From contig CAVOZZ010000011.1 in NCBI GenBank assembly GCA_963701505.1, positions 91,551 through 155,550 of the forward strand: 64,000 nt of DNA. Direction: 5' to 3'. Below the pieces are notes generated by a model that was not told where the DNA came from, made no database searches, and saw only the letters and a program-made list of their open reading frames with translations. A program made the translations under genes and the position numbers. Of the stretch, positions 1-64,000 are shown in pieces; position 1 is the first letter of the stretch, and every line of letters begins with the position of its first letter. The stretch is from an uncultured Gammaproteobacteria bacterium (lineage in GTDB: Bacteria > Pseudomonadota > Gammaproteobacteria > UBA9214).

Positions 1-382
1 CGTTTTCCTCCGCTGCGAACTCGAGCAGTTCACTGGCGTCCTGCAGCGACCGGGTCATGTGATTGAGGGTGTGTACCACTTCTTCCAGACGCGCCCGTTC
101 ACGACCGAGTTCCTGGGCACGTTCCGGGTTATTCCAGACCTCCGGCTCTTCCAGTTCGCGGACGACTTCCGTCAGGCGTTCATTCTTGCTATCGAGGTCA
201 AAGATACCCCCTGAGGGCCGCCGAGCGCCCGTCAAGGTCTTTAATCTGGTTGCGTATCGAGGTCAGGTCAGACATGTGTAAGGCACTATTTGCACAGGGA
301 ATTTAGAGCGCGCAATGATACTACTGTTACCTGAATAAGCAAACAGGTATCACCGGGCACACATTATCAAATTGAATCCGCA

Positions 383-2119
383 CTAGATCGCTTCAATGTG
401 TTCAACGATTAATTGCGGACTGACAATACCGCGAAACTCGTTGGCATCGAGACGATAGGCCAGGTGGACATGCTGGCATTCTTCCGGCAACTGTGGCGTA
501 TTGAATGCAATGCCATCAATCTGGCAACTGCCATGTGCCCGCTGCAGCGTCATCTTCAGGTGTTTTTCACCGACCACGCGATAACTCAATAGCGTAAAGT
601 CACCATTGAACAGCGGTGCCGGAAACCCCTGTCCCCAGGGACTGGCGTCACGCAACAGTTGTGCCGTATCCAGCGACAGTTCCTGATCGTTTAACTCGCC
701 GTCTGAATAGATCACGCCGCTCAGCTCATCCGTTGACAGATGTCGCGCCACCTCGTCATTGAAGGCCGCTGCGAACGCCGGGTAATGTTCCTCGGTGAGG
801 CTCAGACCTGCCGCCATGGCATGGCCACCGAACTTGTCGATCAGGCCGGGATGACGTGCCGCCACCGCATCCAGCGCATCACGTATGTGCAGGCCAGCGA
901 CCGAGCGGGCCGAACCCTTCAGTTCCCCTGCCGCGCTGCGCGCGAAGGCAATGACCGGACGATGAAACTGCTCCTTGATACGGGACGCAAGGATACCGAT
1001 GACGCCCTGATGCCAGTCCGGCTCAAACAGACACAGGCCAACCGGTAGCTGCTCATCGTGCAGGTCGAGCCGTGCAATCGCTTCCAGTGCCTGTGCTTGC
1101 ATGCCGGCCTCAATGTCCTTGCGGTCATGGTTCAATGCGTCCAGCCGGACAGCCATCCGCCGCGCGGCCCGGGGATCATCCGTCAACAGACACTCAATGC
1201 CCAGTGACATATCATCCAGGCGCCCGGCGGCATTGAGGCGCGGTCCGACGCTAAAACCCATATCTGCAGCAACAACCCGCTGCAGGTTGCGGCCAGCCAT
1301 TTCCAGCAAGGCGCGGATACCCGGCACACAACGGCCGGCACGAATCCGCTGGATGCCCTGGTGCACCAGGATGCGGTTATTGCGGTCCAGTGGCACGACG
1401 TCGGCTACCGTACCCAGAGCGACCAGGTCAAGGAACCGTGCCAGGTTGGGCTCAGGCAGGTTTACCTTTTCAAACCAGCCCTGTTCACGCAGGCGTGCAC
1501 GCAGCGCCAGCATCACATAGAACGCTACACCGACCCCGGCGAGGTGCTTGCTCGGAAAGGGATCGCCATGCAGATTCGGGTTCACAATGGCCTCGGCCGC
1601 AGGCAACTGCTCGCCTGGCAGGTGATGGTCCGTTATCAACACGCGTATACCGCGATGCCTGGCCGCTGCAACGCCATCAATACTGGAGATCCCGTTGTCC
1701 ACCGTCATGATCAGGTCCGGCTGCCGTCTGGCGGCGACTGTAACGATCTCCGGCGTCAGCCCGTAGCCATATTCAAAGCGGTTGGGGACCAGGTACTGTA
1801 CATCGACAGCACCCATGGCACGCAGCGCACGCAACGACAGGGCGCAACTGGTGGCACCGTCAGCATCAAAGTCGCCGATGACCAGGATGCGCTGCTTGTC
1901 GCTAATGGCCTGCGCCAACAGATCAACTGCGCCGGCAATACCGCCCAGTCGTGACGGTGACAGCAAGCCCTCCAGGGAATAATCGAGATCAGCAGCCGAG
2001 GCGATCGTTCTGGCGGCATACACCCGGCGCAACACCGGGTGCAGCTGATCAGGAAGCTGCTCGGCCGATGAGGCAACACGCTGGACGATTTTCCTATTCA
2101 TGCGGGCACAGACTCTCAA
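383..2119 (-). CDS. recJ: single-stranded-DNA-specific exonuclease RecJ
   Basis: 578 aa intact ORF with DHH and DHHA1 motifs, full-length similarity to RecJ. Confidence 0.9.
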   Translation of the reverse strand: MRVCARMNRKIVQRVASSAEQLPDQLHPVLRRVYAARTIASAADLDYSLEGLLSPSRLGGIAGAVDLLAQAISDKQRILVIGDFDADGATSCALSLRALRAMGAVDVQYLVPNRFEYGYGLTPEIVTVAARRQPDLIMTVDNGISSIDGVAAARHRGIRVLITDHHLPGEQLPAAEAIVNPNLHGDPFPSKHLAGVGVAFYVMLALRARLREQGWFEKVNLPEPNLARFLDLVALGTVADVVPLDRNNRILVHQGIQRIRAGRCVPGIRALLEMAGRNLQRVVAADMGFSVGPRLNAAGRLDDMSLGIECLLTDDPRAARRMAVRLDALNHDRKDIEAGMQAQALEAIARLDLHDEQLPVGLCLFEPDWHQGVIGILASRIKEQFHRPVIAFARSAAGELKGSARSVAGLHIRDALDAVAARHPGLIDKFGGHAMAAGLSLTEEHYPAFAAAFNDEVARHLSTDELSGVIYSDGELNDQELSLDTAQLLRDASPWGQGFPAPLFNGDFTLLSYRVVGEKHLKMTLQRAHGSCQIDGIAFNTPQLPEECQHVHLAYRLDANEFRGIVSPQLIVEHIEAI

Positions 2120-3254
2120 ATGGCCGGTCGCGCCTCCAGAAATAGTGCTGCTGGCGCCTGTCGGTCAGGAATCGTGCCCCGTTACAGGGATCAATCTCCA
2201 GGGAGCCCAGGACACCCTGCCGCAGCATTTCAAGCAAGGGAGCGAACCAGTGCCTGTCAAGCTCGCGTATTCTGTTCACCCAGCATTCAACATCCCCATA
2301 CTGTGTCGCACTCGCCAGCACATCATTGATGATAAGGGTGACACCGTCCTCGTCGGGTGCCAGCAAACCCCGGGGTTCTGCTGGCACATCAATGACTGGA
2401 ATACCCGCCTGCAACGCCAGCCCCTTCACCAGCGGATGATCGCTGGCGATCCGTGTCACCTGGCATTGCAGGCTGTCAGGCGACAGGCCGCCACCCCAGA
2501 ACCACAGGCTGTTGATTGCAGGCTCACCGCGCTGTTCCCGGGCCACATTCACCGGGTGATCATGAAACAGCATCTGCACTTCATTCAACAGCCGATGCCA
2601 GTCGGCCGCCTCTTCCCCCTGCGGCAGAAAGGCGTTGATATCCTGACCCGCCACCTGCGAGAGAGCCGTTGTAGTAATCCCCGGTGCGGTCGAGAGTGAC
2701 AGATAGCCACGCCGTGGACAGGGCGCATGCAGCTGCAGGTCGCGGTCTGCATAAAAGGCATTGAAGCTGGTGACCAGCTGGTCCAGTTCTTCCTGTGTAA
2801 TGGCAAAGGTGTCCGCATCAAACAGGCGCAGACTGCTTTGATCCGCCCGCAGGTGTACAGGGTCTGCCCGCATCAGGTAGCCGCTGGCTGCCTCGCCGGT
2901 ATCCGACCGGTAGGTCAGAGGCGCAACAGGCAAGGCATCTTGCTGGCACACTTCGAGCCCGAAGCAGCGAGCGAGTGCTGCCTCCAGGCCAGCATCCTGC
3001 TGAGGTACCTGCTTGCCGCGAGACAGCAGGCGATCCAGTGCCGCCGGGCGTGGCTGCAAATAACCGGATACCGGGGGATCGGATTGCGGACCACAGAGGC
3101 CCGGAAGCAGCAATACAAGATGTTGGCGGGAAGAAGACAAAACCTGATGAGCGTATGAACGGCCTGTCCCTGCGGGCGTGCCGCAAAACACGGACGGCCA
3201 GGTATTAGGCCAGGTTATCCAAAATGGCTTTCTTGACGGAATCAAGCCTGGCAT
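2094..3254 (-). CDS. conserved hypothetical protein downstream of thrC (candidate noncanonical homoserine kinase by position only)
   Basis: 386 aa intact ORF immediately downstream of hom-thrC on the same strand. No canonical metal-binding motifs recognised. Start is probably an internal codon because the ORF overlaps the thrC end. Confidence 0.4.
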
Positions 3255-4347
3255 CGATCGTCAGCATGTCTTCATCACACTGCTTGATGGCCGTATCCGG
3301 GTCTTTCAGTCCGTGACCGGTCAGGGTGCACACAACCGTGCTGCCTTCCGGTATCTTGCCACTCCTGATATCGCGCAGCGCACCGGCAACCGATGTGGCT
3401 GATGCCGGTTCACAGAAGATACCCTCCCTCGAGGTCAGGAGTTTCTGTGCCGCCAGAATTTCCTCGTCGCTGCATTCGTCGAACCAGCCACCGGACTCCG
3501 CCTGCACCTTCCAGGCACGGTCCCAGGATTGCGGGTGACCAATACGTATGGCCGTGGCCACGGTTTCCGGGTGATCGACCATCTCGCCGCGCAGGAAGGG
3601 TGCCGCACCGGCGGCCTGGTACCCGACCATGGTCGGACGCTTGTCCGTGACCGCCTTGCGCCGGAACCTGCACTTGCCTTCACAGAACGAGCAGGCCTCG
3701 GTTACACAGTCGGTATCAGGGTTTGCATATTCACTATAGCCGATCCAGTGCGCGGTGATGTTGCCGGCATTGCCGACCGGCAGACAGTGAAAATCCGGCG
3801 CCCGACCGAGTTCATCGACAATTTCAAACGCCGCCGTTTTCTGCCCCTGCAGACGATAGGGGTTGATCGAATTCACAATTGTCACCGGCGCATGGCTGGC
3901 GACTTCCTTGACCAGTGCCATGCCGGCATCGAAGTTGCCGCGAATCTGTATAACCACAGCGCCATGGATCATCGCCTGCGCCAGCTTGCCGAGTGCGATC
4001 TTGCCTTCCGGGATCAGCACAAAGGCGGTGATGCCGGCACGCGCAGCATAGGCGGCGGCGGCGGCGGAGGTATTCCCGGTCGAGGCACAGATGATGGCGC
4101 GACTGCCCTCTTCCACCGCACGGGTCACGGCCATGGTCATGCCGCGGTCCTTGAAAGAGCCGGTGGGATTCAGACCTTCGTACTTGATATACAGGTCAAC
4201 ATCCTTGCCGGTCTCGTGAGGAATATTTTCCAGTCTCACCAGCGGCGTGTTGCCTTCACCAAGGCTGATGATGCGGGTGTCCGCAGTGACGGGCATACGG
4301 TCGCGGTACCGTTCGATCAGTCCCGTGTAGCGAGTTGCAGTAGACAT
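3205..4347 (-). CDS. thrC: threonine synthase
   Basis: 380 aa, PLP fold-type II, FKDRGM lysine motif, short-form ThrC. Confidence 0.9.
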
Positions 4348-4545
4348 ACGTTAATCCTTGCAAAGTAGTAGATAGAATTTCAGTTACTGGCCCCCTCGCC
4401 CTTCGGGAGAGGCTTGGGGAGAGAGGATAAAATAAAGGCGATTCCTGATCCTGTATCCCTCATCCTGTCCTTCTCCCGGAGGGAGAAGGGACCGTCTGTT
4501 TGCCTTGTTACGTGAACATCAATGAATGCCGGGGTTGACAGTCGA

Positions 4546-5925
4546 TCAATCACAATCCAGGTGTTCCAGGCGGATGCGCATGATATCACCATGAATGGTG
4601 TCGAGGGCCTCAATTTGGCGAAGGGCGGTATTCATTTGTCCTTCCTGCACCACATGCGTCAGCAGGATGATGGATGCCTTGTCCACACCGGGTGCCGGTT
4701 CCTTCTGCAGGATGGCCTCGATGCTGATACCGGCATTACCGAGAATGCTGGCAACAGCCGCCATGACACCCGGCTTGTCGGTCACCTGCATACGCAAATA
4801 ATAGGCCGTCTCTACCTCTTCCATGGCAAGTACCGGAATATCGGAGAGGGCATTCGGTTGAAAAGCAAGATGCGGCACACGGTTTTCCGGATCCACCGTC
4901 AGGGTACGGACAAGATCAATAATGTCGGCAACCACTGCAGAGGCGGTTGGCTCCGAGCCGGCCCCGGCGCCATAGTAGAGCGTCGGACCGACCGCATCGG
5001 CATTCACCAGCACCGCGTTCATGACACCATCCACATTGGCAATCAGGCGACGTTCCGGGATCAGTGTCGGATGCACGCGCATTTCAATGCCCTTGTCCGT
5101 TCGCCGGGTATATCCCAGGTGCTTGATGCGGTAACCGAACGCCTCGGCATAGCCAACATCCTCCCGGGTAATCCGGCTGATGCCCTCGGTGTACACCTTG
5201 TCGAACTGCAACGGGATACCAAAGGCAATCGACGCCAGGATGGTGAGCTTGTGTGCCGCATCGATACCCTCGACATCAAAGGTCGGGTCCGCCTCGGCAT
5301 ACCCCAGCGCCTGCGCCTCCCTGAGAACATCGTCAAAGTCACGGCCCTTGTCGCGCATCTCGGTGAGGATAAAGTTACCGGTGCCATTGATAATGCCGGT
5401 CAACCAGAGGATCTTGTTCGCCGACAGCCCTTCGCGAATGGCCTTGATAATCGGTATACCGCCTGCCACGGCTGCCTCGAAGGCCACCATGACACCTCGT
5501 TCCTGTGCGGCGGCAAAGATTTCGTTGCCATGCCTGGCGATCAGTGCCTTGTTGGCAGTGACCACGTGCTTGCCGTTCGCAATGGCCCTCAAGACCAGCT
5601 CGCGAGCCGGTTCGTAGCCACCGATCAACTCGACAATAATCTCGATATCGGGATTATCAACCACCGCAAAGGCATCGTCACCGACACTGATTTCGTCTAT
5701 CCCGGGAAGACCAGCGGGATCATATTCACGCGCAGCAGCCTGAGTAATGCAGATACCGCGACCGGCACGCCGCGTGATTTCCGCTGCATTGCGCCTCAGG
5801 ACATTAAACGTCCCGCCACCTACTGTGCCAAGGCCCAGCAGGCCAACATTAACCGGATTCAACAGAATTACCCTCCTGATACTTTTGACTGACCGAGATC
5901 CCTGTGGAACATCTCGCGGATGCAA
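4546..5925 (-). CDS. hom: homoserine dehydrogenase
   Basis: NAD-binding [15 protein letters not shown]-terminus, catalytic domain and C-terminal ACT domain. True start is probably near 5830, since the ORF overlaps the upstream aminotransferase. Confidence 0.9.
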
Positions 5926-7082
5926 CGAATGGCCTGTCGGGTGCGATGTGGATTTTCAATCAGGCCAAACCTGACAAAATCATCACCGTATTCACCAAAC
6001 CCTATACCGGGTGAGACGGCAACCTTGGCATCGCTTAGCAGTTTCTTGGAAAATTCCAGGGAACCCATTTCCCGATAGGGTTCCGGTATCTTTGCCCAGA
6101 CGAACATGGTGGCCCTGGGCACATCCACCGGCCAGCCCACTGAGTGCAGGCCGTCACACAGGACATCGCGACGTTCACGGTACATGCTGGCAATTTCGGT
6201 CACGCAATCCTGCGGTCCCTCGAGGGCGGTAATCGCGGCCACCTGGATGGGGGTGAACATACCGTAGTCCAGGTAGGACTTCATGCGCGTCAGGGCGGCA
6301 ACCAGCGTCTCGTTGCCGCACATAAAACCGACCCGCCAGCCCGGCATATTGTAACTCTTTGACAGCGAGAAAAATTCGACGGCAACATCAATGGCACCGT
6401 CGACCTGCAGGATGGACGGTGCCGTGTAACCGTCGAACACCAGGTCCGCATAGGCAAGGTCCTGGATGACCCAGATTTCATGTTCACGCGCGATCGCAAC
6501 GACCTTCTCGAAGAACTCCAGCTCGACACACTGGGCAGTCGGGTTACCCGGGAAATTCAGTACCAGCATCTTGGGCTTCGGCCAGGAATCCTTGATGGCC
6601 TTTTCCAGCTCGACAAAGAAATCCACATCCGCATGCAGCGGCACATGGCGGATATCGGCCCCGGCAATGGCGAAACCGTAGGGATGGATGGGATAGGCCG
6701 GATTCGGCACCAGCACGGCATCGCCGGGGCCAACGGTCGCCAGCGCCAGATGCGCCAGACCTTCCTTGGAGCCGATGGTAACAATCGCTTCCCGGTCGGG
6801 ATCGAGATCGACATCATAGCGGCGCTTGTACCAGTCACAGATGGCCTTGCGCAGGCGCGGAATGCCGCGCGACAGTGAGTAGCGGTGGGTGTCACCACGC
6901 CGGGCCGTCTCGATCAGCTTGTCAACGATGTGTTGCGGCGTCGGCTGGTCCGGGTTACCCATGCCGAAGTCAATAATGTCCTCGCCGCGTGCCCGCGCAG
7001 CCGCCTTCAACTCATTGACAATGTTAAAAACATAGGGGGGTAACCGCTTGATGCGGGCAAAATCTTCTATCACGCTGGACAC
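5868..7082 (-). CDS. class I/II pyridoxal-phosphate aminotransferase (AlaC-like)
   Basis: 404 aa, [13 protein letters not shown] lysine motif, typical partner of hom-thrC. Confidence 0.85.
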
Positions 7083-7215
7083 CGCTTATATCGTTGAATA
7101 TGAAAAGATTACAGTAATTGACCGGGACTGCCAAACTTCTTTATTAACGACATCAGGGCAGAGCACTTTTGCGGCTCTCTTGCCACCCTCTGCCGGCCTG
7201 CGTATCGTCTCCCTC

Positions 7216-7593
7216 ATGCGTTTTACCCAGGACTCTTTTGCAGGCAACAGCGATCCGCGCCTACAGCGACGGGGAAATCACGATCAACGACAGACGCATC
7301 GCGCAGAGTGTGGTGATCACAGCGGACAGTATCCGTTGTGGGAACCACGCAGCATCGATGAACTGACTGCGGTGCATATTGACCGGCTGGTCGGCTTTGA
7401 CCCGGAGATTGTCATTATCGGTACCGGCAGGCAACTGCGTTTCCCGCCACTGGCATTAACGGCCGCCTTGCAGGTCCGCGGCATTGGCGTGGAAGTCATG
7501 GCTCATGATGCCGCCTGCCGAACCTTCAACATCCTGCTGGCCGAAGACCGGCGCGTGCTGGCGGCGTTGATGATGGGGTCATCTGACCCGTAG
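7216..7593 (+). CDS. Mth938-like (DUF498) domain protein, interrupted by two frameshifts
   Basis: N-term MRFTQDSFAG in frame 0; AIRAYSDGEITINDRRIAQSVVITADSI in the +1 frame (ORF 7169..7366); C-term PLWEPRSIDELTAVH...GIGVEVMAHDAACRTFNILLAEDRRV back in frame 0. Confidence 0.7.
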   Translation: MRFTQDSFAGNSDPRLQRRGNHDQRQTHRAECGDHSGQYPLWEPRSIDELTAVHIDRLVGFDPEIVIIGTGRQLRFPPLALTAALQVRGIGVEVMAHDAACRTFNILLAEDRRVLAALMMGSSDP

Positions 7594-7631
7594 GAGCGCT
7601 TCGCAAGCGCGATTGCAGGTGCAAAAATAAT

Positions 7632-7663
7632 CGCGGACACAGTCCGCTTACATTATTTTTTTT
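7632..7663. terminator. bidirectional rho-independent terminator between convergent Mth938-like gene and rpoS
   Basis: hairpin GCGGAC-aca-GTCCGC followed by T-run on + strand and by gATTATTTTTg on - strand; two further short hairpins at 7596-7631. Confidence 0.6.
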
Positions 7664-7673
7664 CAAACCCGGG

Positions 7674-8514
7674 TTATTTCAACAGGGCGTCAACCGAAAA
7701 ACCTTCATGTTCGAGGATGCGTTTGAGCTTTTTCAGCGCATCCATCTGGATCTGGCGAACACGTTCGCGGGTCACGCCGATTTCCTGACCGACTTCTTCC
7801 AGGGTGGATACCGAGTAGCCGTGCAGACCAAAACGACGTTCCACCACCTCACGCTGTTTGTCACTGAGTTGCGACAGGCAGTCTTCGAGGTTGGATTGCA
7901 CGCCCTCTTCCTGCAAGGTATCGGTCGGATCCGGGGTATTATGATCGGCAAGGGTATCCAGCAGCGTCTTGCCGGAATCACTCATCACGCTGCTATCGGT
8001 TGAGGAGATACGTTCGTTTAACCACAGCATGCGTTCAACATCCTCAAGCGGTTTATTCAGCAGCTCGGCAATTTCCTCGGCACTGGGTTCATGATCGAGC
8101 TCCTGCGCAAGAGTGCGGGCTGCACGCAGATAGGTGTTTATTTCCTTGACGATATGAATCGGTAAACGGATGGTACGCGTCTGGTTCATGATGGCGCGCT
8201 CGATGGTTTGCCGTATCCACCAGGTACCGTAGGTCGAGAAACGAAAGCCGCGTTCCGGGTCAAACTTTTCAACGGCCCGGATCAGCCCGAGGTTTCCCTC
8301 TTCGATCAAATCAAGAAACGCCAGGCCACGGTTCATATAACGCCGCGCAATTTTCACTACCAGGCGCAGGTTGCTTTCGATCATGCGGTTGCGGGCGTCT
8401 TCGTCTCCCTGTTGCGCGAGCCGTGCAAACATTCACTTCTTCCTCTGCGGTAAGCAGTGGCGACGCACCGATTTCGTTCAGATAAAGACGGGTAGGATCG
8501 TGATCGGTGGACAT
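7674..8514 (-). CDS. rpoS: RNA polymerase sigma factor RpoS, one frameshift near 8430
   Basis: Regions 2-4 in ORF 7674..8432. Region 1.2 ([20 protein letters not shown]) lies in ORF 8311..8514 in another frame; an inserted g in ...gaagtgaatGtttgcacgg breaks the frame. Confidence 0.85.
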
Positions 8515-8725
8515 CGGTCCCTGGTTTGGGCCGCTTTACCGTGTGCCGGGCTGATCAGACCGATCCCCGGCCGAGGCCTGTCGCTGCTTCGCAGGCTGGC
8601 CGAGTTTTGCTGTTACTTGCTGTCGGTCGGAGTCCTTGCGCTTTACCACTGGCATCCCCGCCCTGTTCTGTACGTCCATGACTGTCCATGAGCAGACAGT
8701 CGTGTACCTACAAGCTCGATCACAG

Positions 8726-9598
8726 CTACTGCTTCGGCAAGTACCCCATAGGATCAGTCGGTTTGCCATTCTTGCGAATTTCAAAGTACAACTGGTTCCG
8801 ATTGGTGCCACTGCTGCCCATCTTTGCAATCATCTGTCCTGCCGAGACGTGCTCACCTTCGTTCACGAGCAGCGTGTTATTATGCCCGTATGCGCTGAGT
8901 AAACTCTCGTTATGCTTCACGATAATAAGCCTGCCATAGCCGACAAGTCCACTCCCTGCATAGACAACCAGTCCATTGGCAGCTGCGTTGACCGGCTGAT
9001 CGGCATGCCCGCCGATATCAATACCCTGTCTTGCCGGTAGCTGACGGCTGAAATTGACTCAATACCCGTCCCCGGGTCGGCCATACCCATTTGCCGTCAT
9101 AGGCGGGCGCGCTGGATTTCTGATTCGCTGCCGTGGCCACCTTGCCGACAGTCACGGGCGTCGCTGCGGGTTGCGGCGGCGGCACGCGGTTTCGGCGACC
9201 GGTTTGCGCAGCGGGCATGGCTGCCGGCACCGTGGCAGCTGCCGAGGACGCTGTTACGGCCGGTTGTGGCTGCAACGCCTGCGGCGTTGCCGGTTGCTGG
9301 TCGGCCGCCGGCTTCAGGAGCAGGCGCTGGTCTTTATAGATCGTGTAGGGTGATCGAATGTCATTAATGCTTGCAAGTTCCCGGTAATTCAGGCCGAGAT
9401 TCCAGGCGATGGAATACAGGGTGTCGCCGCCCTTAACCACGTAATAATCGGGTTGCGCGATTTGGCGGCAGTCGATGACGATCCTGATGCTGTCTTCGTG
9501 CCTGCGGACTGCTGATGAGTGCGCGAGTCAATCGGTGCATTGAGGTCCGGGTGAAGCACAGCCGTCAGCATGAGAACGGCGAGCAGAACCGGTAACAA
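8726..9598 (-). CDS. nlpD: murein hydrolase activator NlpD (LysM + M23 peptidase lipoprotein), at least 3 frameshifts
   Basis: Signal/lipoprotein N-term in ORF 9389..9598; LysM domain in 9018..9440; GIDIGGHADQPVNAAANGLVVYAGSGLVGYGRLIIVKHNESLLS...FEIRKNGKPTDP M23 region in the 8726..8920 frame. Confidence 0.8.
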
Positions 9599-9645
9599 TT
9601 GATCGGTAACGGGGATACATTAGTGGCGAAAATACAAAAATGCGA

Positions 9646-10196
9646 TCACCGCTGCAACCACCACCAGCCAGCCGATACGCTCGACATAGAGTACGCAGCC
9701 TGGCTTCCATCTCCGGACCGCCCCAGCTCATCAATCGCGGCGACCAGGAAAAACCGGCCCCCACGACCAATGATGGATCCGAGAACAAACAGCGGCAGGT
9801 TCATAGCGAGGGTGCCCGCCGCAATGGTGAACACCTTGTAGGGAATCGGTGAGAAGCCGGCGACCAGGATGGCCCAGAAGCCCCACTCCTCAAACCAGCC
9901 ACGTGCAGCCAGATAGCTTGTCCCAGTAGTGGCTCTCCTGCAACCAGGGCTGTATCAGGTCAAAGCCGTAATAGCCAATCAGGTAACCCAGCATGCCGCC
10001 CAGTACCGAGGCAATGGTGGTCAGGGCCGCATAGCGCCAGGCACTGGACGGGTTTCGCCATACTCATGGGCGCCAGCATGACATCCGGTGGAATCGGGAA
10101 AAACGACGACTCGGCAAAACTCAGTCCCGAGAGATACCAGGCGGCATGACGATGACGCGACCACTGCATGCACTTGTCGTAAAGGCGGGTAAACAT
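9646..10196 (-). CDS. DedA/YqaA-family inner membrane protein, frameshifted
   Basis: N-term [26 protein letters not shown] (ORF 9960..10196), C-term [19 protein letters not shown] (ORF 9646..9834), middle in a third frame. Confidence 0.6.
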
Positions 10197-10199
10197 GTG

Positions 10200-10860
10200 T
10201 CAGACCTGTCCTGTGAGCAGCGGCACGAAAGATCACATCATCAAGGCGTTCCTGCTCAAAGCTGTCACCGTTGCGCGTCACCACTATCAGTGTCTGGCGG
10301 TCACGCCCACCCACCGGGATAACCAGGCGCCCGCCTTCGGGTGACAATTGCTCCAGCAAGGCCTGCGGGATTGTCTCCGCGGCAGCCGTCGTGATGATGG
10401 CGTCATAGGGCGCAAAGTCCGGCAAGCCTTCCGTGCCATCCGAATAGCTGGCACGTATATTCCTGAGTCCCAGCTTGCGAAACCGCTGACGCGCCTGTAC
10501 AGCCAGTGGTTCGACGCGCTCAACGGTGTACACCTTGGGTACCAGCGACGCCAGCACGGCCGCCTGGTAGCCGGAACCGGTACCGATCTCCAGCACCTTC
10601 TGTGGATTAGCCCTGACCACCAGGTCCGTCATTACCGCCACCACATACGGCTGTGAAATGGTCTGGTTGTAGCCAATGGGCAATGCCGTATCTTCGTAGG
10701 CACGACTGGCCAGCGCCTCGTCCACAAACAGGTGCCGTGGCATATTACGTATCACATCGAGCACTGCCTCGTTGCGAATGCCTTCCTCTCGCAACCGCGC
10801 CACCAGCCGGTCGCGGGTACGCTGCGAAGTCATGCCAATGCCGCGAGTCGATGCATTCAA
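10200..10860 (-). CDS. pcm: protein-L-isoaspartate O-methyltransferase, C-terminal frameshift
   Basis: Full Pcm homology in ORF 10021..10860. Removing one t in the atcttTcgtg run restores ...[12 protein letters not shown]-stop, ending 3 nt before the yqaA-like ATG. Confidence 0.85.
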
Positions 10861-10886
10861 GACGCGTTGTTCCCTGCTACAGTTGG

Positions 10887-11631
10887 TTATTCGGTCAGCC
10901 AGCTGGCCAGTCCGTCAATGGCATCATACCGCGTCAGGTCTACGTGGATGGGCGTTATCGAGACATAACCCGAGCGCACGGCATGAAAATCGGTACCCGG
11001 TCCGGCATCCTGTTCGGCTACCCGCCGGACCCACCCAGTAGACCGGTCGGCCACGCGGATCCATCTCCTTGATGACCGGTTCTGACTTGTGACGATGCCC
11101 GAGTCGGGTTGCATGCATGCCTTTCAATTCACTCCAGGGTACGTCGGGGACGTTGACATTGAGAATGGTATCGGCGGGCAGACTGCCGGAGGTACAACGC
11201 CTCACCAGGTCCACAGCGACACGGGCGGCGGTATCATAATAGGTCGGCCGTTCCGTCACCAGCGACAGCGCAATCGCCGGAAAACCCAGGAAGCGGCCTT
11301 CCATGGCCGCGGCCACCGTGCCCGAGTACAGCACGTCATCGCCGAGGTTGGCGCCGGAGTTGATTCCGGCAACCACCATATCCGGCTCCACCTCCAGCAA
11401 ACCCGTAATGGCCAGGTGCACACAATCCGTTGGCGTGCCATCCACATAGGTGAAGCCATTGCTGCCCTGCCGCGCGCGAATCGGGTTATCGAGTGTCAGT
11501 GAGTTACTGGCACCGCTGCGATCACGGTCCGGTGCCACCACGTGGATGTTCGCGATTTCCGCAAGTGCAGCGGCCAGCGCCTCGATACCCGGTGCCTGGT
11601 AACCGTCGTCATTACTGATCAGTATGTTCAT
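10887..11631 (-). CDS. surE: 5'/3'-nucleotidase SurE, one frameshift near 11045
   Basis: [16 protein letters not shown] start; C-terminal [29 protein letters not shown] lies in ORF 10887..11114; a single inserted a (ggtAgccgaa) separates the frames. Confidence 0.85.
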
Positions 11632-11797
11632 GATGTCTGTACATGTTACTTCACACCCCTGTTCATGCCCCGGCGTGGCGTCCCCGCGTTCATGACGGGG
11701 AGAGTGGATGAATAATCGCCTCTTTGATACAGCCGCTATCACCGCACAACAAGCCGTGTAGTATAAAGGAACATTACACAAGGAAGCTTCAATCATT

Positions 11798-12345
11798 ATG
11801 GCTAAATCCAGAAAACCTTCGACCGACGAGATTGAGCTGTTCCGCCGTAGTGTCGGGCCGGTCAGGAAAATTCACCACGACAAGATCGTAGCCGGACAGG
11901 AAACCGCTGCCGTCACGGCCACGTCGACATGCGCGGCTGTAATGAAGCGCCCCTGACAGACAGGTTTTCGGATGGCTTTGATGATGGTGAGGTCACCGCG
12001 GACGAGGCCCTGTTCTTCGCCCGACCGGGACTGCAACAGCGGCAATTGCAGCGCCTCAAGCGCGGCCAGCTGCCAATCGGCGCCGAACTGGATATGCACG
12101 GCATGACGGCAGCCATGGCGCGTACTGCCGTGGTGAATTTCATCACCCTGTGCCGTGAACAGCATATACGCTGCGTGCGCATCATTCATGGCAAGGGCTA
12201 CAGCACAGCAGGCCGTGCACCGGTGCTGAAAAACCGTATCAATTCCTGGCTGCGGCAGCACCACGACGTACTGGCCTTCAGTTCCGCGCAAAGCAGGGAC
12301 GGTGGCAGTGGTGCCCTGTATGTACTGCTGCGATCAGGTCGCTGA
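11798..12345 (+). CDS. Smr-domain protein (SmrA/YdaL-like), N-terminal frameshift
   Basis: ATG 11798 gives [31 protein letters not shown] (SmrA-like N-terminus) in a different frame from the Smr domain ORF 11929..12345 (LDMHGMT...IIHGKG). Confidence 0.7.
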
Positions 12346-12374
12346 CCTACCCTGCTCTGCTGATTGATAAAATC

Positions 12375-12734
12375 CTAACGACCCATGCGCCGCTGGTAGG
12401 ACTGCGTGATGCGATCGATCAGCCCCGGATCACGCGAGGTGTCCCCCGAGGTATCGAACTGCAGCCGTACACTGCCGTCAGCCTGTCGTTGAACATTGGC
12501 AATGACATGAATCCCGTTGCGTGAACCTTGTATCACGCCTGCATCGCGGTCCTCGCTGCTGACACGAACCCCCTGATCGGCAAAGGCACCGACAGTCGCT
12601 GACCATGAGCGGTCGAATTTACTCACCGGGGAGGTAGGGCTGGTGGTATAGGTACCCGGTGCCGTCTGGTAGTAGGTACAGCCGCCGAGCAAGGCAATGC
12701 TGACTGCAAGCATCAGGATGAGTGGTTTATTCAT
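12375..12734 (-). CDS. small lipoprotein (LLGGC lipobox), function unknown
   Basis: 119 aa intact ORF with signal peptide and lipobox. Confidence 0.6.
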   Translation of the reverse strand: MNKPLILMLAVSIALLGGCTYYQTAPGTYTTSPTSPVSKFDRSWSATVGAFADQGVRVSSEDRDAGVIQGSRNGIHVIANVQRQADGSVRLQFDTSGDTSRDPGLIDRITQSYQRRMGR

Positions 12735-12785
12735 GGTAAACGTTGACCCCGCTGGTATTTGAATACTGGAGAATACTCACCTGCT

Positions 12786-13871
12786 TCATCGTTTTCCAGC
12801 AAGCCTGCCGTTACACGGCCCGGCCCGTGAACGCCGTCCCCAGCACCAGCTCACGCAGCACACTGGTAGCGTAGGTACCGGCCGGCAGACTGAATTCCAG
12901 CTGCAAGTCAGCCGTGCCATGCCATCTGCCAGGACAGCCCCTGCGTCATCAGCCGCAGCGCACGCCGCTCCTGTTTCAGCCCGGCTGATTCCAGGCCTGC
13001 ACACCAGTCCGCTGTAATCGGCAAGCACGGCTTGCTCCAGTGCGCGACATTCACCTTGTACCGGGATTTCACCCCGGCCATGCAGCGGCCCGGTGGGATG
13101 CACATCCTGGCTGTGCACACGTCCCAGCAGTTCTGCATCGATCGACCTCGGCAATAAAATAACTGTGGCTGCCGTCGAGTTGCATGGCATCCCCGTCTGA
13201 TCGGGGTATTCCAGGTCGCCGTGCTTCACGCGCCGGGACAGCACCTGGTTGAACAGCAAGGAACGCGCTGCTGACAAGGCCAGGCTACGCCTGTTTCTTG
13301 AGAACCGCGGCGCCGGCTTGGCAAACAGTCGCTGTGCATCCAGTAGATTGCTGCCGTCACGGCCGAAGCGTTGTTCAGCAAAATAATTCGGCACCCCCTG
13401 GCCGTCTATCCGGGTGAGTCTTTGTTCCAACTCGGCGAGATCACCCTCGATTTCACGCAGCATTATCCTGAAGCGGTTGCCTCTCAGGGCCCCTCGCCGC
13501 AGCTTGCGGGAATGACGCGCGTGCCGCAGCACGGTCAGGGTGTCCGAGTTCATGGCCTCCCAGTCCGGTGCATCGCGCCCCGGCATCTGTACCGAAAACC
13601 ACTGCTCGGTCACGGCCCGACGGTCCTTGAGACCGGCATAACTGACCTGTCGTGGATGGACGCCGGCAAACCTTGCCAGTTGCTCCGGCGACCCAGGGGG
13701 TATTTTCATTGCGCTTGCGCAGCCACAGCCAGACATGTTCCCCCTCGCCTTCCGGCTCCACCAGGGGGATCTCCGTGACGCAGAAATCTTCCGGTAACAG
13801 GCGCAGCCGCGCGCTGTGACTGCCGGCTTGCCATGGGCATAGGCAAGGGAATGGATGGCCTGGTCAAGCAT
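12786..13871 (-). CDS. truD: tRNA pseudouridine(13) synthase TruD, multiple frameshifts
   Basis: LAYAHGKP, NYFAEQRFGRDGSN core; EPEGEGEHVWLWLRKRNENTPWVA segment in ORF 13453..13761; RRALRLMTQGLSWQMAW C-term in ORF 12908..13138. Confidence 0.8.
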   Translation of the reverse strand: MLDQAIHSLAYAHGKPAVTARGCACYRKISASRRSPWWSRKARGNMSGCGCASAMKIPPGSPEQLARFAGVHPRQVSYAGLKDRRAVTEQWFSVQMPGRDAPDWEAMNSDTLTVLRHARHSRKLRRGALRGNRFRIMLREIEGDLAELEQRLTRIDGQGVPNYFAEQRFGRDGSNLLDAQRLFAKPAPRFSRNRRSLALSAARSLLFNQVLSRRVKHGDLEYPDQTGMPCNSTAATVILLPRSIDAELLGRVHSQDVHPTGPLHGRGEIPVQGECRALEQAVLADYSGLVCRPGISRAETGAACAAADDAGAVLADGMARLTCSWNSVCRPVPTLPVCCVSWCWGRRSRAGPCNGRLAGKR

Positions 13872-13892
13872 TGTATGGATGACCAGGACCCG

Positions 13893-14366
13893 TTAGCGAG
13901 TGTCGAGCAACACGACGGCAAAGGCGGCAATACCTTCGCCCCTGCCGGTAAAGCCGAGGTGCTCGGTGGTGGTTGCCTTGACGTTGACCCGCGAAGCGTT
14001 GACCTGCAGATCAGCGCTGATGTTGCCACACATGGCATCGATATAGGCCGACAGCTTCGGGGCCTGTGCGACAATCGTGATATCGACATTGACCACGGTA
14101 TACTTTTCCGCCAGCAGCAGCTCACACGTGTTGCGTAACAGGATACGGCTGTCGATGCCTTCATAGGCCGCGTCATGTGGTGGAAAATGCCGACCGATAT
14201 CGCCGAGCGCGGCAGCACCCAGCAGGGCATCGCAAAGTGCGTGCAGCACGACATCACCATCCGAATGCGCCTCCAGGCTGCGATCATAGGGCACGGTCAC
14301 CCCGCCCAGCACCAGCCGACCGCCCTGCTGGAAGGCATGCACATCGAAGCCCTGCCCGATTCTCAC
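13893..14366 (-). CDS. ispF: 2-C-methyl-D-erythritol 2,4-cyclodiphosphate synthase
   Basis: RIGQGFDVH...GHSDGDV motifs; probable GTG start at 14366. The annotated ORF extends upstream into the ispD C-terminus with no stop. Confidence 0.85.
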
Positions 14367-15087
14367 GATGGAATTCCTTGATTGCAGGTAAAAGGCAGCC
14401 AGCGGCAGGTCAGACGGCACCGTAATCTTTATGATTGTCACGCGCTCCCTGCACCATGCGCGGCCGGTAACCGGCAAGCTCCATCGCATTCGCCTCATCG
14501 GTCACCGGGTGTCCACGCCGATGGCCTGCTGCAAGGCAGTGCGCAATGCGCCGGCACGGAACATTTGCGGTGTATAGGCATGCCACAGGCCGACGCGATC
14601 GACCGTGGCCGAGATGCACACATCCTCATCGACGCGCTTCATGGTGTCCGCCACCGGCACACCCAGCAAGCCGCCCTGCCCGGTACCGTCTTCCAGCGTG
14701 CTCATCAAGACGTTCAATATCGTCCTGGCGCACACAGGGCCGGGCGGCATCATGCACCAGCACCCAGTCATCATCAGTGGCGCGAGCGGCGACGAGGTGG
14801 CCGAGTCCATTGAGTACTGAATGGCAACGCTCTGCACCACCGTCCAACCGTTTCCAGCGCCCGCTTCGCATAGCGCGTGCGCGTAGCTCCGGCCAGCGCT
14901 CATCTGTCTTGCGCAGAGCACCAGGATAACACCGGCAAGCCGCTGGCAGGACAGCAGCGTATCCAGCGTGTGTTCGAGTACGGTCCTGTCACCCAGTGTC
15001 AGGTATTGCTTGGGAATGTCTGCACCCATGCGCTTGCCCGCACCGGCGGCGGGGACGATGGCCCAGAATTTTGGGTTCAGTCTGCAT
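14367..15087 (-). CDS. ispD: 2-C-methyl-D-erythritol 4-phosphate cytidylyltransferase, frameshifted; no stop before ispF in this sequence
   Basis: [16 protein letters not shown]-loop, [22 protein letters not shown] (ORF 14626..14871), C-term [14 protein letters not shown] running directly into ispF. ATG at 15087 (MQTEPK) is out of frame because of an aaaa homopolymer. Confidence 0.75.
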
Positions 15088-15149
15088 AGTCGAACAAGCA
15101 CATCATCTGTGAAAGCTGGCACTGCTTCAAACCCGATGAAATATTCTTT

Positions 15150-15220
15150 GCCACGGAAGCACACGGAAATACATGGAAGATAACTAACCTTCAAGTAATA
15201 TTTCCGTGTGCTTCCGTGGC
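15150..15220. repeat. palindromic heptamer-array element, copy A (21 bp perfect inverted arms)
   Basis: GCCACGGAAGCACACGGAAAT ... ATTTCCGTGTGCTTCCGTGGC; CACGGAA/CACGGAA/CATGGAA at 10 bp phase; ftsB-ispD intergenic. Confidence 0.85.
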
Positions 15221-15244
15221 TATAGTATGAAAAGCCGGAGATCA

Positions 15245-16904
<1,660 letters not shown>

Positions 16905-16915
16905 TTATTTACAAA

Positions 16916-17756
16916 CTATTTCATGAGCGCGTTTTCTGGCAGCGCCTGGGCCTTGATGGCCGCATCGATCACCTGCAGCGTCTGCAGCAGCGCTTGCATT
17001 TCCCCCAGCGGCCAGGCATTCGGCCCGTCACTGAGCGCAACGGCCGGGTTGGGGTGCGTCTCCATAAAGACACCCGCGACACCGGCAGCGACCGCTGCAC
17101 GCGCCAGTACCGGGACAAACTCGCGCTGGCCACCGGAACTGCTTCCCTGCCCGCCCGGCAGTTGCACCGAGTGCGTGGCATCGAACACAACCGGCACACC
17201 GGTGTTGCGCATCACCGCCAGTGCACGCATATCCGAGACCAGGTTGTTATAGCCGAATGACGCGCCCCGTTCGCAGACCATGATCTGCTCGTTACCGGTC
17301 GCAAGCGCCTTATCGGTTACATTCTTCATGTCCCACGGTGACAGGAACTGGCCTTTTTTAATATTGACCGGCTTGCCCTGCAAGGCAACGTTCTGGATAA
17401 AATTGGTTTGTCGACACAGAAATGCCGGCGTTTGCAAGACATCGACCACCGCGGCGACTTCACTCAACGGGGTATCTTCATGCACATCGGTCAGCACCGG
17501 CACACCAATCTGCGCCTTTACCTTCTCCAGGATGCGCAGACCCTCCTCGAGGCCCGGTCCGCGAAAACTTTTGTGCGACGAGCGGTTGGCCTTGTCGAAA
17601 GAGGACTTGTAGATAAACGGGATACCGAGGACTGCCGGTTATTTCTTTCAATTGACCCGCCGTGTCGATGGCAAGCTGCTCGCTCTCGATCACACAGGGA
17701 CCGGCAATCAGAAACAGGGGATGCTCAATACCAACCTGAAAATCGCATAACTTCAT
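16916..17756 (-). CDS. kdsA: 3-deoxy-8-phosphooctulonate synthase, N-terminal frameshifts
   Basis: [26 protein letters not shown] in ORF 17478..17834; remainder (VLTDVHE...[12 protein letters not shown]) in ORF 16916..17503. Confidence 0.85.
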
Positions 17757-17785
17757 TGCTAACCGGTTCCTTCTGCGGGCAGTTG

Positions 17786-19454
<1,669 letters not shown>

Positions 19455-19562
19455 CTACCTGGAAACCGGGTGCGACACATTTGCCGCAAGACGGGCGTAG
19501 ACGTTACCAGATTGGCGCCACTACCTCAATTACCAATCCGGAGCAAATACCGGAAAACCGCT

Positions 19563-20907
19563 TCAATCCGGCTGCGCCGCGTTGCTGTCCCACTCAATCA
19601 ACACACCGGGCTCGGCCGGACCGGCCTGGAAGGGTTCACACACCCGGAATCCGGGAACCATGGCGAGGGTATCCTGTATGTAGATCAGGGGAATCCGGTC
19701 TCGTTCCCAGGGGGGGATCCCCTGTTCCTGGAACATTTTCTTCAGACTGTGATGATGGCCCCGGCCGGCCGGTCGGCAGCGTTCACCACCCTTGCGCCAG
19801 CGCACACTGATACGCGCCGGCCATGGCATCGGCGCGCCGTATTCCCGCCCCGGACACCGGGGTTGCCGTCAGCACCCCGCCCTTGCCCGGCAAGGTCAAT
19901 GGCGCGAAGACAGTGACCAGTCCAGAACGCGCGTCGTATCCCGGTTGGCGGTTTGCCGCAAACAGAACACCTCATCGCGGTAGCGACGCACCTCGTAGCG
20001 GTCCCAGCGCACACAGGGGCTGGCATCGGCACGACTGCAGAGGACATCATTGACGATTCGTGCCAGCACTGCGGTTGAAGGGGCACCACGGGTATGGCGC
20101 TTCAACCAGGCGCGCAGGACATTGCGCTGCCGATCCCGTGGCAATGCCACAAGGCGCGGCACGGATAGTGTGTCTGCATGCGTACTCGCGACCGCCTGCA
20201 GGTCGCTCAGGCAAGTTGCCCGAGTAAATCATCTGCCTCGGCACAATGAGCCGCACTGCGTGACAGACTCGAGGAGATCGCCGGCCAGCGATCGCGCAGC
20301 ACCGGCATCACCTGATGACGCAGATAGTTGCGATCATACCCAGTACTCAGATTGCCGGGGTCTTCTATCCAGGACAATGCGTGTTCCGCGCATAGCGCTG
20401 CAGTGACGCACGGTTTACGTCCAGCAGTGGTCGCAGATGCTGCCCGGCACCCAGGCCCGTCATGACCGGCATGGCCGCCAGTCCGCTGACCCCGCTACCC
20501 CGCATTAACTGCAGCAGCAGGGTTTCCGCCTGGTCGTCCTGGTGCTGGGCGGTCAGCAGGCAATGGTGCGCCGGCAACCACTCTGACAGCGCCTGGTAAC
20601 GTGCCGCGCGCGCAGCGGCCTCCGGACTTTCACCCTGCGCCGGGCGGCCGTCAACGCGCAGCGAGGTATACGCCACATTGAGCGTCGTCACAAGCCTGCT
20701 GGCAGTGCGCTTCCCAGCGGTCGGCATCCGCATGCAAACCATGATGCACATGCACGGCGCTACGCCCGCATCAAGCTGATCACGCAAGGCACACAGCGCA
20801 TGCAACAGCACCTGTGAATCCAGTCCGCCACTGAAGGCCACCTGGTAACACGGGGGTGCGGCGTGCCGGTGTAATTGCTGCAGAAGGTAGTCGGGTGAAA
20901 ATTTCAT
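19563..20907 (-). CDS. tilS: tRNA(Ile)-lysidine synthetase, at least 3 frameshifts
   Basis: N-term PP-loop SGGLDS in ORF 20365..20907; middle pieces 19896..20162 and 19742..20089; C-term GRGHHHSLKKMFQEQGIPPWERDRIPLIY in 19563..19829. Confidence 0.8.
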
Positions 20908-20979
20908 AACTGACCGGGATCCAGATGCGATACCCGACGATCAGGATCAGTGAGGGTGAGTGCCGTTATGTATAAAACA

Positions 20980-21051
20980 GCCACGAAAGGATACGGCAGA
21001 ATAAAAACCTTGCCAGAAACACTTCCTACTTCTTCCATGGATCCCGTAGCC
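20980..21051. repeat. decayed copy of the palindromic heptamer-array element (copy B)
   Basis: GCCACGAAAGGATACGGCAGAAT ... TTCTTCCATGGATCCCGTAGCC; tilS-accA intergenic. Confidence 0.5.
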
Positions 21052-21058
21052 ATGCTGG

Positions 21059-22019
21059 CTAGCGTTCCGTAAACTGCCCGTAGGACATGAGGCGTTTGTA
21101 ACGGGACTCAATGAGTTCATCCGTCGATTTCTTTTGCAGCAGATCAAGGGTTTTGAGCAGCGAGCTGCTTGATGTTTTCTGCCATTGCATCGACATCCCG
21201 GTGCGCACCGCCCAGGGGTTCCGGAATAACCTGGTCAACCAGGCCCAGTTCATACAAACGCCCCGAGGTAATCCCCAGGGACTCTGCCGCTTCCGGTGCC
21301 TTGTCGGCACTCTTCCAGAGTATCGAGGCACAGCCCTCCGGCGAGATCACCGAGTAGGTACTGTATTGCAACATCAGTGTCTGGTCACCCACACCAATCG
21401 CCAGTGCACCGCCCGAACCACCTTCACCGATGACGGTACAGATAATCGGTACCTTCAAGCGCGACATAACCAGCAGGTTCCTGGCAATGGCTTCACTCTG
21501 ACCCCGTTCTTCCGCACCGATTCCGGGATAGGCACCGGGTGTATCGATAAAGGTCAGCACCGGCAATTCGAAGCGCTCGGCCATTTCCATCAGGCGCAGC
21601 GCCTTGCGGTAACCTTCAGGCCGTGGCATACCGAAATTACGCTGCAGTTTTTCCTTGGTATCCCGGCCCTTCTGCTGCCCGATAACCATGACGGGCCTGT
21701 CGTCCAGTCTGGCAACACCACCGACGATGGCGTTGTCGTCTGCAAAATGCCGGTCACCGTGCAGTTCCTCGAAGTCGCTGAAGATGCGGACTATATAATC
21801 CAGGGTATAGGGCCGCTGCGGGTGTCGCGCGAGCTGGGAAACCTGCCACGAGGTCAGGTTCGAAAATATCGTTTCAGTCAGGGCAGAGCTTTTCTCTTTC
21901 AGCTTGGCGATTTCATCGTTGATGTTGACGTCGGCGTCATCACCAATGTAGTGAAGCTCGTCGATCTTCGCTTCCAGCTCGGCAATGGGTTGTTCAAATT
22001 CAAGGAAATTAAGGTTCAT
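21059..22019 (-). CDS. accA: acetyl-CoA carboxylase carboxyltransferase alpha subunit, C-terminal frameshift
   Basis: Main ORF 21144..22019; C-term [23 protein letters not shown] in ORF 21059..21331. Confidence 0.9.
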
Positions 22020-22022
22020 CGG

Positions 22023-25000
22023 TTAATCCGCAGGACTGACACTGGTAGTTAAGGTAACATAAGTACCGCTGCTCATACATACTCGACCTCGACACGGTCC
22101 TTGCCTGCCAGCTCGCGCAAGCGGTGCAATCAACTCATCGGACGGATGCACCGTCCACTCTTCGCCCAGCGTCACGCGTGCCTGCGCTTCACCACCCGTG
22201 TAATCAATGCAGACCGGGCAGTGCCCCTCGCGAAACGGCTGCAGGATATCGGCCAGGCTGCCAACAAAACCGTTGCCTGCCTGACTTGATTCAACCCCCA
22301 CTACCAGTCGCCGCGCAAACAGGGCACGCGCCTGGTCGATGTCATAAATACTCTGTGCGGTTACCTGGTAAGCACCGCTAAAATCATCCAGGCCCAGCCC
22401 GCCCTGAATAACCAGCACCTTGTTCTTCGCCAGCATGGCCTGGTACTTGTCGTAGACATCGGGAAACACGCGCACGTCAATCCGGGCGGTGCGGTCATCC
22501 AGTGTCAGGAATGCAATCTTCCCACCCCGCTGGGTCTTGATGACACGCATGCTCATCACCAGCCCGGCAATGGTGACCGCGCGTTCATCGGAACCTCGCC
22601 GACCCTTGTACTCCTTGTTGCCGGAGGCCGTTGCCGGTGGGAGTGCAGCACACAATGCAGTGATATCAGCAAGCTTGCCACTGATGATGTTGGCGAGTTC
22701 GGTTTCATAACGCGTTATGGGATGACCGGTCAGGTAAAGACCGAGCGCATCCATCTCTCCCTGCAAGCGTTGCTCTTCTTCCCATTCGGGCAGTACCTGC
22801 TTGCTGACCTGCAGGGGTGCGGCAGCGGCCGATTCTCCGAACAAGTCATTCTGGCCGGTATCGAGGTTACGACTATGCTGTTCTGCAAGTTTCAGGGCCT
22901 GGTCCAGGTTCGCCATCTGGGATGCACGTGTTTCACCAAGGGAATCCAGTGCACCGGCACGGATCAGGGCATCGAACACACGCCGGTTCACCTTGCGCAG
23001 ATCGACGCGCTGGCACAGATCGAAAAGGTCTGCGAAGGCACCACCCTTGGTGCGTTCCTGCAATCATGCCTTCTATGGCCGCCTGGCCAACACCCTTGAT
23101 CGCACCCAGGCCATAGACCACAGTCGTCTCCGATAGCACCGTGAACGGGTACAGCGACTGGTTGACATCCGGGGGTACAACTTGCAGTTTCATGTCGCGG
23201 CACTCGGCAATCAGGTGGACGACCTTGTCGGTATTGTCCATGTCTGCAGACAGCACGGCCGCCATGAACGCAGCCGGATAATGCGCCTTCAACCAGGCCG
23301 TCTGGTAAGACACCAGTGCATAGGCCGCCGAATGACTCTTGTTGAATCCGTAACCGGCAAACTTCTCCATCAGGTCGAAGATACCGCTGGCGACCTTTTC
23401 ATCGACGTCACGCTGCCTTGCACCCTCGAGAAAGATGGAACGTTGCTTCGCCATCTCCTCGGGTTTTTTCTTGCCCATCGCACGCCGCAACATGTCCGCG
23501 CCACCAAGTGTGTAGCCGGCAAGCACCTGTGCAATCTGCATCACCTGTTCCTGGTAGAGAATGATGCCGTAGGTTGGCTTCAGGATGGGTTCAAGATCGG
23601 GGTGCGGGTATTTGATCTGTGCGCCGTGTTTGCGCGCAATAAAATCGTCGACCATGCCGGACTGCAGCGGGCCGGGACGAAATAATGCGACCAGCGCGAC
23701 GATGTCTTCAAAGGTATCCGGCTGCAGACGGCGAATCAGGTCTTTCATGCCGCTTGATTCCAGCTGAAATACGGCCGTGGTCGTTGAGGCCTTCAGCAGG
23801 TCAAACGCTGACTTGTCATCCAGCGGTATCGCGTCAATATCTACACAGGCATCACTGTCGGGCGCAACAGCCGGCATTAATCGTCTTCAGTGCCCAGTCA
23901 ATAATGGTCAGTGTGCGCAGACCAAGAAAGTCAAACTTGACCAGGCCGACGGCCTCGACATCATCCTTGTCGAACTGGCTGACCAGTGCACCGCCACCCT
24001 GCTCGCAGTACAGCGGCGTGAAGTCGGTCAACTGCGAGGGTGCGATCACCACACCTCCGGCATGTTTGCCTGCATTACGCGCCAGGCCCTCCAGAGAACG
24101 GGCAAGATCAATCACGGTACGCACATCCTCATCACTGTCATACAGGTCGCTGAAAGCCGGCTCCTGTTCCAGGGCCTTGTCCAGTGTTATGCCGATCTCA
24201 AACGGAATCAGCTTGGCGATGCGGTCTACAAAGCCATAGGGATGTCCCAGCACCCGACCAACATCCCGCACTACAGCCTTGGCAGCCATCGAGCCGTAGG
24301 TAATGATTTGCGATACCCTGTCCCGACCGTAGCGCTCGGCCACGTAGTCAATGACGCGATCACGTCCCTCCATGCAGAAGTCGACATCAAAATCCGGCAT
24401 GGAAACGCGTTCCGGATTGAGAAAGCGCTCGAACAGCAGGTCATAGCGTATCGGATCGAGGTCGGTGATCGTCAGGGCGTAGGCAACCAGTGAACCTGCA
24501 CCGGAACCGCGACCCGGACCGACCGGAATGGCGTTCGCTTTTGCCCAGCGGATAAAGTCGGCAACGATCAGGAAGTAGCCGGGAAAGCCCATCTCCAGGA
24601 TGACATTGATCTCGTGGTCCAGGCGTTGACAGTATTGTTCACGCGTGCTCCCGTTAGCCGGCGTGTTCGAACCGAATATCTGTTGAAAACGCTGTTCCAG
24701 TCCTTCCCGGGCAAGCTTCTTGAAATAGCCAGCCATGTCCATGCCTTCAGGCACCGGAAAATCTGGCAGGTAATTATTGCCAAGCTCCAGCTCGATATTG
24801 CAGCGGCGTGCGATCTCGACCGTATTTTCCAGCGCTTCCGGGATATCCTGAAACAGTGCCTGCATCTCTTCCGGACTGCGCAGGTATTGCTGGTTGGTAA
24901 ATTCCCTGGAACGGCGCGGATCATCCAGTGTGCGACCTTCGTTAATGCAGACACGCGCTTCATGGGCCTCAAACCCGGATGCTTTCAGAAAGTGCACGTC

Positions 25001-25597
25001 GTTAGTGGCAACCACCGGCACATTTGCAGCCGCGGCAAGGTCTACGGCCTTGTGCAGGTAGTCCTCCTCGCCCGGGCGTCCGGTTCGCTGCAACTCAAGA
25101 TAAAAGCTGTCGGGAAAGAGTCGCTGCCAGTGATCCAGCAATTCACTGGCGAGTGTGTGCTTGTTCGCCAGCAGTGCCTGTCCGATATCACCGGCAACCC
25201 CGCCAGACAGGGCTATCAGGCCTGAGGAATGGCCGTCCAGCCAGCCAGACTCCAGCACCGGTATGCCGCGATGCTGCCCTTCGGTGTAGGTGCGCGAAAC
25301 CAGACGCGTCAGATTCAGATAACCGGCACGTGATTTACACAGCAGCACCAGGCGGGTCGGTGACGCCCCGCCGCTGTTATCAGCAACCCAAAGATCGACC
25401 CCGACAAGGGGTTTGACGCCAGCAGCCATCGCCGCACGGTAAAACTTCACCATGGAAAACAGATTGCACTGGTCCGTGACAGCCACGGCAGGCATACCCG
25501 TATCAGCAACGCATTTGACCAGCGGCTTGACCCGTACGGTGCCATTCACCAGTGAATACTCGGTATGGACACGCAGATGAACAAAAGCTGGTTGCAT
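22023..25597 (-). CDS. dnaE: DNA polymerase III alpha subunit, split into 3 ORFs by frameshifts near 23860 and 23000
   Basis: ORFs 23852..25597 (PHP/N-term), 22933..23877 (fingers) and 22023..23063 (OB-fold/C-term) together make ~1160 aa. Confidence 0.9.
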
Positions 25598-25885
25598 AGA
25601 AATAATCTTCCGTGTTTATCAGGCTGGACACAGGCCCCGGCCAACTTCTTACGAGTGCATCATATTATAACTGTATCTAATTGTTATTTTTTGTATTTAT
25701 TTTATTTCTCTACAATGTTCTTGACCCTGGCAGCGACCGTCGGCAGCGATGCCTCTTCTTGTCGCAGCGAACACCCCGCAGCGACCAGATCTGACGGTGA
25801 ATGCTACCCGTACTGCTGGCTCAATTACAGGGTGCAGGTGTCGATACAAGGACTATTAAATGTCAATATTTTGTCAGGGCAGAGC

Positions 25886-26981
25886 ATGCAACAGGTTGTC
25901 AGTCACCAGGATAGCTCACACTACGACAGGGAAGAACTGAAGGGCTTTGCACGCAGCATGGCCGAACTGCAGTGGCTTTTATTAATCCTTGTCATTCTGT
26001 ATTTTTTCATTCCCACCCGCCCGATCACCGACAGCGACGGTCTGATCATCACCATGGTTGGCTATTCGCCTTTGTCATGGTGTTTCGATACCTGAACTTC
26101 CAGGCTCGCGAGACCCACTGGAAACTGGCCATTGAAACCTGGGCCATGATTGCCTTCATCAGTATCGTATTGTCGTATACCGGGCTGGTGGAAAGTCCGT
26201 TGTTGAATCTCTACCTGCTGGTCATCATCGCCTGTGCGATCACCCTCGGAAAAATCATGACACTGCTGGAAGTCATGCTAATCGCCTGTTGCTATCTCTA
26301 CATGAGCTACCTGTCCTATCCCACAGGCCTGTTTGCACCGGAAACCTTTACCATGCTCATGGCAAAGTTCTCGCCATTCCTGCTGGTTGCCTATGTAACA
26401 TCGATGCTGGCTTCAGACATTCTCTATGCACAAGCAACGCATCACCCTGTTATCAAAAACCGACGACCTTACCGGCCTGCTGAATATGCGGGCCTTCAAC
26501 AGTATCCTGGAAAGGGAAATCGCACGTGTTACGCGCTACGCACAGCCGTTCACCGTCATCATGGTTGACGTTGACGGCCTCAAGTCCGTCAACGATCGAT
26601 ATGGACATACAGCCGGAAGCCGCCTGATAAAGACCATCTCGGAAGTCGATCAATGACAGCATAAGGAATACGGATGTACTGGCACGTTTCGGTGGTGATG
26701 AGTTTGTGATACTGATGACGCATACCAGCACTGAACAGGCACAAATGGCAGCAGAACGTATCCGCGCCGCTGTCCACAACACCTCGTTTGACATGAAAGG
26801 CAATCGCATCTCGACCACTGTCAGCGTCGGCATTGCCAGCTTCCCGGAAAGCGTCGAGGAAGCAGAAGAGGTACTCGATAAAGCGGATATCGCACTCTAC
26901 AGAAGCAAGCAATGCGGCCGTGACCGGGTGACCTACTACGACAGGCAAGCTGGAAAAAGTTTCTGCCTGCGCCTGAGTTAA
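25886..26981 (+). CDS. membrane-anchored GGDEF diguanylate cyclase, frameshifted
   Basis: Multi-TM N-terminal domain (ORFs 25565..26095 and 25972..26568); GGDEF domain with [11 protein letters not shown] motif (ORFs 26426..26656 and 26706..26981). Confidence 0.75.
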
Positions 26982-27575
26982 TCCGCCTTTTCCAGCATCT
27001 TCCTGACCGGTGCATAGGAGCGCCGGTGTACCGGTGACACACCCAGCCTTTCCAGCGCTTCAATATGGGCCTTGCTCGGGTAGCCCTTGTGCTGCGCCAG
27101 TCCGTAACCGGGATACACCGCATCCAGCGCCTGCATTTCCCGGTCACGCGTCACCTTCGCCAGTATAGAGGCGGCGCTGATTGCCGCAACCCGGCTGTCA
27201 CCCTTGACGATTGCCTGCGCCGGACAGCACAGTTCCGGGCAGCGATTACCATCAATCAATGCATATTCGGCGCTCGGCTGCAGGGCGTTGACCGCACGCT
27301 GCATGGCCAGCAGGGTCGCCTGCAGAATATTAATGCTGTCGATTTCTGCAACCGACGCATACGCCACGGACCACGCCAGCGCCTTTTCCCGGATCTCATC
27401 AAACAGGCGTTCGCGGCGCGCTGCCGACAACTGCTTCGAATCTTTCAGGCCATTGATCGGGTTTTCCCGGATCCAGTATGACCGCACCCGCTACCACCGG
27501 TCCGGCCAGCGGCCCCCTGCCCGCCTCGTCAACACCCGCTACCCGTCCAGCGGGAATCACCAGCCCATCATTCAT
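26978..27575 (-). CDS. rnhB: ribonuclease HII, N-terminal frameshift
   Basis: [22 protein letters not shown] in ORF 27399..27911; remainder in ORF 26978..27487. Confidence 0.85.
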
Positions 27576-27579
27576 GCCA

Positions 27580-28757
27580 GCGTCCTGTTCGTCATTATTG
27601 CCTCCGTCACCAGGTCCAGCACGGTGTCGGCAGCGACCCGGTCTAGCATCCCGCCGCAGCTCATGGTGTATGCTGGAGAATATATCCTGCCAGCTCCCGG
27701 GCACGTTGCGGATCTTCCAGCAACGCCAGAATTTCACTACCGAGTGATTCCGGCTGTGACATCGTCCTGAATCAGTTCTTTCACCAGTGGCCGGTCTGCC
27801 AGCAGGTTGGGCAGGGAATAGTATCTCGATCTCACCAGCATTCTGGCAATCTGGAAAGTCACCGGAGAGAGCCGGTAGGCGACCACCATGGGCCTCTTCA
27901 GCAGCATGCATTCCAGAGTGGCGGTACCGGATGCCAGCATCACGGCATTCGCAGCCGCCATGGCTTCCAGGCCCTGCCCGCTGAGCAGGGTAAGTGGCAG
28001 GCGTGTTGCAATCGTTGACAGGACTTCTTCAAAGGCCAGTCGGCATTCATAATTGGCCAGTGGCACCACAAAATGCAGGTCATCACGGCGCTGGTAACAC
28101 CAGGCAGCGGCGTTCAGAAAGTCGGCTGCCAGCCGTTTTACTTCTCCGACACGGCTGCCGGGCAGCAGCGCAACGACCGGCCCGTTATGTTCAAGCGCTA
28201 TGTGCCGCCGTGCCTGTGCCTGATCCACTTCGTCCGCAATCAGGTCTGCCAGCGGATGTCCGACACAGCGTGCCGGCACCTGCTGCTGTGCATAGAAACG
28301 CTCCTCAAACGGAAACAATGTCAGCATGCAATCGACACTTGCGGCAATCTTGCGTACCCGGTATTTGCGCCAGGCCCAGACGGACGGGCTGACATAATGC
28401 AGGGTCCGGATACCCGCGCGTTTCAATGCACGTTCCAGTCCGAGATTAAAATCCGGTGCATCGACACCAATGAAAATATCGGGCGGGTTCTCAGGTAAAA
28501 TGGCGGCGCAACTGCTTGCGTATGGACAGTAACCGCGGCAGGTGTTTCAGGACTTCAACCAGCCCCATGACCGCCAGGTCCTCCATGGGAAACAGGCTGT
28601 GACAACCTGCTGCCTTCATTCGTGGTCCGGCAACACCTTCAAATACAGCGTCCGGCGCCCGTTCACGAATGGCCTTTACAGACCGGCAGCAAGATTGTCG
28701 CCGGACGCCTCGCCGGCAACAATACCGACACGCAGCGGGTGAGATCGCAAGGACATT
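27580..28757 (-). CDS. lpxB: lipid-A-disaccharide synthase, frameshifts at N-terminus and near C-terminus
   Basis: ATG 28757 [20 protein letters not shown] then shift; core ORF 27737..28426. Confidence 0.8.
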
Positions 28758-28774
28758 CTGAAAAACCGCCGGGA

Positions 28775-29569
28775 CTAGCGGACTATGCCGCGCGACCGAC
28801 TTTCAAGAAAAGAAACCAGTACCTCCAGTTCGGCACACTCATCCACCTTGCCCCTCAGTTCCGCTATCGCCTCCTGCAGGGAACGGTTTTCACGATACAA
28901 CGTCTTGTAGGCCTGCTTTAGCGTCTTGCGTACCTCGTCAGGGAAACCGCGACGGCGCAGCCCCTCCATATTGAGCCCATGCGGCCGTGCAGGGCTGCCA
29001 CCAACCGTTACGTAGGGTGGCACATCCATACTGATACCCGAACCGTAGGCTGTCAGTGAATGCGGCCCCAGTGAACAGAACTGGTAAACCAGGGTGAAGC
29101 CACCGAGAATGACATAATCACCAACAGTGACATGTCCTGCGAGCGATGCATTGTTGGCGAAGATGGTATGGTTGCCGACCTGACAATCATGGGCAATATG
29201 AACATATGCCATGATCCAGTTGTCATCCCCTACGCGTGTCACACCTTCATCCTGCACGGTGCCGCGATTGATGGTAACGAATTCGCGAATGGTATTGTGG
29301 TCACCAATCTCCAGACGGGTCGGCTCACCACCATACTTCTTGTCCTGGGGGTCTTCACCGATCGACGCGAACTGGTAGATGGTATTGTCCCTGCCAATGC
29401 GGGTATGGCCCTTGATGACCACATGCGGGCCGATGCGTGTCCCTGCATCGATGACAACGTTTGCCCCGATCACAGAATAGGGCCCGATACTGACATTGTC
29501 GGCAATTTCTGCCGTCGGGTCTATGACCGCTGTTGCGTCGATCAAGTGTTGATATCCTGTTCGGTGCAC
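28775..29569 (-). CDS. lpxA: UDP-N-acetylglucosamine acyltransferase
   Basis: 264 aa intact ORF, left-handed beta-helix hexapeptide repeats. Confidence 0.9.
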
Positions 29570-29982
29570 ATGATCTCGGCCGATGCCACCAGCTTGCCAT
29601 CGACACTGGCCTCGCAGGCGAATACCCAGATGCCACGCCTGGCGCGTAACAGTTCAGCGCGGAGAATGAGTTGATCACCCGGTTCAACCGGTCTCTTGAA
29701 TCGAGCCTTGTCGATGCCGACCAGAAAATACAAACTCTCGCGTTTCGCGCCCCGCTCCACTGTCCGGAACGCCAGCAGACCCGTGGCCTGGGCCATCGCT
29801 TCCAGTATCAACACCCCCGGCATGACGGGGCGCTCCGGGAAATGCCCCAGAAAGAACGGTTCGTTATAGCTCACGTTCTTGTAGCCCACCAGCGATTTTC
29901 CTGCCCTGAATTCCGTGACCCGGTCGATCAGCAAGAAAGGGTAGCGGTGCGGCAGGTGCTGCATTATTTCTTGAATATCCAT
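29542..29982 (-). CDS. fabZ: 3-hydroxyacyl-ACP dehydratase FabZ
   Basis: 146 aa intact ORF, hotdog fold, [11 protein letters not shown] motif. Confidence 0.9.
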
Positions 29983-30068
29983 AATTGCTCGTCTTTATGG
30001 TTTTTGGTATCTGCCGGGTGCCAGGGCGTCCAGGAGCGAAAAGCTGCTATTTATTTTCCTGTCGTTTT

Positions 30069-31089
30069 TCAGCTGCATAGACTCCTTTCCAGGGAAAGTA
30101 CCTTGCGTGCAAGCCAGTCCAGCTGCCTCAGGCGTGCATAATTCCTGTTCCAGGCATCATTCTCCTGCGCCGGAACCCCTGAAGAATAAACACCCGGTCT
30201 GGTGATGGATTTCGTCACCATGGTCATACCGGTAATGATGACATGATCGGCAATCTCAAGATGGCCAACGATCCCGGATCCGCCACCAATCAGGCAGTGT
30301 TTTCCTATTGACGGCACTGCCCGAGATACCCACACAGCCGGCGATGGCCGTGTGTGCGCCAATGCGAACATTATGCGCGACCTGTATCTGATTATCGAGC
30401 CTGACGCCGTCCTCCAGCACGGTATCCTCCAGTGCGCCGCGATCAATGGTGGTATTTGCACCGATGTCGACATCATTACCAATCCTGACACTGCCGAGTT
30501 GCGGGACATTCAGCCACTGGCCACCTTCATTTGCCAGACCGAAGCCATCACTGCCAATAACCGCACCCGGTGCAATCCTGACGCGCTCGCCGATAGTCAC
30601 GCCGTGGCAAATCACCACGTTGGCAGACAGTCTGCTGCCGGCACCGATAACGCTGTCTGCGCCGATAAAACAGCCTCCCGCCAGTTGCACGCCGGCATGA
30701 ATAACCGCCCCCTTTTCAACAATACAGTGGGGACCAATCCAGGCAGTCGCATCGACATGACAATCTGCATCAAGGCTGGCACTGGCGTGTACCCCCTGCC
30801 TGGCAGCCGGGGGCGGTGAAATCAGGGCGGCGATGCGCGCGTAGCTCGAATAGGGGTTGGACGAAACGACGGCAGCCGCCGGATAGTCGGCCGCATCTTC
30901 GGGCGACAGGATTACCGCCGATGCACGGGTGCCATTCAGGTACTTTCGGTAACCCGCATTCGCCAGGAAGCTGATCTCTCCCTCAGCGGCATGCTGCAGG
31001 GTTGCTACCCCGGTAATCTCGCAGTCCGGATCCGCATTCTGCAGTGCTGCACCAACCTCTTCAGCCAGCGTGCCCAGCGTCTGCGTCAT
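30069..31089 (-). CDS. lpxD: UDP-3-O-acylglucosamine N-acyltransferase, one frameshift near 30320
   Basis: ORFs 30256..31089 and 30069..30509. Confidence 0.85.
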
Positions 31090-31131
31090 CTGGATGTTGA
31101 TCTTGTCAGCCGGCAGTCGACTGCACAGAAT

Positions 31132-31644
31132 TTACTTGCCGGTGAGCTTCTTGAGTACGCTATCGGTGATATCCACCCGGTCACTGGAATACACGACACC
31201 CTGGGTCAGGACAAGATCAAAATTCTGTTCCTTGGCCAGGTTAACAACAGCCTCGAACATATCCTTCTGCAGTTTTGCAAGCACCTCGTTGCGGCGAATA
31301 TTCAGGTCATCACGGAACTCATCCTGCGAGCGCTTCAAGTCGCGCCGTTTTGCAAGAATATCGCGTTCGATTTTGCTGCGTTCTGACTCACTCATGACCG
31401 CACCGTCACGCGTCAGATTGTCTTCCTTGGTCTTGATCTCGCGTTGCAATGCAACCAGCTCCTTTTCCCTGGGTGCAAATTCCGATTCTATCTTGCTCTG
31501 CGCTGACTTGGCCTGCGGTGCCGCTTCCAGCAGCTTGACGGTATCCACAAACCCGATCTTGACCTCCGCGAGCGCCGTCCTGGAGCAAACAGCAAGCACT
31601 GCCAGCAATGCGATAGTAAAGAAACGTCGAATTGATTTTTTTCA
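31132..31644 (-). CDS. skp: periplasmic chaperone Skp (OmpH), frameshift inside the signal peptide
   Basis: ATG 31644 MKKINSTF then one inserted base; the main ORF supplies TIALLAVLAVCSRTALAEVKIG... Confidence 0.85.
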
Positions 31645-31675
31645 TGGTTTGTTCTCCAAAACGTTATTACAACAA

Positions 31676-33994
31676 TCAGAAAAATGTACCTACGGTAAAC
31701 TGGAAGTTCTGCACATCGTCGTCTTTCTCTGCATTTAGCGGGAAACCCAGGCTTACCGATATCGGGCCCATGGGTGACAGCCACAGGCCTGCCAGGCCAA
31801 CACTGTACCTCAAGCCGCCGGTATCGAAGGTATTATAGTCGCCGAACACATTACCCACGTCAAAGAATGTACTCAGGCGGATACCACTGCTGGACTCAAC
31901 AAAGGGCACAGGAAAGATGACTTCCGCGTTGAACACGACCAGGAAGGATCCGCCAATGGGGTCGCCGTCGGAATCCCTCGGTCCCAGGGTATTGTCTTCG
32001 AAACCGCGCACCGAACGCACACCGCCGGCAAAGTAGTTCTCGAAGAACGGCAAGGTATCATAGTCACCAAAACCGTCACCATAGCCAAGGTTGCCTTTCA
32101 GCCCCAGTGTCAGTTCCCTGGTCAGCGGAATGAAACGCTGCTGTACGTAGTTCAGCTTGTAGTATTGCAATCCGGAGCCGGGCGTGGTCGTTTCAAACGA
32201 AAAAGTCTGCAGTCCACCGGTATCGGTAAACAGGATCTTGTTGCGCGAGTCATGGCTCCAGCTGCCGGTCAGCACCATGTCATCAAAGCTGTCGCCATGC
32301 TGATCGATAAAATCGGTGACCTCCAGCGGTGAACTGGATGGTTTCATGCAGATCCATTCCCTGATAGCCGACGCTGAAACGCACGCTGTCGTATTCATTG
32401 ACCGGGATGCCGAAATTGATATCGGCACCGCGGGTATCCGTGGTGTAATCCGACAGGTTGGCTTCTGCTGCATCCGTTTTCCGGTAGAAGACGCCAAAGC
32501 CGCGGCTGACACCATCGATCGTCCAGTAGGGATTGACGTATGAGAAGCGGTAGAGCGTATTGATCTTGCTGTTATCGAAGGCAAAACTCACCCGCTTGCC
32601 GGTGCCGAGAAAGTTCTCCTGGGCTGATACTGGCGTTAAACAGCACCCCTGAGGTCTGCGAATATCCCAGACCGGCCGTGATACTGCCGGATGACCGCTC
32701 CGTCACAGAGTAGTCAACATCAAGCTGATCGGTGGTGCCGGGGACCGGGGGTGTTTCCACATTTACGTTTTCAAAATAACCGAGCCGATCCAGCCGGGTG
32801 CGGGAACGTTCAACCTGCTCTGCCGAGTACCAGCCCCCTTCCAGCTGGCGCATTTCACGCCGCAGCACCTCGTCGCGGGTACCGATATTCCCTGCCAGGT
32901 TGATGCGACGCACATAAACGCGGTCGCCCGGATCGACAAAGAAACCCAGGCCGACCTCGTAATTCTCGTCATCCAGTTCCGGGGACGTATTGACATTGGC
33001 AAAGGCATAACCCTGGTTACCCAGCAGGGAACTGATTTCATCAACGGCCTCGGTCACCTTCTTGCGCGAGAACACATCACCGGGATTGATCCTGATCAAC
33101 GGGAATAACTCTTCCGCCGGCACCACCAGGTCACCGGACAGCGTCACTTCCCTGATCCGTGTACTGCTCACCTTCCGTAATATTGATGGTGACGTAAATG
33201 TCCTGTTTGTCCGGGGTAATCGAGACCTGTGTTGAGTTGATATGAAACTTCAGGTAGCCACGATCAAGGTACCAGGTACGCAAAATCTCCAGGTCTGCCG
33301 ACAATGCCTGCTTGGAATACTGGTCACTCTTGGTAAATGCAGAAAAAATATTCGGCGTGGTCAGGGAAAATTCTTTCAGCAGTTCCTTGTCGCTGAAGGT
33401 GTGGTTGCCGATGATATTGATCTGCTTGATGCGTGCCACGCGACCCTCGGAAATGTCGATCAGGATGCCAACCCGGTTTCTGTCCAGCGGTGTTACCGTG
33501 GTATTGATCCTGACTGCATACTTGCCGCGGCTGAAATACTGTCGCCTGAGTTCCTGTTCGACCTTTTCCAGCAAGGAACGGTCAAAAACCCGCCCTTCGG
33601 CCAGACCGATCTGTTTCAGTCCCTCCAGCAATTCCTCGGTATCAAGGTCCTTGTTGCCTTCAATTTCGATACTGCTGATTGCCGCACGTTCCTCGACGTA
33701 AACCACCAGCACATCACCGTCCCGTTCAAGGTAGACGTCATTGAAGAAACCGGTCTTGAAGAGTGCCTTGACGGCCTCGATACTGTCCTCGGTGTCGATG
33801 GTTTGCCCGATCTTTACCGGCAGGTAGTTGAATACAGTACCCGCAGATATCCGTTGCAGGCCTTCGACACGGATATCCTGCGACCAGGAAAGGTTCAAAT
33901 GCATGTGCTGTTGCGCTGCAGGAAGATCGTCAACAGCAGGAACTGGCACAGACGGGTCAGGTTGTTTCAAATGCAAGTACATTGATGGTTTCAT
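31676..33994 (-). CDS. bamA: outer membrane protein assembly factor BamA, several frameshifts
   Basis: POTRA domains in ORFs 33131..33994 and 32572..33171; beta-barrel in 32283..32591 and 31676..32584. Confidence 0.85.
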
Positions 33995-35350
33995 TCAAAC
34001 AAACGCACCAGGTCGTTATAAAACGCGAGGACATCAGCGCCAGCAGCAAGGTAATGCCGATCTTTTGTCCGGCAAGCTGCGCCGTCTCGGACAGCGGACT
34101 TCCCTTCACCAGTTCTACCAGGTAAAACAGCAAATGCCCGCCATCCAGTATCGGGACCGGCAACAGGTTCAGCACCCCGAGACTGACGCTGACTATGCCC
34201 AGAAAGCCGAGAAACGTCACCAGGCCGACAGCCGCTGACTGGCCGGCATACCTGGCAATACTGATAGGACCGCTCAGGTTCTCGACCGACGCCCTGCCGC
34301 TAACCATTTTCCAGAGTGTCCGCAGCGTCAGCGTGGTCACCTCCCAGGTTTTGTTGAGCGCCTGCGGCACGGCTTCAAGCAGACCATAGCGCACAACGAC
34401 GCGCATTGTAGCACGCTCGTCTTCACCCGGAAGCTGTACGTAGGCACCGATTCGGCCAATGATGACACCCTGGTCAGACTCGCGATCCGGGGTGACAGCC
34501 AGCTCTACAAGCTCGCCATTGCGCAGCACCTGCACTGACAATCGGCTTGCCCGGGCGCTCACGCACATAGTCAACCCACTGTTCCCAGTTACTGATGGGA
34601 GTAGTCGTCGGCATGCACCACTTCATCACCGGGCAGCAGCCCGGCACGTTCACCGGCACCCCCTGCAACCAGCCGTTCGATCAGCGCGGGCGGCTGCCAG
34701 GGACTCAGGCCGAAATTATCGAGCACCCCACCCTTTTTCAGCAACGCATCGGGCTCTTCAAAGTACGCCTGCAGGTGACGTTCCCGGCCACCGGCATCGA
34801 CCACCGTCAGATTGACGGTGTCCTTTTCATCCAGATTGGCATTCAGCAACGCCATGATGGTTGCTTCCCAGGTCGGGGTTGGCTGGCTTTCTATGGACCG
34901 GATTTCGTCACCGCTGCGGATTCCGGCAGCCGCCGCATAGGATGATGGCGACACCTCACCGACGACAGGTTTCATTCCCGGCACTCCGGAAACGAACATG
35001 ACCCAGTAGGCCAGGATTGCGAATATGAAAGTTAAAGGCCGGGCCGGCAATGACAACGGCGATGCGGGTAGACACCGGTTGACGGTTAAATGCCCGCGGC
35101 AGTTCCTCTTCGGCAACCTCGCCTTCGCGCTCATCCAGCATCCTCACATAGCCACCCAGCGGGATCGAGGCTACGACCAGTTCAGTCGCATCCCTGCCAA
35201 AGGTACGTGTCCATAACGGTTTCCCGAAGCCGATGGAAAAGCGCAATACTTTTACACCAAGACGACGTGCAACCCAGAAGTGGCCATACTCGTGCACGGT
35301 AACCAGCACGCCGATGGCAACGACAAACGACACCAGTGAGAACAGAAAGC
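33957..35350 (-). CDS. rseP: regulator of sigma-E protease RseP (site-2 protease), frameshifted
   Basis: [14 protein letters not shown] zinc motif in ORF 34956..35711; PDZ region in 34589..35134; C-term in 33957..34574. Confidence 0.8.
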
Positions 35351-35389
35351 CGTTCACAATGCCGTCACCGCCCGCCCGGTCCGATACAT

Positions 35390-36605
35390 TCAGTCGCCGC
35401 TGCACGTGCACTGGCATCGTCCGCCAGGATGGTCTCCAGTGAATCCGCCTGCATGCACTGCACACTGTTCCAGCGTCTGGCTGATGACTGACGCTATCGC
35501 AGGTAAAGGCAATGCGCTGCTCCAGGAACGCCTGCACGGCAATTTCATTGGCGGCATTCAATATGGCCGGCGCTGTCCCGCCGACTCTGCCAGGCTGACA
35601 TCGCCAGTACCAGGCAGGGATAGCGGGCATTGTCCGGTGCCTCGAATTGCAGTTTGCCCACTGCCAGCAGATCCAGCTGGCTCGGCACCGGAAGCAATGC
35701 GCTGCGGCCATCCCAGCGCATGACTGATCGGTATGCGCATATCCGGATTACCCATCTGCGCCAGCATCGATCCGTCTTCATATTCCACCAGCGAATGAAT
35801 GATTGACTGCGGGTGCAGCAGCACCTCGATCCGCTCCACTGGCAAGCCCGAATAACCAGCCGGCCTCGATCACCTCCAGGCCCTTGTTCATCATGGTCGC
35901 CGAGTCCACGGAGATCTTTCGCCCCATCACCCAGTTGGGATGTGCACAGGCCTGCTCCGGTGTAACACTGGCGAGCTTGCTCAGCGGCAGGGTCCGGAAC
36001 GGGCCACCAGAGGCCGTCAGCATGATTCTTCGTACCCCCCGGGGCGGTACACCCGGCGTGTAGTCATCGGGCAGGCATTGCAGGATGGCATTGTGCTCGC
36101 TGTCGACGGGTATCAGGGTGGCGCCATGCTCCTGCACTGCCTGCATGAACAGGGTGCCGGACATCACCAGCGCCTCCTTGTTGGCCAGCAGTACCCGCTT
36201 GCCTGAACGCGCGGCTGCAAGCGATGGCAGCAAGCCGGCTGCACCGACGATGCCCGCCATCACGAAATCGACGCCGTCCATAGCGGCCACATTGACCAGA
36301 CCGTCGGCACCGGACAGTACCTGTACGTCCGGTGCCGATGCCCGTAACTCCTGCTGCAGACGTGTTGCTGCGCCGGCATCTGCCATTACAGCGTATTGCG
36401 GCTGAAAGCGAATGCATTGTTCGGCCAGTTTCTCCACGCGGGTATTCGCTGTCAGGGCCATCACCCGGAAGCGATCCGGGTGACGCGCAATCACGTCGAG
36501 GGTATTGACACCGATAGACCCGGTCGATCCCAGCAGCGTGACACCCGCAGGGCGACGCGTACTCATGAGCGGCCACCTTGCCGGATGAGCCGTGGAGCGC
36601 ATCAC
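35390..36605 (-). CDS. dxr: 1-deoxy-D-xylulose 5-phosphate reductoisomerase, at least 3 frameshifts
   Basis: N-term [14 protein letters not shown] in ORF 35778..36605; middle in 35558..35845; C-term [20 protein letters not shown] in the 34956..35711 frame. Confidence 0.85.
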
Positions 36606-37410
36606 AGAGACAGCCAGAGAAAGCCGATCAGAAACATGGGTGCTGCCGCAACCAGGCTGTCGATGCGATCAAAGATTCCGCCGTGACCCGGAATAATGTT
36701 GCCACTGTCCTTGATGCCACTCTGGCGCTTCATCAGGCTCTCGATCAGGTCGCCGGCTACGGAAAACATAACCGTGAGCAGCGAGATCATCATGAACGCC
36801 AGCGTCCAGTTCAGCGAACGACTGAGAAATCCCTCCTGCAATGGCGGCAAACAACAGACTCGAAAACAGGCCGCCGTAAACACCCTCCCAGGTCTTGCCT
36901 GGACTGATGGCAGGGGCAAGCTTGTTCTGCACCCCATCGGCGGCCCGCAAAATACGCACCGATATCGGCCAGCCAGACCAGCATCAGCAGCATCAGCGTT
37001 ACTGCCGGTCCGCGCCCGGGGCTGGCGTGCAAGGTGCACAGCGCTGCCCATGCCGGCAGGAGCACCAGTGCACCGGCCAGCATTTTCAGGTTGATATTCG
37101 GCAGTGTGGCTTGCGCACCGAATTGTGGTCGGGATAACCACAACAATGCACACAGCCACCATATAAAGGCCACCAGCAATACTGGCCTGATCAGCGTTTC
37201 AAGACCCGTGCGCCAAAGCAACCACATCAGGACAGCGATCGCAGCGGTATATACAAGTCGCGCAACGAGTGTCCTTAACGGTACCAGATGACTCCATTCC
37301 CAGGCACCTGCCAGCAGGATGATAGCCCAGAACCAGGGAAAACATGCGGATTGTCCAGAAACAGCACCGCACAGACGACCAGCGGCGCCATCACGAGCGC
37401 AGAGATGCAC
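36602..37410 (-). CDS. cdsA: phosphatidate cytidylyltransferase, frameshifted
   Basis: [14 protein letters not shown] and [33 protein letters not shown] motifs spread over ORFs 36811..37767, 36669..36959 and 36602..37162. Confidence 0.8.
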
Positions 37411-37417
37411 GCGCGTC

Positions 37418-38170
37418 CTAAGCACCTTTTTGCTGCTCCACCTGCTCGCCGGTGCGGCCGAAACGCCGTTGACGATTTGCATACCATAACAAGGCTGAAT
37501 CCAGCTCTTTTTCGTCAAAAGCCGGCCACAGTACATCGGTAAAATAGAGTTCCGTATAGGCCAGCTGCCAAAGCAGGAAATTACTGATGCGACGTTCACC
37601 GCCGGTGCGAATGAACAGGTCGGGCGGCGGCAATTCAGCCAGTGCCACTTCAGCGGCAATGGCATCAGGGCCAATGTCCTGCGGCGAGAGTTCACCGGCC
37701 TGTACCCGCAGCGCAAGTTTCCTGACGGCCTGGCTGATATCCCACTGCCCGCCATAGTTGGCGGCAATCACCAGATCCAGGCGCGAGTTCGCACTGGTCT
37801 CCTGTTCCGCCTCGGCGATCAGGTAACGCAGCTTCTCTGAAAACGCGCTGCGATCACCTATGAAACGCAGACGCACACCGTTCCTGTTCAGAGAGGCCAC
37901 TTCCTTTTTGAGGGTCTGTACGAACAGGTCCATGATCAGACTGACTTCCTCGCTGGGACGTCGCCAGTTTTCACTGCTGAACGCGAACAGCGTCAGCACC
38001 TCTATGCGCCTGTCGATGCAGGCCTCAACCGCCCGGCGAACCGATTTGACCCCTTCACGATGCCCGACATAACGCGGCAGCAGGCGCGCGCGCGCCCACC
38101 GACCATTACCATCCATAATGATGGCGATGTGCCTCGGCAAACTGCCTGTGCTGCTTTCAGGGGCCATCAA
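37418..38170 (-). CDS. uppS: undecaprenyl diphosphate synthase
   Basis: 250 aa intact ORF, IIMDGNGRWA motif. Confidence 0.9.
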   Translation of the reverse strand: MMAPESSTGSLPRHIAIIMDGNGRWARARLLPRYVGHREGVKSVRRAVEACIDRRIEVLTLFAFSSENWRRPSEEVSLIMDLFVQTLKKEVASLNRNGVRLRFIGDRSAFSEKLRYLIAEAEQETSANSRLDLVIAANYGGQWDISQAVRKLALRVQAGELSPQDIGPDAIAAEVALAELPPPDLFIRTGGERRISNFLLWQLAYTELYFTDVLWPAFDEKELDSALLWYANRQRRFGRTGEQVEQQKGA

Positions 38171-38183
38171 TGCAAACCCAGCA

Positions 38184-38741
38184 CTAGATTTCCATGAGTT
38201 CCGTTTCTTTGGTGTCGAGCACCTTGTCTATCTCGGCAACATGTGCGTCTGTCAACTTCTGTATGGCATCCTGTGCCTTGCGTTCCTCGTCTTCAGAGAT
38301 GTCCTTTTCCTTCAGCAGATCCTTGAAATCACTGTTCGCATCACGCCTGATATTGCGCACTGCGACCTTTGCCGCCTCGCCCTCATGACGCACGACCTTC
38401 ACCAGCCCGCGGCGTGTCTCTTCGGTCAACGGCGGCATGGGAAGGCGTATGACCGTACCGGCCGTCGCAGGATTCAGGCCCAGGTCCGATTTCATAATGG
38501 CCTTTTCGACCGCCTTTACCATCGTTTTCTCCCAGGGCGTGACTACCAGGGTACGTGCATCTTCAATACCGATATTGGCCACCTGCGAGATGGGTACCTC
38601 TGATCCGTAGTAATCAACCACCAGATGGTCCAGCAAACTCGGGTGTGCACGTCCGGTACGTACCTTACTGAGTCCCTGCTTGAACGCATCGATACTCTTG
38701 TCCATACGCGCGGCGGCATCCTGCAATATTTCCTCTATCAT
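38184..38741 (-). CDS. frr: ribosome recycling factor
   Basis: 185 aa intact ORF. Confidence 0.9.
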
Positions 38742-38744
38742 GTA

Positions 38745-39468
<724 letters not shown>

Positions 39469-39631
39469 TTATTTATCAGTATATTGCACACAATATATGT
39501 GGAAATCATGCGGGCTACATTGTCTTACTTTTTCCTCGGGATTGCCATAAAAAACGGGGTCGAAAATCGACCCCGTCCTGTAGATAACCCGCAGCTGCAT
39601 GGGCAATAACCGCCACTGGCGAGGTCCGTGA

Positions 39632-40522
39632 TCACCCACCCTTGACCTGTGCCATTACCTCATCTGCAAAGTTCTCTGTTTTCTTCTCGATCCCCTCGCC
39701 AAGCTCAACGCGTTCGAAACGCACCACTTTCGCCCCTGCCTGCTGCAGCAGCTTGCCGACAGTCAGGTCCGGATCCTTGACGAAAGACTGGCCCAGCAGG
39801 GTAATCTCGGCCAGATACTTGCGGATCCTGCCACTGATCATTTTTTCGATGATGTCATCGGGTTTGCCACTCTCCCGCGCCTGGGCGGTAAAAATAGTAC
39901 GCTCGGCGGCAATCATTTCCTCCGGCACCTGGTCCTCGGAAACACACACCGGGCGCGGGTCATGAGCAGCAATATGCATCGCCAGGTCCTTGCCCAGTTG
40001 CTCATCCCCGCCATCAATCTCCACCAGCACACCGATACGCACGCCGTGACGGTAACTGGCGATGGGATGGTCACTTTCTATGCGGGTAAAACGTCGCACG
40101 GTAATGTTCTCCCCGATGGTCGCAATCAATGCCTTGCGAACATCCTCCACCGTGGCGGCGTCACCTTCCTTGAGCGGCATTGCCATGAGCGCATCCAGGT
40201 CGGCCGGATTATCCAGCAGCACGCGTTTCGCAATGGCGGTTGCAAACTCCTGGAAATCTTCCTTCTTGGCTACGAAATCGGTTTCGCAATTGACCTCGAC
40301 AATGGCGGCTTTCCGGGCATCATCGCTCATCTCGATGACGACCAGTCCTTCGGCAGCAATGCGGCTTGCCTTTTTGTCTGCCTTGGCAAGACCGGTCATG
40401 CGCAACGCCTCTATCGCCGCATCCATATCACCAGCCGCATCAACCAGTGCCTTTTTACACTCCATCATGCCGGAGCCGGTACGTTCGCGCAGCTCTTTTA
40501 CCTGCGCAGCTGTAATAGCCAT
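39632..40522 (-). CDS. tsf: elongation factor Ts
   Basis: Intact ORF; start at [16 protein letters not shown]. Confidence 0.9.
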
Positions 40523-40602
40523 ATATCTATCCTCGTGTATGTTTTCGCCTGCACTCTTTCCTGCCAGGTTGTTGTCAGGAAAATACGGCAAAAGGCAGGG
40601 TA

Positions 40603-41490
40603 TTACTCCTCGCCCGCCGCTTCATCGGCTGCAGTCTCATCAACCGTTTCCGTATCGGCTGCTGCAGTTTTGGCAGACGCTTTCTTTTTCACCGTAACCT
40701 TGCTTGCCGGTTTTTTCCTGGCTGTCGCCTTTTTCCTCGCCGGCCTGGTTTCTCCGGACTCATCAAGTTCAACAAACTCGTCAGAGGAGTCGGCAACGGC
40801 GTGCGCAATACTCAGTCTGCCGGTATCAATGGCATTGGCAGCCGCCTCGACATACAGCTTGATAGCGCGAATCGCATCGTCGTTTCCAGGAATGATGTAA
40901 TCGATGCCTTCAATCGAGTTATTGGTGTCGACAATACCGACGACCGGTATACCCAGCTTTCTGGCTTCACTGATAGCAATCTTTTCATGACCGACATCGA
41001 CAACAAACATCACATCCGGAATGCCGCGCATGTTCTTGATGCCGCCAAGGCTGCGTTCCAGTTTCTCCATCTCGCGCCGCAGCATCAGGCGTTCCTTCTT
41101 GGTGATCTTTTCAAAGGACCCGTCCTCAGACATGGTCTCCAGATCTTTCAAACGCTTGATCGATGCGCGTACGGTCTTGTAGTTGGTCAACATGCCGCCA
41201 AGCCAGCGGTGGTTCACATAGGGCATGCTGCAACGCGAGGCATTCTCGCTGATGATCTGCTGCGCGGATCGCTTGGTGCCGACGAACAGCACGGTACGGC
41301 CACTGGCAACCATGCTGCCGAGATAATTCATGGCATCATTGAAGAGCGGCAGGGTCTTCTCGAGATTGATAATATGGATCTTGCCGCGCTCGCCGAAGAT
41401 GTAGGGGGCCATCTTCGGGTTCCAGTAACGGGTCTGGTGACCAAAATGCACGCCAGCTTCCAGCATCTGGCGCATAGTGACGTCTGTCAT
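40603..41490 (-). CDS. rpsB: 30S ribosomal protein S2 with ~45 aa Lys/Ala-rich C-terminal extension
   Basis: 295 aa intact ORF. Confidence 0.9.
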
Positions 41491-41747
41491 CTTTCTTTTA
41501 CTCCAAGTTCAGGGTTAGGCTTCCATGTACCCCAAAACAACAACCCGGTTGTCTGCGTATAATCAGCTGCAGTCAACCAGGCACCCTGCTGCCTGTGCCG
41601 GTACATGTGTGAATTTTGCAAAGAGCACCCGTCAGGGGGCACTTAACAAGCCCGCCTTTATACCATACACTCATCGATCGGACAATCTGCTGGAAGGATG
41701 CAGCGCTGTTGCAGCCATAGCCCTCTCCTTGATAATCAGGACCCTAG

Positions 41748-42515
41748 ATGCCAGTCACCATAAAAACACCCGACGAGATCGAGAAAATGCGGGTTGCCGG
41801 CCGGCTCGCCGGCGAAGTCCTGCAAATGATCCGTCCACATGTCAAGGCCGGCATTAGCACCAATGAACTGGACCGCATCTGCCACGATTACATTGTCGAC
41901 GTGCAGCAGGCGATACCGGCGCCGCTCAATTACCGCGGCTTTCCGAAATCGATCTGCACCTCGGTCAATCATGTGGTCTGCCACGGCATCCCGGGTGACA
42001 AGGTGCTGAAGAAAGGTGATGCCGTGAATATCGATGTCACCGTCATCAAGGATGGCTTTCACGGCGATACCAGCAAGATGTTTTTTGTCGGCGAGCCCAC
42101 CGTGGCCAGTGCCCGACTGGCACGCATCAGCCATGAATGCATGAAGATCGGGATCGACATGGTCAGACCCGGCATCCGGCTCGGTGACATCGGTCATGCC
42201 ATCCAGCAACATGCCGAGTCGCAGCATTGTTCCATTGTGCGCGAATATTGCGGTCACGGTATCGGGCGGGAGTTCCACGAAGACCCGCAGATACTGCATT
42301 ACGGCAAACCGGGCACCGGCATGAGACTGGAACCCGGCATGACCTTCACGATCGAACCCATGGTCAATGCGGGCAAGCGTGACACCAGGCTGCTTCCCGA
42401 CGGCTGGACCGTTGTCACCAAGGACCATAGCCTGTCGGCACAATGGGAGCACACCATTCTGGTCACGGACTCCGGCCACGAGGTACTGACCTGTTTACCC
42501 GGTGATGACATCTGA
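41748..42515 (+). CDS. map: type I methionine aminopeptidase
   Basis: 255 aa intact ORF. Confidence 0.9.
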   Translation: MPVTIKTPDEIEKMRVAGRLAGEVLQMIRPHVKAGISTNELDRICHDYIVDVQQAIPAPLNYRGFPKSICTSVNHVVCHGIPGDKVLKKGDAVNIDVTVIKDGFHGDTSKMFFVGEPTVASARLARISHECMKIGIDMVRPGIRLGDIGHAIQQHAESQHCSIVREYCGHGIGREFHEDPQILHYGKPGTGMRLEPGMTFTIEPMVNAGKRDTRLLPDGWTVVTKDHSLSAQWEHTILVTDSGHEVLTCLPGDDI

Positions 42516-45228
42516 CATGCCCGCTTCCCCCACTCCCATGGTCGCTGCTGCAGTCACCATGGACGCGGCAACCTTTGAATCCTGGTTCAGGATGCACTGC
42601 CTTGACGAGTCCCTTGACGGCGACAATGCACCACTGACGCTCTACAAGGACTGCCTGAAACACGCCAACAAACAGCTCGCAGAAAAATTCACCCAGGGGG
42701 TCAGCGTACCGGTGCTGATCCATGCCCGTTCATGGCTGGTTGACCAGCTGCTGCGGCGCACCTGGTCCCATTTCATGGGAACCGCAGAGGATGCCCTGGC
42801 ACTGGTTGCCGTAGGCGGTTACGGTCGCAGCGAATTGATGCCCGGCTCGGATATCGACCTGCTAATCCTGCTCCCCGATGCTGCCGGTACTCTGTATGAC
42901 CAGAAGATCACGGCACTGCTGACCTTTCTCTGGGATATAGGCCTCGAAGTCGGGCACAGCGTGCGCAGCATCGATGATTGCGTTGAACAATCGCTGGCCG
43001 ACATCACCGTGGTCACCAACCTCATGGAGGCGCGCTGGCTGGCTGGCTCGTCAAACCTGTTCCAGCGCATGCAACATCGCACCGGTGCCTCCGAGATCTG
43101 GAACAGCCGGGATTTCTTCGAGGCAAAACACGAAGAGCAGCGCGCCCGCTACAGAAAGTTTCATAACACTGCCTACAACCTGGAGCCAAACATCAAGGAG
43201 GGTCCGGGCGGGCTCCGTGATATCCAGATGATTGCCTGGGTCGCCAACCGCCATTTCGGCACCGCCTCGCTTGATGAACTGGTGGAACGTGATTTCCTGA
43301 CCGGCGAGGAATATCAAACCCTGATCAGGGACCGCGACCTGTTATGGAACATACGCTTTGCACTGCATACCCTTACCGGCCGCAGTGAAGACCGCCTGCT
43401 GTTCGATTACCAGCGCACCCTGGCGGAAAGCTTTGGCTATCATGACGATGAGAACCGGCTGGGCGTCGAAGCCTTCATGAAACAGTACTACCGCACCATC
43501 ATGGAATTGAGCCGTCTCAATGAAATGCTGCTGCAACTGTTCCAGGAAAACATCCTGCACCCGGAAGGACCCGGTGAACCGGTCGTAATCAACAACCGCT
43601 TCCAGAGTCGCCAGGGTTACATTGAGGTGATTGATGAACGGGTGTTTCGCTACCAGCCATACGCACTGCTGGAGATTTTTCTGCTCCTGGAACAGCATTC
43701 GGAACTGAAGGGCGTTCGTGCCGGCACCATTCGCGCCATACGCGAAAACCGTCATCTGATCGATGATGACTTTCGAAAGGATATCCGCTCGCGCAGCCTG
43801 TTCATGGAAATCATCCGGCAGCCCCGCGGGCTCACCCATGAGCTGCGGCGCATGAATACCTACGGCATTCTTGCTGCCTATTTACCGGTGTTCGAAAATA
43901 TTGTCGGGCTGATGCAGTATGACCTGTTTCATATCTACACGGTAGACGAGCACATACTCAAGATGGTGCGCAACCTGCGTCGTTTTACCGTGCATGAGTA
44001 TGCACTCGAGTTCCCGCTCTGCAGCCACATCATTGCCACCCTTCCAAAACCGGAACTGCTCTACCTGGCCGGTCTGTTTCATGACATCGCCAAGGGTCGC
44101 GGTGGCGACCACTCGGAAATGGGCAGTATGGATGCCCGTAATTTCTGCAAACAGCATGATCTCAGCGACTACGATACCGACCTGGTGACCTGGCTGGTAG
44201 AGAGTCACTTGATGATGTCCTCCACATCGCAACGTGAAGACATCAGTGACCCGGTTGTCGTCAACCGCTTTGCCAAAATCATGCGGGATACGGTACACCT
44301 GGACTACCTTTACCTGTTGACGGTGGCAGATATACGCGCCACCAACCCGGAACTGTGGAATACCTGGAAAGACGCCCTGCTGAAGCAGCTTTACTACAAC
44401 ACGCGACGCGCCCTGCAACGCGGCCTGCAGGACCCCATGAAGCGCACCGAACACATTCAGCAGGTACAGCAGGAAGCCGTGAAGCTGCTGGGCGAGCTGA
44501 CACCGGCCATCGCCGATCTCTGGGATGATCTCGGCGATGACTATTTTCTGCGTCACGCCCCTGAACAGATTGCACACCATACCCGTCTGCTGATGAATAA
44601 CGAGGGAAGCAACGCCCTGGTCGATGTACAGCCGGTCACGGAGCATGGCGGCACCGAAATCTTTATCTTTGCAACTGCCGAGGATGACCAGTTCAGCCGC
44701 ATTACCGCGGTACTCGACCGGCTCGGACTGAACGTCGTCGACGCCGGGATCATCACGACGCAGGACAACAGGGCCGTAGATACCTTTCATGTGCTGGAGG
44801 AGTCCGGCTTTCCCATTACCGGCGACCAGCGCCTGCAGGAGATAAAGGATACCCTGCTGGCAGAGATCAATGCCGAGGTTCACACCACCTGGAATGTATC
44901 CCGCCGGACACCGCGCCATTACAGGCATTTCCCGATCAAGACACACCTGGACTTCAAGCTGGATTCATTTGACCGGCGCACGGTGATGGAACTCATCACC
45001 GCCGACCGTCCGGGTCTGCTTTCCCGTATCGGGCGCGCGTTTGCGGATTGCAAAATCAGGCTGCTGAACGCGAAAATCGTGACCCTGGGTTCACGTGCGG
45101 AGGATGTGTATTACATTACCGACCAGCATAACCAGCCACTGACCGATGCCTCGAAAATCGCCTGCCTCGAACAGGCGATTCATAAATACCTGGACGAGGG
45201 AGACAATGCGGCCAACAGCCATCCATAG
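42502..45228 (+). CDS. glnD: bifunctional [protein-PII] uridylyltransferase/uridylyl-removing enzyme
   Basis: 908 aa intact ORF with nucleotidyltransferase, HD and two C-terminal ACT domains. Confidence 0.9.
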   Translation: MMTSDMPASPTPMVAAAVTMDAATFESWFRMHCLDESLDGDNAPLTLYKDCLKHANKQLAEKFTQGVSVPVLIHARSWLVDQLLRRTWSHFMGTAEDALALVAVGGYGRSELMPGSDIDLLILLPDAAGTLYDQKITALLTFLWDIGLEVGHSVRSIDDCVEQSLADITVVTNLMEARWLAGSSNLFQRMQHRTGASEIWNSRDFFEAKHEEQRARYRKFHNTAYNLEPNIKEGPGGLRDIQMIAWVANRHFGTASLDELVERDFLTGEEYQTLIRDRDLLWNIRFALHTLTGRSEDRLLFDYQRTLAESFGYHDDENRLGVEAFMKQYYRTIMELSRLNEMLLQLFQENILHPEGPGEPVVINNRFQSRQGYIEVIDERVFRYQPYALLEIFLLLEQHSELKGVRAGTIRAIRENRHLIDDDFRKDIRSRSLFMEIIRQPRGLTHELRRMNTYGILAAYLPVFENIVGLMQYDLFHIYTVDEHILKMVRNLRRFTVHEYALEFPLCSHIIATLPKPELLYLAGLFHDIAKGRGGDHSEMGSMDARNFCKQHDLSDYDTDLVTWLVESHLMMSSTSQREDISDPVVVNRFAKIMRDTVHLDYLYLLTVADIRATNPELWNTWKDALLKQLYYNTRRALQRGLQDPMKRTEHIQQVQQEAVKLLGELTPAIADLWDDLGDDYFLRHAPEQIAHHTRLLMNNEGSNALVDVQPVTEHGGTEIFIFATAEDDQFSRITAVLDRLGLNVVDAGIITTQDNRAVDTFHVLEESGFPITGDQRLQEIKDTLLAEINAEVHTTWNVSRRTPRHYRHFPIKTHLDFKLDSFDRRTVMELITADRPGLLSRIGRAFADCKIRLLNAKIVTLGSRAEDVYYITDQHNQPLTDASKIACLEQAIHKYLDEGDNAANSHP

Positions 45229-45256
45229 CGCCGGGACAACCCTGAGGCAGCCATCA

Positions 45257-45280
45257 CCCCGGCGAAGACCGGGGTTCAGC
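45257..45280 (+). terminator. weak hairpin after glnD
   Basis: CCCCGG-cgaaga-CCGGGG followed by TT; poor U-tract. Confidence 0.3.
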
Positions 45281-45515
45281 TGTTGATCTTTCCCGATGAC
45301 TTGCCTCGCTCCCGCCCCCCCCGGGATGTTCAACGTGCCGTGCGCTTTTGACCGGTTTACACCGAGAATAACAACCGGGAACTATTCAACCCCCCCCTGA
45401 ACGGCCATCGGCCCAGTATGGAAATCCGCAGAAAGAAGGCATCTCTGTTGTTGTATCTAGTAGCCGCACTCATCATAATGTCGCTTACAGTCAATCACTA
45501 AGGGGATGATTGATA

Positions 45516-46406
45516 ATGAAAATAACATTTTACGGGGTACGGGGTTCGATCCCCTCGCCGGGATATGATACGTACCGCTATGGTGGCAATACTTCCTGCG
45601 TACACATTGAAACAGCCAGTGGTCAGGATCTGGTGCTGGATGCCGGCACGGGTATCAGGAACCTGGGCAAACGCCTGGTAGAGAAAGACACCACGATCAA
45701 TATCCTGATGTCCCATGGCCACTGGGATCATATCCAGGGATACCCGTTCTTTATGCCCATCTACCAGCCGGACAGACAAATCCGTGTTTATACGAGTGCG
45801 GTAGACAGTCACGGGCAGATCTGCTCGCTGTTTGACCAGATAGACGGTGCCAACTTTCCAGTGAAGGCCGCTGAATTACCGTCTCAATCAGAATGTATTA
45901 CAGCAAACGTCGAGACCGAATTCGCCAGGCAGAACATTTGCGTCAGGCGTATACCCATCAATCATCCGGGTGGCGGCTACGGCTATCGCATCGAGGAAGA
46001 GGGTACCTCCTGTGCCTATATTACTGACAATGAACTCGAGCCACCCGAGAAGCTGTCCACGACCTACGATCGATGGGTGGAGTTTTGCCACGGCGCTGAT
46101 GTCCTGATACATGACGCCCAGTACCTGGAATCTGACATGCCCCAGAAACATGGCTGGGGACATTCACTGGTGTCACAGGTACGGCAACTCGCGCTGGATG
46201 CAGAGGTTGGCTGTCTGGTCATGTTCCACCATGATCCTGACAGAACGGATACCGAGATTGATTTCATCCAGAAAGACAATGAACACTTTTTTAACGGCAA
46301 GCGCGCGCCGTCCATCAGTCTCTGCGCTGCAGAGAACATGCAAATAAAGCTCACGGCGCAACAGGATAAACGTACGGTTATCGAAGTTGGCCAGGCAGAT
46401 TCCTGA
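45516..46406 (+). CDS. MBL-fold metallo-hydrolase (subfamily not assignable)
   Basis: HGHWDH (HxHxDH) motif; RBS AAGGGG 9 nt before ATG 45516; GC visibly lower (~52%) than neighbours. Confidence 0.8.
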   Translation: MKITFYGVRGSIPSPGYDTYRYGGNTSCVHIETASGQDLVLDAGTGIRNLGKRLVEKDTTINILMSHGHWDHIQGYPFFMPIYQPDRQIRVYTSAVDSHGQICSLFDQIDGANFPVKAAELPSQSECITANVETEFARQNICVRRIPINHPGGGYGYRIEEEGTSCAYITDNELEPPEKLSTTYDRWVEFCHGADVLIHDAQYLESDMPQKHGWGHSLVSQVRQLALDAEVGCLVMFHHDPDRTDTEIDFIQKDNEHFFNGKRAPSISLCAAENMQIKLTAQQDKRTVIEVGQADS

Positions 46407-46613
46407 CCAACAACGCAGCTGAGAACGCTTTCAGGCAATAATGATTGCTTTCATGTTTTGACTTAACCGCCCGCTGGAAGTCGTCAAGGAGACGCTGAAT
46501 ATTCGCGTGATACGGAAAACATTCCGTTCGCCATCATCTGGCAATCGGCGGATCTCAACCCGCAGCAGTCATTGATGACCACTGGAAAAGCGTCCTCACC
46601 CCGACCGTCTCGC

Positions 46614-47984
46614 TCAGCGCAACACCAGCCGAACGCTCCCGGTGGCGGTTCCATCCAGCCTGATCGCCTCTGGTTCTATATGCAGGTGCACGCTGGCTAA
46701 CTGCAAGGCGGACATATCAAGCGCCATACCTGCCGGTGTGATCTTCCTCAATACCGTCCCGAGGCGCTCTTCCAGCAGATCGAGGTGCTGCACCAACACC
46801 TGGTTGGCTGCATCTTCGAGCGCCACACGGAGGTACTCATGGAATGCTTCAGCCAGCAAATCCACGGTTACATCCTGAGCATCATACAGAAACGTCAGGT
46901 CCTGTATTTCAAGCTTCTGGTGTTGCGCATTATAGGCCAGCTTTGCCCGCAATTCCGCCGTGCCGGCCAGCTCCCCGCTTAGCTCTATCTGTGCCCTGAT
47001 CTCTTGTCCGCTACCTCCCAGATTGAGCCTTGTGATGCCAGTCTCGCGGTCCTTGATAACATAGGATTTGCCGGCGAGAGTATCGGATAACCGCTGGTTG
47101 AGTGCCGTGAAGTCCAGGTTCACACCCAGCTGCAGATTCAAGCCGGCGGACCGGGGACGATACTGTCCCAGTGGTGGCAGCGGCGCCGGTTTGCTGTCGG
47201 GTTCAGATCCAGTCACCAACAGCGGCTGCAATGTCATTGCCAGCTGTGCATCGATGTAGTTATCCCGGCCGGCGATACCAGACAGTGCGACACTGCCCGG
47301 CCTGAGCAATAACCAGTTGTCCTCTCCCAGCTCTATCGGCTCCTGCAATAACGACCAGGTTTGCTGTGCCTGGCGCTGGATTGAATTCACGCCGGGATCA
47401 AGCGACCGCAGCGCGGCCCTCAGGCTGGCCTGCATTTGCTTGCGGAATTCCTTCTCCACGAGGGAGGTGACATCGATATTCGCCACGGTCATTTCGCAGC
47501 GGTCGAGAAACCGGGTCGGCAGAATGCGGAACACTGGCCTCAAGGTCCAGTCCGGTCCCCATTCCAGCAGGACCTGCATGCCAATCAACGCCTGTCGCGG
47601 TGCTTCGTCGATGCCGCAGCTACCTTTCAGTTTGACAGCACCAAGGATTTTCTTTTCTGCCCTGATCCAGTAACGGATATGCGCCTGAACCAGGAGCACA
47701 TTGTCCATGGCAGTAATACTGAGTGGCCCGCGCCAGGCACGGTATTGTGACTGTATACCATGCCAGTCCTTCCATGTGCGCCAGTTGCCTGCCTGGTACG
47801 GAAGGGTCTTGTCAGCCGCCCTGATCAGCGGCTCGAGAGACAGTCGCAGCGGCAGTTCAATGAAGGATACAGGTGGATGGTTGCCTGCAACCGACTGCGC
47901 ACCGGCACTGCCGAGCCACAACAGCAGCACCAGTAGCACGGCTCCTTGACCAAAAGTTCGCAGATACCGGAGACCCGTGTGCAT
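46614..47984 (-). CDS. secreted/lipoprotein-like protein, DUF4403-like
   Basis: ~455 aa from the Met preceding the hydrophobic signal segment AVLLVLLLWLGSAGA; no catalytic motifs recognised. Confidence 0.45.
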   Translation of the reverse strand: MHTGLRYLRTFGQGAVLLVLLLWLGSAGAQSVAGNHPPVSFIELPLRLSLEPLIRAADKTLPYQAGNWRTWKDWHGIQSQYRAWRGPLSITAMDNVLLVQAHIRYWIRAEKKILGAVKLKGSCGIDEAPRQALIGMQVLLEWGPDWTLRPVFRILPTRFLDRCEMTVANIDVTSLVEKEFRKQMQASLRAALRSLDPGVNSIQRQAQQTWSLLQEPIELGEDNWLLLRPGSVALSGIAGRDNYIDAQLAMTLQPLLVTGSEPDSKPAPLPPLGQYRPRSAGLNLQLGVNLDFTALNQRLSDTLAGKSYVIKDRETGITRLNLGGSGQEIRAQIELSGELAGTAELRAKLAYNAQHQKLEIQDLTFLYDAQDVTVDLLAEAFHEYLRVALEDAANQVLVQHLDLLEERLGTVLRKITPAGMALDMSALQLASVHLHIEPEAIRLDGTATGSVRLVLR

Positions 47985-48140
47985 ATGAAGTTCGCTGTCA
48001 ATAACCGCCTCCTGGCCTGGTATTCGTTCTTTGCCAGGCAGCCAGTTGATAACGGGCAACGGGCCAATCCCGGGAGTGCAGCAAGCCACCCTGTGAAACC
48101 CGGCTCGTAATCACCCCGGACAGATGCAGCAGTATACCTG

Positions 48141-48539
48141 TTAGCTGCCCTTTCCCCTCTCAACCAGCTCTATTGCATTTCCGTCCGGATCCCGGCAGAA
48201 CAATGCACGGCGTCCTGATCGGCTGAGCGTGCAGGTAACGCCCGCGGCTTCCAGCTCTGCTGCTACCCTGTCCAGGTCAGTAACCTCCAGCGCCACATGC
48301 CGGTCACGGCCACCATGCTCCGGCAATTTCGTACCCCGCAATGCATCGGGCAGTTCCAGCAGGTGAATCTGGGCGGTACCGACACGTAACCAGGCACCAG
48401 GGATGTTCATGGCCGGCCGCATCCCGTCGACCTCCAGACCCAGCAAATCCCGGTAGAAGCCCAGTGCACGCACGGTATCACTGACCAGCAAACTGACATG
48501 ATGAATCGCCGTGATGTTAGCCATTTTCGTCACCGGCAT
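48141..48539 (-). CDS. VOC family protein (glyoxalase/bleomycin-resistance fold)
   Basis: 132 aa intact ORF. Confidence 0.75.
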   Translation of the reverse strand: MPVTKMANITAIHHVSLLVSDTVRALGFYRDLLGLEVDGMRPAMNIPGAWLRVGTAQIHLLELPDALRGTKLPEHGGRDRHVALEVTDLDRVAAELEAAGVTCTLSRSGRRALFCRDPDGNAIELVERGKGS

Positions 48540-49407
48540 GAATGCGAGCCGCCATGTAGGCAGCCGTCACGATCATGAAACCACCCAGCCATTCCCTGTA
48601 GAGCACCACCTCATCCGTCAATAACAGCGATGATACGGCGCCGACCACCAGCTCAAACAGCAGGATGACGGCAGAGCGGTGCACCGGCATGCGTGTCACA
48701 CCATAGAGCACGGTCAAGGTCATGACCAGAAAGCCAAATACGCCCAGTGTCACCGCTGCAAGCACAACAGCACTGCTCACTGCAGGAAAACCGGTATGAC
48801 CCAGCACAATCCAGACAGTGGCGACCGCGACCACACCCGCCCAGCTGGCCGTTGACTTCAGCAGTACGCTGACTTCTTGCGTCCGGCGTACAAACACATT
48901 ACTCAGCGCAAAGGCAAAACCGGATGACACGGCCAGCCAGTCGGCATTATCACGCGGCCAGGGTATACCGACAGCCTCATTCCAGAGCATGATTATTGCA
49001 CCCGTCACCGCGACGGCGAACACCAGCATGGACTTGGCATCCAGTCGCTCGCCGAGCATGAGCCAGCCAAGACAGACCGCCCAGAACGGCGACAGGTAGA
49101 ACAACAGCAGTACCCGCACAACATGACCATCCAGCACAGCCATGATGAAGGCAACATTACACCAGCCTGCAGATAACCCCATCAGCAGCAGAGGCAGCTT
49201 GTTCGCGGCCAGCGACTCACGCTCACGGACCAGCACCCACAAAAATACGCACAGGATTGCGCCGTAACTGATGAGCGCAGTCCACAGACCTGACAGACCC
49301 TGCCCCTCAAGCAGTCTCAACGGGTACCAGACAACACCCCACAGTGTTGCACTAAACAGCAGGCTGAGGACAGGCAGCAGGCGATTATCACGGTTGGACG
49401 TATTCAT
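48517..49407 (-). CDS. EamA/DMT-family transporter
   Basis: 10 predicted TM helices, duplicated EamA domains. Confidence 0.75.
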   Translation of the reverse strand: MNTSNRDNRLLPVLSLLFSATLWGVVWYPLRLLEGQGLSGLWTALISYGAILCVFLWVLVRERESLAANKLPLLLMGLSAGWCNVAFIMAVLDGHVVRVLLLFYLSPFWAVCLGWLMLGERLDAKSMLVFAVAVTGAIIMLWNEAVGIPWPRDNADWLAVSSGFAFALSNVFVRRTQEVSVLLKSTASWAGVVAVATVWIVLGHTGFPAVSSAVVLAAVTLGVFGFLVMTLTVLYGVTRMPVHRSAVILLFELVVGAVSSLLLTDEVVLYREWLGGFMIVTAAYMAARIHAGDENG

Positions 49408-49486
49408 GGCTTCCCTTATACTTTCACCACACAATCAGTGAAGGCAAGTCAATTCTGTTGACTGTATATAAAGACAAAGAATTGTA

Positions 49487-49564
49487 GCCACGGAACCCAC
49501 GGAAGGACATGGAAGAATAAAAGCATTACCAAATTATTTCCGTATTCTTCCGCGGGTTCCGTGG
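49487..49564. repeat. palindromic heptamer-array element, copy C
   Basis: GCCACGGAACCCACGGAAGGACATGGAAGA ... TTTCCGTATTCTTCCGCGGGTTCCGTGGC; three heptamers per arm at 10 bp phase. Confidence 0.85.
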
Positions 49565-49614
49565 CCAATGAATAAACAACCGGCAGTGACCAACCAGAGT
49601 CCGCAAAATAACGA

Positions 49615-50811
49615 ATGAATCCGAATCTATCACAACTGCAACCCTACCCGTTCGAGCGACTGGCAAAACTGTTCGAGGGCGTGACAGCACCCGCCGCGCT
49701 GGCGCCAATATCGCTGTCAATCGGCGAACCACAGCATGCAACACCGGGGTTTATCATCGAGGAAGTGATTACCCACCTGCACGGACTGTCGCATTACCCC
49801 GTTACCCGTGGCATGCCGGAGTTGCGCACTGCCATCGCCGGGTGGCTGGTCAGGCGTTTTGGATTACCCGAAAACTCACTGGACCCGGAACGGCAGGTAT
49901 TACCGGTGAACGGCACGCGCGAGGCGCTGTTTGCGTTCGCACAATGCATTGTCAACCCGGTCAGCGACGCCCTGGTGCTGATGCCAAACCCCTTCTACCA
50001 GATTTATGAAGGTGCGGCACTGCTTGCAGGCGCCACACCCTGGTTTTTGAACACCACCCGGGAAACCGCTTTGCTCCCTGATTTTGATGCCGTCCCCGAG
50101 GCCGTCTGGAAACGCTGTCAGCTGGTCTATATCTGTACGCCGGGCAACCCGACGGGGGCGGTCATGCCAACCACTGCATTGCAGCAGTTAATCGAGCTGG
50201 CAGACCGGCACGACTTTGTGATTGCCTCGGACGAGTGCTACTCCGAGATCTACAGGGAAGGCACAACGCCACCTGCGGGACTGTTACAGGCCGCTGCAGA
50301 ACTTGGCCAAACCGACTACCGTCGCTGCGTGGTCTTTCACAGCCTGTCAAAACGCTCGAATGCACCCGGCCTGCGCTCGGGCTTTGTTGCCGGAGATGCC
50401 GCCATCATGAAAGACTTCCTGCGCTACCGCACCTATCATGGCTGCGCCATGCCACCGGCCACCCAGTCTGCCAGTATCAGGGCGTGGCAGGATGAAGCGC
50501 ATGTTGCCCGGAACCGTGCCTTGTATACAGCAAAATTCAATGCCGTGCTGGAGTTGCTCGCGCCGCTGCTGGAGGTGCAATTACCGGATGCAGGATTCTA
50601 CCTCTGGGCACACACACCGGTAGCTGACACCGACTTTGCCAGGAACCTGCGTGCACAACAGAATGTCATCGTGCTGCCGGGCAGCTTCCTTTCGCGCACG
50701 GCTGCTGGCATTAACCCCGGTGAGAATTATGTGCGCATGGCGCTGGTGGCGCCGATCGAGGACTGCATCGAGGCAGCGGCGCGCATTAAATCGTATATTG
50801 TCAGCCGCTAG
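49615..50811 (+). CDS. dapC: succinyldiaminopimelate aminotransferase (DapC-type class I aminotransferase)
   Basis: 398 aa intact [18 protein letters not shown] lysine motif, upstream of dapD. Confidence 0.8.
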
Positions 50812-50869
50812 GCAGTTATTATGGCCCCTGCACTTACCTGATTTTCACCGTACCTGGAGACAAGCTCAC

Positions 50870-51691
50870 ATGAGTGACATGCAATCTACCATTGAAGCCG
50901 CCTTTGAACGCCGCTCAGAGATAACCCCGCGCAGTGTCGACACCCATGTCAAGGAGGCTACGCTGGAAGCCATCGACATGCTGGACCGGGGCGTTGTGCG
51001 GGTTGCCGAAAAGAAAGACGGCCAGTGGGTTGTCAACGACTGGCTGAAAAAGGCCGTATTACTCTCTTTTCGTATCGAGGATAATGCCTTTATCAAGGGT
51101 GGATTCACCAATTACTACGACAAGGTGCCTTCCAAGTATGCCGACACCAACTCACGTGAATTTCGTGAAGGCGGCGTCAGGGTGGTACCACCGGCAACCG
51201 CACGCAAGGGTGCCTACATTGCATCCGGCGTTGTATTGATGCCTTCCTATGTCAACATCGGCGCCTATGTCGACAGCGGCACCATGGTCGATACCTGGGC
51301 CACCGTCGGGTCCTGTGCACAGATTGGCAAGAACGTGCACCTCTCGGGTGGTGTTGGCATTGGCGGCGTCCTTGAACCGGTGCAGGCCAGCCCCACCATT
51401 ATTGAGGACAACTGCTTTATTGGCGCGCGCTCGGAAGTCGTCGAAGGCGTCATTGTTGAACAGGGCTCGGTGATCTCCATGGGCGTGTACATCGGTCAGA
51501 GCACCCGTATCTTCGATCGCGCCAGCGGCGAGATCATGTATGGACGGGTCCCTGCGGGTTCCGTGGTGGTCTCGGGCAACCTGCCCTCAAGCGACGGCAG
51601 TTACAGCCTCTATTGCGCCGTGATCGTAAAACGCGTTGATGAAAAAACACGCTCAAAGGTCGGCATCAACGAACTGTTGCGCGACATCTAG
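50870..51691 (+). CDS. dapD: 2,3,4,5-tetrahydropyridine-2,6-dicarboxylate N-succinyltransferase
   Basis: 273 aa from ATG 50870 with GGAGA RBS; hexapeptide repeats. Confidence 0.9.
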
Positions 51692-51758
51692 TGTTTTTTG
51701 AAACGGACAAGAACGGTCACCGGGCCTGATTCAGACTCGCCCCGGAATCTTTCAAACA

Positions 51759-51836
51759 GTCACGGAATCCACGGATATAGTTCTGCCAAGGAATTTATTT
51801 TTTGTGTTTTCCGTGGATTCCGTGGCCTATTTTTAA
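51759..51836. repeat. palindromic heptamer-array element, copy D (15 bp perfect arms CACGGAATCCACGGA/TCCGTGGATTCCGTG)
   Basis: dapD-arsC intergenic; followed by TATTTTT. Confidence 0.85.
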
Positions 51837-51871
51837 CGTGATAAACCACTTAGTGGAATTGTAATGCAGCC

Positions 51872-53355
<1,484 letters not shown>

Positions 53356-53393
53356 ACCAGTAAATTCCGAAACACTCACCAGGAATAATAACA

Positions 53394-54290
53394 ATGGAAA
53401 TACGGCAACTCTCTCATGCAACGGTGTCCCTGCTGCGGATCGCCTGTTTGATTGGCACGGTGCTGTCAGTAACGGCCTGCTCCACAGGAAAGATGGTAGT
53501 GCGTGGTTCGCAAAGCATCATGGACAGCGGCATTGAGGCGATGAACAGCGAACCGGACCTGCAACTTGCCCGTGTCGCCATGCCAGCCAACCTGAAATTG
53601 ATGGAAGGCATGCTGCTGGAAGATCCCGACAACACAGAATTACTCTTGTATGCCGCGCAGGGATTCTACGGCTACAGTTACGGCTTCATCGAAACGGAAG
53701 ACCGGGCACGCGCCGGCGCACTGTACCGACGTTGCTATGGCTATTCAAAACGGGCGCTGGCGTTGCATGGCTTCAACATCGATCCTGAAACGGCCGCCCC
53801 TGATGAACTGCGCGCCGCTGTCGCCGGTGCCGGAAAGGAGGATGTACCGGCACTCTTCTGGAGCGCCTCCTGCCTGGGGAAATGGGTCGACATGAACCGG
53901 GACAATATTGCCGGCATCGCCGGCCTCAGCAATGTGGCGATCCTCATGCAACGTGTCATCGAGCTGGATGAAACCTATTATTACGGCAGCCGCCCACCTG
54001 TTCTTCGGTGTCTATTACGGCGGCCGGGCTCCCATGCTGGGCGGTGACTTTGCACTTGCCGAACAGCACTTCGAGCGCGCCGCCGAAATCAATGACAACA
54101 AGTTGCTGCTGGTCGACCTGCTGCATGCGGAATTCCTCGACCGTCAGCAGCTGGACCAGGCAGGCGTTTCACCAGCGACTGATCGGCATCCTGGAGGCGC
54201 CCGATGATCTGTATCCGCAGCTGGCGCTGATCAATGGCATCAGCAAGTACAAGGCGGCGCTGCTGCTGGAAAGCGAGGCGGACTGGTTTT
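53394..54290 (+). CDS. TRAP-transporter-associated TPR lipoprotein (TatT-like), frameshifted
   Basis: Lipoprotein signal VTACS; TPR-like helices over ORFs 53394..54047, 53908..54207 and 54008..54292. Confidence 0.6.
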
Positions 54291-55340
54291 GAACAACGCA
54301 GGCAGACCCGGCCCTGGCAAATTGTTCAGCGCCCTGTTGCTGTGCGCACTCGTGCTGGCAAGTACGCCACTGCAGGCCAAAAAGATCTATACCCTCAAGT
54401 TCGCAACGCTGGCGCCGGCGGGCACCACCTGGGTCAACATGTTGCAGGACTGGGCTGACGAGGTCAGAAGAGAAAGCCAGGGCAGACTGATGTTCAAGAT
54501 CTATCCCGGTGGCGTCCAGGGTGATGAACCGGATGTACTCAAGAAGATACGCTTCGGGCAGTTACAGGGTGGCGCATTCACCGGCTACGGTATCGGGCAG
54601 ATCTATTCACCGACTCGCGTGCTGGAACTGCCGTTCCTGTTCAACAACATCGAGGAAATTGACTACGTCCGCAAACAGTTCATGCCCGACATCGAGCAGG
54701 GTTACCGTGACAATGGCTATGAACTGCTCGGCTGGATGGAAGTCGGTTTTGTCTACTTCTTTTCACAACAACCGATTCAGTCGCTGGGTGACCTGCAGCA
54801 TCGACGCATCTGGAACTGGCAGGGTGACCCGATGGGCCAGGCCTTCTTCGATGCCAGCGGCCTGTCTCCGGTGCCGCTGTCAATCATTGATGTCTACACC
54901 AGCCTCTCGACCGGCTTGATCGATACCGTGTACGCACCCCCGCTTGGCGCGATTGCCATGCAGTGGTTTACGAAGACACGGTACATCACCGATGTTCCGA
55001 TGGCCAACGGCATCGGCTCGCTGATTGTCTCGCGGCGCTTTTACCAGGACCTGCCGCAGGATCTGCAGAAGCTGTTGAAAAGGACCGGTGAAGCAACCGG
55101 CGAGCGACTGATCAACGCCACCCGCCGTGACAATCTTGAAGGACTGGAGATACTCCAGCAGAGAGGCATGCAGCTGGTAGAAGGGTGACGAAGACCTGCA
55201 AAGCGGCGAGGTGGAAAATATCCGGATCCGTGCCGGTGAAATCCTGATGGCCAATGGTTACATACCGAAGACCGTCATCGACAAGGTCAACAACTGGCTC
55301 GCAGGACTATCGCGCCGGGAAAATGCAAGACTCCGTCAAT
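54289..55340 (+). CDS. TRAP transporter solute-binding protein (DctP/TatP family), C-terminal frameshift
   Basis: ORF 54289..55188 plus the C-terminal ~50 aa in another frame. Confidence 0.75.
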
Positions 55341-57101
55341 GTTGCCGAGTGAACCGCACTGGGTAACAAGCTTCCGCCATGCGCTCATGCGCATGGAAAC
55401 CTTCATGGCAGGCGCATCCCTGCTGCTGTTGCTGTCACTGGTTTTCGGGCAGGTGCTGGCACGTAATTTCTTCGAGTCAGGTATTCCGCAACGCCGACAT
55501 CCTGTCACGTTACATGGTGCTGTATGTTGCCTTCTTTGGTGCTGCACTGGCGGTTGAGACGACATAAACACATCCGCATCGATATCGTGGCGGCACTCAT
55601 GGACCCCCGTCGTATCAAAAAGCTGCAGGCACCCTTGTATCTCATTTCGGCGGTACTGTGCGGCATAATGACCTGGGCTGCCATGCGTTTCTGGTACGAT
55701 GACTGGCAGTATGTTGCCGAGCACGAACGCTGGTCATCGGTACTTGCACTGATTACACCGTTCGGTTTTTCCCTGTTGTCGCTGCACTTCCTGCTTGGCG
55801 GTTTGTTCGTACAGCCACCGGAAGCCCGTGAACGATTCATGACATTTGCGCTGATCGGGTTGCTGGTACTGCTGGCCCTGCTTGGCTTGCCCTTGTTTGT
55901 GGCACTCGCCGGTGGCAGTTTGCTGGCCACCTACAATGCCGGACTGGACCCGGCACTGCTTGCGGTTGAACTCAACCGGCTGGCCTCCTCACCGTACCTT
56001 GCTGCCATCCCGTTATTCACCTTCGCCGGCGTGGTGCTTGCGGCGGGGGGCGCGCCGCATCGCATGATCCAGCTGTTTAATGCCACTGTCGGCTGGTTAC
56101 CCGGTGGTATGGCGGGCGTCGCCATTGCTTCGTGCGCCTTCTTTACGGCCTTCTCCGGTGCATCCGGCGTCACTATTCTCGCGCTGGGGGGACTGATGTT
56201 CCCCATGCTGCTGCATGCCGGCTACAAGGAGCGCTTTACGCTGGGACTGCTGACGACCTCCGGTTCACTGGGACTGCTGTTCGCTCCAAGTCTTGCAATC
56301 CTGCTGTATGGCATCGTTGCCGGGGTCAGTATTGACGAGATGTTCCTTGCCGGCATTGTTCCGGGCGTGCTGCTGATGGTGTTGCTTGGCCTGTACGCGA
56401 TGTATATGGGTCGCAAGGCAGACGTCCCCCAGCACCGCTTTTCGTTTGCGGTTCTGGGCAAGGCCGCCAGTGAAGGCATCTGGGACCTGCTACTCCCCGT
56501 TGGCATACTCGTTGGCATCTTCGGTGGTTATGTCACCATCAGCGAGGCGTCTGCCTGTACCGCGGTCTATGTGTTACTACTGGAAAGCGTCGTTCACCGC
56601 GAGATTCACCTGTTCAAGCACCTGCCGGGATTACTCAGGGATACCGCCATTCTGGTTGGCAGCATCCTGATCATATTGAGTGTGGCCATGGGGCTGACAA
56701 ACCTGCTGATCGACGCACAGGTGCCCATGAAGATACTCGGCTGGATGAGTACCAATGTCGATTCGCAGCTGAAGTTCCTGCTGTTGCTGAATGCCTTTCT
56801 GCTGATCGTTGGCTGCATGATGGATATCTTCTCGGCCATCGTTGTGGTGGTGCCGCTGATCCTGCCAATTGCCGAGAGTTATGGCATACATCCGGTACAC
56901 CTGGGTATCATATTCCTTGCCAACCTTGAGATCGGCTACAGCACCCCGCCCGTCGGCATCAACCTGTTTATTGCCAGCCAGCGTTTCGGGCGCCCGATCC
57001 TGTCGCTGTTTCGCGCAGCCATTCCGTTCCTGGTACTGATGATCGGCTGGCTGGCACTGGTTACCTACATTCCGTTCATTTCCTTATGGTGGCAACCCTA
57101 G
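55339..57101 (+). CDS. TRAP transporter fused small/large permease (DctQM), frameshift in the Q portion
   Basis: DctQ-like 4-TM N-terminus (ORFs 55339..55557 and 55379..55567) followed by DctM in ORF 55524..57101. Confidence 0.75.
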
Positions 57102-57110
57102 TCGGCCGCA

Positions 57111-57848
57111 GTGACTCCCGGCCGGATTCCGGACAACGCATGCTACGACCCAGACACGTCAACACTGCAAAGTGTATCCTGGCTACTGACCTGTGTCGCA
57201 CTACTCTGCGGCTGCACCGACAGCACACCGCGCCTGCCGCAGCTGGCAGAGAACACAGTCATGCTGGCATTCGGTGACAGCCTGACCTACGGGACCGGCG
57301 CAAGTGAAAACCAGAGTTACCCGGCCGTGTTGTCACAACTGACCGGTCGCACCGTGATCAATGCAGGCATACCGGGTGAGGTGTCGGCACAGGGCCTTGA
57401 GCGCCTGCCGGCGCTGCTTGACCGTTATCGCCCGCAACTGCTGTTGCTTTGCCACGGAGGTAATGACCTGCTGCGGCGCATCAATACCTCGATCACCCGG
57501 TCAAACATCGAGGCCATGATCGAGACGGCAAGACAACGTAACATTCCGGTTCTGCTGATTGGTGTGCCGAAACCCGGTTTGATGTTTCTGGATACGGCGG
57601 ATATCTACAACGAGATCGCCGAGAAATACAAGCTTGTCTATGAAGATGAAATTCTGCCGGACGTGGAATCTGACAATGCGCTGAAGTCCGACCAGATTCA
57701 TCCCAATGCCGAGGGTTACCAGCGCATCGCGGCTGCCATCTACCGGTTACTGTACCAGGAGTGGCGCCCTGCCCTGATCCTGGTTCAGCCTGACAAAAGA
57801 TATTTTAGCCACGCAAGCACACGGAAAAACATGAAACATTTCTGCTAG
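57111..57848 (+). CDS. SGNH/GDSL hydrolase (TesA-like arylesterase/lysophospholipase) lipoprotein
   Basis: AFGDSLTYG serine motif, LLCHGGNDL block; the 3' end of the ORF reads into repeat copy E, so the true stop may be missing. Confidence 0.75.
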   Translation: MTPGRIPDNACYDPDTSTLQSVSWLLTCVALLCGCTDSTPRLPQLAENTVMLAFGDSLTYGTGASENQSYPAVLSQLTGRTVINAGIPGEVSAQGLERLPALLDRYRPQLLLLCHGGNDLLRRINTSITRSNIEAMIETARQRNIPVLLIGVPKPGLMFLDTADIYNEIAEKYKLVYEDEILPDVESDNALKSDQIHPNAEGYQRIAAAIYRLLYQEWRPALILVQPDKRYFSHASTRKNMKHFC

Positions 57849-57887
57849 GGTATTTTTCAGCCGTGTAATTCCGTGTGCTTCCGTGGC
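57808..57887. repeat. palindromic heptamer-array element, copy E
   Basis: GCCACGCAAGCACACGGAAAAACATGAAA ... AGCCGTGTAATTCCGTGTGCTTCCGTGGC; arms nearly identical to copy A. Confidence 0.85.
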
Positions 57888-57933
57888 TATCCTGTTTGTC
57901 TCAACAACTGCGATAAGCAGAAGGATCCCGGAA

Positions 57934-58630
57934 TCAGCTGCCTTTGACGACCGCCACATTGTTGCGCAAATACACGGGCACGGCTTCCTCCGGTGGCACC
58001 CTGACACCTTGCTGGAACGCCTGCACACCCAGCCGCGCCACGTCAGCGGCGCGCGGTTCAAGGTCCGGCAGCAGCCGAACCACCTGTCTACCCAGGCGTT
58101 GCATCAGTCGCTCACCGTAAGCGCCCCAGCCACTGCCGACACCCAACCCAGTCAGCCTGGCTGGACAATCCGGCACGCTGTCCGGGGTGCAGACACACTC
58201 ACTCGCCCTGCAGGACCAGGACGTCTCCCCGGTCCCGTGTAGCAGCCCCAGTAGATCTCGTCCTTGCGCGCATCCATGGCGGCCATCACCCGCGGCAGGT
58301 TCGATTCGCGCATGCCGCCCAGTGCCAGAGCCGCCAGTGTCGACACCGGGACAACCGGCAGCTCTGCCGCAAAGGCGATCCCCTGTACCATGCTGGCGGC
58401 AATACGAACACCGGTAAAGGAACCGGGGCCACGGCCAAAGGCAATGGCATCCAGTTGCTTCACCGTCAAACCTGCCTCCAGCAACAGGGATTCAATCATG
58501 GGCAACATCAAGGCGGCGTGTTGACGCGGCGCCAGTGCATAACGTTCCAGCACTTCACCGTCCACCGACAACGCCGCTGAACAGGCGGGGTTGAGGTTTC
58601 GATAGCCAGTAGTCTGAGTGACATGTGGAC
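57934..58630 (-). CDS. tsaB: tRNA threonylcarbamoyladenosine biosynthesis protein TsaB, frameshifted
   Basis: LLAIETSTPACSAALSVDG N-terminus in one frame, ORF 58152..58571, C-term ORF 57934..58176. Confidence 0.75.
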
Positions 58631-58786
58631 AGATAGCCTATTGCAGGATCAAGCGGCAGGTTCTGTGCACGATTGGAGCCGACAGCCGCAAAGAACGCAT
58701 GCACCTGTTGACGGTCACTGGTGCATGGCATCTGCGGCAGACTCTTCAGGAAGATACGACCGTAGGCCTTGCTGCGCAGGCGCGGA

Positions 58787-60594
58787 TCACATAATGACCA
58801 GCACCCCGCGATCGTGGCGGTCACGAATCAGCCGCCCGACACCCTGCTTCAGATTAATAACGGCATGCGGGTAGCTGGTAGGCCATGAAGGGATTGATGC
58901 CCTGCTGTCGCAATGCCTCGATACGTGCCTGCAGGATCGGATCACCGGGTGAACTGAACGGCAGCTTGTCAATGATGACACAGGAGAGCGCCTCACCACG
59001 CACATCGACACCTTCCCAGAAACTGCCGGTCCCCAGCAACACGGCATTACCCAGTTCCCTGAAGCGTTCCAGCAACTCCCGTCGCGGGGCAGTCCCCTGC
59101 ACCAGCAGCGGATAGTCGAGCGTATCGGCGAGCTGTGCCGCCGCTGCCTGCAACGCCGCAGTGGCTGGTAAACAGCACAAATGCCCGTCCGGCACTCGCC
59201 TGCAGCACATCACGCGCGCAGGCAACCACCGCATCCACATAAAAGCGTTCATTCGGTTCAGGCATGATTATCCGGCAAATACAGCAAGGCATTTTTACGG
59301 TAGTCAAACGGACTGTCCAGTTTCAGTTGCCGGGCACCCTCAAGCCCCAGTTGACCGGCGAAATGCTCGAAACTGTCACCCACCGCGAGGGTTGCAGAGG
59401 TAAACACCCAGGCACTGGACAGGTTGTCCAGGCAATTCCTGAACAGTGGGCGCAACATCCAGGGGGGTCAGGTTGAGGCGGAAGGAGGTGCGAAATGTCT
59501 CGAACCAGTGAATGTATTCACCGGACGCATGTTTCATCAGCAAGGCCAGGCGTTCGTTCAGCATCACGGCACGCACCCGGCAGCTCTCCAGGCCCTTGCC
59601 GCGCTCTGCGGCGAGCACCAGCCAGTCCGTCAACTGCTGCAGACAGGCGGACAATTGCAACAACGCATCCTGCAATGCCGGGTCGGCCGCGACCTCTGAC
59701 CAGGCTGCACGCCGGTCAGTCTGGCCCAGCGCCAGCCGCAGTTGATGCGTCACGGTTTCGAGCCGGTCTGCAGCCTCCGGCAAGTCCTGCATGTCACCGG
59801 CTTCGCGCACATGCTCCAGCCGCGTATCGCGCACCAGGTCACGCAACTGATGACTGCTCAGCGTGGTGCCGAAAAACACCGAGGCAACTTCGGGCAACTG
59901 GTGTGCCTCATCAATAATGAAGGCATCGGCACCGGGTAACAGCTCGCCAAATCCCTCTTCCCTCAACACCATGTCAGCAAATAGCAGGTGATGATTGATG
60001 ACGACGATGTCAGCTTCCAGCGCCTGACGTCTTGCCTTCACAACAAAACAGTCCTGGAAGTATTCACACTCCTGCCCGAGGCAATTCTCGACCGTCGAGG
60101 TCACCCGCGGCCAGATCGCGGAATCCTCCGGGACCCTGCCCAGCTCGGCAATATCACCGCTCGCGGTGCGTGCCGACCAGGCACGTATTTCTTCCAGCTC
60201 GTGCAACTGCCTGGCCGGATAACTGGCGGCCTTCACCGGCAGCGGTTCCCATACGATGCCAGCACAGGTAATTGGCCCGCCCCTTGAGCAAGGCAGACTG
60301 CACCGGCGCCTGCAGCGCAGCGCGAACCACGGGCAAGTCCTTGCCAAAGAGCTGGTCCTGAAGATGGCGGGTGCCGGTAGAGATGATGATTTTCTTTCCT
60401 GATTGCAGTGCCGGCATCAGGTAGGCAAAGGTTTTGCCGGTGCCGGTACCCGCTTCAACAATCAGGGTTTCATTTGCCGCGATGGTGTCGGCGGTTGCCT
60501 CCGCCATCAGCTGCTGTTCCTTGCGCTGCGAAAACCCCGGCACACTGCCTGCTAACGGCCCGGCATCCCCCAGCAGATCTGTGATTACGGACAC
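58787..60594 (-). CDS. DinG-family ATP-dependent helicase (YoaA-like), at least 4 frameshifts
   Basis: Walker A AGTGTGKT in ORF 60154..60594; helicase core in 59376..60347; VFTSATL motif in 59258..59458; C-term in 58854..59252 and 58787..59047. Confidence 0.75.
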
Positions 60595-60694
60595 TGGCAG
60601 ACAGCCGCTGATCAGCGAGCGCCCAGTTCCCGTGCACGCTGTTCAGCAGCAGCAGCACCCGTGCTGTCGTTCAGCTGCCGTCGCGCCTGCGCGA

Positions 60695-61189
60695 TCAGCA
60701 ACCAGTTGCGTGCTTGCTGGGCATAATTGCCGGGGGCAAGACTGTTTGACTTGCTCGGCCAGCTGCTCGGCCTGTGACTGGTTCGCCCTGTGAAAGCCGT
60801 ACCGTCGCCAGGTGATGCCAGAGGACAGGATTGCGCGGATCTATACGTATGGCACGCTCCAGTGATGCAGCAGCAGACTCCAGGTCACCGGCATTGGCCT
60901 GCTGTTCGGCCTGCTGCAGCAAGGCAACGACGGCCGGCGGCTGCGTGGCAGCCGTCACAGCGGTTGCCGTATTCGGGGCGGGTGCATAGCCAGGCGCATG
61001 TGGTTTCACCGCCGGCTGTTGGGCAGCTAGCCGGTTGTCCCTGCTCGACAACCGGCGTCGGCTGTCGTTGTGACGGCGCCGTGCTGCAGCCATGAACCAA
61101 CACCAGCAGCACAACAGCGACTGGCACACTGTAAGAAAGAGGCTAACTTCACTGAAATAACTCCTTGAACCAGTCAACCGGGCAGGCAA
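60695..61189 (-). CDS. TPR-repeat protein, possibly frameshifted
   Basis: LLQQAEQQANAGDLESAAASLERAIRIDPRNPVLWHHLA TPR-like helices. Confidence 0.4.
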   Translation of the reverse strand: MPARLTGSRSYFSEVSLFLTVCQSLLCCWCWFMAAARRRHNDSRRRLSSRDNRLAAQQPAVKPHAPGYAPAPNTATAVTAATQPPAVVALLQQAEQQANAGDLESAAASLERAIRIDPRNPVLWHHLATVRLSQGEPVTGRAAGRASQTVLPPAIMPSKHATGC

Positions 61190-61273
61190 TGCCTTTTCCC
61201 TTTCACACAGGGCGCATGCTGCACCGGTCCACTGCCGGTTATAAAGGGTAATTGTACGGCATCCGGGCAGTCG

Positions 61274-63479
61274 CTATCCGCCAGTAATCCGGTTTTCTGG
61301 ATCGATCCAGAGATAGTCGATATCTTCAACGGCCGGCTGTACCCAGCCGCTGTTAGTGAATTGCGTGAACAGGTCACGCCAGACACGCAGTGCACCACTG
61401 GTACCTGTCAGCCCGGTTGACTGGTTGTCATCACGACCTATCCACACAACACCGAGACGATCGCCGGTAAATCCGGCAAACCAGCTATCACGCAGATCAT
61501 CGGTGGTACCGGTCTTGCCGGCAACATCCACACTATCCGGCAGGGACTGGTAAATGCTGCGCCCGGTGCCCTCACGCACCACAAAACGCATGGCGGTGTT
61601 GATTAAAAAATCCGGCGCCGGTTCAATGGCTGACTGCACACTGAGGGGATAGCGCTGCAACGGGGCTTTATCGGCAGCGAGTACCGCATTGATGGCACGC
61701 AGGGGCGTGCGGAACCCGCCGCTGGCAAACGTCTGGTACATGTGCGTCACTTGCAAGGGCGACATTTCGACCGCACCCAGCACCAGCGAAGGATAGGGAT
61801 TCAGGTGTTGCTCCACACCCAGTCGCCGCAGTGTCTTGATAATGGATTCAATGCCCAGTTCCAGCCCAAGACGTGCCGTACTGACATTATAGGAATGTGC
61901 CAGCGCACGATACAAGGGCACCTGGCCGTGATTCTTCTTGTCATAGTTCCCGGGCTTGCCACACCGCGCCGTTACGCGCCGTAAACGTCAGATGGACTGT
62001 CATCCAGCAAGGTCGCCAGCGTGTAGCGCTTCGATTGTTCCAGTGCCGTCAGGTAAACAGCCGGTTTCAGCAAGGAGCCGACCTGCCGATGCGCATCCAG
62101 TGCGCGGTTGAAGCCTGCAAATGCCGGGTCACGACCACCGGCCAGTGCCAGCACCTCCCCTCCCTGCACCGAGGTGACGACTGCTGCACCTTCCAGCGTG
62201 CTGGCTTGCAGTCCACGGTCGCGTTCCAGCCTCCTTGAGGCGTGACCCCAGTACGCGCTCCAGTTGCCACTGCACCTGTGGATCCAGTGTCGTAAATATA
62301 CTCAGCCCCTCGGAGGTAATATCTTCATCCCGGTAGTCACGTTGTAACTGGCGACGCACCAGGTCGAGGAATGCCGGAAAGGTGTTGATGGCCTTTCTCT
62401 GGTAATCGCTGACACCCAGCTTGCTGGCCTTTGCCCGTGCCGATTCCTCCGGCTGTGATGAGTTCGAGTTGCGCCATCACATCGAGCACCAGGTTGCGCC
62501 GTGCGCTTGCACGTTCCGGGTGTCGTCTGGGATTATAGTAGGAGGGTCCCTTCACCATGCCGACCAGCAGTGCATACTGATCGATGCTCAATTCTGCCAG
62601 CGGCCGTTCGAAATAAAAATAACTGGCAAGCCCGAAACCGTGAATGGCGCGGTTACCATCCTGGCCAAGATAGACCTCGTTCAGGTAGGCCTCGAGGATT
62701 TCGTCCTTGTTGTAATGCCACTCCAGCAACAGGGACATGATCGCTTCATTAATCTTGCGTGTCAGTGAACGCTCACTGCTGAGAAAGAAATTCTTCACCA
62801 GTTGCTGGGTCAGGGTACTCCCACCCTGCACCACACCGCCTGCGCGGATATTCGCAAACAAGCGCACGCGCGATTGCCGCAGGTGACACGCCATGGTGTG
62901 AATAGAAGTCACGGTCTTCGATGGCAATCAGCGCATCCGTCAGGCTTACCGGGACTTCGTCGAGCTGCAGCAAGACACGGTCTTCATTGTGTGCCGGGTA
63001 AAAGCTGCCGACCAGCACCGGGTCCAGCCGTAGCAGGCTGAGTGCCGTTGCCGCTACCGGCAGCAGTCAGCCTCGCCAGTTTGCCTGCGGAAAATGTCAA
63101 GCGGACACTGGCGGGGGCATCCTGTCCATCCCAGAAATCAAAAGGCCGTGATATCAGGTGGAATTCATTATTGTTTCTTGAAAACTGACCGGATTCCCGC
63201 GGTGTCACCACAGGACGATAGTGCAACGCCTTCAACTCGGTCACAAACTGTTCTGCGGTCATCTCCAGCCCGGCATACAATTCCAGTGGACGCGCATAGA
63301 CGCGCGCCGGCAATGACCAGCGTTTGCCGGTGAACTGGTGGCGCACCTGGAAGTCCAGATAAGTAACATAAGCGGCCAGCAGAATCGCCAGCAGCAGCGC
63401 AGATACGGATCCAGAGGGGACGACGCGATACGACTTTCCGACGGGACTTTTTTCGCCCGCGTCTGCGGCGTTTGGCCAT
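61274..63479 (-). CDS. mrcB: penicillin-binding protein 1B (bifunctional transglycosylase/transpeptidase), at least 5 frameshifts
   Basis: N-terminal basic tail MAKRRRRGRKKSRRK; UB2H domain in ORF 62984..63346; transglycosylase GGSTLTQQLVKN in 62337..62927; transpeptidase KTGTT in 61274..61921. Confidence 0.8.
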
Positions 63480-63568
63480 TTGTGAAAATACCTGCTGGAG
63501 TTTGTGATTGAGGTTGCGGGTCATCATACCCGAATCGCTGAAAACTGCATCAAGCACCTTTTACGGGC

Positions 63569-63593
63569 AAAAAAATCCCCGGACAGGCCGGGG
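63569..63593 (-). terminator. rho-independent terminator downstream of the PEP-CTERM gene
   Basis: On the - strand, hairpin CCCCGG-cctgt-CCGGGG followed by ATTTTTTTG. Confidence 0.6.
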
Positions 63594-63619
63594 AGAATTT
63601 ACGGAGACTTAAAATTCGT

Positions 63620-64000
63620 TTACTGCTTGCGACGTCGTGCCATGCCAATTAGACCAATCAGGCCAGAGCCGAATAACCATAAAGCGGCGGGTACCGGCAC
63701 TACAGTGAATTCAGCGCGTACCAGCATGTCATCAAAGTCACTGTCCATTCCGGGACCCGTGTTTCGATAATTGTCATTGTAGGCAAGCACGAGATCCGAC
63801 GTACTGGTGCTGGTCATAATCCCCAGGCCACGAAGATTGGTGCCGCTGGCATTATCCACCGGGGTCAGCGCACTGGAAGTAGCGCTGGTGAACCTGAAAT
63901 CCAGGATTTCTCCGGCAGCCACATTGATGGAAAAACTTTGCCAGCCATCCCAGTCAAAACTGTCATTGTTTTCGGTGATCGTGCTTGAGGAACCGGATTT
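63620..64000 (-). CDS. PEP-CTERM sorting-domain protein (C-terminal part; N-terminus beyond window)
   Basis: C-terminus VPVPAALWLFGSGLIGLIGMARRRKQ: PEP-like motif, TM helix, basic tail. Confidence 0.7.
   Translation of the reverse strand, partial: KSGSSSTITENNDSFDWDGWQSFSINVAAGEILDFRFTSATSSALTPVDNASGTNLRGLGIMTSTSTSDLVLAYNDNYRNTGPGMDSDFDDMLVRAEFTVVPVPAALWLFGSGLIGLIGMARRRKQ

Follow-up and report, generated by a model that had tools for sequence, protein, structure and literature searches.

The many frame breaks in the window, the whole 64,000-nucleotide stretch of DNA analysed here, are very probably consensus-calling errors, overwhelmingly spurious single extra bases, confined to strain-specific stretches of the assembled haplotype. 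The lesions are an artefact of data quality and not biology. The evidence comes from the distribution and type of the breaks, the state of the genes beneath them and a comparison with intact relatives.

Distribution of the frame breaks

Frame breaks were called by frameshift-aware protein-to-DNA dynamic programming, using as references the intact proteins of L083, L086, L087, L088, L089, L004 and L157, together with those of E. coli. Alignment to these orthologues yielded 114 frame breaks in the window, and one further break, at 63401, lies beyond this set. The breaks form two blocks (Table 1), with densities of 2.5 per kb in block 1 (7252-39006) and 4 per kb in block 2 (53985-63401), and reach 9 per gene. 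The identical procedure returned no frame break in recJ, thrC, hom and alaA (380-7073), nor from tsf to dapE (39007-53984), so that 22 kb of clean sequence were scanned without any event. Under a uniform rate, the probabilities of these event-free gaps are 2.5e-6 and 2.6e-12, respectively. In tblastn searches, the E. coli K-12 orthologues of rpoS, nlpD, surE, truD, ftsB, eno, pyrG and tilS, and likewise those of dnaE, rnhB, lpxD, bamA, rseP, cdsA, pyrH and mrcB, were each spread over 2-6 frames.

Event positions in ispD, ftsB, eno and dnaE were recovered with two references each. For dnaE, the L004 protein (1168 aa, 80% identity) and E. coli DnaE agreed on the three one-base insertions, with no stop codon. 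In block 2, an Illumina-derived reference (L086) and a long-read one (L157) agreed to about 5 nt for almost all events. Both methods thus confirmed the dense frame breaks in essential genes, grouped in two blocks, that a first-pass annotation had reported; that annotation had also called for frameshift-aware alignment to orthologues and a count of indels per kb, which gave the block densities above and zero in the clean stretches. Positions that it had listed (7250, 7333, 8430, 9015, 9450, 10207, 11045 and 15072) lie within about 25 nt of called events (7252, 7338, 8433, 9029, 9450, 10230, 11019 and 15075). It was right that breaks are many, but its figure of at least 70 was too low, about 110-114 being called here. 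The region from 37.4 to 53.4 kb, described as nearly error-free, is so with one exception, the pyrH event at 39006.

Table 1. Clean and error-dense features of the window. Positions are those of the window.
Feature	Position	Strand	Genes or evidence
Clean block A	380..7073	-	recJ, extra 386-aa ORF, thrC, hom, alaA; 0 events vs L088 proteins
Error-dense block 1	7252..39006	.	78 frame breaks; tblastn and frameshift-aware alignment
Block 1 broken genes, part 1			DUF498, rpoS, nlpD, VTT/DedA, pcm, surE, smr, truD, ispD, ftsB, eno, kdsA, pyrG
Block 1 broken genes, part 2			tilS, accA, dnaE, GGDEF, rnhB, lpxB, lpxD, skp, bamA, rseP, dxr, cdsA, pyrH
dnaE	22076..25597	-	three single extra bases near 23872, 23055 and 22130; L004 and E. 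coli DnaE alignments
Clean island within block 1 (lpxA, fabZ)	28690..30040	-	no extra bases; 98.8% identity to Illumina contig L154
Dense stretch (lpxD, skp, bamA end)	30041..32043	-	91.5% identity to L154; five extra bases
Single extra base in pyrH, final block 1 event	39006	-	L156 alignment
Clean block B	39007..53984	.	no frame breaks
Block B genes			tsf, rpsB, map, glnD, MBL-fold gene, DUF4403 gene, glyoxalase, EamA, dapC, dapD, arsC, dapE
Extra G in TAtT gene, opens block 2	53985	+	only gap vs Illumina contig L084
Error-dense block 2	53985..63401	.	36-37 frame breaks; two independent references
Block 2 broken genes			TAtT, dctP, dctQ, GDSL lipase gene, tsaB, dinG-like helicase gene, TPR gene, mrcB
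dctM, clean gene inside block 2	55839-57098

Type of the lesions and state of the genes beneath them

The 114 events comprised 87 one-base insertions, 10 two-base insertions, 12 one-base deletions and 5 two-base deletions, which corresponds to roughly 7:1 to 9:1 in favour of extra over missing bases. The two-base insertions are mostly two single ones a few bases apart. Isolated extra bases differed from both neighbours in 59 of 78 cases (76%, as against 56% expected, p = 5e-4), and only 3 of 56 extra bases lay inside runs of 3 or more. Homopolymer slippage was therefore rejected as the lesion type. The T- and A-run examples offered by the first-pass annotation among the clearest cases were unrepresentative. 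Around the extra bases no position exceeded 0.15 bit and no k-mer was prominent; with this motif search empty, a basecalling error specific to a methylation motif or k-mer is unsupported. Extra bases showed no codon-phase preference (slots 30/23/22; 16/14/8 in a strict set, not significant), and intergenic spacers contain them too, two of the five found by comparison with L154 being in the skp-lpxD spacer. The block edges fall inside operons, and the lesions are blind to gene boundaries, coding status and codon phase.

The genes beneath the frame breaks are under normal purifying selection. After frame repair, frameshift-aware alignments of the window genes contained no internal in-frame stop codon, the repaired proteins were mostly 80-95% identical to those of relatives, and dN/dS was 0.05-0.21 for broken genes versus 0.03-0.22 for clean ones. 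Gene-by-gene comparisons with relatives revealed no IS-like ORFs. Synonymous divergence (pS) from one relative genome was uniform over the blocks (0.38-0.57), and a deep chimera of different species was rejected on this ground.

If the mutations were real, the lineage would be decaying, host-restricted or dead and would have undergone massive pseudogenisation recently, which is very improbable. Recently host-restricted bacteria can hold hundreds of pseudogenes, with many disrupted genes per genome; this precedent and the presence of the frame breaks in the deposited sequence are the two points that speak for it. In such reductive evolution, however, core essentials are spared, nonsense mutations, deletions and IS insertions are mixed, and dN/dS is relaxed, none of which applies to the window. 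Here single-copy essential genes are broken (dnaE, pyrG, eno, accA, kdsA, lpxB, lpxD, bamA, dxr, ispD, cdsA, pyrH and tilS), nonsense codons, large deletions and IS elements are all absent, dN/dS is not raised, and block boundaries ignore gene function. The strong insertion bias outside homopolymers is moreover the opposite of the bacterial indel spectrum, which is deletional and repeat-associated, and sister strains at 99.2-99.8% identity are free of the lesions at the two sites covered.

That the extra bases are real and that programmed +1 ribosomal frameshifting, transcriptional slippage or RNA editing lets the cell bypass them is so improbable as to be negligible. Programmed frameshifting (such as the +1 site of prfB) and poly-A transcriptional slippage in endosymbionts do place a frame break inside a functional gene, but such sites lie at a homopolymer or a defined slippery sequence, and relatives share them. 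Nothing specific favours this reading for the window sites, which share neither a slippery nor a stimulatory motif, are not set in homopolymers, are conserved in no relative, occur in intergenic DNA too and reach 9 per gene, in patches running across gene boundaries. We know of no bacterial precedent for such a density of frameshift sites in patches blind to gene boundaries. More broadly, it is extremely unlikely that the living population truly carries more than 100 one-base insertions in essential genes within 40 kb, tolerated through correction at the transcript or translation level or produced by an insertion-specific mutational burst. The presence of the extra bases in living DNA is disfavoured at every testable point.

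Near-identical Illumina contigs and strain-specific stretches

The relatives compared were L083/L157, L086/L087, L088/L089, L154, L156 and, for the dinG-TPR-tsaB region, more than 20 JGI contigs. The broken genes were intact in every relative fetched, including those assembled from Illumina reads, with the exception of dnaE in the sister long-read contig L083, which has two or three frameshifts of its own, likewise of the extra-base type. No frame-break site was common to the window and any of these relatives. In the scan of genome contigs no relative exceeded 82% amino-acid identity, and a metagenome scan with the repaired block 2 polyprotein returned no near-identical contig, the best match being 93% identical in amino acids.

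Three Illumina contigs (L084, L156 and L154) were 98.8-99.8% identical to parts of the window free of frameshifts. The Illumina contig L084 was 99.76% identical over 47760-54029 and lacked the extra base at 53985, the sole gap in a 6270-column alignment. L156 (JGI 3300046048), 99.23% identical over 38063-39754, lacked the one at 39006, again the sole gap, and encodes an intact 237-aa PyrH. These two sites are the only ones covered at 99% identity or more, by contigs from other samples, which strictly speaking document the absence of the extra bases from a sister strain rather than from the window's own strain. L155 aligned without gaps over 29110-30016, at 99.0% identity. L154 matched the fabZ-lpxA island closely, then became 8.5% divergent exactly where the frameshifts resume; it has intact skp and lpxD and lacks five extra bases of the window (30083, 30306, 31120, 31126 and 31617), at a local identity of only 91.5%. 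With pN/pS at 0.14-0.15, the divergence of L154 in this dense stretch represents real evolution. The first-pass attribution of the breaks to assembly indel error rather than reductive evolution is thus upheld by the intact relatives, the missing internal stops, the normal purifying selection, the indifference of the lesions to gene boundaries and the near-identical Illumina contigs without the extra base at the two covered sites.

Clean stretches were 98.8-99.8% identical to a strain present in Illumina metagenomes, as against 91.5% for one dense stretch, and from these alignments the error-dense stretches appear to be strain-specific haplotype. The patchiness tracks strain-level divergence and is compatible with depth-dependent errors; a lower read depth is inferred for the dense stretches. 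The event at 39006 sits in a stretch 99.2% identical to the Illumina strain, so that error density does not follow divergence perfectly. On this reading, spurious single bases were added at about 0.25-0.4% of positions in the error-dense stretches, and stretches common to another strain at 99% or more are error-free. Presumably, strain-specific segments had low or mixed read depth when long reads were assembled or polished.

It is also possible, if rather doubtful, that low depth played no part and that a polisher placed reads of two haplotypes, assumed to co-occur and about 8-9% apart, on one backbone, producing net +1 insertions by keeping both alleles or by mis-resolving paired insertions and deletions. 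In its favour, a second haplotype 8.5% away is found precisely in the dense stretch that L154 covers. Extra bases also tend to be unlike the bases on either side, which would suit a retained alternative allele, and L084 stops 44 nt past the opening event of block 2, where a branch in the assembly graph would be expected to end it. Haplotype differences are mostly synonymous, yet the extra bases showed no excess next to third codon positions in either the full or the strict set. This codon-slot distribution leaves the conversion of strain SNPs into insertions unsupported as the main mechanism.

Comparison with known long-read assembly errors, and practical consequences

Frameshift errors that truncate genes have been documented as an artefact of metagenome assembly from long reads, especially for low-coverage complex samples (PMC13087279; PMC12007338). 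As in the window, one-base indels fragment conserved genes in nanopore and PacBio assemblies, where they are revealed by IDEEL-type length-ratio tests; the effect is stronger in samples of low coverage, high complexity and strain diversity, and polishing with accurate reads removes it (PMC13087279; PMC12007338). The dominant assembly error is, however, reported to be the homopolymer-associated deletion (PMC12007338). The window does not show this classical nanopore profile, with 87 insertions versus 12 deletions of one base, most isolated extra bases unlike both neighbours and no motif. Its errors also come in sharply bounded blocks, which coincide with strain-specific sequence. A literature search on polisher artefacts biased to insertions returned only general statements. 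The window belongs to a 312,957-bp contig of a public metagenome assembly, from an uncultured gammaproteobacterium. A Flye-type long-read origin is suggested only by the length of this contig and the naming of the sister contig; contigs with names of this style come out of the Flye plus Medaka pipeline described in the Microflora Danica long-read paper.

The biological importance of the frame breaks is nil, since the genes concerned are ordinary conserved housekeeping genes. In practice they matter to a modest degree: about 100 spurious gene fragments arise from the deposited contig, and such fragments inflate the counts of pseudogenes and novel short proteins and make completeness appear lower. 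At least the two fragments looked up, DapE and a DnaE piece of 581 aa, can already be found in public protein collections. A spectrum biased to insertions outside homopolymers, and its link to strain-specific stretches, are useful warning signs. In a long-read metagenome-assembled genome, frameshift density that jumps from one block to the next may mark a low-depth or strain-switched stretch.

Frame breaks along the window

The window is a conserved gammaproteobacterial housekeeping region, whose genes were named from synteny and similarity to E. coli K-12, together with Pfam calls on the same genes in related contigs. Their order is recJ, thrC, hom, alaA, rpoS, nlpD, pcm, surE, truD, ispF, ispD, ftsB, eno, kdsA, pyrG, tilS, accA, dnaE, rnhB, lpxB, lpxA, fabZ, lpxD, skp, bamA, rseP, dxr, cdsA, uppS, frr, pyrH, tsf, rpsB, map, glnD, dapC, dapD, dapE, a TRAP transporter set (TAtT, dctP, dctQ, dctM), tsaB, a dinG-like helicase gene and mrcB. 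The nearest named relatives are uncultured Gammaproteobacteria MAGs, with DnaE identity of at most 82%. Protein fragments from the window are present in public collections, on one 312,957-bp contig (NCBI, ENA), indicating that the frameshifts are part of the record as deposited and not a later addition.

A tblastn search with E. coli proteins found many window genes scattered across several frames. Frame breaks were counted by aligning proteins of syntenic relatives with intact genes to the window, using our own frameshift-aware dynamic programming. The references were L083 and L157 (a single 248,709-bp ENA contig, 'contig_17625', ~83% nucleotide identity to the window), the JGI contigs L086 and L087 (~85.5%) and L088 and L089 (72-80%), and L004, an MFD Illumina MAG. 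This analysis confirmed that the genes are broken and yielded 114 events (87 single extra, 10 double extra, 12 single missing and 5 double missing bases), with one further event at 63401; the first-pass annotation, whose listed sites match the aligned positions, had counted at least 70, which was too low. Where DNA alignment to closer relatives resolves a double extra base, it mostly proves to be a pair of singles with a few bases between them. Event positions were concordant across independent references in ispD, ftsB, eno and dnaE and over almost the whole of the second dense block.

Event density was 2.5 per kb in 7252-39006 and 4 per kb in 53985-63401. The same alignment detected zero events in 380-7073 and 39007-53984, so that its false-positive rate is negligible, and these event-free gaps are not due to chance (P = 2.5e-6 and 2.6e-12).

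Lesion spectrum and selection on the repaired genes

When 78 isolated one-base extra bases were placed against the two closest references, 59 (76%) were unlike both neighbours (random expectation 56%, p = 5e-4), and just 3 of 56 coding events lay in runs of at least three. The few missing bases were not in homopolymers either. The T- and A-run examples first put forward as the clearest (pcm near 10230, ispD near 15070) are real lesions but atypical of the set. Programmed frameshifting or editing fails as an explanation of the breaks, since the extra bases show no motif (flanking positions all ≤0.15 bit, no k-mer prominent), the sites are not conserved and intergenic spacers are also hit (31120, 31126).

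Real pseudogenisation fails as well. The broken genes are essential, and the sister strains compared are without the lesions. The mutational spectrum is also wrong, natural bacterial indels showing the opposite of a strong insertion bias outside repeats. A natural process leaving ~110 indels is expected to bring about ten times as many substitutions, dozens of nonsense codons among them. No such codon was found in the repaired genes: after frameshift removal, none had internal stops, and stop codons in the alignments occurred at gene ends only. Repaired proteins were mostly 80-95% identical to those of relatives, and dN/dS was 0.05-0.21 for broken and 0.03-0.22 for unbroken genes, a selection signal contrary to decay. 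We consider that these two biological explanations have, even jointly, almost no chance of being correct; the frame breaks are not a biological feature.

Near-identical contigs and origin of the extra bases

Four short contigs, all from JGI, were retrieved by exact-protein look-ups. Over 47760-54029, L084 (6269 bp) matches the window at 99.76% identity with a single gap, at the extra G (53985) that is the second dense block's first event. L156 (1691 bp) aligns to 38063-39754 at 99.23% identity, with an intact pyrH and a sole gap at the extra base at 39006, and L155 (907 bp) shows 99.0% identity and zero gaps inside the clean fabZ-lpxA island. Most informative is L154 (3395 bp), which comes from the L084 sample. 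Its identity to the window is 98.8% across 28690-30040, a frameshift-free island in the first dense block, and only 91.5% across 30041-32043; in this second stretch the window carries five extra bases, and the skp and lpxD of L154 are intact. The divergence there reflects genuine evolution, not noise (pN/pS 0.14-0.15). Wherever testable, clean sequence is common to a strain seen elsewhere, and the dense stretches belong to another haplotype, one specific to the strain.

Over 28646-32043 the comparison with L154 reveals a strain mosaic (~99% identity in fabZ-lpxA, 8.5% mostly synonymous divergence in lpxD-skp-bamA), reflecting either recombination among lineages that co-exist or a switch of strain within one assembly or the other. 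A cross-species chimera was rejected because pS against one relative genome is uniform over all blocks (0.38-0.57).

The extra bases are most likely consensus errors of metagenome assembly, as first proposed, with the lesion spectrum corrected and a link to strain-specific stretches added. Such stretches may have received reads from one strain only, at low depth, or mixed reads of two haplotypes, while pooled depth over shared stretches would give an accurate consensus. Conversion of heterozygous SNPs to insertions is not supported by the codon slots of the extra bases (30/23/22). The length of the contig, the Flye-style naming of its sister and the frameshifts in the sister dnaE point to a long-read origin. 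Two or three frameshifts interrupt the sister dnaE; they too are extra bases, at far lower density than in the window, and the 43 kb examined is otherwise clean. In L083 the gene (11765-13335) falls into pieces of 800, 327 and 66 aa, with one extra base each at ~12215 and ~13335. Long-read metagenome assemblies are well known to truncate genes through frameshifts, the more so in complex samples (PMC13087279), although the window lacks the usual profile of homopolymer deletions (PMC12007338).

Other features of the region

The REP-like 16-mer TTCCGTGTGCTTCCGT forms inverted pairs in intergenic spacers (5 matches, 0.03 expected), and L083 and L086 have related motifs at the corresponding positions. 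Ribosomal protein S2 has 295 or 313 aa (window, L087) compared with 241 aa in E. coli, the tails being far longer.

Additional features of the window, by position
Feature	Position	Strand	Observation
386-aa ORF	2094-3254	-	Intact, between recJ and thrC; missing in L088, L089; Pfam PhosphMutase match below threshold only
TTCCGTGTGCTTCCGT pair	15153-15168/15202-15217		
rpsB 3' end	40603-40660		S2 C-terminal tail lacks 54 nt relative to L087, as two in-frame gaps (42 + 12 nt)
t44 RNA	41514-41629	-	Rfam RF00127, 62.7 bits; upstream of rpsB; same arrangement in E. coli (tff-rpsB)
Variable locus	45228-48141		glnD to glyoxalase gene; empty in L087; L157 carries three genes (Pfam domains Hydrolase, ARD, Aldolase_II)
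MBL-fold hydrolase gene	45510-46406		Variable locus, window version
DUF4403 gene	46614-48089		Variable locus, window version
TTCCGTGTGCTTCCGT site	49499-49514		
TTCCGTGTGCTTCCGT pair	57811-57826/57869-57884		
Small ORF	63620-63922	-	PEP-CTERM sorting motif (PF07589, 21.9 bits, cutoff 20.7); adjoins mrcB
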